Shown: positions 1-32,000 of the stretch, piece after piece
Position numbering within the stretch: position 1 is the first letter of the stretch
How the letters are laid out: each line of letters starts with the position of its first letter
DNA from: Candidatus Heimdallarchaeota archaeon
GTDB taxonomy: Archaea; Asgardarchaeota; Heimdallarchaeia; Heimdallarchaeales; Kariarchaeaceae
Assembly: GCA_030149205.1 (NCBI GenBank)
Contig: JASBSB010000007.1
Location: 1-32,000 of the forward strand
DNA length: 32,000 nt
Direction: 5' to 3'
Notes under the pieces: model-generated
What the model was told of the DNA's origin: nothing
The model's database searches: none
What the model saw: the letters and a program-made list of their open reading frames with translations, nothing else
Program-made: the position numbers and the translations under genes

Positions 1-8
1 GGGGGGAT

Positions 9-1981
9 GTTTCAATCCCTAAAAGGGTTCTAGCACGATTGCAACATTGCCAAGATAGATCTTTTTGCCATCTGAGATAAGGTGTTTCAATCCCTAAAAG
101 GGTTCTAGCACGATTGCAACAAAATATGACTTATATGTACAAATATTAAATAAGTTCATGTTTCAATCCCTAAAAGGGTTCTAGCACGATTGCAACTGGG
201 CGGAGACCTCAAGCAGATAATTTCACAAGTCCAGTTTCAATCCCTAAAAGGGTTCTAGCACGATTGCAACTCTCTCATAGCTTCTTGACTCAGGACCCTG
301 AAGATCGTTTCAATCCCTAAAAGGGTTCTAGCACGATTGCAACAATTTATAATAAATTTGGCGTTGTTGTGTGATTAGTGTTTCAATCCCTAAAAGGGTT
401 CTAGCACGATTGCAACATAAGCTGACAATAAAGACAGTCGGAGACTGGCAGTAGTTTCAATCCCTAAAAGGGTTCTAGCACGATTGCAACTTCAGGGCAG
501 GGATGATGCCTTGAAGTTTGGGAAATCGTTTCAATCCCTAAAAGGGTTCTAGCACGATTGCAACATAAATTAAAAAAAAAACAAAAATATGGCATTACAA
601 GAGTTTCAATCCCTAAAAGGGTTCTAGCACGATTGCAACATGGCAAAGCACCCGTTGCCTGTGGATTGAAACAACAGTTTCAATCCCTAAAAGGGTTCTA
701 GCACGATTGCAACTGTCGGCCCTCTGTTTCTTTCAGGATCTTGTGCATATGTTTCAATCCCTAAAAGGGTTCTAGCACGATTGCAACCAAAAGCACGAAA
801 GAAACAGAACGGGAAACCAGAGGTAGTTTCAATCCCTAAAAGGGTTCTAGCACGATTGCAACCGTTGAAGTTTCCGAACTTATCAAAGGTGAACCATGTG
901 TTTCAATCCCTAAAAGGGTTCTAGCACGATTGCAACAGCATCCTTCCACCCCTGAACAAAATGAGCAGGGTGTTGTGTTTCAATCCCTAAAAGGGTTCTA
1001 GCACGATTGCAACGCTCCAAGTACAAGCAGGATCTTAAAAAGACCTGGAAGTTTCAATCCCTAAAAGGGTTCTAGCACGATTGCAACAGATGTCATTCTG
1101 GTTTCCTCCCTTTCTCTATCCACTGTTTCAATCCCTAAAAGGGTTCTAGCACGATTGCAACCACCCTGAAAACCGCTGTGTTTCAAGAATTTGACAAACG
1201 TTTCAATCCCTAAAAGGGTTCTAGCACGATTGCAACAACACAGTAAGCGGACTTATACGACAAAATGTACCAACGTTTCAATCCCTAAAAGGGTTCTAGC
1301 ACGATTGCAACCCTAAAAGGGCAGGAGAAATCAAAATGGAAAATCGAAGTTTCAATCCCTAAAAGGGTTCTAGCACGATTGCAACTTTGTGGGGAAACAG
1401 TGGGTGAGGGCAATTGGTTCTAGTTTCAATCCCTAAAAGGGTTCTAGCACGATTGCAACCACAACATCTGCCCAAAGTGTGAAGATGAGGTTTTAACGTT
1501 TCAATCCCTAAAAGGGTTCTAGCACGATTGCAACTTTAGTATTTGATTTCATTCTTTGAATTTCGTCTGTTGGTTTCAATCCCTAAAAGGGTTCTAGCAC
1601 GATTGCAACCAACCACCTGAATTTCCTTCCCCTCTGGGAAGTAATCGTTTCAATCCCTAAAAGGGTTCTAGCACGATTGCAACTATTTAACTTCATCACC
1701 CCCCGCCGAAGGTGTGGCAGGTTTCAATCCCTAAAAGGGTTCTAGCACGATTGCAACGTTCCCTCATCCACTGCTCATGCTTTTCCTGCTCATACGTTTC
1801 AATCCCTAAAAGGGTTCTAGCACGATTGCAACGTTGGTGTGGAAGGATGGAATGCAGTGAGTGCGGCTGGTTTCAATCCCTAAAAGGGTTCTAGCACGAT
1901 TGCAACATGACAGTGCTGAGGTTGGTTTTCCAGTGTTGTACAATGTTTCAATCCCTAAAAGGGTTCTAGCACGATTGCAAC
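9..1981 (-). CRISPR. CRISPR array 1: 27 repeats and 26 complete spacers (36-40 nt) in the window; probably continues beyond the left edge
   Basis: An invariant 37-nt repeat, GTTTCAATCCCTAAAAGGGTTCTAGCACGATTGCAAC on +, runs from 9-45 to 1945-1981. Its minus strand ends in the canonical ATTGAAAC and contains a CCCT-TTT-AGGG stem-loop. The leader lies on the right, so transcription is on minus. Confidence 0.99.
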
Positions 1982-2107
1982 CGAGGCTATTTTTCCATAG
2001 GGAAGCCTTGTATTTATGTATTTCGATTTTCAAAATCGTGGAATCAGCGCGGTGGAATTTTCGATTTTTTTGCATTCTCAGACCCAGAGATAATAAAAGT
2101 AATTGCA
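1982..2107 (-). promoter_or_regulatory. CRISPR leader of array 1
   Basis: Abuts the last repeat. About 112/126 nt are identical to the reverse complement of 9099-9224. Contains a TATA-like ATAAATA (minus strand) and the palindrome CGATTTT-C-AAAATCG at 2024-2038. Confidence 0.92.
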
Positions 2108-2175
2108 TGGTATTTTGGGGGAAATTGTGCAAACACAAAGCTTGAAATATGCTCAAACCAGGTGGATGGTTTGGC

Positions 2176-2709
2176 TCAAGCAATCTTACAGACCCTCCGG
2201 TACTCACATGGGTAACATCGTCTCTTGTTTTCACAGGGTTTTGGGAGACTTCCATCGTCCATAAGCTGCTCAATCAGATCTCGTGTCTGTAAGACCTCTT
2301 GTTTGTTTTCCTCAGTTATAATAAGTTCAACGTGAAATCCCCCTTCTCTTCTTACCTCAACTGTTGTAACTGGTTTGTTAAAATGAGCCTCAGAGAGTAT
2401 TACATGAGATGCCAGTTGGACAAGATAACCCTTAGGTGTCGGAATGGGAATGCTGTGCTTGTATTCCACAACTCTTAGGTGGTCGGTATATTCAACAACT
2501 AGATCAACCACTGCTTTAAGTCGCAGGGATTGTATTTCAATGTAAAATTCTCTGTATGTTGCCAGTGAGTTTTTGTAGATGTATTGTTTGTCGCTCTTCC
2601 TCTTGTGAAACTCGGTTCCTTTGTCCATGAGATATGTTGGAGGTCTGGGGATCTTTGCAACATCTCTCCAGTAAATTTTCCGAGGGCAGTATAGGTACTG
2701 CCTAAGCAT
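2176..2709 (-). CDS. cas4: Cas4 nuclease (Fe-S, RecB-like); the start may be an in-frame ATA at 2721
   Basis: N-terminal MLRQYLYCPR Cys, VVDLVV..VVEYK nuclease motifs, QLASH, and C-terminal CENKRRCYPCEYRRVC Cys cluster. Lies directly downstream of cas2. Confidence 0.95.
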   Translation of the reverse strand: MLRQYLYCPRKIYWRDVAKIPRPPTYLMDKGTEFHKRKSDKQYIYKNSLATYREFYIEIQSLRLKAVVDLVVEYTDHLRVVEYKHSIPIPTPKGYLVQLASHVILSEAHFNKPVTTVEVRREGGFHVELIITEENKQEVLQTRDLIEQLMDDGSLPKPCENKRRCYPCEYRRVCKIA

Positions 2710-2720
2710 CTCTGCTGATA

Positions 2721-3527
2721 TCAGATGAGGACCACCTTTTTGTCTTCAAGGTCGAGAACAACCTTATGGGTCTTGGCTGAACGATTGTAACGTTTTGTCT
2801 TCGGTTGAAAGAGTACAGTTGAACTTGGAGAGAACTCCCTGTCAATAAGCAGTTCAGGTAAGACCTCAGGAGTCACAGTAATCGCAGTTTCAACACATTC
2901 GGCCAGTTTCTTTAGTACTTTTAATTTAGCGGTGCTGGGCAGGGTCTGCCCTTCAGATTGACTTTTTTTGTTTCCATGAGCTGTTTCTTCCATTTGTCCG
3001 GTGTTATCAGTGAGATTTGAGTCCCTCTTTTCTGAATGCTTATTGGTAACATCATCGTTTGCATTGTCTGGGATGAGCCCTGACTGAGGTTCTAATCCTT
3101 GTTCTTCGATTAACCTGTCCCCTGATCCTTTCTTAGATTGTGAATCATCCCCAGCTTCATTTTCTGAATTCTCTAATCCTACATCTGTTGAATGTTTATC
3201 TGAAATCGCTGTATGACCCTCCTGTGTTGCTTGGTCTTCATCACTGGTTTGGTTGGCATCTATGGTCTGACCTTCAATGAGTTCTGAGATTTGAAACTCT
3301 CGTTCTTTCGAAGCGCAGGTTTTACACTGGCGATAGAGGTTCATTAGATTCTCCCCTCCTTTCACAGTCTCAGAGAATTTCAGGCGTATTTCCTTAAGAT
3401 CCGCAGCCTTCAGATTTCCCTTGAAGACACTTTTTTGAACCCGTTGCATACCTTTAGCGATGAGAAAATCAGCGATCTGTGTTCTTGCAGAATTATCAGG
3501 TATGTCATAGGCGATGACCCAGAGCAC
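2721..3527 (-). CDS. cas2: Cas2 with a large acidic low-complexity insertion (268 aa, GTG start)
   Basis: VIAYDIPD...RVQKSVFKG are canonical Cas2 motifs and CKTC lies near aa 68-71. About 115 aa of S/E/D/Q/N/G-rich sequence follow, then a Cas2-like terminal strand (EDKKVVLI). Confidence 0.92.
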   Translation of the reverse strand: MLWVIAYDIPDNSARTQIADFLIAKGMQRVQKSVFKGNLKAADLKEIRLKFSETVKGGENLMNLYRQCKTCASKEREFQISELIEGQTIDANQTSDEDQATQEGHTAISDKHSTDVGLENSENEAGDDSQSKKGSGDRLIEEQGLEPQSGLIPDNANDDVTNKHSEKRDSNLTDNTGQMEETAHGNKKSQSEGQTLPSTAKLKVLKKLAECVETAITVTPEVLPELLIDREFSPSSTVLFQPKTKRYNRSAKTHKVVLDLEDKKVVLI

Positions 3528-3529
3528 TT

Positions 3530-6370
3530 TCAGTTAAACCTCCCTGTGTTGTAAATGTTAGGTGGAATTCTTAGGATTGACACGGATTTAAGTCTCTTCT
3601 TTGATTTGCAGACCTTTGAAAACCGGCTGGCTCCAGCGAAGATGGTTCTTCTAAGCTTGGTATCATCTTCATTTATGCTTTTGAAGAAAAAGGTGAGGAA
3701 TGATTTTTTCTCTCTTTTAGTGTGACTAAACATCTTGTTACTATACATTATGTTATTTGTGACTGGTATTTTTAGGGTTGCCTCAGCATAAATTTTGGAG
3801 GATGCTCGTGTAAAGCAGGCAATGAGTGGCGGAAGGTCTCTGAGAGAATATGTGTCATCTGAGAACTGTTCAACTGAGAACTGTTCGGATGAGAACTCTT
3901 CAGATGAGATCTGCTCAGATGTCCTCTTTGTGACCTCCAGGTTCTTAAGGAATTTTTGAATCTGTGATTTTTTGGATGGAATTGTCCTTTTGTTTGCTTT
4001 TGAGCTCTGAGTCTTCCTCGCCTGTTTTTCATTGTTTAACAGTTTTTTGATTTTATTTAAGAGGTAATAAAATCCGAGGTCTCTAAATGGGATCTCAAGC
4101 TCTTGCTGAATGTCCTTTGCAAGAGTGTTGATATACCCATTTCCATTGATCAGCAGTCCAGACAGCATGATCTCACTATCTGTGATAGACTGGAGAATTG
4201 AGTCACAAAGATTGATTAGTTCGAGATTCTTGAAACTCGAGTACACAGAGTAATAAAATTGGAGATTTTCATCATTGAGAATAGGTTCAGATGAGTGCGA
4301 GTTCTTATGCGGCTTAGGAAATGAATCAATGGTTAGGAGGAGCGTATGAAGGTTTTGTTGGTACCATTTAGTAAAAGCCCTGATATCTACCTCCTGACAT
4401 GTTAAACTAAGAAGTTCTAGCCCCAGTAGAGTCGACTTAAAGAAATCGGTTAGTTTTAAAAATCTATGTAGAACCAATGCTAAATCAGATGAAGAGCTTT
4501 CATCATTTTGGATATTGATTAATTCAGCATATACAGCAAGTTTGGTATCAAATTGAGAAATATTGGTAAGAAGAAGTGAAATGAAGTCTTCACCTATCTT
4601 TTCTATCTCAGGGCGGTCAGAAAACAGTTTACCAATGTTCTTCCAAATTCCTCTAAACATTCTCTTGATTTTCTTCTCATGAATCAGCGGTTTATACAAG
4701 ACCTGGTTAATCCTGGCCTGAGGTGAGCCATGTCCAAGTATCGGAACTATTGATCCAAATCTTCTTCCTTTCCTGATGAGATGTATCGGTAGTCCCTCAT
4801 AGGCGAGCAGTTTGACAGCAGAGGATGACAGGTCAGAAAGCGAGTCGATGAAAAAGACATCATCAAGGTATTTTAGTGAGACATGGTGTATATCTATTGG
4901 AGGAGGTACTGGTTCAGAAAAGTGTTCTTGAGCGAGTTCAGTGTAGTTAGAATTTTCTCCAATAATAAACTTTGCAGCCTCTGAAAGCATGATAGAAAAG
5001 GGTGGGAATTCCTTTTGGAGTGAGATAAGTTCTGTCTGCCCCCCAGGGAAACTAGAGCTTTCATTTGTTGATACCGATGAGATATAACTTCTTAATTGGA
5101 GTTCCTTATCTGAAGAAAATTCTCTGTATTGATTATCAGATTCTTTAATTTGTGAGTCAATGTGTGTTGTGGGAAATTTTCGCTTATCTTGGTCAGGGAG
5201 ATCCTGATTCTTCTCAATTTGGTGGATATCATTAGTCTCTGATGATGCATCAGACACGTTATTTGAAGTTTTATCTGAAATTGATTGATTTATATTTTTA
5301 TTATCTTCCTCAACACAGAGTTCTGGTGAATCCCTTAGTTCCTCAGGAGCATACCCCTTATTGTTGCTCTTTTCCAAATTCAGTTCTTCTTTTTCCTCTG
5401 ATTCCCTGGGGTTTTCTTGTCCATCTCTTTCACGGAGCATTCTTTCAATTGATAATTCTGCCAGCTTAAAGAATCTCTGGTATTGAGACATGTTCTTAAG
5501 TTCCTCATCGCTATAGAAGCGTTGGTTCTCATTTTCAGACAACTTAGTGTCATCACTATGGAACTCTCCCCTGTGTTTCCTGTTTTTTTCTTTATCAATT
5601 AGACTTGCAGCTTCATTTTTCTCATCACCTTTTTTATGAATTATGAAGAGATCTAAGCTTATCCAAGAAAAGTTTTCATTGGCGAATAGTTTAATTCTAT
5701 TCATAATTTTCTCGTGGGATTCATTTCTTGCAAAAAGCTTCAGAATTTCAGTATACTTAATTATGTGCACTTTTTTAGAAGAATCATGATTTATCTGTTT
5801 TGAATCCACATCTTTTTGATTGATTACATCTGTATTCTTCTCTAAATTTGTCTTCTTGTTGATAATGGCTTTTAATATCTCCCTGCGAACATGTATGAGC
5901 TCTTCTGATGAGTTAACAAATGAGTTAGCTGATGATTTGACTGTATCAACTGGTGAGTTAGCCGACGGGTTAACTACTGTATCAGATGATACCATACCGG
6001 AACTTCTTTGTGATATAAGTGGATCATCACTGTTCTGATTCCTTCCATTGTTGTTCTCAACTGTGTTTTCCTTGGTTTCTTCTTCAGAATTTGAATTAAG
6101 ATCCGTTGAAGCGTCTATAATGTTATTTTCAATTATGCTATTTTCAATTAAATTATCTTGTATATTCTTTTCTTCAAGAAAACTGTCTTCAATAAAATTA
6201 TCTTTAATATTCTTATCTTCTCCACTATGATTTACTGATACTGTTTTTTGGACTGTGGAGATTGAACTGAATCTCTCGCGAAGATGCTTTCTGCGTATTT
6301 TTGGCTTGATGTATAGAACCCCTCTACTGGTTCCCATCTGAGAGTCTTGAAGGATGACAAGTGACGTCAT
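3530..6370 (-). CDS. cas1: Giant (946 aa) Cas1-derived protein, predicted catalytically inactive, with a ~470-aa low-complexity insertion
   Basis: aa 1-24 and ~495-560 (VSLKYLDDVFFIDSLSDLSSSAVKLLAYEGLPIHLIRKGRRFGSIVP...QARINQ) resemble the Cas1 N-terminal domain. aa 718-764 align almost without gaps to the helical core of the Cas1 at 7840-8955. It occupies the cas1 position in a cas1-cas2-cas4 operon. Confidence 0.8.
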   Translation of the reverse strand: MTSLVILQDSQMGTSRGVLYIKPKIRRKHLRERFSSISTVQKTVSVNHSGEDKNIKDNFIEDSFLEEKNIQDNLIENSIIENNIIDASTDLNSNSEEETKENTVENNNGRNQNSDDPLISQRSSGMVSSDTVVNPSANSPVDTVKSSANSFVNSSEELIHVRREILKAIINKKTNLEKNTDVINQKDVDSKQINHDSSKKVHIIKYTEILKLFARNESHEKIMNRIKLFANENFSWISLDLFIIHKKGDEKNEAASLIDKEKNRKHRGEFHSDDTKLSENENQRFYSDEELKNMSQYQRFFKLAELSIERMLRERDGQENPRESEEKEELNLEKSNNKGYAPEELRDSPELCVEEDNKNINQSISDKTSNNVSDASSETNDIHQIEKNQDLPDQDKRKFPTTHIDSQIKESDNQYREFSSDKELQLRSYISSVSTNESSSFPGGQTELISLQKEFPPFSIMLSEAAKFIIGENSNYTELAQEHFSEPVPPPIDIHHVSLKYLDDVFFIDSLSDLSSSAVKLLAYEGLPIHLIRKGRRFGSIVPILGHGSPQARINQVLYKPLIHEKKIKRMFRGIWKNIGKLFSDRPEIEKIGEDFISLLLTNISQFDTKLAVYAELINIQNDESSSSDLALVLHRFLKLTDFFKSTLLGLELLSLTCQEVDIRAFTKWYQQNLHTLLLTIDSFPKPHKNSHSSEPILNDENLQFYYSVYSSFKNLELINLCDSILQSITDSEIMLSGLLINGNGYINTLAKDIQQELEIPFRDLGFYYLLNKIKKLLNNEKQARKTQSSKANKRTIPSKKSQIQKFLKNLEVTKRTSEQISSEEFSSEQFSVEQFSDDTYSLRDLPPLIACFTRASSKIYAEATLKIPVTNNIMYSNKMFSHTKREKKSFLTFFFKSINEDDTKLRRTIFAGASRFSKVCKSKKRLKSVSILRIPPNIYNTGRFN
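3860..3919. repeat. Four degenerate 15-nt tandem units (TGAGAACTGTTCxxx) encoding SEQIS/SEEFS/SEQFS/VEQFS
   Basis: Units start at 3860, 3875, 3890 and 3905, read directly from the sequence. Confidence 0.85.
6117..6221. repeat. Seven degenerate 15-nt tandem units encoding pentapeptides (IKDNF IEDSF LEEKN IQDNL IENSI IENNI)
   Basis: 15-nt periodicity, e.g. ATAATGTTATTTTCA / ATTATGCTATTTTCA / ATTAAATTATCTTGT. Confidence 0.75.
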
Positions 6371-7374
6371 TTTAGATTCACCTCATTTGAATGATCAGAT
6401 TTAGTTTGAATCATGGATGGGTGCAAAGGTTTTGAGGACAGTTCTTTAATCTTATGTGGAAACCTTTTCTGGGGTTCCTCATCTTTAGTATCCTCGATTT
6501 TTATCTCTGAGCTCCAGTACCTGAATGATTTTAGGGATACTGCAGCAAATTCATTCTGTTGAATGTGTAGTACCATCCAGTCTCCCTGAAGCCAAACTAT
6601 TGTGCCTTTTAATGTCAGGTTCTGAGAGGCTGTGACTGTCAAAACCTTTGCATCCTTTAGGTCTAAATCTGGGATAAGGTTTTGATGTGAAATCTCCAGG
6701 TTATACCGATGAGCGATCGATAAAAATATTTCACCTATCCTCTCAAACTTCTCTGCCACCTCAGAATTTGAAGTACTCTGAGCAAAGGACTCTCCCTTTT
6801 CATCTGTTGTTAGCCTATCTGGAACATTTAACTCATTAGAGAGATGATGCTCCAAAGCCAATGCAAATGGTAGCCCATCAATCTTTTGAAGTACCAATGC
6901 CTCATTCAACCCCTGTTCTACCAATCTTACGGTTTCTCCCCTGCTTCGTCGGCTTATACCCACCTTGAATCGGGAGTTAAATCTCCCAACATACAGGAGA
7001 TAAGATTGATGACAGGTCTCTCTGTTCTCATAATATCCACAGGGATAAAAATCATGAGTACACCATCCCACTTTTACAAGTTGGGAGTCAGGCTCTAAAT
7101 AATTGCATTTCTTGATCTCTAGGTATCTCTCATCATCATCCAGCTCAATGGATTGGCAATTTGAACAGACGTCCTCCTCTGATGGACCTAAACAGATCTC
7201 ACAGACATGCATTTTGGCCTTTAAGGAGATCCTGCTTCCAATTACAAGAATAACATGAAATGTGCTCTTTGTTTCCTCTAGATAACAGGTTAAAGTTGAA
7301 CGAAATGGAAAGAACGGAGAAAAATAATTCTCTTTCTCTTTTTCTACTGTGTATGAAGTGTCAAAAATTATCAA
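6367..7374 (-). CDS. DUF2797-family Cys-rich protein, putative GIY-YIG/T5orf172-like nuclease
   Basis: CEIC..CSNC and further Cys residues, then YLLYVGRFNSRFKVGISRR..VRLVEQG..A..L...E and C-terminal GTIVWLQGDWMVL, matching my recollection of the DUF2797 pattern. Its stop overlaps the next start (ATGA at 6367-6370). Confidence 0.75.
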   Translation of the reverse strand: MIIFDTSYTVEKEKENYFSPFFPFRSTLTCYLEETKSTFHVILVIGSRISLKAKMHVCEICLGPSEEDVCSNCQSIELDDDERYLEIKKCNYLEPDSQLVKVGWCTHDFYPCGYYENRETCHQSYLLYVGRFNSRFKVGISRRSRGETVRLVEQGLNEALVLQKIDGLPFALALEHHLSNELNVPDRLTTDEKGESFAQSTSNSEVAEKFERIGEIFLSIAHRYNLEISHQNLIPDLDLKDAKVLTVTASQNLTLKGTIVWLQGDWMVLHIQQNEFAAVSLKSFRYWSSEIKIEDTKDEEPQKRFPHKIKELSSKPLHPSMIQTKSDHSNEVNLK

Positions 7375-7747
7375 AGTTCCCGTCCCCCTTTTTTTAACAA
7401 TCTACTCAAGGAACCTTATATATGTTTCTCTCTGCGAAATCTACTTTGCTTTAAAAAACATGAAATACTTTCGGTTTCAGATATTTGCTGTTCAGATACT
7501 CTGCCAGCAGCTCATTTCTAGTATTATAGATAAAAAGATTACCTCAGATCTCCCCATGGTGTAACCTTCATATCATTTGTGAAGTAAATCAATCCCACTC
7601 TGTAAAATTTTACTGATCCACTGAAGAGGAAAGGGATGATATGGTCAAGGGTTGATTCGAATTAGCATAGATATAGGATAAGTGTTTAGAAAATTGAAAA
7701 TATGATAAGCTTAAGTAGCTCGAACACCTTTATCTTAAACATAAGTC

Positions 7748-7787
7748 CTTTCTTCATCAACTTTCTACTTTCTTCATCAACTTTCTA
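7748..7787. repeat. Perfect 2 x 20-nt tandem direct repeat (CTTTCTTCATCAACTTTCTA), putative operator upstream of the second cas1
   Basis: Identical units at 7748-7767 and 7768-7787, followed by TATA-like TTTATTAA at 7804-7811 and ATG at 7840. Confidence 0.85.
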
Positions 7788-7839
7788 TTTTGTTGCGCTA
7801 TCCTTTATTAAGCACCAAACTACCCTTATATACAAGGGG

Positions 7840-8955
7840 ATGGGTTCCATACAAAACCAAACAAAAAATAATCCTGGGGGAGAAGATGTAAAATCAGCTG
7901 AATCGTCATTAACACACGAAATTAACACAGGTAAGTCTGAGAGGATCAACAAATACAAAAACGAAAAATTCCTTTTTGAGGAGGGAAAGATCCTTTCTAT
8001 AACCAGAAGAGGAAAACTTCTTAAGATCTTTGAGACCTTTCCAATTCAATCCTCGAGATTCATCTCAGCTGATCACACCCTCATTCTTCCGCTTAAGTCT
8101 GGATTCAGCAAAGAATCTTTGAACCTTGCACTAGAAAATGGGACAAATATCACGCTTTCAGATAGAAATGCAGGAGTTAAATTGTACAGCAACCAAATTC
8201 AAGAAGAGCTTGATCTTATCAAAACTCAGCAATACAAAGCAATGAGCTCAGAGAACTTCTGTCACTCATTAAGCACCAAGATTCTTCGCCGAAGTCAGGA
8301 GGGAAAGCTTCAGACCATCAGACTCATGATGTATCTCTCTGAGGATCTAGGAGCAGAGGAAGAGCTTAAGAGTCTTGAAAACTCTTTGATAACTCAAAAT
8401 AATCTTATTGAGAACCCTGATCAGAGATGGAGGACATTCCTCTTTAGTGAAGAAGCAAACTTTGCAGCAGTCTACTTCAACATCTTTAACAAATATTGTG
8501 AGCTACATGGCTGGGAATTTACCAAACGATCCCGAAGACCAGCCCAAAACCCAGTCAATGCACTCTTAAACTATGGATACGCGATTCTAAAGGGAAAGGT
8601 AGATCGACTGGTCACTGGCTCGGGTCTGGACCCATTTGTTGGTATGCTACATACCCTTAGACCAGGGAGAGAGTCACTCTCTCTTGATCTGATGGAACCC
8701 TTTAGACAACTCATGGTTGATACAAGTGTCATTGAGATTATTCACTCAAAACTCCTTTCAGAGAAGGACTTTGAACTAAGAAAAGATGAGGTCAGACTTT
8801 CTGATGATGCCAAAGAGACATTGCAGATGCTGATTAAGCTTCGAACCAATTACAATGAAGAGGAATCTCTGATCCTCCCAATGATTGAAACTATCCGAGA
8901 ACTACTGATGGCAGTCATTAGCTATACTGACAGGGGGAATGCAACGGATGAATAA
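7840..8955 (+). CDS. cas1: Cas1 integrase with intact catalytic triad (ORF track starts at 7702; ATG 7840 preferred)
   Basis: EEANFAAVYF, RSRRPAQNPVNALLNYGYAIL, SGLDPFVGMLH and SLSLDLMEPFR motifs show E/H/E present. The upstream in-frame extension is hydrophobic and crosses a 20-nt (non-triplet) repeat. Confidence 0.95.
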   Translation: MGSIQNQTKNNPGGEDVKSAESSLTHEINTGKSERINKYKNEKFLFEEGKILSITRRGKLLKIFETFPIQSSRFISADHTLILPLKSGFSKESLNLALENGTNITLSDRNAGVKLYSNQIQEELDLIKTQQYKAMSSENFCHSLSTKILRRSQEGKLQTIRLMMYLSEDLGAEEELKSLENSLITQNNLIENPDQRWRTFLFSEEANFAAVYFNIFNKYCELHGWEFTKRSRRPAQNPVNALLNYGYAILKGKVDRLVTGSGLDPFVGMLHTLRPGRESLSLDLMEPFRQLMVDTSVIEIIHSKLLSEKDFELRKDEVRLSDDAKETLQMLIKLRTNYNEEESLILPMIETIRELLMAVISYTDRGNATDE

Positions 8956-9098
8956 TTTCAGAATTTCCAATTGTAGAGAGATACCATACTCAAATGTATC
9001 CTCACCGCATTTACTATGTGAAGATCAGAATTTTAGAATTTATTTCTGGTCAGAAGAATTCTCTGTTGAACAAATGTGTGAGAATCAGTCAGATAGTG

Positions 9099-9224
9099 TG
9101 CAATTCCTTTTGTGCTCTCTGGGTCTGAGGACACCAAAAAATCGGAAATTCCACCGTGCTGGTTCCGCGATTTTGAAAATCGAAATGCATAAATACAAGG
9201 CTTCCCTATGGAGAAATAGCCTCG
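9099..9224 (+). promoter_or_regulatory. CRISPR leader of array 2
   Basis: Inverted homologue of 1982-2107. Palindrome CGATTTT-G-AAAATCG at 9168-9182 and TATA-like ATAAATA at 9189-9195, about 30 nt before the first repeat. Confidence 0.92.
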
Positions 9225-12200
9225 GTTGCAATTGAGTTAAAACCCTTGTAGGGATTGAAACAGTAAATGCACAATTGAATGTATCACCATAAAGTTTAAG
9301 TTGCAATTGAGTTAAAACCCTTGTAGGGATTGAAACGTATCGTCATCAATCCCAACATACTCACGTATAATGGTGTTGCAATTGAGTTAAAACCCTTGTA
9401 GGGATTGAAACGAATATAAACATAATCTATTTTCATCTGAAATGAGCTGTTGCAATTGAGTTAAAACCCTTGTAGGGATTGAAACAAACACACCACAGCA
9501 CCTACAGAAATGGGTTTGACGTGGTTGCAATTGAGTTAAAACCCTTGTAGGGATTGAAACATGTTGGCTTATCAACGCTGAAGCTCATCCTACGAAAAGT
9601 TGCAATTGAGTTAAAACCCTTGTAGGGATTGAAACTTGCAAACTGGCTTCAAAATAATTACAAGTACAGCCATGTTGCAATTGAGTTAAAACCCTTGTAG
9701 GGATTGAAACAAATATTTTTCATACTTTGAAAGAAAAGAATCAATTTGTTGCAATTGAGTTAAAACCCTTGTAGGGATTGAAACATCCATATCATATATG
9801 AAGGGAATGACTGCCAGAAACAGTTGCAATTGAGTTAAAACCCTTGTAGGGATTGAAACGTTTGATTAATAACGGAAACCCTAAATGATTTCTCCTCGTT
9901 GCAATTGAGTTAAAACCCTTGTAGGGATTGAAACCAAATTGAAGGTCATGATAAGGACAGAGATCTCTTACGTTGCAATTGAGTTAAAACCCTTGTAGGG
10001 ATTGAAACCGTTTGCGTCGCTCGTTATGGTTATCCCGTTGGTGAGTTGCAATTGAGTTAAAACCCTTGTAGGGATTGAAACAGTACACTGCATTAAGAAA
10101 GTTTATCCCCGATTTTTAGTTGCAATTGAGTTAAAACCCTTGTAGGGATTGAAACGTTCCATGAAAAAACTATATCTTCTGATGCTGTTCCCTTGTTGCA
10201 ATTGAGTTAAAACCCTTGTAGGGATTGAAACATTTGGACTTTTGTTTTTTTAGAATTTTGAAACACAGTTGCAATTGAGTTAAAACCCTTGTAGGGATTG
10301 AAACGTGCTGGGGACTTCATACTGCAGCAATGTTGCCACAGTTGCAATTGAGTTAAAACCCTTGTAGGGATTGAAACGGAGGTTGTACACTCATTTATTG
10401 TGGTTTTCTCAAGTGTTGCAATTGAGTTAAAACCCTTGTAGGGATTGAAACAGGTTTCCACCTATTGAAAGACCAATCTTTGACTTGCGTTGCAATTGAG
10501 TTAAAACCCTTGTAGGGATTGAAACTCCAAGGCAGAGTCGTTCAGACACGTTTACACCGACTCGTTGCAATTGAGTTAAAACCCTTGTAGGGATTGAAAC
10601 GTGAGTTTCAGCGAATTAATGTATTAATCTTAAAATTGTTGCAATTGAGTTAAAACCCTTGTAGGGATTGAAACATCTTAGGTTTTTTGTCAGTAGTAAT
10701 ATTCTTACCCATGTTGCAATTGAGTTAAAACCCTTGTAGGGATTGAAACTAAGCGTCAACTCTCATCTTATATTCTTCTTCATCTTTGGTTGCAATTGAG
10801 TTAAAACCCTTGTAGGGATTGAAACGCAACAACCCTTTGTTGTTGCCCGCACATAACCCCTACGTTGCAATTGAGTTAAAACCCTTGTAGGGATTGAAAC
10901 ATAAGTTCCCTCTTTATTTGTATCTTATCCTCATTCTGTTGCAATTGAGTTAAAACCCTTGTAGGGATTGAAACAATCTCACCCTCCCTTCTCATTCTTT
11001 TTTTTTTTTTTTGTTGCAATTGAGTTAAAACCCTTGTAGGGATTGAAACTCTTGGAGTGTGTCAAACTTAGAAGCCATATACAGAAGTTGCAATTGAGTT
11101 AAAACCCTTGTAGGGATTGAAACTGAGAAACATGAAATGGACTGTTAGAAATCTTTCTGTGTTGCAATTGAGTTAAAACCCTTGTAGGGATTGAAACTAG
11201 GTGGTGTTGCTATATACTCTTATCAAAATTTCTCTGTTGCAATTGAGTTAAAACCCTTGTAGGGATTGAAACAGCTCTGAGAGATACTTTTGAAATTGAT
11301 GCGTTTTGTGGTTGCAATTGAGTTAAAACCCTTGTAGGGATTGAAACCATTACAAGATACTGTAACTGATAATGATAATGTGACGTTGCAATTGAGTTAA
11401 AACCCTTGTAGGGATTGAAACTTAAGACGGGCGAGTTTGTATTTTTTGTAATGCTCCACGTTGCAATTGAGTTAAAACCCTTGTAGGGATTGAAACTTGT
11501 GCGTTATATAATTAGTACGTATCTTCTCACTTGGGTTGCAATTGAGTTAAAACCCTTGTAGGGATTGAAACACAATTGCATGTTTGAGGAGCTGTATCAC
11601 CATAAAAGTTGCAATTGAGTTAAAACCCTTGTAGGGATTGAAACTATACTTAAAATTATGCTTAAACAGATAGCATATAAGAGGTTGCAATTGAGTTAAA
11701 ACCCTTGTAGGGATTGAAACTTTTCTGCTTCATCCTCGTCTGGTGTGGGAATTGGTTCGTTGCAATTGAGTTAAAACCCTTGTAGGGATTGAAACCAAGA
11801 TGATTTCGAGAAAATGATGAATGAAATCATAGAGTTGCAATTGAGTTAAAACCCTTGTAGGGATTGAAACTATTCTTTGAGTAGGACCCTGCAGGGAGAA
11901 GCTTTATTGTTGCAATTGAGTTAAAACCCTTGTAGGGATTGAAACAAACGGATATTCTGAAACACAATCCCTTATACTCCATCGTTGCAATTGAGTTAAA
12001 ACCCTTGTAGGGATTGAAACAGATATATTCCCTCTTGATATATTCTAATCCTGTTATTGTGTTGCAATTGAGTTAAAACCCTTGTAGGGATTGAAACATA
12101 TATATGGGCTTTGATAAAAGAGAGATGGAACGAACGTTGCAATTGAGTTAAAACCCTTGTAGGGATTGAAACCATATCTTCCGTAGTGTGTTTCCCCGTC

Positions 12201-12399
12201 ACTGTAGACGGTTGCAATTGAGTTAAAACCCTTGTAGGGATTGAAACGAAGAGGTACGGTCAGACAAGTCCCATCTGTCGTTCAGCGTTGCAATTGAGCT
12301 AAAACCCTTGTAGGGATTGAAACGAAGAGGTACGGTCAGACAAGTCCCATCTGTCGTTCAGCGTTGCAATTGAGCTAAAACCCTTTTAGGAATTGAAAC
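9225..12399 (+). CRISPR. CRISPR array 2: 43 repeats and 42 spacers (36-40 nt)
   Basis: Repeat GTTGCAATTGAGTTAAAACCCTTGTAGGGATTGAAAC. The last two repeats (12287-12323, 12363-12399) are variants and the last spacer is duplicated, which marks the trailer end. Confidence 0.99.
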
Positions 12400-12525
12400 T
12401 CATCAATGGGGATTTTCAGTTTAAATAACGACGTACAATTGAATTAGACCTGCTTCTGATTTTTGAGTCTAAGAGAAGAGACAAAATGGTGTGAGTTATA
12501 ACCTGCTTGAAGTTCTGTAAAGACA

Positions 12526-13407
12526 TTATTTTGTTTTTAGTAATTCTGCATCCTCATCATAGCTTAAAATAGATTTTACTAGTTTTTCATATCTATCTAG
12601 TTCTGCATCAGTGATTTTAGCTCTGGTTGTTTGATTAAGCATGGCGAAAGGTGGAGTTGATTTCCATTCAGTACGGTCAATGAGCTTGAAGGACACAGAT
12701 CCAAAATTGTCTTTGATTCCGTCGACTTCACGGTCTGCGTATTTATGTGAGCCTAGAAGTCTTGTGTGTCCATCGAGGATTCCCAATGATTTAAGTATCA
12801 TTGCCTCTTCCTTTTGGGTGGGGTTTGAGATTGACACACTAAATCTTAGTACTCCATTGATGTTGATTAATTCTTTTTGATCATTTCCAAATCCTTTCAC
12901 ATTTTTCACAGAAATTTGTGTTTCGTCAAGAAGAACTGCATCAGAAACCATGACTCTTCCTTTGACTGCATTTGGTTTATCTTTGTTCTGATAATTTTGG
13001 CGACCTGTCTCAATGTATCCAAAGAGCTTGCAGACATCACATGTAACATCCTTGTTAAATCTCATTTCTTTCGTTTTGAAGATAGTCATGTGTTTTTTAG
13101 AAGGTTTAGATGGTTTTTGATTCTCTCTAAGCGGTGAACAGTGCTGAGATGAGCCAATCTCAAGTCTAGATCGAATTAATCCCTTCAGGGTTGACCCTGG
13201 GATGACATATCTGTCTTTGTTATATATCATTGATTTCACTGCTTCTGGTCTTTCAGCTGCGCTTCTTTGATCAACATTAGCTGCGGTTATATTATCAATA
13301 TGCTTTGATTTGGTGTGGATTCTTTCTCCTCCACTTCCGACAAATGTAAATTTGTTGGTTATGACTTCAAAGGTAAATTTCACAAAATTGTTCATGGTGT
13401 TGTGCAT
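12526..13407 (-). CDS. Type III RAMP, Cas7 group (Csm5-like terminal subunit)
   Basis: FTFVGSG, YVIPGSTLKGLIRSRLE, CDVCKLFG and GRVMVSD motifs, with a degenerate G-rich loop (LLGSHK...NFGSVSF). Last gene of the operon. Confidence 0.85.
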   Translation of the reverse strand: MHNTMNNFVKFTFEVITNKFTFVGSGGERIHTKSKHIDNITAANVDQRSAAERPEAVKSMIYNKDRYVIPGSTLKGLIRSRLEIGSSQHCSPLRENQKPSKPSKKHMTIFKTKEMRFNKDVTCDVCKLFGYIETGRQNYQNKDKPNAVKGRVMVSDAVLLDETQISVKNVKGFGNDQKELININGVLRFSVSISNPTQKEEAMILKSLGILDGHTRLLGSHKYADREVDGIKDNFGSVSFKLIDRTEWKSTPPFAMLNQTTRAKITDAELDRYEKLVKSILSYDEDAELLKTK

Positions 13408-13413
13408 TTTAGC

Positions 13414-14193
13414 TCACTCCATTTGTTTGATTAATTTATTCAGATAGTCTTCTGTTTTTTCTGCACCTATCTTTGTTGTTTTAATCTCTGCACCATCAGT
13501 TGTCATGGTATCGGTAAATTTTGTGTTAACGGTTGAGAGAACCTCAACTTTGACACTACCGAATCCTTTTGTTGAGTGTGCACCAATTGTTATTATTCCA
13601 TTGTTAAGGAGTTTTAAGGTGTATGCAAGATATCCTAGACTCAGCTTTTCATTTACAACAGTTATGAATCCTTCAAATTCAGTTCCTTTGGGGACAAATT
13701 CGACCTGTGTAAGCATGTTATTCATGACAGCCCCGTATTTTCTTGAGATAGCAATTGATGTTTTGGTTTGAAGTACTACAGGTTTTTGAGATACAAAATC
13801 GCTAATTCTTGTTGCAGCTCTGAATACTGTTGATCCAAACATCCAGCAAGTTAGACATATTCCCTGATCTTTTTCGGTTTTTCTGAGCACGAGTTTCTTT
13901 TTTAAAGTTGGGTAGTCTGCTTTTGTAAAATCTCTGTCATTTTTGTTTATTTTACGTCCACAGCTGTTCCTATCAAGGGGATCACATGCGTAGTATGAGT
14001 TCGAGCTTCTCAAAACTCTTTCAATATTTGCGCGAATTATTCCTTTCATTGTTGTCCCTGGTATGAATGGATAATCCCCCTCAATATTTTGGATTTTCAT
14101 AACCTGGCTTGCTTTGGTATCAGCAAGGTCTTTTTTTCCACTTCCTACATGTAGCATTGAATCAGCTGTTATTTTGAGTTTGAGGGTGACCAT
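13414..14193 (-). CDS. csm3: Type III RAMP, Cas7/Csm3 family
   Basis: MLHVGSG, PFIPGTTMKGIIR, CLTCWMFGS and IGAHSTKGFGSV G-rich loop. Confidence 0.9.
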   Translation of the reverse strand: MVTLKLKITADSMLHVGSGKKDLADTKASQVMKIQNIEGDYPFIPGTTMKGIIRANIERVLRSSNSYYACDPLDRNSCGRKINKNDRDFTKADYPTLKKKLVLRKTEKDQGICLTCWMFGSTVFRAATRISDFVSQKPVVLQTKTSIAISRKYGAVMNNMLTQVEFVPKGTEFEGFITVVNEKLSLGYLAYTLKLLNNGIITIGAHSTKGFGSVKVEVLSTVNTKFTDTMTTDGAEIKTTKIGAEKTEDYLNKLIKQME

Positions 14194-14212
14194 TTCATTG
14201 TTGTCAAAGTGA

Positions 14213-14965
14213 TTAGCTAGAATTTTTCTTCACCTCAAATTCATTAATGTCATCGTTGAAGGTTACTGTGTATTTTTCTTCTTTTGGTTCAAATTCACCT
14301 TCAACTTTTGTGTAATATGTTGCAGTCAGTTCAGAGAGTTTTAGCACCCCCAATCCCCCGCTTGTTTTACCACCGACAGATATTTGGTTAAGTGCCATTT
14401 TTTTAAGCAGATAAAGGATAATTTTGCTTCTGATGTCATTCTTGTCAGCTGAAAGTTTCTCTTCAAAATTAAATTTGATGTTTTCAACGAACATATCAAA
14501 GAAGTACTCATTTTCTGGTTCTATTACCTCTATTTCATATTTTGCCCCCGGATAAGCCACACCAAGCACACGATGAATTGCGACACCTGGTTTCTGAGAT
14601 GTTGGTACATCATCCTCTGTTGGGATTAGATCAAGTACTTTTACGTGCGATGCCAAGCTGTTACCACCGAATATCCCGCAAACGGGGCAGTAATTGTCTT
14701 CCTTGCACATATTTGATGTATTTGGGGGTTCGCATGAGTTACCGTTACCCACTAATTTTTCTGCTTCCGTTCTAAGAACCCCCTTGAGTGATGTTCCTGG
14801 AATAACAGGTAAATCTATTCCCCCAATATTTTGTTTGAAAACACTGTTTTCACCTATCCCCATTTCCAGAGAGGAACCTCCCACGTGTGTTTGTGTTAAG
14901 TTTTTTATGATTCCCTGTAGTTTGAGAAGAGATTTGAAAGAGTTAAAGTCTTGATAGTCGTTCAT
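14213..14965 (-). CDS. csm3: Type III RAMP, Cas7/Csm3 (Csx7-like) family (ORF track starts at 15031; ATG 14965 preferred)
   Basis: THVGG, PVIPGTSLKGVLRTEAE, CPVCGIFGG and VGGKTSGGLG loop. The ATG is 1 nt after the csm2 stop. Confidence 0.9.
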   Translation of the reverse strand: MNDYQDFNSFKSLLKLQGIIKNLTQTHVGGSSLEMGIGENSVFKQNIGGIDLPVIPGTSLKGVLRTEAEKLVGNGNSCEPPNTSNMCKEDNYCPVCGIFGGNSLASHVKVLDLIPTEDDVPTSQKPGVAIHRVLGVAYPGAKYEIEVIEPENEYFFDMFVENIKFNFEEKLSADKNDIRSKIILYLLKKMALNQISVGGKTSGGLGVLKLSELTATYYTKVEGEFEPKEEKYTVTFNDDINEFEVKKNSS

Positions 14966-14966
14966 T

Positions 14967-15371
14967 TTATCTACTGTACCCTTGTCTCTTTGATTGTGTT
15001 CTGTTTCCAGATTGGCTGACAAATTCTGCATTTAGAGATTTTAGATCTTTTATTTTATCTGTGCTTAATCTGTTTTTCTCTATAATTTCATTTGCCCAGT
15101 TGATATATGTTAACAGTCTGAGTGCGATCTGTGGTTGATCCTTTAATTTTTCCAGTTCCTTGACTAACTCTTTACTGAATGAATGGGTTAGTTTTCCTCC
15201 TGCTGCCTGTCTTGCTGTGAACAGCATTAGTTTCTGCACACCTTCTTTTGTTGGCTCAGATTGTAAAAGATTATATAGATTAGAGATTTGGGATGATCCC
15301 GAACCTTTGTCTGTAATCTTAAACCCTGCCAATTTTGTTCCTAGATCTATGTAGTTTACGTTTTTACTCAT
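14967..15371 (-). CDS. csm2: Type III small subunit (Cas11/Csm2-like)
   Basis: 134 aa, all-helical, with SQISNLYNLL...LMLFTARQ pattern, located between the Cas5-like and Cas7 genes. Confidence 0.75.
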   Translation of the reverse strand: MSKNVNYIDLGTKLAGFKITDKGSGSSQISNLYNLLQSEPTKEGVQKLMLFTARQAAGGKLTHSFSKELVKELEKLKDQPQIALRLLTYINWANEIIEKNRLSTDKIKDLKSLNAEFVSQSGNRTQSKRQGYSR

Positions 15372-16423
15372 TTTTCTACCTCCGGGTTCATTGCCCCGTA
15401 TCCATCATAATCCTTTGTACCGGATCCGATGAGTTGTTGTGTTGGATGTAATTCAATAGTTTTGTCGAGGAGGAGGAGAGAACCTTCTTCGGCGACATAC
15501 GTCAACTCAGTTTGTGTTCCACCACCAGGGTTATTGGATTCCCATCCATTTTCTTTGGAGACTGATCCATTTGATTCTAATATAGAATCAACTTGTATGT
15601 CTCCTATCTTTGTTAATTTTGATTGATTAGTTTCGATAATAGTCTTTGATATTAAGCTCACCTGATTTGATGATACTGTGTTTAGTTTCTTCAGTTCGTC
15701 CACAGAGTTTATTTTCAGGGTTCCAAATCCTTTACTTCGTCCACCTCCGATTTGGATATACTTATCCTTCATAGAATTTATAAATTCCAGAGTTTGTGTA
15801 TTTTCTGTTTCTAGATAGAATGTGAATTGATACCCTGGGATTATAGCCTCGTCAAAATATAGTATCCCTTTTTCGGTGGAGTTAGTAGTTGCCTGAATTC
15901 CTATTCCTGTAAAGTTTGTTGTATAAATTGCAGCCTCAGTAAAGAAGTCACATTCTTTACATTTTAGTCCTTCCCTGTATTTTAATGTAGCAGATTCTTT
16001 GCAAGTAGGGCATGAAGGTACAACTTCAGGATTATCCATTGGAATAATAAAGCCATACTTCTGGTATAATTGATTATTAATGTCTGAAGCTTCTTCTTTT
16101 CTCATGCAACTCTTACATAGCAAATAATTTCGAGGGATTTGGATAAGAATGTCCTGACATTTAGGACAGGTCCTATAGAGGAAGGATACCTTTGCTAATG
16201 GTTTTGCTGAATACAACAAATTATTTGGAACGATACAGGTATTATATTCAGGACATTTATCTTCTATACACCAATCACTGCTATGCTTGCATTCATATCC
16301 AAGAAAGGCGTTAATTAATGCTCCTCTGATTGTAGATCCAGAGATGGTCTTAGAGATTGACCTATCTACCCCAGATTTTATTTTGATGGGCTCAATTTGT
16401 TCTACTGTAACCTTTAGTATCAT
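15368..16423 (-). CDS. RAMP of the Cas5 group (Csx10/Csm4-like) with a Cys-rich insertion
   Basis: ISGSTIRGALI, IGGGRSKGFG G-rich loop and C-terminal GSG...GYG. Contains multiple CxxC pairs. Confidence 0.8.
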   Translation of the reverse strand: MILKVTVEQIEPIKIKSGVDRSISKTISGSTIRGALINAFLGYECKHSSDWCIEDKCPEYNTCIVPNNLLYSAKPLAKVSFLYRTCPKCQDILIQIPRNYLLCKSCMRKEEASDINNQLYQKYGFIIPMDNPEVVPSCPTCKESATLKYREGLKCKECDFFTEAAIYTTNFTGIGIQATTNSTEKGILYFDEAIIPGYQFTFYLETENTQTLEFINSMKDKYIQIGGGRSKGFGTLKINSVDELKKLNTVSSNQVSLISKTIIETNQSKLTKIGDIQVDSILESNGSVSKENGWESNNPGGGTQTELTYVAEEGSLLLLDKTIELHPTQQLIGSGTKDYDGYGAMNPEVEK

Positions 16424-17025
16424 TATTTTCCTTCCTCCTTTAGTAATTTTGAATTTTGTTCGAGAATTGTAAAAGGTACTTTTTTAGCTCCAAACCCATA
16501 ATTTGACCAAAATACTAGTAATGTGTTAAAGAATTTTTTTTCTTCCTCATTTAGGTCATTAAGTTCAAGATGTATCTTCGTGGTTAGCTTTGGTAACTTT
16601 TCTATGAAAAAGAGTGACCCAGTTGCAGCAGACCTTTTCTTTCTATTGAGGGCTATCCTAGGTTGAACAAAACTCTTTTGTTGATTTGTATCAATGTAAG
16701 TTGAATAAGCCTTTATTTTTCCAGATTTTTTTGATCCACCAAATATTGAGCAAACTATGCATTTATCACACATTTTTTTCGTCAAGCTTGTTTTACAGCT
16801 GTTTTCATCTAATCGTATTGCTACAGCCCTCAATGTCCCTTTGATTATGGTGCCAGGTATCCAATATTCTCGATTTATTGAAGATTTTCCATCTTTCGTA
16901 AAGCTGATTCTATTTATTTTTCTAACTTTTAGGTCAGCAATTGATGAACCAGGAGATTCTGCATCCATTGTTCCCCAGCTAGATTTAAATTCTATTTTTA
17001 GATCTATTGTCTCAAATCTGCTCAT
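16423..17025 (-). CDS. Short RAMP, Cas7 group
   Basis: IADLKVRK, WIPGTIIKGTLR, CDKCIVCSIFGG and RIALNRKKRSA motifs; G-rich loop reduced (GFGAKK). Confidence 0.85.
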   Translation of the reverse strand: MSRFETIDLKIEFKSSWGTMDAESPGSSIADLKVRKINRISFTKDGKSSINREYWIPGTIIKGTLRAVAIRLDENSCKTSLTKKMCDKCIVCSIFGGSKKSGKIKAYSTYIDTNQQKSFVQPRIALNRKKRSAATGSLFFIEKLPKLTTKIHLELNDLNEEEKKFFNTLLVFWSNYGFGAKKVPFTILEQNSKLLKEEGK

Positions 17026-18584
17026 AATCCAAACCTCGAGCTAATTAAATCAATTCCACGTTTAATGTGGTTGGTGTTATTCTCCAAATCGATTAAATCA
17101 TATGCCAATCTGTATCCAAGTCCTTTGTTACCTAAAACTCCGTTGTTTGTATGACGAGCTTGCATTCTCAGAGTAAATAGCATCATTTCTTGATGCTTTA
17201 AATTTTGATCAAAGGCATCGGCTATGTTGAGAGTTGTCTTCAATGGGATGAGGTATTTCTCTTTTATTTCCTCCTGTTGTGTCTTTGAAACGTTTTTGAT
17301 TTCTGCAAGTTCAGGAATTGTATTAATTATAGTTTCAAGAAATGAGTTATCCCCTATGCCATATCCTCCACTATACTCTAGTTGGTTTTCAGTGGTTTCC
17401 TTTCTTCTTGTCTTAATTGAATTCGGGGTGGTTGTGTTGAATACAACTTCAAAATCAATACCACCTTTATTTTCTGGTTTAGCCAAAACTTTAGCTGATT
17501 TCAGAAGTGAGTCTGCCAATTCTATATTTTTCATAAAAGGAACTTTTGTCTTGGTAAAAACTATTCCAGCAGATAATGTTAGATTTTCTTTTGAAAAGGT
17601 TTTGCTAAATTCATTTATGAAATTATAAGCTATAGGAAATGCCAAGGTCGCAGGTGTAATTATTCTCACATCATCACCTCCAATGTAGACCTTCCCTAAT
17701 TCTAGTCTAAGTTTGTCTTCTTGATCCTGAAGGTTTGCAATGATTGTGGTGTATATATCATTTACAGTTTTGTCAATTTTATCACTAAATGATTTTAGTT
17801 CATCCTTGGTAGACAACTTTGAGAAGAACTTCCCAAACAGGTTTCCATCCAATAAAATAATTCCAATTTTATTTTTTGATTCACTATTTTCAAAACTTCC
17901 CTCGCTAGTTTTACCTTTGATCTGATCTGATGGTATACCTGCAATAAATTGAAGTAAATTTACTTTAAGCTCTTTCAGGTTGCATTGGATCTTATTGTTA
18001 GAAATGATATCGTTTAATCTCTTTGAACCTTGATTCTTAAATGAATGACAGATTTCACACAGTTTTTTGTTCGTATAAATCAGATCAGAAGACTCCTCTG
18101 AGTCTTCATCCTCATAGGGATCAACGGTTCCTTCTCTAACATAACACGAAACACATGGAACCGTAGGGGTAATCAATTCTTTAAGTTCTAAAGTATGAAT
18201 TCTACGTTTTATCCTTCCAGCTTCAGTGAGAAGCTTTGATCTATTTTTTTGGAACTGTGTATCGTCTTGAATAGGTATTGAGTGTACCAAAAGATCTGGA
18301 TTGCTGAGCTTCCCCATAGTTGTTTTTGATCCATATAAAGCTTTGAAGAATACTTCCTTAACCTCATCTTCAGTATCTTTATTAAGATCTCCATCAATTT
18401 CTAGAATTGCATTTCCTCCACCATTGTAAACAATTTCTCCATCAAATTTTTGTTTTGTAAACTGACTTGCTTTGTAGACTGCTTGTGATAGTCTTAAGGA
18501 GACTTCACGCATTTCACCTAAATATCTTCTGTCATCTACGAATTTTTTGATTCCTCGGGTGTCTAAAAGAAGAAGATTTTTTAT
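17022..18584 (-). CDS. cas10: Cas10 lacking the HD domain, with intact Palm2 GGDD (ORF track starts at ATG 18512; ATA 18584 inferred)
   Basis: Upstream in-frame LLLLDTRGIKKFV (Palm1 strand), YNGGGNAIL, Zn finger CVSC...CEIC, IILLDGNLFGKFF, VYIGGDDVRII and LSAGIVF. About 520 aa leaves no room for an HD domain. Confidence 0.92.
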   Translation of the reverse strand: MKNLLLLDTRGIKKFVDDRRYLGEMREVSLRLSQAVYKASQFTKQKFDGEIVYNGGGNAILEIDGDLNKDTEDEVKEVFFKALYGSKTTMGKLSNPDLLVHSIPIQDDTQFQKNRSKLLTEAGRIKRRIHTLELKELITPTVPCVSCYVREGTVDPYEDEDSEESSDLIYTNKKLCEICHSFKNQGSKRLNDIISNNKIQCNLKELKVNLLQFIAGIPSDQIKGKTSEGSFENSESKNKIGIILLDGNLFGKFFSKLSTKDELKSFSDKIDKTVNDIYTTIIANLQDQEDKLRLELGKVYIGGDDVRIITPATLAFPIAYNFINEFSKTFSKENLTLSAGIVFTKTKVPFMKNIELADSLLKSAKVLAKPENKGGIDFEVVFNTTTPNSIKTRRKETTENQLEYSGGYGIGDNSFLETIINTIPELAEIKNVSKTQQEEIKEKYLIPLKTTLNIADAFDQNLKHQEMMLFTLRMQARHTNNGVLGNKGLGYRLAYDLIDLENNTNHIKRGIDLISSRFGL

Positions 18585-18717
18585 AGAAAATAACCCTCCT
18601 TATCCATATTATTTTGGGTTTATTCTTAATTTAAAAAGATTTTGCGAACTTATTAGATTTTTTCAATAAAACATTTACTCATTTTATGTTGTTTTTACGG
18701 ATATTTATTTTTGCAAA

Positions 18718-19812
18718 TCAGGATTTTATTGGCACAAGTAAATTTTGATGGATAATTCTAGGGAAGTAGAATCTGCCCAGTCCAGAGGTTCTCGCCCTTC
18801 CTACTCCAGTAAAGAATCCAAGTTTGATGAGATAACTTAGCATCTGGTGGGATGATTCATCCCTGCTGTAGAATGACACATCCCCTATCCACCCCCTGTG
18901 TATCATTTTTTTCCCAGTCTGTACCCTGATGATGTTTCCCTTTGCATACTCAACACTCACATTGTTGACATGGGGTTCAATGGTCTCTGGATCCAGCTGG
19001 GAGTTTGGCAGCCAGTTGTTCCAGATGGTGAGCAGGTTCTTCATGATGTAGCTGGGTTCGGGCCAGAAGAAGTAGCCATCCCCATTTGAGAAGGAGAGAG
19101 GTGTCTGAAAGCGAATCTTCAATGGGTTTTCAAGGGTGAGGTGGGTGATTGGAGAGGTATCCAGCGGGTGAATACCATGTGGTTCCAATCTCAGTGCATC
19201 CTTATCTGCCTCCCAATCAATGCTCATTATCTGGTTGACTGCATTGAGTATTTTGTCATCGGTGGTTGCGATATCAAAGTGAACACTGTCTCCCACATTG
19301 AGCATTGTGTCTCTTGGCGTTCGTCGGTTATTTCTGGTTCCTGTATTTCTACGATTTGTAAGTCTGCGGTTCCTTTGATTCTGAGGGTTATCCCCTGTAT
19401 TTAGAGTTGAACTGGCAGTAGGTTGGGTGGGTTCAGCCTCTCCAAATGTGCGTCCCATGGTTGAGAGGATACTGTTAATTGATGTTTTATCATCGGGGGG
19501 TGTAGGGTGAGAAGTTTCCCCATTCTCAGTGGATTCAGCTGAAGTATTATCTTTTTTATCTTGAATCTTGGTTTCATCACTGGGCCCATCTATGGTGAAC
19601 TGTGAGAGAGCGAATCGCTTGATCATGTCACTATCATGAATCTCAGTTGCCAGGTGTTTGTCTGTCTCTTTCAGTGCCTTGAAGAACATCCCTCGTACCA
19701 ATCCCCCAGAGAATCGTGGTATTGTACCAGGAGATGTCGTTTTAAAAGAGAGCCTATAAAACTTGACCTCCATTGTATCTGATGATTCATTGGACTGAAT
19801 AAACCTTATCAC
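18718..19812 (-). CDS. cas6: Cas6 endoribonuclease with a ~90-aa disordered insertion (alternative start ATG 19773)
   Basis: FSGGLVRGMFFKAL..H, RFALS, IRFQTPLSF and C-terminal LGFFTGVGRARTSGLG G-rich loop. Confidence 0.93.
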   Translation of the reverse strand: MIRFIQSNESSDTMEVKFYRLSFKTTSPGTIPRFSGGLVRGMFFKALKETDKHLATEIHDSDMIKRFALSQFTIDGPSDETKIQDKKDNTSAESTENGETSHPTPPDDKTSINSILSTMGRTFGEAEPTQPTASSTLNTGDNPQNQRNRRLTNRRNTGTRNNRRTPRDTMLNVGDSVHFDIATTDDKILNAVNQIMSIDWEADKDALRLEPHGIHPLDTSPITHLTLENPLKIRFQTPLSFSNGDGYFFWPEPSYIMKNLLTIWNNWLPNSQLDPETIEPHVNNVSVEYAKGNIIRVQTGKKMIHRGWIGDVSFYSRDESSHQMLSYLIKLGFFTGVGRARTSGLGRFYFPRIIHQNLLVPIKS

Positions 19813-19899
19813 CTAGATTCGTTTGGTTGTGGAACAAATTTAAAGCAATATATCTTAGGGTCAAGGCAAGACTTCTGTATTTCTAGGAGTTAAAAATTG

Positions 19900-20988
19900 T
19901 TACCTTGCTAAAAGTCTGCGCTTTAGGCTATCTGGAGAATGCGTCTTCACTGGGTGCTGTATTTGCACTCCTTTGGCCTGTAATGATAATTTTGCTTCTT
20001 CTGTTATGTGTTCCGGATTGATACTTAAAATTTCGAGAGATGGAAGTAGATCGAGGTGTGATTTAGAAAATTTAGAGTCAAATGGGTTATTGCTGACATT
20101 CAGGTATGATATCTTTTTAAGGTTCTTTACGTTCTCAATAACATTCTCAGGGTTCTTTAGTAGACTAAAAGATATATCCAAAAATTCCAGGTTGTCTAAC
20201 TCTGAGATAATATGAGGCAGCTCTGTGAATGGATTGAGCCCCAAACTTAGGAGTTTTAGCTTCTTTAGCTTCTTAAAAGAATCTGGTAAATCCTCGAGCT
20301 GATTTGCCGTAAGAACAAGAATCTCCAGATTCATCAGATTACCAATACGATTATCAATTTCAGATAAATTATTTGCCATTAGATTAAGCATACTTAGGTT
20401 ATTAAACTGAAATACCTCAGGAGGTATATTGGAAAGAGCATAATTTGAGAAATGAAGTGTATGTCCATTGAAATTCTGTAATTTAGATTCTATTGGTATG
20501 TTTTCAGAAGTTATGATCTGAACATAGACTAAGTCGTCTCGCCTCTCTGAGCCAGAGCTAAGACTGACTGTCTTTCCTGCTATTTTTTTTGGCATGTTCC
20601 TGAATTGTGTGGGTGATACTGTAAGCTTTTCAAGCTTTGTTAGATTTTGTATTTCTTCAGATATCTCTTCAAATGGATTATCGGTTAATGATAGGGATCG
20701 CAGATGGGGTATTTTGGTCACAGCTTTAGGAAATTCTGTGAGATTGTTATGAGAGAGGTCAAGCTCTATAAGTTGTGTGAGACTGGCTACTTCATCAGGG
20801 ATTGAATCAATTTGGTTATTAATCAAATTAAGTATTCGTAGGTGTTTAAGGCTCTCAATTGTCTTTGGAATGTGTGTCAAGAAATTGTTAGCTATACTAA
20901 GTTCTTGAAGGTCTGGATGCTTCAAGATAATTTCCTCAAATGAGGTTCTTAGTGATTCGTAAATCTTAAGAACTGTATCATCATTCAC
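19900..20988 (-). CDS. Leucine-rich repeat protein (about 12 repeats of ~23 aa in two blocks)
   Basis: Repeated LxxLxLxxNxLxxIPxxI, e.g. LRILNLINNQIDSIPDEV and LEILVLTANQLEDLPDSF. Confidence 0.95.
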   Translation of the reverse strand: MNDDTVLKIYESLRTSFEEIILKHPDLQELSIANNFLTHIPKTIESLKHLRILNLINNQIDSIPDEVASLTQLIELDLSHNNLTEFPKAVTKIPHLRSLSLTDNPFEEISEEIQNLTKLEKLTVSPTQFRNMPKKIAGKTVSLSSGSERRDDLVYVQIITSENIPIESKLQNFNGHTLHFSNYALSNIPPEVFQFNNLSMLNLMANNLSEIDNRIGNLMNLEILVLTANQLEDLPDSFKKLKKLKLLSLGLNPFTELPHIISELDNLEFLDISFSLLKNPENVIENVKNLKKISYLNVSNNPFDSKFSKSHLDLLPSLEILSINPEHITEEAKLSLQAKGVQIQHPVKTHSPDSLKRRLLAR

Positions 20989-21366
20989 ATATAATCAATA
21001 GGTATTGTAAAAGATAAATGTTTTGGGTGAAGAAAGCTTTAGAATAGGTTGAATGTTCATTTAATATACAAGTAAGGTAACTTCTGACCATTTTGGCTAT
21101 AGTTTGAGATGATTTCAAATAATAATATTTGAAACAATTAAATTATACAGGATCACAAGTAAATTTAAATAGATTGACAGTCAGTTGCTTACAAGGTTTA
21201 TGGTTTTTAATTTACATTGAAAGTTAAAATTTTAAAATTCAGACGATTATTTTAATTTCAATTAGCAATTGGATGAAATTAATCAAAATTTGCATAAAAT
21301 ATTTATGTGAGGTTATCTAAATATAAATACTGTATTTATGTAATTAAACCAAAGGGTATAGATTTT

Positions 21367-22107
21367 ATGAGTTATCAATCAAGCCAAATTGAAAAAATTG
21401 TTGATGTTTCAGAAAATGCTTTACAAAATCATGAAAACCTATCCCCTGTTGAAACGAATTATCGTGATGATGAGGTTAGGAAATTTATTGTTGACTGGTT
21501 GACTGAACACCCCTATAGAACTATTTCAATGATGCCTGATTTTATCGACCAGTTAAAGAAGTATGTTGATTCTAAGCCGAAAAAGAATAGAAAAACAGGA
21601 AACAGAAGAATCAATGACAGGGAACTATTTTCTAAGTTTATCAACAACAGAGTTAAATTAATTATTAAATTGATAAAGGAGGAGGAAGATAAAAGCAATC
21701 TAAATGAGTTTCCACCTGAATTCGATGTTTTGTTCGTTTCAGATTTGACTTATATTAATGAAGTTATGAAGAAAGAACTAAGTGAAATAGCATCAATATT
21801 AAAAAAGATCGATGTTAATTCAAGAAGGGTTACTTCGAATAAACAAGACCGTCTAGAGAAATTAATTCACAGTATTTTCCTTTCTGTATTACTGGTAATT
21901 TTAAGAAACGTTGAACTAATTATGAAAAAAGAAAGCGGGAGTCCTTTAGAACAGGCTCAAGAATTATTAGAGTGGGATATAAATGTGTTAAAGCTTTCTC
22001 GCAAGAGATTAGAGGACCTTTCAAGCACAATTCTAAAGGAAGGGAAGAATATGCTCTCTGAAGAGGATAAAGTGGAATTTAGAGAGATTTTAGCAATTTT
22101 TACATAA
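21367..22107 (+). CDS. Hypothetical alpha-helical protein (ORF track starts at 21307; ATG 21367 preferred)
   Basis: Long ORF in an AT-rich region, 1 nt upstream of the PIN-like gene. No family recognised. Confidence 0.7.
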   Translation: MSYQSSQIEKIVDVSENALQNHENLSPVETNYRDDEVRKFIVDWLTEHPYRTISMMPDFIDQLKKYVDSKPKKNRKTGNRRINDRELFSKFINNRVKLIIKLIKEEEDKSNLNEFPPEFDVLFVSDLTYINEVMKKELSEIASILKKIDVNSRRVTSNKQDRLEKLIHSIFLSVLLVILRNVELIMKKESGSPLEQAQELLEWDINVLKLSRKRLEDLSSTILKEGKNMLSEEDKVEFREILAIFT

Positions 22108-22108
22108 A

Positions 22109-22876
22109 ATGTCCTCAAAATTAAATAAGGCATTATCGCTGGACACTGTAATTTGGTTAATTCTTATTCATGAAGAACATGATTGGTTTGAGGGTATAAG
22201 TTCATTTTTAAAAAGTAAGAAAAATATTTCACACCATGTAATTTTTGACACTGTTTTAAATGAATTAAGGGTAACTGTCTCTAGGAATTGGGGAATACTA
22301 TCAAAGATAATCGAAGAGAAAATTTTGGAGATAAGAGGTAGAGAAAAAGCCATAGGGTTCAAAAAATTTACAGAGTTAGAAGATTTTCTAGAAACCAATA
22401 TTTTTCAAATCTTATCTGAGAAACAAAAGGATCAGTACAGATTTGTTAAAGAAAAAATTTGGAAGATTAACAGAGAAAAGGATGAATATAGGAAATTATT
22501 AGACGATGAGTTTAGAGTTATGTTATATTCCAAAACCAAGGTTTATTTATTAAAGGCGACAGAATTTCAGTCTTTAGAATTGTATTTAGAAGAGGAGGTA
22601 GAGGTTTTTGAATCCTTGGACACTGTTAGCGATACGATAAAAGAAAAGGAATTTAAGTATTTCAATGAGGTAAAATCACTCACACAGGGTTCACATAATC
22701 GAGGTGGTGATAATAAGTATGATAAACTTCATTTATTGTCGTGTTTTTATTATTCAGAGACAGTATTAGATATCCGCCTCTTTTTCTGCACAACTGACAA
22801 ACGCATGTTAAGAAAGAATGTGACGGACATTTTTGAGATTTTGTCACCTATTGAATTAGTTAAACTTTTAGACTAA
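22109..22876 (+). CDS. PIN-like domain protein with a helical insertion
   Basis: PIN acidic pattern: SLDTVIW, DTVLNE, YDKLHL and CTTDKRML. Confidence 0.6.
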   Translation: MSSKLNKALSLDTVIWLILIHEEHDWFEGISSFLKSKKNISHHVIFDTVLNELRVTVSRNWGILSKIIEEKILEIRGREKAIGFKKFTELEDFLETNIFQILSEKQKDQYRFVKEKIWKINREKDEYRKLLDDEFRVMLYSKTKVYLLKATEFQSLELYLEEEVEVFESLDTVSDTIKEKEFKYFNEVKSLTQGSHNRGGDNKYDKLHLLSCFYYSETVLDIRLFFCTTDKRMLRKNVTDIFEILSPIELVKLLD

Positions 22877-23276
22877 GGTTTTGAAAATTTTTATTTAAAG
22901 CAGAGTTAATTGATTAATTTTTAATCAGAATAATTCCAAGCACAATTACCACCAGATTTCTGAACAGATTTGAGATGGAAGTTAAAGTATTTGGACCTAG
23001 ATTTGGTAAAGTATTGATGTCATTAGGAACAATTGAATTAATTCTTTGACTTGGTGTGTTAAATTTTGAAGAGAAAGTTAATTGTAAACTAAATTTATTG
23101 CCCTAATATATTTGAATTATTACCATATATACAATTCTCATAATTGCTTGTCCCTGTAAATTAAGCATCAGCTCTTCATATTCTCGATCCAACTAAAAGA
23201 GGACTAATTTACCATGGATATCAGGGTTATATTTACTTTATTTGTGTTAATAGTTGATCTCATTAGGTTTTAAACG

Positions 23277-23321
23277 TTCTCGTCAAGAATTTGATCTTTC
23301 TCGTCAAGAAGTGTTTAATAT
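23277..23321 (+). promoter_or_regulatory. Tandem operator (2 x TTCTCGTCAAGAA, 21-bp period) followed by a TATA-like box
   Basis: Identical 13-mers at 23277-23289 and 23298-23310, each TTCT-N5-AGAA. TTTAATAT at 23314-23321 begins 28 nt before ATG 23342. Confidence 0.65.
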
Positions 23322-23341
23322 AACCCAGCCATATTGTACTT

Positions 23342-24934
23342 ATGGTTGATAAAGGAAACCTATCGACAGAAGAACTTACAAAGTTGTTCAAGTCCATGTC
23401 TAATCCCATTCGGGTGAGCATAATTCGTTTGCTACAGACGGGATCAATGAGTTATACCACCTTGCTGGCAAGATTGAATAATCCTGCTACAGGAACACTG
23501 AATTTTCATCTATCCAAAATGCAGGATCTGATAGTAAAGGACAAGGATGTGTATAAGTTAACACCTGTGGGAGAGCAGATGGCAGAGATGATGAACAGTT
23601 ACTCAGAGGTTAAAGTACAAAACGTGATCAATGAGACCCCAAAAAAAGACCTTTGGCAGGATTATCTCAACATTGATTACAAGTATTTGTTCCCATTGGG
23701 AATTCTTTTGTTGTTAATCCCATTCCTTGCATTCTTTACAAATCAGGTGTTAATTATAGACGCAGCTTTAGTGTTGACTTTTTATGTTTTTACGAGGTTT
23801 GTTTTGCAGAAGATCTATCTTGAGGATAACCATGGTTCTGTTGCATTGTTATCTGTTTTCTCTATGTTTGCTGTTTGGTTGTTTTTTAACTCGGTTACTG
23901 TGGGATTTTATATCTACTTTTACCTCACCGTTTTACAGTTGTTTCAGTCACAAAACCCATACTCAATATTAACCTCAACCTTCCCTTTATACCAGGGCAA
24001 TAATATCCAATTGTCTTTGAACGACCTCTTCTACCTTGCTGTAAAGAGTAGGATCTTTGAATTTAATTTAGCAATTATTCTGGGAATTTCGATTGGAATC
24101 TTCTATTCTTATTATTTATTTGGAGAAGCTCCCCCTTTGTCAAATCTAAGGATCAAAGAGGGAGATGAGAACATCAGTGTCATGAGGTCGAAAAGCAGAC
24201 GTTCAGACGTCGTAGGCACATTGATCATAAGCCTGTCCATCCTGATGATAAATGTGCTTACCTTTATTTTTATCTTTTCCCAAATTATTAGAGTTGATAA
24301 TAAATTTTCAGAGCAAGTATTGGTTGTATCAAGTGTTTTACTCCCTTTAATACTGTTCTCGATTGAGGTGCTATTGATAAAACTAATTGTTGAAAGGGTG
24401 GATTCGGTGAGGACTGTAATGCAAGGAGTTGCAAGCTCAAAATGGTTAACTCTGGTTATTGTTTTAGATCAGATTTTTATTTATTCCGTCTTCTTCCTGT
24501 TTAGTGATTATTCAAGACCAGACAGTTTAAATCAGGGAGTTGTATTAAGTTTTAATAATAATTCACTATATTGGATGACTGCAGTCTTTGAATGTCTCAC
24601 TTTGGTAAAATCCATTGGACTATATTCCTTGTTCTCAGTACCTGCTCCAGTTAAGAGGGCAAAGTTATTTACTCTGATGTTTTTGGGTGTTCTTGGGTCA
24701 TACAATTTAATGTTTTATCCAGATTTTTTGATTTTTACTTTTATTCCACTCTTCTTGATGATTTATGTATTTTTAATACAACCTTTTGAAAAACATGATA
24801 CGATTAAGAGAGTCGCCATAGTTATTCTTATGCTGGTTGTTGTTTTATTAGGAATTGATTTATTTCCAATTCTACCCTTTTATTCAATGTTTGTAATTTT
24901 AGGTGGTATAATTTTTCTTATATTCTCCTTCTAA
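23342..24934 (+). CDS. ArsR-type winged-HTH fused to a multi-pass membrane domain
   Basis: LFKSMSNPIRVSIIRLL...TLNFHLSKMQDLIVK...YKLTPVG is an ArsR/wHTH pattern, followed by roughly ten or more hydrophobic segments. Confidence 0.85.
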   Translation: MVDKGNLSTEELTKLFKSMSNPIRVSIIRLLQTGSMSYTTLLARLNNPATGTLNFHLSKMQDLIVKDKDVYKLTPVGEQMAEMMNSYSEVKVQNVINETPKKDLWQDYLNIDYKYLFPLGILLLLIPFLAFFTNQVLIIDAALVLTFYVFTRFVLQKIYLEDNHGSVALLSVFSMFAVWLFFNSVTVGFYIYFYLTVLQLFQSQNPYSILTSTFPLYQGNNIQLSLNDLFYLAVKSRIFEFNLAIILGISIGIFYSYYLFGEAPPLSNLRIKEGDENISVMRSKSRRSDVVGTLIISLSILMINVLTFIFIFSQIIRVDNKFSEQVLVVSSVLLPLILFSIEVLLIKLIVERVDSVRTVMQGVASSKWLTLVIVLDQIFIYSVFFLFSDYSRPDSLNQGVVLSFNNNSLYWMTAVFECLTLVKSIGLYSLFSVPAPVKRAKLFTLMFLGVLGSYNLMFYPDFLIFTFIPLFLMIYVFLIQPFEKHDTIKRVAIVILMLVVVLLGIDLFPILPFYSMFVILGGIIFLIFSF

Positions 24935-25093
24935 AAATAAACAAATTAAGATCGTTTATTTAATATTAAAGATTAGAATGATCCTACATTAAAGATAAGA
25001 TTTTGATTCCCCTGATATCCATTGTATAATTACATATAGTTTCCATTTATAAATATAAATGTTAGTTGAAGACTTTAATAATGGCGTTATCCT

Positions 25094-25594
25094 TTGAAAT
25101 CTATGGTTGATTTGATTGCTGAAAATAATCAAATTATCTATGTAATTGACACAAGTGCCTTAATTTATCTTCAAAGACATAATCCCATCAAAATTATTCT
25201 ATATAGCCAAATTTGGAACCATATTGAAAATTTAATTGCTAATCAAACCCTGGTTTCACCAGTTCATGTAAAATTTGAATTAGAGCGAGGAGATGATGAG
25301 CTATATAACTGGATTAAAAAATATAAAAATTTTTTTAAGGATTTTAGTGAGTTATATTCCTTTGCAAAACTGGTTATTGATGATTATTGGCAAATAGGTT
25401 CTTCTACAAAAACTTATCATGCAGACCCTTATATTATAGGTTTAGCAAAATACTATTTTGAAGTTTATGGAATACAATCAAAAATTGTGACCGAAGAAAA
25501 TTCTTCAAATGAGGGTAAAATTCCCTGGGTGGCAAAAAGACATGGGATTGAATCCCTAAAGTTCATAAAATTTCTAGAGGAGGTTTCACCTTAA
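25094..25594 (+). CDS. DUF4411-family PIN-domain protein
   Basis: YVIDTSALI, V.FELERGDDELYNWIK, HADPYIIGLAK, IVTEE and KIPWVAKRHGI are typical DUF4411 motifs. Confidence 0.85.
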   Translation: MKSMVDLIAENNQIIYVIDTSALIYLQRHNPIKIILYSQIWNHIENLIANQTLVSPVHVKFELERGDDELYNWIKKYKNFFKDFSELYSFAKLVIDDYWQIGSSTKTYHADPYIIGLAKYYFEVYGIQSKIVTEENSSNEGKIPWVAKRHGIESLKFIKFLEEVSP

Positions 25595-25639
25595 TGCAAG
25601 AAAAAAGAAATGTTTACATAAGCTTAGGAGATATTTATT

Positions 25640-26800
25640 ATGACTTTGAGTGTTAAGGTACTCATTCCAAGAGAAAACATTGGAATCTTATCAAATTACT
25701 ATAATGAGAGTTTAGATGAAATTGTTACTCGATTTAAATTAAAGGATAATAAAAGCCATTTTGTTATAAGCTCAGCCCAGTTACGGAAATTAGGTGAATT
25801 TTTTGGATTAAGTACATCTTTATTACTCAGTGAGAAGGTACCACTTGAATCATTATTGACAAAATTAAAACTTCCGACCTTTCGATCCCAAAAATCAGAA
25901 AAATTGTCATATAAGACAATTAAGCAAATTTTAAAGGTTTATTACCTTAGAGACTTATTTAGTGAACTTAATTCGTCAAAGAAATACAAAAAATTTCCAG
26001 ATATAAATAAGAAATCTTCAATCGAATCAGCGAAAAAAATTTCAGAATATTTATCATTTGAATCTTTAAGAAAGAATGCAAAGAATCCAAGCAAGCTATT
26101 AACAACTGTGAGGAAGAGGATAGAAGAACATGGGATTTTGACATTTACGCAATCAATTTCTACATCAGAGACAAGAGGTATCTCTATAGCAAATGGTTAC
26201 CCAAAAATTATTATTTTAACAGATAAAGAATCAATTTCCAGTAGATTATTTACCTTATTTCATGAATTAGGACATATATTGTTGAATAAGCCAGGGATTA
26301 GTGATCCTAATTATTATTTTACATCAGTAAATCCAATAGAATCGTGGTGTGATAAATTTTCAGCAGAAATCCTCTATCCAAGAATTTTGATAGAAAATAC
26401 CTTTGATAATAAGCTTTCATTTATTCAAAATATTAAAAAAATCAGTAAACTAGCCAAAGGCAGTAAGGGTGGGGTTGCTTACAACTTAAAAAAGTATGAT
26501 CTCATTTCGGATAGAGACTACATGCAATTTAGAAACAGCTATGACCCAATAAGAGATCAACTTTCAAATGAAGAGAAATCAAGTGGAGGTCGTCAAACGG
26601 TTTCATCTCGGGTCATTTCCTCAAAGGGTTACACCTTTACATATACCATTATTAATGCGTTATCTGAAGAAAGAATCACAGATTTTGAAGCAATTGAAAC
26701 TTTGGAAATAAAATTAAAGAGTTTAGAAACAGTTATTGATCAGATACATAAACTTGAGAATACTTTCAGTGAACCTGATGTAAATAATTCTAATTATTAA
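25640..26800 (+). CDS. ImmA/IrrE-family Zn metallopeptidase with a degenerate N-terminal HTH
   Basis: RLFTLFHELGHILL (HEXXH), RGISI and ESWCDKFSAEIL. Adjacent to DUF4411, its usual partner. Confidence 0.88.
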   Translation: MTLSVKVLIPRENIGILSNYYNESLDEIVTRFKLKDNKSHFVISSAQLRKLGEFFGLSTSLLLSEKVPLESLLTKLKLPTFRSQKSEKLSYKTIKQILKVYYLRDLFSELNSSKKYKKFPDINKKSSIESAKKISEYLSFESLRKNAKNPSKLLTTVRKRIEEHGILTFTQSISTSETRGISIANGYPKIIILTDKESISSRLFTLFHELGHILLNKPGISDPNYYFTSVNPIESWCDKFSAEILYPRILIENTFDNKLSFIQNIKKISKLAKGSKGGVAYNLKKYDLISDRDYMQFRNSYDPIRDQLSNEEKSSGGRQTVSSRVISSKGYTFTYTIINALSEERITDFEAIETLEIKLKSLETVIDQIHKLENTFSEPDVNNSNY

Positions 26801-26884
26801 TTGGATAGTTAGAAAATAGAGAGAACACTTCATAAATATAAGTACAATTAAAGTGTTGCCTCAAGCGCGCAGAGAACCAATGCT

Positions 26885-28063
26885 TCAAATATTTTTTAAA
26901 AATTCACAGAATCGGTCAACCTCTTCTTTGGTGTTGTAGTAATGAACAGATGCACGTACCAGAGATTTGATGCCTCTTTTGCTCATGTCTACATACGCAT
27001 TCATTTCAGTTGTCACGCTGACGTTCATGTCATTAGCGATAAGCTTGTCCCTCAGCTCAAAGTTATCATGATTGTCATAATCAAAGGTCACAATACCACA
27101 CTTCTGTTTACCAAGGTCTCTCACCTTAACTCCATCTATTTTTTCAAGCTCATTCCTTAGGTAATCAGCAAGTTGACTTATTCGTTTCCAAGTAACTCCA
27201 ACATCTAAGTTTGCTGCATAATCAACTGCCTTACCGAGACCGAGAAAGTTTGCGTAGTTAAATTCAAATGTCTCAAACCTTCTTCTGTCAGGGTATGGGG
27301 AGTAGGTTTCATTGTCATAGCTAGCTGCCCAAGCGTCAATTACAGGTGGATGTAAATCTTGGATAATCTCAGGATTAACATAGAGAAATCCAGTTCCACG
27401 CGGTCCTCTGAGAAACTTTCTACCAGTTGCAGAAAGAAAGTCACATTGTGTCTTCGTGACATCAACTGGCATCTGTCCAAGTGACTGACATGCATCCAAG
27501 AGATAGAGTGCACCATTCTCCTTTGTTATTTTTCCAACCTCTTCAGCTGGATTTACAAGGCCAGAGTTTGTGGGTATGTGATTGATACTTACAACGGTCT
27601 TGTTTGAACCTAAATCAGTTTGCATTAATTTTTCAAGAGAACCGAGATCAAGCTGACCATCTTTATCGTCATCAATGAGTGAGATAGTTACACCTTTAAT
27701 CTTCTTCATGTGAAGATATGCCACGTAGTTTGCACAATATTCTGTGGTGGTCGTTAAGATTCGGTCTCCCCTCTTGAAGTCAATTGAGTAGAAAGCCATA
27801 TCCCAGGCTCTTGTTGCATTTTCAGCCCTTGATATGTGGAGAGGATCTGCACCCACGAGATTCCCTATGGATTTGTACACATCCAAGACCTGTTCATGTC
27901 TTGCTGCTGCAAGTTCATACCCACCAATAACCGCCTCATCCCTCAAATAAGAAAGAACTGTATTTAATACTGGTTGAGGTGGAAGTGATGCACCTGCATT
28001 GTTAAAATGTATCTTTTTATCTGTTCCGGGGGTATCTACCCTTAATGATTCTATGTCCAACAT
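26885..28063 (-). CDS. Class V PLP-dependent aminotransferase (cysteine desulfurase/EgtE-like C-S lyase)
   Basis: HFNNAGASLPP, LDACQSLGQ, ATGRKFLRGPRGTG (PLP Lys) and RASVHYYNT. Confidence 0.92.
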   Translation of the reverse strand: MLDIESLRVDTPGTDKKIHFNNAGASLPPQPVLNTVLSYLRDEAVIGGYELAAARHEQVLDVYKSIGNLVGADPLHISRAENATRAWDMAFYSIDFKRGDRILTTTTEYCANYVAYLHMKKIKGVTISLIDDDKDGQLDLGSLEKLMQTDLGSNKTVVSINHIPTNSGLVNPAEEVGKITKENGALYLLDACQSLGQMPVDVTKTQCDFLSATGRKFLRGPRGTGFLYVNPEIIQDLHPPVIDAWAASYDNETYSPYPDRRRFETFEFNYANFLGLGKAVDYAANLDVGVTWKRISQLADYLRNELEKIDGVKVRDLGKQKCGIVTFDYDNHDNFELRDKLIANDMNVSVTTEMNAYVDMSKRGIKSLVRASVHYYNTKEEVDRFCEFLKNI

Positions 28064-28453
28064 GAGGGTCTAGAGAATCTGAAGCACTTTAGAATTTCTC
28101 TGTCTGGACGAATTAATAGATAAATTAAGGGAATAATCTTCATTTTAACCTCTATGATGTAAAAATTGATTTTCATTCCAGAGTTGACATATTGGTTATC
28201 TGAAAGTAGAAAAATTCATTGTCAGTGACAAGTAATGTTAAAGTTCATTTAGAGTAGAACAGACCTGCCTACATATGTGGATTGTTTAATCTCATAAATC
28301 ATACTTTGGTAACTTTCAGGATTTAAGTCTTTGACAAATTAAATTTTATGTATATTATCTCTATCTCCCTAAGTAAATTGATAGAACTTGTCGAAATTCA
28401 GCTCAGGCTTGAGAATCCTTTTATCTTTCGGATTTAATCTTTCTCTGGTCAAA

Positions 28454-29110
28454 ATGTCAACCCTTGCGTTTATGAAAATATTAGAATCATCTCCGAGTCG
28501 TTATGACAGGGGAATCAAATATATAACTCTTGGAAAGGTTCCCGGTGTTTATGTGGAACTTGCAGAAAATGTCAGTACGGATATGATGGTACTTGATATA
28601 GGATGTGGGACGGGTTTGTTTTCTTTGCTTGCAGCAAAAAGGGGGGCAGTCGTTAAAGGAATAGACATTAATCCAGAGATGTTATCGATTGCAAAAGGTC
28701 GAGAGGGGGGAAAGGGGCTTGATGTTACCTTTGAGGAGAAGGGTGTTGCAGAGCTTGACTCAGAGCCAGAAGGAACTTATGACCTTATATTTGCTGGATT
28801 GGTATTTTCTGAACTTGAGGGTTATGAACAAAATTTCACCTTAAAACAGATTAAAAGGATCTTAAAGCCGAATGGAAAATTTATTTTGATTGATGAGGTA
28901 TCTCCATCAAGCGTTTTCAAGCGAATTATTCAACAAATAGTTCGGTTGCCAGTGGTTCTTGTCACGTATATTCTGACTCAAACCAGCACACGATCAGTAA
29001 AGAGACTTCCTCAGATGCTCAAGACATCAAGATTTAAGATTATTGAATCTAAGACTTACTTGTTGAGTTCGCTGGCATATTTCATATGTGTACCGGAGGT
29101 AGACAGATGA
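28454..29110 (+). CDS. Class I SAM-dependent methyltransferase, CpaM-like (ORF track starts at 28388; ATG 28454 preferred)
   Basis: VLDIGCGTG motif I, GIDINPEML and LKPNGKFIL. N-terminus MKILESSPSRYDRGI. ATGA overlap with the corrinoid gene. Confidence 0.88.
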   Translation: MSTLAFMKILESSPSRYDRGIKYITLGKVPGVYVELAENVSTDMMVLDIGCGTGLFSLLAAKRGAVVKGIDINPEMLSIAKGREGGKGLDVTFEEKGVAELDSEPEGTYDLIFAGLVFSELEGYEQNFTLKQIKRILKPNGKFILIDEVSPSSVFKRIIQQIVRLPVVLVTYILTQTSTRSVKRLPQMLKTSRFKIIESKTYLLSSLAYFICVPEVDR

Positions 29111-30246
29111 ATCTTAGGTATACTCTCATTTATGTGATATCAGTACTCACAAGATTCTTTCCCTTTCCAGCGAAGACAGGTATCTATAGAATTGGCAATC
29201 CAACACCAGATTCTCCTGTCTTGATTTCCGGGAACTATATCCTTTCTGTTGAGCTGTTAAAAAAGGAGCTTAAGGGGTTGAATCTATATCTTTTGGTAGC
29301 AAACAGCAGGGGAATAAATGTGTGGTGTGCTGCAACAGGGGGTCATTTCAGTAATCATGATGTGATTTCTGTATTGAAGACCAGTGGTATAGAGGATTTG
29401 GTCAACCACAGAAGATACATTCTTCCGCAACTTTCTGCCACTGGGATAGAGAGAAAGGTTATTCGCAAAAAAACAGAGTGGTGGGGTGAATGGGGACCAG
29501 TAAGAGCATCAGATATTCCGTATTTCCTTGAGAACTCTGGAAAGATATCAAGAGATATGAGAACGGTGGAGTTTCCAGCCAAGGACAGAATAGACATGGC
29601 AATTGCATGGGCCACAATAATGAGTGTTGTGGTTACTTTATTTACTGTTGGCTTCTCTCTGAATGCAGCTGTGATCAGTGTTCTCCTCTGTTGGTATGTT
29701 TCCTCTCTTATCTTTCTCTCATTTCCTCTGTTTCAATCCTGGTTTCAGAGTCATCAAAGTAACGAGGTTTGGAAGACAAAAATCCTTCATCCCTCTGTCA
29801 TTGCTCTTCTTACTGTTCCGATCTACTACTGGTTACTATCAGTGTTTCAATTAGATTCTATATTCAGAATAATTGAACCAATAATTGGGGTGGTAATTAT
29901 CTATGCTGTGGAGATTGATTTAAAGGGGTCTACGCCAATTTTCAAGAGTGACATGAATGATGAGAGGATCTTTGACATCAAACTTGATTATGATAAGTGC
30001 AGAGGAGCTGGAGATTGTGTGACGGTGTGCCCTAAGGATTGCTTTGTGTATCTTGATGAGAAGAAGAAGGTGAGTATTCCCCGTCCAGAGTCCTGTGTGC
30101 AATGTGGAGCTTGTGTGGTGCAGTGTCCTTTTGATGCACTATATCTTGAAAACCTAAATGGTGATCGAATGGAACCAGATACCTTACGAGAGTTCAAGTT
30201 AAATCTCATGGGCAAAAGAGCAGTTAAAATTAAAGAGATTGTTTAA
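29107..30246 (+). CDS. HgcAB-like fusion: CdhD/HgcA-type corrinoid domain + transmembrane helices + 4Fe-4S ferredoxin
   Basis: SPVLISGNY, GINVWCAATGG cap-helix-like motif, ILPQLSATG, WGPVRASDIP, hydrophobic helices, and CRGAGDCVTVCP / CVQCGACVVQCP. Confidence 0.88.
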   Translation: MNLRYTLIYVISVLTRFFPFPAKTGIYRIGNPTPDSPVLISGNYILSVELLKKELKGLNLYLLVANSRGINVWCAATGGHFSNHDVISVLKTSGIEDLVNHRRYILPQLSATGIERKVIRKKTEWWGEWGPVRASDIPYFLENSGKISRDMRTVEFPAKDRIDMAIAWATIMSVVVTLFTVGFSLNAAVISVLLCWYVSSLIFLSFPLFQSWFQSHQSNEVWKTKILHPSVIALLTVPIYYWLLSVFQLDSIFRIIEPIIGVVIIYAVEIDLKGSTPIFKSDMNDERIFDIKLDYDKCRGAGDCVTVCPKDCFVYLDEKKKVSIPRPESCVQCGACVVQCPFDALYLENLNGDRMEPDTLREFKLNLMGKRAVKIKEIV

Positions 30247-30305
30247 TTATATTAATGAGCTTTTAAGAAATATTAGGAATCCTAACCAGAGTGTTTGGAA
30301 TGAGA

Positions 30306-30977
30306 TTATGATGTGGCTTTTGGGCGAAACATTTTTTCTTTTATACCACTCATCATCATCATCATTTTACTAAACATAGATTTTTTCCTGTAATCTTTGA
30401 TTGTGACCTCTATTGCATTTGCCACATTTTTCTCTGCCTCAAACATTGCGATTCTGAGTGGACAGTTCTTTCCAAGGGGACAGGTATGACTTGACTTGTG
30501 TTCTATCATCCATGGATACACCGCTTTTTTCAAGAGTCTCTCCTCAAACATCTCTCTCTCATCTGAGGTGACATCTGCCCAGTCTGTGCTCTTGTAATCC
30601 TCATCCAGAACCATTTTTATAGAATCTACCAACATGTTAACATCGACCTTGTCTTTTTCGGTGTCGAATTTTTCATAGGGAAATCCGAGGGTGATGAAAT
30701 ACATGTTGTGAGCAACATAATAGAAGACAAGATTTGTATCCCCAATTTTTATGGTTATCACACCCCCTTCTCCAACGTCTTTTATTATTAATTCAGTTCC
30801 CTCATAATCGATTTTTCCACCCAGACCTCCTGCCTGAATTGCAGAGGTGAGTGCTGATAGAAAAGCACTAAAAATGACATCATCCTTCATTAGTGTCGAG
30901 CAGAAATGTCCAAAACATCTGCTGTAAATAGGGATCCCATCAGTTTTAAAAACAATAATGTACTCCAAGTTTAGCAT
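30306..30977 (-). CDS. Hypothetical protein with a putative longin-like N-terminal domain
   Basis: YIIVFKTDGIPIYSR...DDVIFSAFLSAL resembles the longin beta-beta-alpha start. The C-terminus has a CPLGKNCP motif. Confidence 0.55.
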   Translation of the reverse strand: MLNLEYIIVFKTDGIPIYSRCFGHFCSTLMKDDVIFSAFLSALTSAIQAGGLGGKIDYEGTELIIKDVGEGGVITIKIGDTNLVFYYVAHNMYFITLGFPYEKFDTEKDKVDVNMLVDSIKMVLDEDYKSTDWADVTSDEREMFEERLLKKAVYPWMIEHKSSHTCPLGKNCPLRIAMFEAEKNVANAIEVTIKDYRKKSMFSKMMMMMSGIKEKMFRPKATS

Positions 30978-31265
30978 GAAATAAAATGTACGTGTACCCT
31001 AATTAATGTATTGTAGTATTTAAAGAACAAACAAAAGAAGATATTTAATTAATTATATTGTGAATGTATGATTGATTTCATTAATCAATTGTCATTTTTC
31101 GGGAACGATTTTTGTTTAAGAGAATACCGGGGTTGAATAATAACCTTTCTGGTGGTTTAACAGAATCATCAAGTAATTGTATGCTGAGATATTCCACTCA
31201 AAATTTTCAGCGAAAGAGTACATTTTGTGGTATTAACTTAAATTCTCTAAAAAATAATCTAGCTC

Positions 31266-32000
31266 ATGAGTGAAATCTTAGCTTCTCTGGGTTTAGGTTC
31301 AGATGAACAAAAAATCTACAAAACGCTTTTGGTAAGTGGTCAGCTAACAGCTGGAGAGATAAGAGCAATAACCAAACTTACATCTTCAATGGTTGATTCT
31401 ACGCTTGGAAAACTGGTGGAACAGGGTCTCGTAAGAAGTGTCCCCGGAATGTCTGAGCGTTATGCAGCATTGCTTCCTGTAAAAAAGGTAAAAGAGGGGT
31501 TAGATCAATCTATTATGGAACTATCCACAGTTACTAGAGAGCTAGATGAGAGCTCTAAATCAACATCTTCTGCTCTAGATCAGATCAACCAGGAATCGCT
31601 TCAGAAACTGGATGCTAGCCTTGAATCAAGCCGTGGTGTAATTTCTGAGATGTATGAGAATGCAACAAAAGAGCTCACAGATGAGAAGACTAAGACGGAG
31701 AGCCAAATAACACAGACTTCTGAAAGCAGACAACAGGTTGTCAAGCAATATTTAGGTGAGACTCAGGGTCAGGTTAACTCTCTCATTGACTCCACAGTTG
31801 AAAAGGCAGAAGATCAAACAACCACTGCCAAGGAAGCGGTGAATCGTACAGCCACAGAGCTTGTTGATACCACTATTTTACCTGATCGAGAGTTTGAGGT
31901 CAACACCACACCATTAGACAGCTTTCCAACTACTGTGACAACTGAGATGAATGCCTACAGAACCGATATTGAAGGATCATTAAGCTCACAACAAGACAAA
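31266..32000 (+). CDS. TrmB-like wHTH followed by a long helical/coiled-coil region; truncated by the window edge and missing from the ORF track
   Basis: Manual translation from ATG 31266 gives MSEILASLGLGSDEQKIYKTLLVSGQLTAGEIRAITKLTSSMVDSTLGKLVEQGLV, and the frame stays open to 32000. Confidence 0.8.
   Translation, partial: MSEILASLGLGSDEQKIYKTLLVSGQLTAGEIRAITKLTSSMVDSTLGKLVEQGLVRSVPGMSERYAALLPVKKVKEGLDQSIMELSTVTRELDESSKSTSSALDQINQESLQKLDASLESSRGVISEMYENATKELTDEKTKTESQITQTSESRQQVVKQYLGETQGQVNSLIDSTVEKAEDQTTTAKEAVNRTATELVDTTILPDREFEVNTTPLDSFPTTVTTEMNAYRTDIEGSLSSQQDK

Follow-up and report, generated by a model that had tools for sequence, protein, structure and literature searches.

Cas1, Cas2 and Cas6 proteins are as a rule compact and folded throughout. 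In the Cas2/3 protein of type I-F systems (8FLJ), Cas2 accommodates large C-terminal additions, and the type III Cas6-RT-Cas1 fusions indicate that Cas6 and the integrase can work physically coupled. Asgard archaea, the closest known relatives of eukaryotes, in which disordered linkers are common, reportedly harbor diverged Cas1 homologs, an observation attributed to Makarova and colleagues. A review (PMC8730458) mentions Cas1 homolog diversity and ARAMP systems in this context. Our literature search returned nothing relevant on disordered insertions in Cas proteins or in Asgard proteomes.

We analyzed a 32,000-nt stretch of contig JASBSB010000007.1 from a Candidatus Heimdallarchaeota archaeon, referred to as the window. 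Its Asgard assignment is supported by a 445-bit actin match in this genome; a profilin search gave no match in any control genome. On the minus strand of the window, an operon is headed by a gene for a DUF2797 protein (6367..7374; PF10977, 6.6e-9) and continues with genes for a diverged Cas1 paralog, Cas1* (3530..6370, 946 aa), Cas2 (2721..3527, 268 aa) and Cas4 (2176..2709, 177 aa; TIGR00372, 3e-27). CRISPR array 1, with 37-nt repeats, lies downstream of cas4 (307..1684, minus strand). Canonical Cas1 is encoded divergently (7837..8955, plus strand; Pfam Cas_Cas1, 6e-50), with array 2 and its ~43 37-nt repeats downstream (9224..12399, plus strand). Repeats in both arrays, called with Tandem Repeats Finder, are 37 nt long with the 3′ end ATTGAAAC, and the arrays hold ~60 spacers in total. 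The minus-strand type III effector genes (12526..18512) encode five RAMP proteins, a small subunit and a 496-aa Cas10 (Pfam RAMPs, Cas10 palm2). Next to them lies the Cas6 gene (18718..19812, minus strand), which encodes 364 aa from a GTG start, or probably 351 aa from Met14. Long, apparently disordered expansions are specific to this cas locus and have no counterpart in its closest relatives.

The expansions fall within Cas1*, Cas2 and Cas6. Neither the DUF2797 protein (orthologs of 287-347 aa) nor Cas4 (orthologs of 178-181 aa) carries an insertion or a hydrophobic-poor segment. Canonical Cas1 has intact catalytic residues, with E251, H317, D329 and E332 kept in orthologs of 304-312 aa; it may carry a polar N-terminal extension of ~40 aa if translation starts at Met46, and its first 45 codons, in which a 20-nt tandem repeat and TATA-like boxes occur, have a non-coding look. 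A prior sequence-only reading of this DNA had described the type III effector genes as free of insertions, and indeed none of their open reading frames contains a hydrophobic-poor segment of at least 40 aa; their GC3 of 0.25-0.35 is typical for the genome. That reading had also noted open frames and intact operon coupling, and we see the same: there are no stops, the DUF2797 gene overlaps that of Cas1* by 4 nt, and the gaps from Cas1* to Cas2 and from Cas2 to Cas4 are 2 and 11 nt.

We first consider the identity of Cas1*, which by itself has no Pfam, NCBIfam or PDB sequence match and does not reach the cut-off of the Cas1 family PF01867. Just five relatives were found among 1.84 billion representatives, and our alignment set comprised six relatives of 304-464 aa. 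A profile of this family matches the solved Cas1 structure 2yzs (E=9e-4), and the ortholog in genome G003 passes Pfam Cas_Cas1 (26.2 bits, cut-off 22.3) over its N-terminal domain only. The AF2 model of a 307-aa relative, P0009 (pLDDT 79, with low-pLDDT loops at 49-64 and 191-196), was compared with the PDB using Foldseek, and its top 50 matches are all Cas1 or casposase (E 1.9e-9 to 1.8e-6, TM at most 0.64). The full-length AlphaFold model of Cas1* is confident over the corresponding cores. These models predict the two-domain Cas1 fold for the family, with an N-terminal beta-sandwich and a C-terminal helical domain.

In alignments that are motif-level and not statistically significant, GLLPxGxGY-x of Cas1* faces GLDPFVGLLH of canonical Cas1, family members have N, F, I, L or S at the catalytic-His position, the invariant E757 aligns with the first Asp of DLMEPFR, and the position equivalent to E332 is not acidic. 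A canonical-Cas1 HMM gave only non-significant local matches to the Cas1* sequences. Cas1* thus appears to lack the catalytic Glu-His-Asp/Glu triad, the His seemingly having been lost, and its role is probably non-catalytic and structural. The label Cas1* given to it beforehand is right for a Cas1-fold paralog with a seemingly lost catalytic His.

By alignment, Cas1* is ~610-640 aa longer than its orthologs of 304-334 aa. Most of this excess is insertion 1 (residues 45-462, ~418 aa; 4985..6238, minus strand), which sits between the N-terminal beta-hairpin and the remainder of the N-terminal domain and has no counterpart in any ortholog. The in-frame acidic insertion described from the sequence alone is thus present, and is moderately acidic (net charge -27, ~-0.07 per residue), but its main part spans ~418 rather than ~470 aa. 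Insertion 1 contains no stops where 33 would be expected, its hydrophobic content is 25% as compared with 34% in shuffled sequences (z -5.4), and its pLDDT is below 50 nearly throughout. Within it, residues 151-320 are less polar, with helix predicted at low confidence. We found no homolog of insertion 1 in a word-index search (residues 45-462, shorter proteins), among the 1.84 billion representatives, in an Atlas feature search or in Pfam.

Further insertions at residues ~585-600, 618-635, 665-715, 770-790 and 812-908 contribute ~200 more residues. The mid-protein group (residues ~585-715; 4226..4618, minus strand), placed by alignment in the linker joining the N-terminal to the C-terminal domain, has pLDDT below 50 at 607-703; another relative, P0008, bears its own low-complexity insertion of ~130 aa at this inter-domain linker. 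Insertion 2 (residues 812-908; 3647..3937, minus strand) falls within the C-terminal helical domain at a gap in all orthologs. It bears an (E-Q-F-S-x) pentapeptide repeat, encoded by 4.1 copies of a 15-nt tandem repeat at 3860-3921. Tandem Repeats Finder also reports degenerate 15-nt tandem repeats (residues 51-84; 6120..6220, minus strand) and a 12-nt repeat (residues 132-156; 5905-5975, minus strand) in insertion 1. All repeat periods within Cas1* are 12 or 15 nt, multiples of three.

In Cas2, the core is readily recognized by both PF09827 (residues 3-74, 45.4 bits, cut-off 23.8) and TIGR01573 (residues 3-75, 44.1 bits, cut-off 24.5). Residues Y7, D8 and I9, which form the Y-D-I motif with its conserved Asp at the end of beta1, are invariant in the alignment of relatives. 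Following the core (residues 1-75), alignment places an acidic linker of 130 aa (residues 76-205; 2913..3302, minus strand) where relatives of 165-184 aa have ~25-45 aa, and a basic, beta-like tail (residues 206-268) that is conserved across relatives and may serve as a docking segment. An acidic insertion of ~115 aa or more had been proposed here; the acidity and size are borne out, though the added sequence is a stretched C-terminal linker and the fold itself is uninterrupted. The linker is moderately acidic, with a net charge of -16 (~-0.12 per residue), is 15% hydrophobic (z -3.2 relative to shuffles), and contains no stops against 7.8 expected; its GC3 of 0.32 is below that of both the core (0.47) and the tail (0.44). 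A word-index search with Cas2 alone returned only the self-match.

Cas6 similarly retains a recognizable fold, with PF10040 at residues 233-347 (50.6 bits, cut-off 25) and Cas6_N at 35-84; its TIGR01877 score of 42.5 bits is under the equivalog cut-off of 58.65. In its glycine-rich loop near the C-terminus (G-x-G-x-x-x-x-x-G-x-G), TGVGRARTSGLGRF, residues G336, G338, R339, R341, G344, L345, G346 and R347 are invariant in orthologs. These orthologs measure 277-304 aa, and alignment to them locates the extra residues at ~84-111 and 127-165, within a loop expansion spanning residues 84-165 (19318..19563, minus strand). An acidic half is followed by a short conserved motif and an Arg/Asn-rich half, the latter enlarging an R-R-x-x-R-D patch conserved in relatives. 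The earlier description of an acidic and then Arg/Asn-rich insertion holds in its order, while its length, ~65-70 extra residues in total, falls short of the ~90 first estimated. The insert is 9% hydrophobic (z -4.3), with a GC3 of 0.30 between flanks of 0.46 and 0.54.

Taken together, the inserts amount to ~730 codons and are chiefly S/T/N/Q-rich polyampholytes. Composition-matched shuffles would be expected to contain 4-33 stops per insert, and none is present; the reading frame shows host-like codon usage, and stops abound in the other frames. Hydrophobic depletion relative to shuffles is seen in three of the four inserts (z -3.2 to -5.4). Cas1* insertion 1, the Cas2 linker and the Cas6 insert have GC3 values of 0.23-0.32 and Cas1* insertion 2 has 0.42, as compared with 0.38-0.54 in the cores. 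Hydrophobic-poor segments genome-wide also have lower GC3 than the rest (0.28 vs. 0.325), and the gap between inserts and cores is mostly wider; the insert-bearing genes are GC3 outliers in the genome. Disorder is predicted structurally for Cas1*, and composition suggests the same for the Cas2 and Cas6 inserts. The insert sequences are unalignable even between congeners, whose linkers at these places are all short, and the insert sites correspond to short, variable, partly acidic loops or linkers in relatives. In the P0009 model, they fall at the low-pLDDT loops 49-64 and 191-196.

To place these expansions against the rest of the proteome, we scanned all 2773 open reading frames of the genome for hydrophobic-poor segments. 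A single segment of at least 100 aa occurs in 15 of them (0.5%), with segments holding 1.4% of residues; ranked by longest segment, the Cas2 linker is 8th and the Cas6 insert 11th. When the total per frame is considered, 37 of the 2773 have at least 100 aa in such segments, as do 3 of the 13 cas open reading frames here (~6e-4 by a post hoc binomial estimate). Among 250 reciprocal-best pairs with the congener G001, lengths differ by a median of 0, with symmetrical tails. No general inflation of the genome is seen. The sequence-only reading had named equal IDR inflation of non-Cas proteins as an outcome that would refute it, and both the scan and the ortholog lengths show that this is not so.

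It had further proposed comparing Cas lengths across Asgard genomes. In a sample of 251 genomes of the phylum, Cas2 is the second-longest of ~108 Cas2 open frames, most of which are ~87-140 aa, and Cas6 is the longest of ~85 Cas6-like open frames. A giant Cas2 and an insert-bearing Cas1 co-occur in two of the sampled genomes, this one (G000) and G220; three congeners lack such Cas expansions. G220 has a Cas2 of 585 aa, a low-complexity insert of ~145 aa in Cas1 and a 40-aa polar segment in Cas6, against a normal genome background. As G220 falls in another family of the phylum, the expansions are independent. A scan of genome contigs for related loci, made with a single protein, found no relative.

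A second strain, X2, from an independent metagenome of a second study, is ~90-100% identical across the locus. X2 contigs over Cas1* insertion 1 (4959-5465 and 5593-5938) show ~95% identity; coverage excludes bins 2811-3047 and 4470-4706, placing the Cas2 linker outside the comparison. We examined a list of 40 of the 249 differences. Among these, X2 has one extra 15-nt copy after position 3874 in Cas1* insertion 2, five of the six substitutions listed in this insertion are synonymous, and the sole indel within a coding region is in frame. The earlier description of IDR-expanded CRISPR machinery as opposed to simple decay agrees with these observations, given the host-like codons, the maintained polarity, the low Cas1* pLDDT and the retention of the Cas1* insertions in a second strain.

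We lean towards a reading of the three segments as lineage-specific, in-frame expansions of pre-existing flexible loops and linkers that act as spacers or tethers. In Cas1*, expansion would have occurred mainly in the loop that follows the first beta-hairpin and helix and, secondarily, in the inter-domain linker and a C-terminal-domain loop. The Cas2 site would be the acidic linker joining the ferredoxin-like core to the conserved basic strand-like tail, and the Cas6 site a variable loop of the N-terminal domain ending at the conserved Arg patch. At least part of the growth would be due to 12- and 15-nt units that were duplicated in frame or gained by slippage. Because insert GC3 is host-like and the folded cores are GC3-rich, the expansions probably arose within the present AT-rich host lineage. 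The inserts would stay open, polar and probably disordered, most likely serving as extended flexible spacers or tethers, with the folded cores and the putative docking elements (Cas2 tail, Cas6 basic patch) left intact. Adaptation and processing proteins would tolerate such inserts, and the tightly packed type III effector subunits would not; a structural role for Cas1* following loss of its His may explain why it tolerates the largest insertion. Since relatives already have short, variable and partly acidic sequence at these sites, expansion at permissive positions fits as well as a new function does. This reading nevertheless leaves unexplained why three proteins expanded jointly here, with none expanded in three congeners, and why joint inflation recurs in G220, so that some locus-level cause would be needed. 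In addition, synonymous changes outnumber non-synonymous ones 5:1 among those listed for Cas1* insertion 2, a hint that the sequence itself and not only its frame is under selection, and the less polar residues 151-320 of Cas1* may be a folded module.

The joint expansion could instead reflect co-evolved, functional IDRs that make multivalent contacts among Cas1*, Cas2, Cas6, pre-crRNA or chromatin, coupling crRNA processing to integration within a fuzzy complex or condensate. We regard this, a wider version of the sequence-only reading, as a tentative possibility. It would account for the inflation of three proteins of one locus over a 0.5-1.3% background, for the shared occurrence of giant Cas2 and insert-bearing Cas1 in G000 and G220, for the recurrence of multi-protein inflation in the distant G220 despite its normal background, and for frames that are kept open and depleted of hydrophobic residues. 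The predominance of synonymous substitutions among the six listed points the same way, as do the opposite charges of Cas1* and Cas2 on the one hand and the Arg-rich half of Cas6 on the other, and Cas6-RT-Cas1 fusions may offer, by analogy, a precedent for physical coupling. Against this, the searches turned up no partner, motif or homolog for any of the inserts, the inserts do not align even among congeners and are modestly charged for a DNA mimic, the hint of selection comes from six substitutions in one insert, and two genomes are too few to establish co-evolution. The DNA-mimic, histone-chaperone and condensate ideas put forward from the sequence alone find no support in the computed data. 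A further proposition, that some Asgard Cas1 or Cas1*, Cas2 and Cas6 proteins have co-evolved IDRs that keep them together in a fuzzy, multivalent assembly, which might also include pre-crRNA or histone-bound DNA, seems doubtful to us.

Relaxed selection following horizontal acquisition or rare expression is a less probable account still; the inserts would then be slippage junk on the way to pseudogenes, with frames open because the process is recent. It draws on the low identity of Cas1* and Cas2 to same-genus orthologs (23-32% vs. a median of 48% for the 250 ortholog pairs), the apparent absence of the catalytic His from the Cas1* sequence, the GC3-outlier status of the genes, which suggests a separate history, and the repeat-number polymorphism between strains. 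Several observations argue otherwise: ~730 inserted codons without stops or frameshifts, host-like codon usage, intact translational coupling, two large arrays, conserved canonical Cas1 catalytic residues, Cas2 Asp and Cas6 glycine-rich loop, and an X2 strain that retains the Cas1* inserts over the covered parts, with the only coding indel among the listed differences in frame. Because it is unusual for three neighboring genes to carry insertions this large, we also considered artefacts of assembly or of gene calling, copies of a mobile in-frame element, an intein and capture of a foreign domain; all are highly improbable, and nothing spoke in their favor. In the source run, one 7.2-kb contig with a depth of 82 runs through the locus and shows no differences, and contigs from the second study cover parts of the inserts. 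Fusion of two genes was rejected, as alignment matches the N-terminal hairpin of Cas1* with the N-termini of orthologs, making the insertion internal. By blastn and tblastx the inserts have no further copy in the genome and no similarity to one another, which eliminates a mobile element, and the isolated inserts contain no Pfam domain or intein signature, which eliminates an intein or captured domain.

The locus offers a natural test of how much flexible sequence a CRISPR integrase and a processing nuclease tolerate, and of whether such regions have roles in tethering, partner recruitment or demixing. If the inserts are merely tolerated, they map permissive sites useful for engineering Cas1-Cas2 and Cas6 fusions. 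Any function of the inserts would be of wider interest given the kinship of Asgard archaea to eukaryotes; were the fuzzy assembly to prove true, a prokaryotic immune module would be run by disordered-region contacts typical of eukaryotes, having arisen independently at least twice.

Among known systems, the canonical Cas1-Cas2 integrase (E. coli 5DS4/5WFE, P. furiosus 7EI1, Synechocystis 7CR6) shares with this locus the PF09827 Cas2 core and its AYDI Asp, as well as an intact Cas1, here encoded divergently, with Cas4 and arrays adjacent. The Cas1* family resembles the Cas1 entries of these integrases in its predicted two-domain fold (Foldseek E ~1e-9, TM ~0.6), and solved Cas1 chains among the Foldseek matches measure ~263-359 residues. 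Unlike in the canonical integrase, the Cas1 adjoining Cas2 here is a diverged paralog that appears to lack the catalytic His and has the ~610-640 extra residues described above, a 130-aa linker precedes the Cas2 tail, and a DUF2797 gene heads the operon. The Asgard Cas1 homologs of Makarova and colleagues (2020, CRISPR J 3:156) are reportedly likewise extremely diverged, missed by standard profiles and accompanied by non-standard accessory genes. G220 is similar in combining a normal Cas2 core with long, repeat-bearing low-complexity linkers, and both Cas2 proteins finish in a short basic-plus-hydrophobic C-terminal tail with the ending V-x-[IL]-x...V-[IVL]-[IL]; it differs in that the inflated Cas1 is a canonical one split by the insert rather than a Cas1* paralog, and Cas2 reaches more than twice the length seen here. 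Finally, the additions in Cas2/3 and in Cas6-RT-Cas1 are folded enzymatic domains, whereas the sequence added to Cas1*, Cas2 and Cas6 at this locus has no detectable domain and is predicted to be disordered.

The window forms the opening 32 kb of contig C8 in a genome of 3.3 Mb and 12 contigs. Four closely spaced minus-strand genes form the adaptation operon upstream of CRISPR array 1 (307-1684); they encode Cas4 (2176-2709), Cas2 (268 aa, 2721-3527), the diverged 946-aa Cas1 paralog Cas1* (3530-6370) and a DUF2797 protein (6367-7374). The canonical Cas1 (7702/7837-8955, plus strand) is divergent from this operon and is transcribed toward array 2 (9224-12399), which lies downstream of it. After array 2, an operon at 12526-18512 encodes the type III effector, with five RAMP proteins, one small subunit and a Cas10 of 496 aa; beyond it lies cas6 (18718-19812, minus strand), with a 362-aa leucine-rich-repeat protein encoded directly upstream on the same strand (19900-20988). 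The sole Cas2 of the locus adjoins Cas1*, not the canonical Cas1. A Cys-rich, junk-like 98-aa ORF without a family match (8939-9235, plus strand) overlaps the end of cas1 and enters array 2; it is probably the array leader and not a gene, which would leave the canonical Cas1 without its own Cas2. A contig from the source run folds back so that ~2100 joins the opposite strand at 9107, where 12 of 94 nt differ; the array leaders (~2100 and ~9107-9200) are therefore inverted near-copies. The plus strand at 25094-26800, which is very rich in AT (GC3 0.22-0.24), encodes a DUF4411 (PIN-like) protein and, after it, one with an IrrE/M78 peptidase domain; together they are a possible toxin-antitoxin or defence pair. 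Contig C2 of the same genome encodes a eukaryote-like actin (232008-233114, minus strand; PF00022, 445 bits, whole profile covered), in support of the Asgard label given in the sequence-only reading.

As the sequence-only reading had claimed, Cas1*, Cas2 and Cas6 all carry in-frame insertions, the main one in Cas1* measuring ~418 aa instead of the ~470 aa estimated there. The N-terminal hairpin of Cas1* (residues 1-44) aligns with ortholog N-termini, residues 45-462 (insertion 1) are found in no relative, and the fold resumes afterwards; lesser insertions lie at ~585-715, 770-790 and 812-908 (insertion 2, 97 aa). The full-length AlphaFold model has confident cores and inserts with pLDDT <50, and the insert sites are low-confidence loops in the model of a 307-aa relative. 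Another relative, of 464 aa, has its own Q/E/R/T-rich insertion (~130 aa) in the inter-domain linker, at a site different from that of insertion 1; this family therefore takes insertions repeatedly. Between the Cas2 core (1-75) and a conserved basic, strand-like C-terminal tail lies a linker of 130 aa; in all six other family members (165-184 aa) the linker is likewise acidic and spans 25-45 aa. The expanded Cas6 loop (~95 aa versus 10-30 aa in orthologs) still contains its short inner motif and terminates in an enlarged form of the conserved R-R-x-x-R-D patch. An assembly or annotation artefact is excluded by the alignment of the Cas1* hairpin with orthologs and by sequencing-run contigs that cover the locus.

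By fold and family, the 946-aa protein is a very diverged Cas1. Its sequence has no match in Pfam, NCBIfam or the PDB, and HMMER, run exhaustively against 1.84 billion representatives, yielded only five relatives, of 304-464 aa. Three same-genus genomes hold the same module, consisting of DUF2797, a 305-334-aa Cas1* homolog, a 165-204-aa Cas2 and Cas4, and in all three a divergent canonical Cas1 accompanies it. The family profile matches Aquifex Cas1 (2yzs, E=9e-4), and one ortholog scores above the Pfam Cas_Cas1 cut-off in its N-terminal domain only. For the model of the 307-aa relative (pLDDT 79), the best 50 PDB matches are all Cas1 or casposase (lowest E 2e-9, highest TM 0.64). In motif-level alignments that do not reach statistical significance, the family's GLLPxGxGY faces the canonical GLDPFVGLLH, the catalytic-His position is not conserved, and DLMEPFR keeps only one of its two acidic residues. 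Because of that significance level, we only infer from these motifs that Cas1* would be non-catalytic. The canonical Cas1 retains E251, H317, D329 and E332. The longest cas1 ORF begins with 45 codons (7702-7836) that orthologs lack and in which TATA-like boxes and a 20-nt tandem repeat occur; the true start is thus probably Met46 at 7837, which would leave a polar N-terminal extension of ~40 aa.

Genome-wide, we scored hydrophobic-poor segments as merged 25-aa windows with ≤16% hydrophobic residues, spanning ≥40 aa. By this measure, no such segment occurs in Cas4, in the DUF2797 protein or in any type III effector protein, bearing out the earlier claim that the effector genes are insertion-free. 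Segments of ≥100 aa occur in 15 of 2773 ORFs (0.5%; 1.4% of residues lie in segments), compared with 2 of 353 ORFs (2.1% of residues) and 2 of 314 ORFs (1.8%) in 400-kb samples of the congener G001 and of G220, a distant genome from another family of the phylum. Among the 2773 ORFs, Cas1* ranks second by total hydrophobic-poor length, and Cas2 and Cas6 rank 8th and 11th by longest segment. Across 250 reciprocal-best pairs with G001, ortholog lengths differ by a median of 0, with symmetrical tails. By these counts, ranks and lengths, non-Cas proteins are not equally inflated, and the sequence-only reading is not refuted on the ground that it had itself named. G001 has a GC content of 41% versus 35% here and a median ortholog identity of 48%, so the same-genus genomes are distant. 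The inserts have no further copies in the genome and no mutual likeness. Read in frame, they show host-like codon usage and 0 stops, versus 4-33 predicted by composition-matched shuffles and up to 68 in the other frames; for three of the four, hydrophobic residues are also significantly fewer than in shuffles.

A search of 251 genomes of the phylum for Cas2, Cas6 and Cas1 shows how exceptional these lengths are. Cas2 open frames are mostly 87-140 aa, with the one here second-longest (270 aa) and that of G220 reaching 586 aa; Cas6-like frames usually span 250-356 aa, the longest being the 364-aa frame here, with no other outlier. Intact canonical Cas1 frames usually span 303-411 aa, against 421 aa here, by way of the upstream open stretch, and 517 aa in G220, where the profile match is split. 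The G220 Cas1 (507 aa) has a ~145-aa hydrophobic-poor insert at its inter-domain linker, its Cas2 (585 aa) has repeat-rich linkers and a terminal tail resembling the Cas2 tail here, and its Cas6 has a polar segment of 40 aa within the N-terminal domain, in a loop aligned with the Cas6 loop expanded here. Cas4 is also present. Flanking Cas1-Cas2-Cas4 in that locus (L058, G220:C1:174000-192000) are two ORFs rich in hydrophobic-poor segments (1669-4521 and 9365-11683; 950 and 772 aa), neither with a Pfam family. Multi-protein inflation of the adaptation module thus arose at least twice and is rare (2 of ~75 genomes with Cas1).

Within the Cas1* gene, all tandem repeats have 12- or 15-nt periods and fall inside the inserts. 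A hydrothermal-vent metagenome from another study contains contigs, at low depth, from a related strain (about 90-100% identical); these span stretches of insertion 1 and, in insertion 2, have one additional 15-nt repeat copy. Five of the six substitutions listed for insertion 2 are synonymous, a sample small enough that purifying selection is only hinted at. The adaptation genes (Cas4, Cas2, Cas1*, DUF2797 and Cas1) and Cas6 are GC3 outliers (0.36-0.47, 85th-98th percentile of the genome), whereas the type III effector genes are genome-typical (0.25-0.35), suggesting separate histories. Most inserts have host-like GC3 (0.23-0.32; Cas1* insertion 2, 0.42), and the insert-to-core gap mostly exceeds the genome-wide effect of hydrophobic-poor segments. 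From this pattern, we infer that the inserts grew in today's AT-rich lineage, within a module whose history is separate.

The best-supported reading is that the inserts are pre-existing flexible linkers, co-expanded at permissive sites. In-frame slippage or duplication would generate such linkers, which would be maintained open and polar. Their role would be at most that of long tethers or spacers, without disruption of the cores, the Cas6 basic patch or the Cas2 tail. That the locus is instead in decay is unlikely, as had been argued from the open frames and intact coupling: stops are absent, the catalytic motifs are likewise intact, the arrays are large, and the inserts are conserved in a second strain.

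Tolerance alone is insufficient to explain co-occurrence within one locus, twice independently, and this leaves real room for disordered regions that contact one another, RNA or chromatin. The proposed disorder-expanded CRISPR machinery stands in part, as inserts that are polar, open and specific to the locus. The roles suggested for them from sequence (DNA mimicry, histone chaperoning or condensates) could apply; a modest net negative charge is the sole point in their favour, and the absence of any conserved motif or homolog of the inserts counts against them. Compared with known systems, the locus is a new form of known kinds of protein.

Follow-up and report, generated by a model that had tools for sequence, protein, structure and literature searches.

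A rare two-Cas1 variant of the Asgard DUF2797-cas1-cas2-cas4 adaptation module with a putative heteromeric integrase

Organization of the locus

The analysed DNA (the window, 32,000 nucleotides) comes from a Heimdall-group Asgard archaeon and carries two CRISPR arrays, between which lie two divergently transcribed arms of cas genes. The features are as follows.

9–1981, minus strand: CRISPR array A, at least 27 identical 37-nt repeats, running off the contig start
1982–2175, minus strand: leader of array A, carrying one arm of a 164-nt inverted repeat
2176–2709, minus strand: cas4, 177 aa (TIGR00372, 95.5 bits; Pfam Cas_Cas4, 49.9 bits)
2721–3527, minus strand: cas2, 268 aa (Pfam Cas2, 48 bits on aa 1–74)
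3530–6370, minus strand: cas1*, 946 aa, a Cas1 paralogue predicted to be catalytically dead
6367–7374, minus strand: DUF2797 gene, 335 aa, TTG start (Pfam, 36.4 bits)
7375–7839: divergent intergenic region between the DUF2797 gene and cas1, read from the sequence
7840–8955, plus strand: cas1, the active partner (Pfam, 170 bits; TIGR00287, 140 bits)
8956–9224, plus strand: leader of array B, with the other arm of the inverted repeat
9225–12399, plus strand: CRISPR array B, 43 repeats of 37 nt
12526–19812, minus strand: type III effector genes and cas6, with Csx7-like and Csx10-like RAMPs and a short Cas10 (496 aa)

Cas1 and Cas2 are encoded together beside a leader and a CRISPR array, the arrangement that defines an adaptation module, and the type III genes are its interference partner in this genome. 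The end of the DUF2797 gene and the start of cas1* overlap by 4 nt, and the cas1 with an intact triad stands alone on the opposite strand behind the shared divergent intergenic region, just as the initial annotation placed it. The same annotation described the minus-strand genes as the only cas2/cas4 operon, which holds within the window but not genome-wide: another locus, of standard type, lies beside a 30-nt repeat on contig C4 of this genome and comprises cas1, cas2, larger ORFs upstream, and an ORF where cas4 would be expected. This second, ordinary adaptation module was counted against the heterodimer explanation discussed below. Two further ORFs, 8939–9235 (98 aa) and 1806–2273, were rejected as genes because they overlap leaders and repeats and match no family.

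Both arrays had been described as long with uniform repeats, and this is borne out: the 27 repeats of array A are all identical, and among those of array B only two distal ones are degenerate. Because these last two repeats mark the distal side, the leader end of array B was placed at 9225. The repeat of array A is a reverse-complement relative of that of array B, and the arms of the inverted repeat (1944–2107 and 9099–9262) are 88% complementary, the leaders of the two arrays being mirror images of each other. Arrays also adjoin the two-Cas1 module in several relatives (L009, L011, L014, and L018). The long uniform arrays by both arms and the mirror-image leaders suggest a module in use. With its own leader and array at the end of each arm, the locus could also be read as two separate half-modules, the plus-strand Cas1 serving array B and the type III system and the minus-strand operon serving array A. 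An active integrase would then, however, be lacking from the minus-strand arm, and both Cas2 and Cas4 from the plus-strand arm. The 88% identity of the leaders and the close relationship of the repeats suggest a single integrase, and the Cas1/Cas1* pair is kept even where only one adjoining array is seen. We consider this reading very improbable.

A catalytic and a degenerate Cas1 paralogue

Membership of the Cas1 family (PF01867/TIGR00287) was judged by a score over the curated cut-off, a two-domain fold, and the catalytic triad. The plus-strand Cas1 (7840–8955) scores above the cut-off and has the triad. Its ORF is open from 7702, with ATG 7840 inferred as the likely start by alignment with partner Cas1 proteins; numbered from 7702, its catalytic residues are Glu251, His317, Asp329, and Glu332, in columns invariant across 16 Cas1 sequences, and the four positions are kept in all six sequences of the partner clade. 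The N-domain is atypical (the Pfam match starts at profile position 43): the N-terminal β domain has diverged and lost its canonical motifs, and the canonical C-terminal tail is missing.

The 946-aa protein Cas1* reaches only 15.7 bits against Pfam Cas1 (cut-off, 22.3 bits), over the N-domain only. BLASTP of the two Cas1 proteins of the window against each other gave no significant match, and searches of PDB sequences with phmmer and with the family profile gave Cas1 only as a non-significant top match (2yzs; E, 0.16). Its homology nevertheless emerges from its five database relatives (phmmer E, 1.8e-12 to 5e-6), two of which exceed the Pfam Cas1 cut-off (P0006, 29.3 bits; P0008, 26.2 bits), and from the alignment of the Cas1* family profile with the Cas1 profile (hhalign probability, 96.7%; E, 4e-10). 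A word-filtered homologue search starting from the family alignment yielded a single additional close relative. An AlphaFold2 model of the relative P0007, built from a Cas1*-only alignment (pLDDT, 83; pTM, 0.82), has Cas1 or casposase entries as all of its top 50 PDB matches (best E, 2.6e-10; TM, about 0.6). The Cas1* of the window aligns along this whole model except for its inserts, so that it too is predicted to adopt the two-domain Cas1 fold. The 946-aa ORF is thus a real, very divergent Cas1 homologue. A casposase, the active Cas1-like integrase of a mobile element with its own polymerase and terminal repeats, was considered and rejected: Cas1* has no triad and is encoded inside a cas operon between two arrays, and none of the annotated neighbouring genes encodes a polymerase. 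The domain plan of Cas1* (minus strand throughout) is as follows.

aa 1–35, nt 6266–6370: N-terminal hairpin
aa 36–489, nt 4904–6265: low-complexity insert of 454 aa
aa 490–800, nt 3971–4903: Cas1 N-domain and shrunken helical domain
aa about 800–860: second insert
aa 861–946: conserved C-terminal helix and tail

The remaining Cas1* proteins have lengths of 304–464 aa, and the large insert occupies a loop that is variable in every member. It is not an assembly artefact, because a strain about 95% identical, from an independent vent metagenome, covers parts of it, and the only indel in the cas1* coding sequence of this second strain is 15 nt long and in frame. The initial annotation saw in the insert a disordered region that the structural subunit had been free to gain. 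We rejected this interpretation, because in this genome Cas2 has low-complexity sequence inserted as well, and so does the active Cas1 at its N-terminus; the insert is a species trait and lies outside the mechanism.

All eight members of the Cas1* family have a deletion of the His segment of the triad, and their Glu and Asp/Glu columns show no conservation; since no triad position is conserved, Cas1* is, as judged from its sequence, catalytically dead. It is nonetheless under purifying selection, with a dN/dS of 0.185 over 329 codons (DUF2797, similar at 0.23). The lost triad, the shrunken helical domain, the long branches, and the large low-complexity inserts might suggest a decaying, functionless remnant of the Cas1 that first occupied the operon, superseded once another Cas1 had been acquired. 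Such a remnant is very improbable in view of that dN/dS, of reading frames intact in 8 of 8 sequences that have diverged to about 25% identity, of 19 invariant columns among them, of the in-frame indel described above, and of the confidently predicted fold. The degeneration of the two paralogues is complementary: Cas1* keeps the N-domain motifs and the tail without the catalytic residues, and its partner the reverse.

Distribution of the module and the DUF2797 protein

The order Cas1 divergent from DUF2797-Cas1*-Cas2-Cas4 is found on all contigs that encode a Cas1* relative and are long enough to show it (L009, L010, L011, L014, L015, L018–L020, and L052). Its range comprises four species in the genus of the window, together with two or three metagenomic lineages. 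In a set of 400 Asgard genomes, Cas1* is confined to genus g1 (4 of 4 genomes); Cas1 proteins of the partner clade (>400 bits) are confined to these four genomes too, and the best match elsewhere scores 196 bits. The co-occurrence of the two cas1 types across genomes, proposed at the outset as a check, is therefore complete in this set: always together, and never elsewhere. In trees, the Cas1* clade and the partner clade are each monophyletic on long stems, so the co-occurrence may reflect one origin and vertical inheritance and amount to few independent observations; the placement of both clades, and with it an origin of the partner by duplication or by capture, was not settled by these trees.

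Single-Cas1 relatives of the operon, DUF2797-Cas1-Cas2(-Cas4), where a lone canonical Cas1 takes the place of Cas1*, were found in 14 genomes of the same class, and three 17-kb views around such operons contained no second cas1. The best matches of the Cas1* profile are these slot Cas1 proteins, which the partner profile ranks directly after its own clade. The two-Cas1 module is a rare, derived variant of the Asgard DUF2797-cas1-cas2-cas4 module, and to call it a new adaptation system, as had been suggested, is an overstatement. Within it, Cas2 consists of a core (aa 1–80), an acidic low-complexity linker, a conserved segment, a basic tract, and a terminal strand; in an alignment of 15 Cas2 proteins, the segment after the linker is conserved only in two-Cas1 modules.

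The DUF2797 protein, as seen from alignment and model, has eight invariant Cys residues, a GIY-YIG-like core (aa 124–232), and a C-terminal β barrel. Foldseek of the whole model against the PDB gave no significant match, and no Pfam GIY-YIG match was found in the protein; the three best structural matches of the core are nonetheless all GIY-YIG domains (rmsd, 2.8–3.3 over 82–87 residues), with superposition on HIGLE (Z, 6.3) and Slx1 (Z, 6.0 and 5.6) at middling Z scores. In the alignment, Tyr128, Lys137, Gly139, Arg150, and Glu175 are invariant and Glu153 nearly so, at GIY-YIG-like positions. As in Slx1, the core is combined with Cys-rich metal-binding motifs; unlike Slx1 and HIGLE, the protein has K-V-G instead of Y-I-G as its second motif, as well as extra N- and C-terminal β domains. 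A literature search tied DUF2797 to CRISPR adaptation in one passing mention only. The protein may be considered a candidate adaptation nuclease, predicted from its modelled core, that heads cas1-cas2-cas4 operons across Heimdall-group archaea.

Predicted Cas1–Cas1* heterodimer and comparison with known systems

To our knowledge, every solved Cas1–Cas2 integrase has one catalytic protomer per Cas1 dimer. The terms catalytic and non-catalytic Cas1 protomer have been used for the Synechocystis complex (PMC7969031). The initial annotation proposed that these two roles have here been split between two genes. The proposal is consistent with the co-occurrence, the single-Cas1 relatives, the complementary degeneration, and the purifying selection described above, and with a predicted heterodimer; the binding itself is a prediction, and to call the heterodimer obligate, as that annotation did, goes further than this. 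The modelled Cas1–Cas1* pair has an ipSAE of 0.84 against 0.09 for the best control, in a comparison of the heterodimer with its controls. Of 80 solved complexes 58 attained that mark, as did 2 among 110 mismatched pairs. The runs agree in no less than 92% of contacts, with a partner pLDDT of at least 81, and the interface is the canonical strand-and-helix interface of Cas1; the score may only reflect likeness to solved Cas1 homodimers. Conservation of the interface was set aside as support, since the interface of Cas1* differs from the rest of the protein (p, 0.047) but not within the N-domain, and that of the partner shows no difference. Taken together, we assign a probability of a little under 0.6 to the model-based reading that all Cas1 dimers in the integrase are Cas1–Cas1* heterodimers.

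A division of labour without a heterodimer has to be weighed against it. Partner homodimers with Cas2 would then form the whole integrase, and a Cas1* homodimer or scaffold would assemble Cas2, Cas4, and DUF2797 for capture or processing of prespacers, or would regulate integration. This arrangement fits the translational coupling of Cas1* to DUF2797 in one operon with Cas2 and Cas4, the separate transcription unit of the active Cas1, and the conservation of the predicted interface, which is not distinctive; the extra conserved Cas2 segment of two-Cas1 modules could be a docking peptide. It is hard to reconcile, however, with a partner that has lost the N-domain motifs and the tail found in every single-Cas1 relative, if that partner works alone, and with the confident prediction of the heterodimer through the canonical interface. 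We regard it as a serious, though unlikely, alternative.

According to the heterodimer reading, the ancestral Asgard form would have been DUF2797-cas1-cas2-cas4, in which one Cas1 homodimerized within a Cas1(4)-Cas2(2) integrase. The in-operon copy, Cas1*, would have lost the active site while keeping the canonical N-terminal dimerization domain and C-terminal tail, and a divergently transcribed second copy would have retained the complete active site as its N-domain diverged and its tail disappeared. The partner Cas1 would carry out the two transesterifications at the leader–repeat junctions of both mirror-image arrays, Cas1* would occupy the non-catalytic position and hold Cas2 and/or the prespacer (the subunit contacting Cas2 is a supposition), and Cas4 and the GIY-YIG-like DUF2797 protein would presumably trim prespacers. 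The odds are about even for this scheme in its full extent, namely an integrase heteromeric by necessity, (Cas1-Cas1*)2-Cas2(2), whose asymmetry was fixed in two genes by duplication and complementary loss, together with a previously unrecognized GIY-YIG-like adaptation nuclease, DUF2797, widespread in Asgard archaea. In solved integrases the protomer roles are not separable by mutation because both protomers come from one gene; if they lie on separate genes here, they would become separable in a natural system. The module could then reveal what the non-catalytic position contributes in terms of surfaces (dimer interface, Cas2 contact, C-terminal tail, and prespacer ruler), and would provide a clear case in which subfunctionalization within a defence system has given rise to a pseudoenzyme partner.

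Makarova et al. 2020 (CRISPR J 3:156) reportedly described diverged Cas1 homologues in Asgard archaea, and the inactive 'Cas1-solo' group 1 is said to stem from Krupovic et al. 2014. A literature search for two-Cas1 or inactive-Cas1 systems, outside whose coverage Makarova et al. 2020 fell, returned only Cas12/Cas13 matches. Two papers speak of an exceptional diversity of highly diverged Cas1 homologues in Asgard genomes (PMC8730458; PMC9755687). Cas1* resembles these proteins in being a highly diverged archaeal Cas1 homologue, of a kind sometimes inactivated. They are, as summarized in citing papers, tied to ARAMP-type derivatives or mobile elements, whereas Cas1* is paired with an active Cas1 in a cas1-cas2-cas4 module by arrays, a distinction drawn from those summaries only.

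The module shares with the canonical Cas1(4)-Cas2(2) integrase with Cas4 the same protein families beside a leader and 37-nt repeats. It differs in that the protomers of the canonical integrase come from one gene, whereas here there are two diverged paralogues, one without an active site; Cas2 is also two to three times longer here, and a DUF2797 gene heads the operon. The model of the Cas1* relative superposes on the Cas1 chains of canonical Cas4–Cas1–Cas2 complexes such as those of types I-C, I-D, and I-G (PDB entries 7cr6, 7mi4, and 8d3l). The single-Cas1 Asgard operon has the same gene order, homologous DUF2797, Cas2, and Cas4 proteins, and the same phylogenetic neighbourhood, but its only Cas1 is active, 334–353 aa long, and canonical in both N-domain and tail, and a second, divergent cas1 is absent.

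Organisation of the two-cas1 locus

The window is the first part of contig C8 in a genome of 3.3 Mb and 12 contigs, and carries the following features.

9–1981, minus: CRISPR array A, 27 identical 37-nt repeats
between array A and cas4: leader of array A
2176–2709, minus: cas4
2721–3527, minus: cas2 (268 aa)
3530–6370, minus: cas1*, a 946-aa ORF
6367–7374, minus: DUF2797 gene, overlapping the 946-aa ORF by 4 nt
between the DUF2797 gene and cas1: divergent intergenic region
7840–8955, plus: cas1, open from 7702, with the probable start (ATG at 7840) taken from an orthologue alignment
between cas1 and array B: second leader
9225–12399: CRISPR array B, 43 repeats
beyond array B: type III effector genes (Csx7-like and Csx10-like RAMPs, 496-aa Cas10) and cas6

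The 37-nt repeats of the two arrays are related yet distinct and, as had been observed initially, both arrays are long with uniform repeats, array B being degenerate only at its far end. A 164-nt inverted repeat (1944–2107 versus 9099–9262; 88% complementary) has as its arms the two leaders, each including the first repeat of its array; this gives the locus mirror symmetry, and one integrase probably serves both arrays. At the distal end of array B (12211–12399), the last two spacers duplicate each other almost exactly (99%), and the two terminal repeats have 1 and 3 mismatches, as is typical of an old leader-distal end.

Among the type III genes, family scans of the short Cas10 (17022–18512, 496 aa) picked up the second palm domain alone and no N-terminal domain, and the scanned neighbours included no recognisable CARF- or SAVED-type effector. 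A 362-aa leucine-rich-repeat protein (19900–20988) directly adjoins cas6.

The initial annotation regarded this as the only cas2/cas4 operon, a view that holds for the window but not for the genome, which has an ordinary second CRISPR-Cas locus on contig C4 (positions 1–11500) with Pfam-recognised cas1 and cas2, and an ORF in the cas4 position. Its 30-nt repeat, beginning GTTTCCAGACC, differs from those of the window, and its upstream ORFs (896, 644, 336, and 246 aa) would, by size alone, fit type I genes.

Relationship of Cas1* to Cas1

Taken by itself, the sequence of the 946-aa product (Cas1*) points only weakly to Cas1: it has no Pfam or NCBIfam match at default thresholds, its C-terminal half gives a sub-threshold match to the Cas1 N-domain (15.7 bits; E, 0.009), and no match to the neighbouring Cas1 came up in BLASTP. 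Exhaustive searching of 1.8 billion representative proteins with phmmer yielded only five relatives (304–464 aa; E, 1.8e-12 to 5e-6), two of which pass the Pfam Cas1 cut-off. Alignment of the Cas1* family profile with that of active Cas1 by hhalign gave a probability of 96.7% (E, 4e-10; 237 columns). Moreover, an AlphaFold2 model of one relative, P0007, built from an alignment of Cas1* sequences exclusively (pLDDT, 83; pTM, 0.82), had Cas1 or casposase chains as all of its best 50 PDB matches (top, 4n06_A; E, 2.6e-10). The profile alignment, the model, and its PDB matches together support homology of Cas1* to Cas1.

In both the MAFFT and hhalign alignments, the segment of six to seven residues containing the catalytic His is deleted in Cas1*. 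The region surrounding the first catalytic Glu is missing from four members, the Asp/Glu catalytic positions are variable, and the sole invariant acidic residue lies one position off the catalytic Glu. These alignments and the predicted fold indicate that Cas1* is a true paralogue of Cas1 that lacks an active site, in agreement with its first description as a dead Cas1. The plus-strand Cas1 retains Glu251, His317, Asp329, and Glu332 at positions that do not vary among 16 Cas1 proteins, which bears out the intact triad originally assigned to it. For the two most similar Cas1* sequences (86% identity over 329 codons), dN/dS is 0.185, compared with 0.23 for the adjacent DUF2797 and 0.04 for Cas2; Cas1* is thus not a pseudogene.

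The build of Cas1* in the family alignment is as follows.

aa 1–35: N-terminal beta hairpin
aa 36–489: 454-aa insert rich in Ser, Glu, Asn, and Lys
remainder, in order: canonical-looking Cas1 N-domain, shortened helical domain, second insert, conserved C-terminal helix and tail

A related strain, about 93–97% identical to the window, is present in an independent hydrothermal-vent metagenome (X2) from a different study, whose contigs span insert parts 4959–5465 and 5593–5938 as well as core parts of cas1*. The sole indel reported within the coding sequence is a 15-nt in-frame insertion (window 3874) in the second low-complexity stretch, and the long frame is thus maintained; a 4-nt insertion is found in the divergent intergenic region (window 7522). 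The spacers following the first repeat of array B in that strain differ from those of the window.

The initial annotation proposed that the structural subunit had been free to gain a disordered region. However, the giant insert is unique to the window species, at the site of a loop that is short in all other Cas1* members, and variable and poorly predicted in every member, and low-complexity stretches also occur in Cas2 and at the N-terminus of the active Cas1 in the same genome; the insert is therefore uninformative on such freedom.

Co-occurrence and origin of the two genes

Every Cas1*-encoding contig of sufficient length (loci L009/L010, L011, L014/L015, L018–L020, and L052) carries DUF2797-Cas1*-Cas2-Cas4 and, on the opposite strand, a cas1 of the partner type, i.e. 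that of the active Cas1; shorter contigs show those parts of the layout that fit. CRISPR arrays directly adjoin the partner cas1 in L009 and L018, and cas4 in L011 and L014. The neighbouring effectors of L018 are type I-like (Cas7, Cas5, and Cas3), not type III, so that the two-Cas1 module is untied to one effector type.

Among 400 Asgard species genomes, Cas1* was found only in the genus of the window, in all four of its genomes, and Cas1 of the partner clade (416–457 bits) in the same four and nowhere else, so the co-occurrence expected at the outset is upheld. The next best partner-profile match (196 bits) and the weaker Cas1*-profile matches are canonical Cas1 proteins of 334–353 aa occupying the position of Cas1* (slot Cas1). 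The class has 14 other genomes with such DUF2797-Cas1-Cas2-Cas4 operons, among them members of two genera in the family of the window, and three 17-kb locus views show no second cas1 beside the slot gene. These single-Cas1 loci serve as natural controls: a single cas1 is present when the slot gene is active, and a dead slot gene is always accompanied by an additional, active cas1. In one single-Cas1 locus (L045; contig C234 of genome G003, 4107–5008), the slot cas1 is split by an in-frame TGA into pieces of 107 and 179 aa, which reflects gene disruption or an error in sequencing.

In a joint alignment, slot Cas1 has a canonical N-domain (an I-S-x-x-A-I...G-I-P segment and an H-G-x-x-x-x-R-R-x-Q linker), a complete catalytic domain, and a C-terminal tail ending Tyr-x-Pro-Phe-like. 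Compared with it, Cas1* has kept the N-domain motifs and a tail but lacks the catalytic function and a portion of the helical domain, whereas the partner has a nearly unchanged catalytic domain, no tail, and a diverged N-domain, its Pfam match beginning at profile position 43. Such complementary losses would be expected if two paralogues had divided the functions of one ancestor. The Cas1* and partner clades are each monophyletic with full support, so that their co-occurrence amounts to few independent events, and their compatible internal branching ({L009, L011} versus the set from the window's genus) fits one origin followed by co-inheritance. Because the stems of both clades are long, the placement of the partner fits duplication of the slot gene and capture alike.

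Accessory proteins and predicted heterodimer

DUF2797 contains eight invariant Cys, a GIY-YIG-like core, and a C-terminal beta barrel; Tyr128, Lys137, Gly139, Arg150, and Glu175 are invariant, and Glu153 nearly so. Foldseek with the whole model (pLDDT, 77) found nothing significant, and residues 124–232 superposed best on three GIY-YIG nuclease domains (HIGLE, Z 6.3; Slx1, Z 6.0 and 5.6). Reading DUF2797 as a GIY-YIG-like nuclease is thus reasonable, though unproven. In 14 additional genomes of the class (L039–L050, L060, and L063), the gene is the first of a cas1-cas2(-cas4) operon, often overlapping cas1; the genome of the window has a second copy far from any cas gene (contig C4, 292191–292721). 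DUF2797 is a candidate for a so far undescribed adaptation nuclease; our literature search found no paper linking it to adaptation.

The Cas2 proteins of two-Cas1 modules (165–268 aa) contain a conserved segment of roughly 30 residues between an acidic linker and a basic tract (L-T-x-x-x-L-x-x-F-L-I-x-x-x-F; window 2721–3527, L009, L011, L013, L014, L018, and L052), which is absent from the Cas2 of single-Cas1 relatives and may make contact with the new arrangement of subunits.

No description of a paired active and inactive Cas1 module was found in the literature searched; Asgard archaea have very diverse Cas1 homologues according to Makarova et al. 2020, as cited in PMC8730458, and the 2020 paper may list the pair. 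One complex was predicted, that of the compact Cas1/Cas1* pair of L009, with a separate alignment for each chain. It gave an ipSAE of 0.84 (0.83–0.85 in three runs) versus 0.09 for the best control, at least 92% of contacts common to the runs, and a partner pLDDT of at least 81. In the calibration of the tool, 58 of 80 solved complexes and 2 of 110 mismatched pairs attained the ipSAE mark that this pair passed; because many Cas1 dimers have been solved, the pass denotes likeness to known Cas1 dimers, not proof. The predicted Cas1–Cas1* heterodimer may be obligate, as the initial annotation inferred. In the model, the two chains meet through the final strand of each N-domain and the helix after it, which is also how Cas1 homodimers pair.

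Follow-up and report, generated by a model that had tools for sequence, protein, structure and literature searches.

An open reading frame at positions 3530..6370 (minus strand) of the window, the whole 32,000-nucleotide stretch of DNA analysed here, encodes a 946-aa protein that we propose to be a hard-wired non-catalytic Cas1 protomer, the partner of the intact Cas1 encoded next to it. We give this reading, taken as a whole, a probability of roughly 0.58. As stated in a preliminary description of this DNA, the frame lies on the minus strand and runs through all 946 codons without a stop. Its product (P0001) is the giant member of a family of degenerate Cas1 paralogues, referred to below as X.

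Recognizable pieces of Cas1 alternate with insertions along the chain (all coordinates on the minus strand). The Cas1 N-terminal domain begins with residues 1-35 (6266..6370), which correspond to its first three beta strands, judging from the canonical Cas1 N-terminus and profile positions 1-58; the AF2 model places these strands at aa 2-6, 10-15 and 18-23, with a pLDDT of 91-94. They are followed by insertion 1 (aa 36-490, 4901..6265), a polar low-complexity stretch with helical islands that falls in a gap in all relatives and has a pLDDT mostly below 50. The remainder of the N-terminal domain and a linker (aa 491-585, 4616..4900; pLDDT 87-94) form the part that matches Cas1 best, with the motifs IP-x-hydrophobic and P...HGS..R..Q and the family-invariant residues P528, G535, P543, H547, G548, R553 and Q556. 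The helical region beyond it (aa 586-715, 4226..4615; pLDDT 34-60) is poorly conserved, and a degraded R-x-x-x-P motif is seen there as H692...P696, with low alignment confidence. Next come the core helices and the degenerate active-site loop (aa 716-775, SGLLINGNGYIN...TLAKDIQQELEIPFR, 4046..4225; pLDDT 82-95), the S/K-rich insertion 3 (aa 776-884, 3719..4045), which is a gap in relatives and holds a 15-nt repeat at 3860-3921 according to TRF, and finally the C-terminal helices and tail (aa 885-946, 3533..3718; profile positions 269-323, pLDDT 84-95). In the alignments this tail is common to the X family and canonical Cas1 and is lacking from the partner Cas1. The confident blocks of the AF2 model are aa 1-30, 490-580, 720-790 and 885-940.

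The sequence stretches quoted in the preliminary description were correctly placed (LINLCDSILQSITDSEIMLSGL at aa 718-739, GYIN ending at N748, and Q756 within DIQQ). It had also described an N-terminal domain split by ~470 aa of N/S/E/D-rich sequence. The hairpin (aa 1 to ~35) does stand apart from the rest of the domain (from ~aa 491), with 60% N/S/E/D/K/Q/T among the residues between them, of which we count 455. Two more insertions, at ~aa 590-715 and aa 776-884, had gone unmentioned.

Three polar low-complexity surface-loop insertions account for the giant size of this copy; they are lineage-specific and derive at least partly from 15-nt repeat slippage. Its relatives have 304-464 aa, and this copy carries ~690 extra residues compared to canonical Cas1, low-complexity sequence making up more than half of its 946 aa. 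Insertion 1 (13% S, 12% E, 11% N and 9% K) contains 15-nt (pentapeptide) repeats at 6120-6220, as detected by TRF, and pieces of it recur at ~95% identity in an independent metagenome. The gene is also present, with its insertions, in a second population, where an indel leaves the frame intact. The 15-nt repeats vary in copy number, run X2 having one additional in-frame copy after 3874. We looked for an Atlas look-alike of the insertions, for a paralogous segment in the genome and for a Pfam domain, and found none of the three. We take the insertions as tolerated bloat rather than as a new domain. The hydrophobic helical stretches inside insertion 1 could nevertheless be a small folded domain despite their low pLDDT, and the insertions of this copy, which are long and disordered, might have a function of their own, for example in recruitment or regulation. 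A genome-wide inflation of proteins by low-complexity sequence was considered as the cause of the size and rejected, since, among the 2346 ORFs with 150 aa or more, only 20 have at least 100 such residues. Most of the top low-complexity ORFs that we looked at encode coiled-coil-like or charged-tail/linker proteins, an Hsp90 among them.

It is highly probable that X is derived from Cas1 and has lost the canonical site. The 946-aa protein alone had no match in Pfam, NCBIfam or PDB sequences and scored below the threshold of every Cas1 model. BLASTP aligned its residues 718-765 with residues 288-337 of the intact Cas1 of the window at E = 3.3, and this pairwise match is therefore, by itself, not above chance. 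A profile made from six short homologues, with the 946-aa protein excluded, matched four collinear segments of it (aa 1-58, ~493-629, ~708-766 and ~879-936, with E-values of 2e-7, 2e-16, 6e-11 and 3e-6, respectively). The Pfam Cas1 model (PF01867) was matched by four of the seven family members, at best with 6e-7; the score of P0010 was 26.2 bits, for a cut-off of 22.3. The family profile matched Aquifex Cas1 (2yzs) at 2.3e-4, and hhalign against 25 Cas1 proteins gave a probability of 97.8% (E = 7e-13), pairing aa 492-901 with Cas1 residues 29-301. The best Cas1 matches of the profile were the Cas1 proteins of DUF2797-cas1-cas2-cas4 modules in sister genera.

The predicted structure points the same way. 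The two-domain Cas1 fold (N-terminal beta, C-terminal helical) is present in the AF2 model of X, whose top 50 Foldseek matches were all Cas1 or casposases; comparison by VIA of model residues 1-938 with residues 1-325 of 7cr6_C gave a Z of 19.9 and an rmsd of 3.8 over 284 aligned residues, it being noted that the inputs of this model, like those of the complex model described below, included canonical Cas1 alignments and that both lean to Cas1 geometry. Single-sequence AF2 of aa 470-946 had a mean pLDDT of 37.8. The Cas1 descent put forward in the preliminary description is thus borne out both by profile and by fold. For annotation, the consequence is that the 946-aa protein is missed by standard Cas1 models, while PF01867 finds only four of the seven members.

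The metal-binding set of Cas1 (Glu, His and an Asp/Glu pair) is incomplete in X. Seven of the eight members have a deletion of the loop with the catalytic His, and the remaining one has Leu in place of this His; none of the eight has kept the second metal-binding acidic residue (Q756 in this copy) or the invariant Cas1 Arg. The basic residue of the F-R/K motif is replaced by Glu in six members and by Ala in two. D753 is kept in the 946-aa protein, this residue being present in five of the eight members and Ser in the other three, and E757 is invariant across the family. In the 946-aa protein, D662 occupies the alignment column of the first catalytic Glu; the alignment is poor in this region. 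From these sequence comparisons we infer that X would be catalytically dead. The active-site loss put forward in the preliminary description is supported for this copy (His loop deleted, Q756, invariant Arg lost) and extends to the whole family, except for the one member with Leu in place of His. The change of the metal-binding Glu to Gln756 was reproduced in our alignments. The catalytic His is also lost as claimed, but not by conversion to Asn748: the alignments put it inside a six-residue deletion rather than opposite N748.

The X family consists of eight full-length proteins, which align end to end, and one copy (L064) with a 2-nt frameshift; an extra helix follows the first hairpin in all members. 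A word-indexed homologue search returned only the 946-aa protein itself or a few relatives, and five further clusters were obtained when aa 470-946 were searched exhaustively against representatives. A related-locus search with P0008 recovered its own contig only, and two metagenome scans yielded nothing in the first case and one new relative in the second. Among 400 genomes of the phylum, many of them incomplete, X was not found outside genus g1. The assertion that no such family had been described agrees with our searches of open-access text, in which we found no description of an X-like family.

That X is maintained by selection is also probable, to a slightly lesser degree than its descent. 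Between P0011 and P0016, dN/dS was 0.23 for X (423 codons), compared to 0.24, 0.14 and 0.10 for cas2, cas4 and DUF2797, respectively; between P0013 and L064, values of 0.23 and 0.04 were obtained for two parts of X (281 and 50 codons, respectively), and in the P0008/P0012 pair dS was saturated. For the 946-aa copy itself, the evidence of selection consists only of a third-position bias (six of the eight listed strain differences in the ORF fall at third codon positions) and of the in-frame indel. The dN/dS of 0.23 in two close pairs of relatives and the persistence of the gene in a second population, with its indel in frame, are consistent with the earlier view of a maintained rather than decaying gene.

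X is the second gene of an operon with the order DUF2797, X, cas2, cas4. The first gene, DUF2797 (6367..7374, minus strand; Pfam DUF2797 6.6e-9; Atlas 0.94), shares 4 bases with the beginning of X, and cas2 (2721..3527, minus strand; Pfam Cas2 9.6e-12, TIGR01573 1.8e-11) follows X after a gap of 2 bases, encoding a protein of 268 aa in which the linker is long and of low complexity and the basic C-terminal tail is conserved. The last gene is cas4 (2176..2709, minus strand; TIGR00372 3.3e-27, Pfam Cas4). The intact Cas1, the predicted catalytic partner, is encoded divergently (7702..8955, plus strand) and matches Pfam Cas1 at 6e-50, over profile positions 43-277 only; the true start of this gene is probably downstream of 7702. 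CRISPR arrays lie on both sides, array A at 307..1981 (minus strand; 37-nt repeats, leader ~1982-2175) and array B at 9225..12399 (plus strand; a variant of the 37-nt repeat, leader ~8956-9224), and the two leaders are nearly identical in their repeat-proximal ends. The segment 12526..19812 (minus strand) contains cas6 and type III effector genes, namely those of five RAMP proteins and a short Cas10 and a small ORF without assignment. The contig of a related population ends at the first CRISPR repeat.

The five-gene layout, with cas1 facing DUF2797-X-cas2-cas4, was found in every X locus reaching far enough upstream. In sister genera, the same order is seen with an intact cas1 (GFLH, DLIEEFR) between DUF2797 and cas2, confirming that X sits in the cas1 slot of the operon, and the search for homologues and gene neighbourhoods recovered a small family with conserved synteny. 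All related loci have a DUF2797 gene upstream of their cas1 or X gene, and DUF2797 may be one more, as yet undescribed, part of the adaptation machinery. The preliminary description had seen the other Cas1, but neither its constant, co-diverging partnership with X nor DUF2797 as part of the module.

In each X locus that extends far enough, a partner Cas1 is present next to X, in the same position. The partner keeps all of the catalytic residues (E, H, D and E) and has a degraded N-domain, lacking the IPV-F and HGS motifs as well as the C-terminal tail, whereas X keeps the N-domain and the tail. In a Cas1 tree, X and the partner Cas1 form two monophyletic groups, each with a long stem (2.07 and 1.39, respectively), and the topologies of the two groups agree; the position of X among the Cas1 clades could not be fixed in this tree because of its long branch. 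It should be noted that co-occurrence and congruent trees show co-inheritance, not contact.

A complex of X (P0010) with its own partner was predicted with an ipSAE of 0.84, compared to 0.00 for the best of three controls. Among 80 solved complexes, 58 reached this mark, and among 110 mismatched pairs, two did; these counts hold only roughly since our own alignments were used. The runs agreed in at least 98% of contacts, with a pLDDT of at least 82 for the partner chain. The predicted interface would use the N-domains, as in Cas1 dimers, and invariant X residues are weakly enriched there (7 of 26, odds ratio 2.7, p = 0.04). As Cas1 homodimers are among the solved structures, the score of the model may reflect likeness to them, or memory of them, rather than binding. 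A further complete Cas1 is encoded on contig C4 of the same genome, and the X/partner pairing is therefore not the sole possibility. Taken for itself, heterodimerization of X with the neighbouring Cas1 has, in our estimation, slightly better than even odds. The scaffold role suggested earlier for X fits both the heterodimer prediction and the intact Cas1 that constantly accompanies X.

A different explanation is that X is a maintained pseudoenzyme that works independently of the neighbouring Cas1, serving as a homodimeric DNA-binding scaffold, regulating adaptation or the operon, or acting as a partner only of Cas2, Cas4 or DUF2797. X is co-transcribed with these three genes and not with the intact cas1, its kept Cas1 dimerization domain could equally serve X homodimers, and the data for X show selection, not function. 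However, the loss of N-domain motifs and tail from the partner is hard to explain for an ordinary homodimer, and the strict co-occurrence, the agreeing trees and the prediction of a heterodimer at 0.84 (best of three controls 0.00), even if this is possibly a memory of solved Cas1 dimers, also count against independence, which we judge unlikely. We think it quite improbable that X is instead an active integrase or nuclease using unconventional residues. The acidic residues D753, E757 (invariant), E759 and D662 lie near the former site, but the His loop is deleted with no conserved His in its stead, the His of GLLPHG being found in three of the eight members and not in the 946-aa protein; in addition, all eight lack the second metal ligand as well as the invariant Arg, and D753 is Ser in three of them.

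Still less probable is a functionless, decaying cas1 relic, its frame and size being accidents of repeat expansion. The lack of any Pfam, NCBIfam or PDB sequence match for the 946-aa protein alone, its low-complexity content of more than half and the 2-nt frameshift of L064 would suit such a relic, yet an open frame of 2.8 kb is not expected by chance in a genome of ~38% G+C, eight full-length homologues align end to end, dN/dS is ~0.23, synteny is conserved, and the second population keeps the frame with its indel in frame. A chance resemblance of an unrelated helical protein to Cas1 would fit the BLASTP E-value of 3.3 to the Cas1 of the window, but is scarcely credible given that profile, Pfam, PDB and fold evidence covers both Cas1 domains and that the gene occupies the cas1 slot of a conserved operon.

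In the reading that we prefer, X as the non-catalytic partner of the neighbouring Cas1, X would have descended from the cas1 gene of the DUF2797-cas1-cas2-cas4 operon common in this archaeal order, keeping the two-domain fold, the N-terminal dimerization domain and the C-terminal tail, and losing the His loop, the second acidic residue and the Arg. In the Cas1-Cas2(-Cas4) spacer integrase, the ordinary Cas1 homodimer would then give way to a fixed X/partner heterodimer; the partner would cut and join, and X would hold the dimer, the DNA or Cas2, so that the asymmetry of a Cas1 dimer with one active protomer would be written into two genes. A stricter version, to which we give somewhat less than an even chance, is an obligate heterodimer of two specialized paralogues, where the catalytic Cas1 would be poor at its own dimerizing and docking, the pseudo-Cas1 would supply interface and tail, and DUF2797 would be a further component.

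In solved integrases, catalysis is confined to two of the four Cas1 subunits, and the silent subunit contacts DNA, Cas4 or the repeat (PMC7969031; 10.1101/2022.05.30.494039). As a single gene encodes both kinds of subunit, it is difficult to find out what the silent one contributes. If our proposal is right, the two roles reside here in separate, complementary genes, each of which could be mutated and assayed alone, X would be, to our knowledge, the first pseudoenzyme described for a CRISPR adaptation module, and DUF2797 would become a candidate adaptation gene. We found no paper, in open-access text, describing a Cas1 dimer made of two paralogues.

Canonical Cas1 (PF01867; Synechocystis type I-D 7CR6, A. 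fulgidus 4N06, Aquifex 2YZS) has the same two-domain fold over the whole X chain and shares with X the N-terminal hairpin, the IPV-F, P...HGS..R..Q and RPP motifs, the GL-x-P helix end and the C-terminal helices; like X, it is encoded beside cas2, cas4 and CRISPR arrays with 37-nt repeats. X differs from it by the deleted His loop, the lost second metal ligand and Arg, the extra helix and, in this copy, ~690 more residues. The modules of sister genera (L005, L006, L014, L017, L019, L020, L041-L043 and L054) have the same gene order, a Cas2 with a basic tail and DUF2797; their Cas1, unlike X, is intact and of 323-344 aa, and in the one genome checked (G020) none of the four Cas1 matches lay beside the module. 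Casposases (e.g. 6OPM) also have the same fold as X (Z 17.7), but are active, have an HTH and belong to transposon-like elements with PolB, none of which applies to X. The closest likeness in proposed role is to the non-catalytic Cas1 protomer of solved Cas1-Cas2 and Cas4-Cas1-Cas2 complexes, whose active site is unused. In these known systems, both protomers come from one gene and either may be catalytic, whereas here the division of labour would be genetically fixed in two paralogues.

The 946-codon open reading frame whose product is P0001 (window 3530-6370, minus strand; source assembly of 12 contigs, 3.3 Mb) lies between a DUF2797 gene (6367-7374, minus strand, from the Pfam search) and cas2 (2721-3527, minus strand), which is followed by cas4 (2176-2709, minus strand; both from the Pfam and NCBIfam searches). 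The four genes are tightly packed: the DUF2797 stop and the P0001 start overlap by 4 bases, and 2 bases separate the P0001 stop from the start of cas2. An intact cas1, the partner, is transcribed divergently (7702-8955, plus strand; Pfam Cas1, 6e-50). This adaptation module is flanked by two CRISPR arrays that are inverted relative to each other: array A spans about 307-1981 and array B 9225-12399, and each has its own variant of a 37-nt repeat. Next to the repeats, the leaders (1945-2175 and 8956-9261) are nearly identical in inverted orientation, whereas the arrays differ in repeat variant; the module is thus a 7.2-kb unit bounded by inverted repeats, and one source-run contig folds back between 2100 and 9107.

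Beyond array B are a type III effector set and cas6, the latter adjoined by a gene for a leucine-rich-repeat protein (19900-20988). The Cas10 of this set (17022-18512) has only 496 aa and matches only in the second palm domain, suggesting that it may be a short form without the HD domain and other parts. A DUF4411 (PIN-like) gene followed by an M78/IrrE-type peptidase gene (25094-26800) may be a toxin-antitoxin-like or defence pair. Contig C2 carries an actin homologue (232008-233114; Pfam Actin match of 445 bits), which together with the leucine-rich-repeat protein suggests that the host is an Asgard archaeon.

The peptides and residue numbers quoted in the preliminary description were all found in the P0001 translation. 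The gapless pairing of P0001 with the window's Cas1 was recovered by BLASTP, but with an E-value of 3.3, which on its own is not above chance, and Pfam, NCBIfam and PDB sequence searches with P0001 alone gave no Cas1 match. When related genomes were searched in six frames, the three remaining members of the genus all proved to have open reading frames (305-334 aa) situated between DUF2797 and cas2-cas4. Three further clusters, all metagenomic, came from exhaustively searching 1.84 billion representatives, and two more from later searches. The resulting family X comprises eight full-length members (304-946 aa) plus a frameshifted copy, L064. Its members can be aligned end to end, P0001 being set apart by three insertions, and a profile built without P0001 matches its reading frame in four collinear pieces (E-values of 2e-16 to 3e-6). 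Within a 400-genome sample of the phylum, X was found in this genus only, in four of its four genomes; the metagenomic members are lineages outside that sample.

Family X is a Cas1 family, as had been proposed for P0001, and profile, fold and synteny evidence agree on this point. Four of seven members tested matched Pfam Cas1 (best 6e-7), P0010 scoring 26.2 bits against a cut-off of 22.3. The family profile reached Aquifex Cas1 2yzs at 2.3e-4 and, over aa 492-901, a profile of 25 Cas1 proteins of the same order with 97.8% probability (E 7e-13). The AlphaFold2 model of whole P0001, for which the input alignment included canonical Cas1, is confident at aa 1-30, 490-580, 720-790 and 885-940, exactly the conserved parts, and every one of its best 50 Foldseek matches is a Cas1 or a casposase. 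VIA-align superposed 284 residues on Synechocystis Cas1 (Z 19.9, rmsd 3.8 Å); since the aligned span covers residues 1-938 of the model, the first three strands are predicted to pack against the rest of their domain, which continues 455 residues further on. Independent support for a Cas1 origin comes from other genera of the order, in which DUF2797, an intact cas1, cas2 and cas4 follow in the same order as in the X module.

The active site is degenerate throughout the eight X proteins (columns numbered on the intact Cas1 of locus L005, from the same order). His234, invariant in intact Cas1, falls within a six-residue deletion in 7/8, P0001 included, and is Leu in the other; the catalytic His is thus absent as first described, but through deletion rather than replacement by Asn748. 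The second acidic residue, Glu249, is Q, I, I, V, S, S, N and N across the family, the reported Gln756 in P0001 being correct. The invariant Arg193 is lost in all eight (H692 in P0001), and the basic residue after Phe (R/K252) is Glu in six and Ala in two (E759). Asp246 remains Asp in five and is Ser in three (D753), and the first Glu (E169), in a poorly aligned column, is acidic in five (D662). No substitute conserved His is seen near the X active site in the family alignment. Judged from these sequences, loss of canonical Cas1 chemistry in the whole family is well supported.

The split of the N-domain by a long polar stretch also holds: the first insertion spans aa 36-490 (455 residues), the others lying within about 590-715 and at aa 776-884. 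N, S, E, D, K, Q and T make up 58-60% of the insertions, for which no relative was found in the genome, the Atlas or Pfam. Judging by the length of the relatives, about 300 residues suffice for the family, and P0011 and P0016 have a different insertion at another loop. Cas2 of the module is likewise inflated, its 268 aa consisting of a Cas2 core, some 150 polar low-complexity residues and a conserved basic tail with a hydrophobic strand at its end; this tail occurs in every Cas2 encoded in a DUF2797 module (the others have 140-238 aa). A genome-wide low-complexity habit could be rejected as the cause of this size: just 20 of 2346 long open reading frames contain at least 100 low-complexity residues, P0001 ranking fifth. 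The insertions contain 15-nt repeats, and for one of these the copy number differs between populations; an independent hydrothermal-vent metagenome has one extra in-frame copy after 3874 (window 3860-3921), direct evidence that the insertions grow or shrink by slippage. We read them as tolerated slippage products in surface loops, though the helical islands of the first may be functional.

The gene is nevertheless kept. Nei-Gojobori dN/dS is 0.23 between P0011 and P0016, compared to 0.24 for cas2, 0.14 for cas4 and 0.10 for DUF2797 of the same pair of loci. In L064 (931-1915), 86% identical to P0013, the linker that follows the first hairpin has lost 2 nt, which creates two frames, both still under purifying selection (0.04 for the N-terminal and 0.23 for the C-terminal part, versus P0013), so that the frameshift is either very recent or an assembly error. 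Pieces of the giant gene itself occur at about 95% identity on contigs of another study's hydrothermal-vent metagenome, covering the large insertion too (4959-5465, 5593-5938), and of the eight differences listed within the reading frame, six affect third codon positions. Together with the in-frame 15-nt change, these data bear out the earlier view of a maintained protein.

The DUF2797 gene, encoding a zinc ribbon and a conserved GRF...KVGIS...EQGLNEA core, immediately precedes cas1 or X in no fewer than 11 loci of the order (the window, L005, L006, L014, L017, L019, L020, L041-L043 and L054). It appears to be a previously undescribed component of the adaptation module; the DUF2797 literature found by full-text searches ties it to other matters, none to CRISPR. 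Two genomes of the same genus have, at another site, a further DUF2797-cas1 pair in which Cas1 is intact (G001:C69, L054; G002:C132, L041), making the X module a diverged paralogous copy and not the sole one. Searches of open-access full text for Cas1 described as inactive, non-catalytic, paralogous or heterodimeric returned only papers on engineered mutants or on the silent subunit of an ordinary homodimer, and no Cas1 of the X kind figures in the main text of the 2025 CRISPR-Cas classification, in agreement with the initial impression of a family without a described counterpart.

Wherever an X locus extends far enough upstream, an intact Cas1 is encoded on the opposite strand. In the window, its annotated start (7702-7965) adds about 45-85 N-terminal residues that are hydrophobic, unconserved and missing from orthologues of 304-317 aa; the true start is probably later than 7702, e.g. 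at Met46. The partners retain all four catalytic residues, but their match to the Pfam model begins only at profile position 43-71, and neither the N-domain motifs IPV-F and HGS nor the C-terminal tail is present in them. X retains exactly these three elements. In the tree, each forms one clade, with long stems of 2.07 (X) and 1.39 (partner) changes per column, and the internal topologies of the two clades agree: X and partner co-diverge.

Since X and the partner have lost complementary features, they probably form a fixed heterodimer: the partner would perform the chemistry, and X, presumably inactive, would supply the dimer interface and the tail, and so take part in spacer integration. The short X protein P0010, modelled with its own partner (an alignment for each chain), scored 0.84 in three runs, compared to 0.00 for the best of three controls; among solved complexes 58 of 80 attain such a score, among mismatched pairs 2 of 110, counts that apply only roughly here because custom alignments were supplied. 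At least 98% of contacts agreed between runs, the partner chain had a pLDDT of at least 82, and the predicted interface involves both N-domains, the HGS..R..Q segment and the GLLP loop of X. As Cas1 homodimers have been solved, this score may reflect likeness to them rather than binding of the pair. The proposed X-partner heterodimer can be set beside solved integrases, in which only two of the four Cas1 subunits are catalytic (PMC7969031; 10.1101/2022.05.30.494039).
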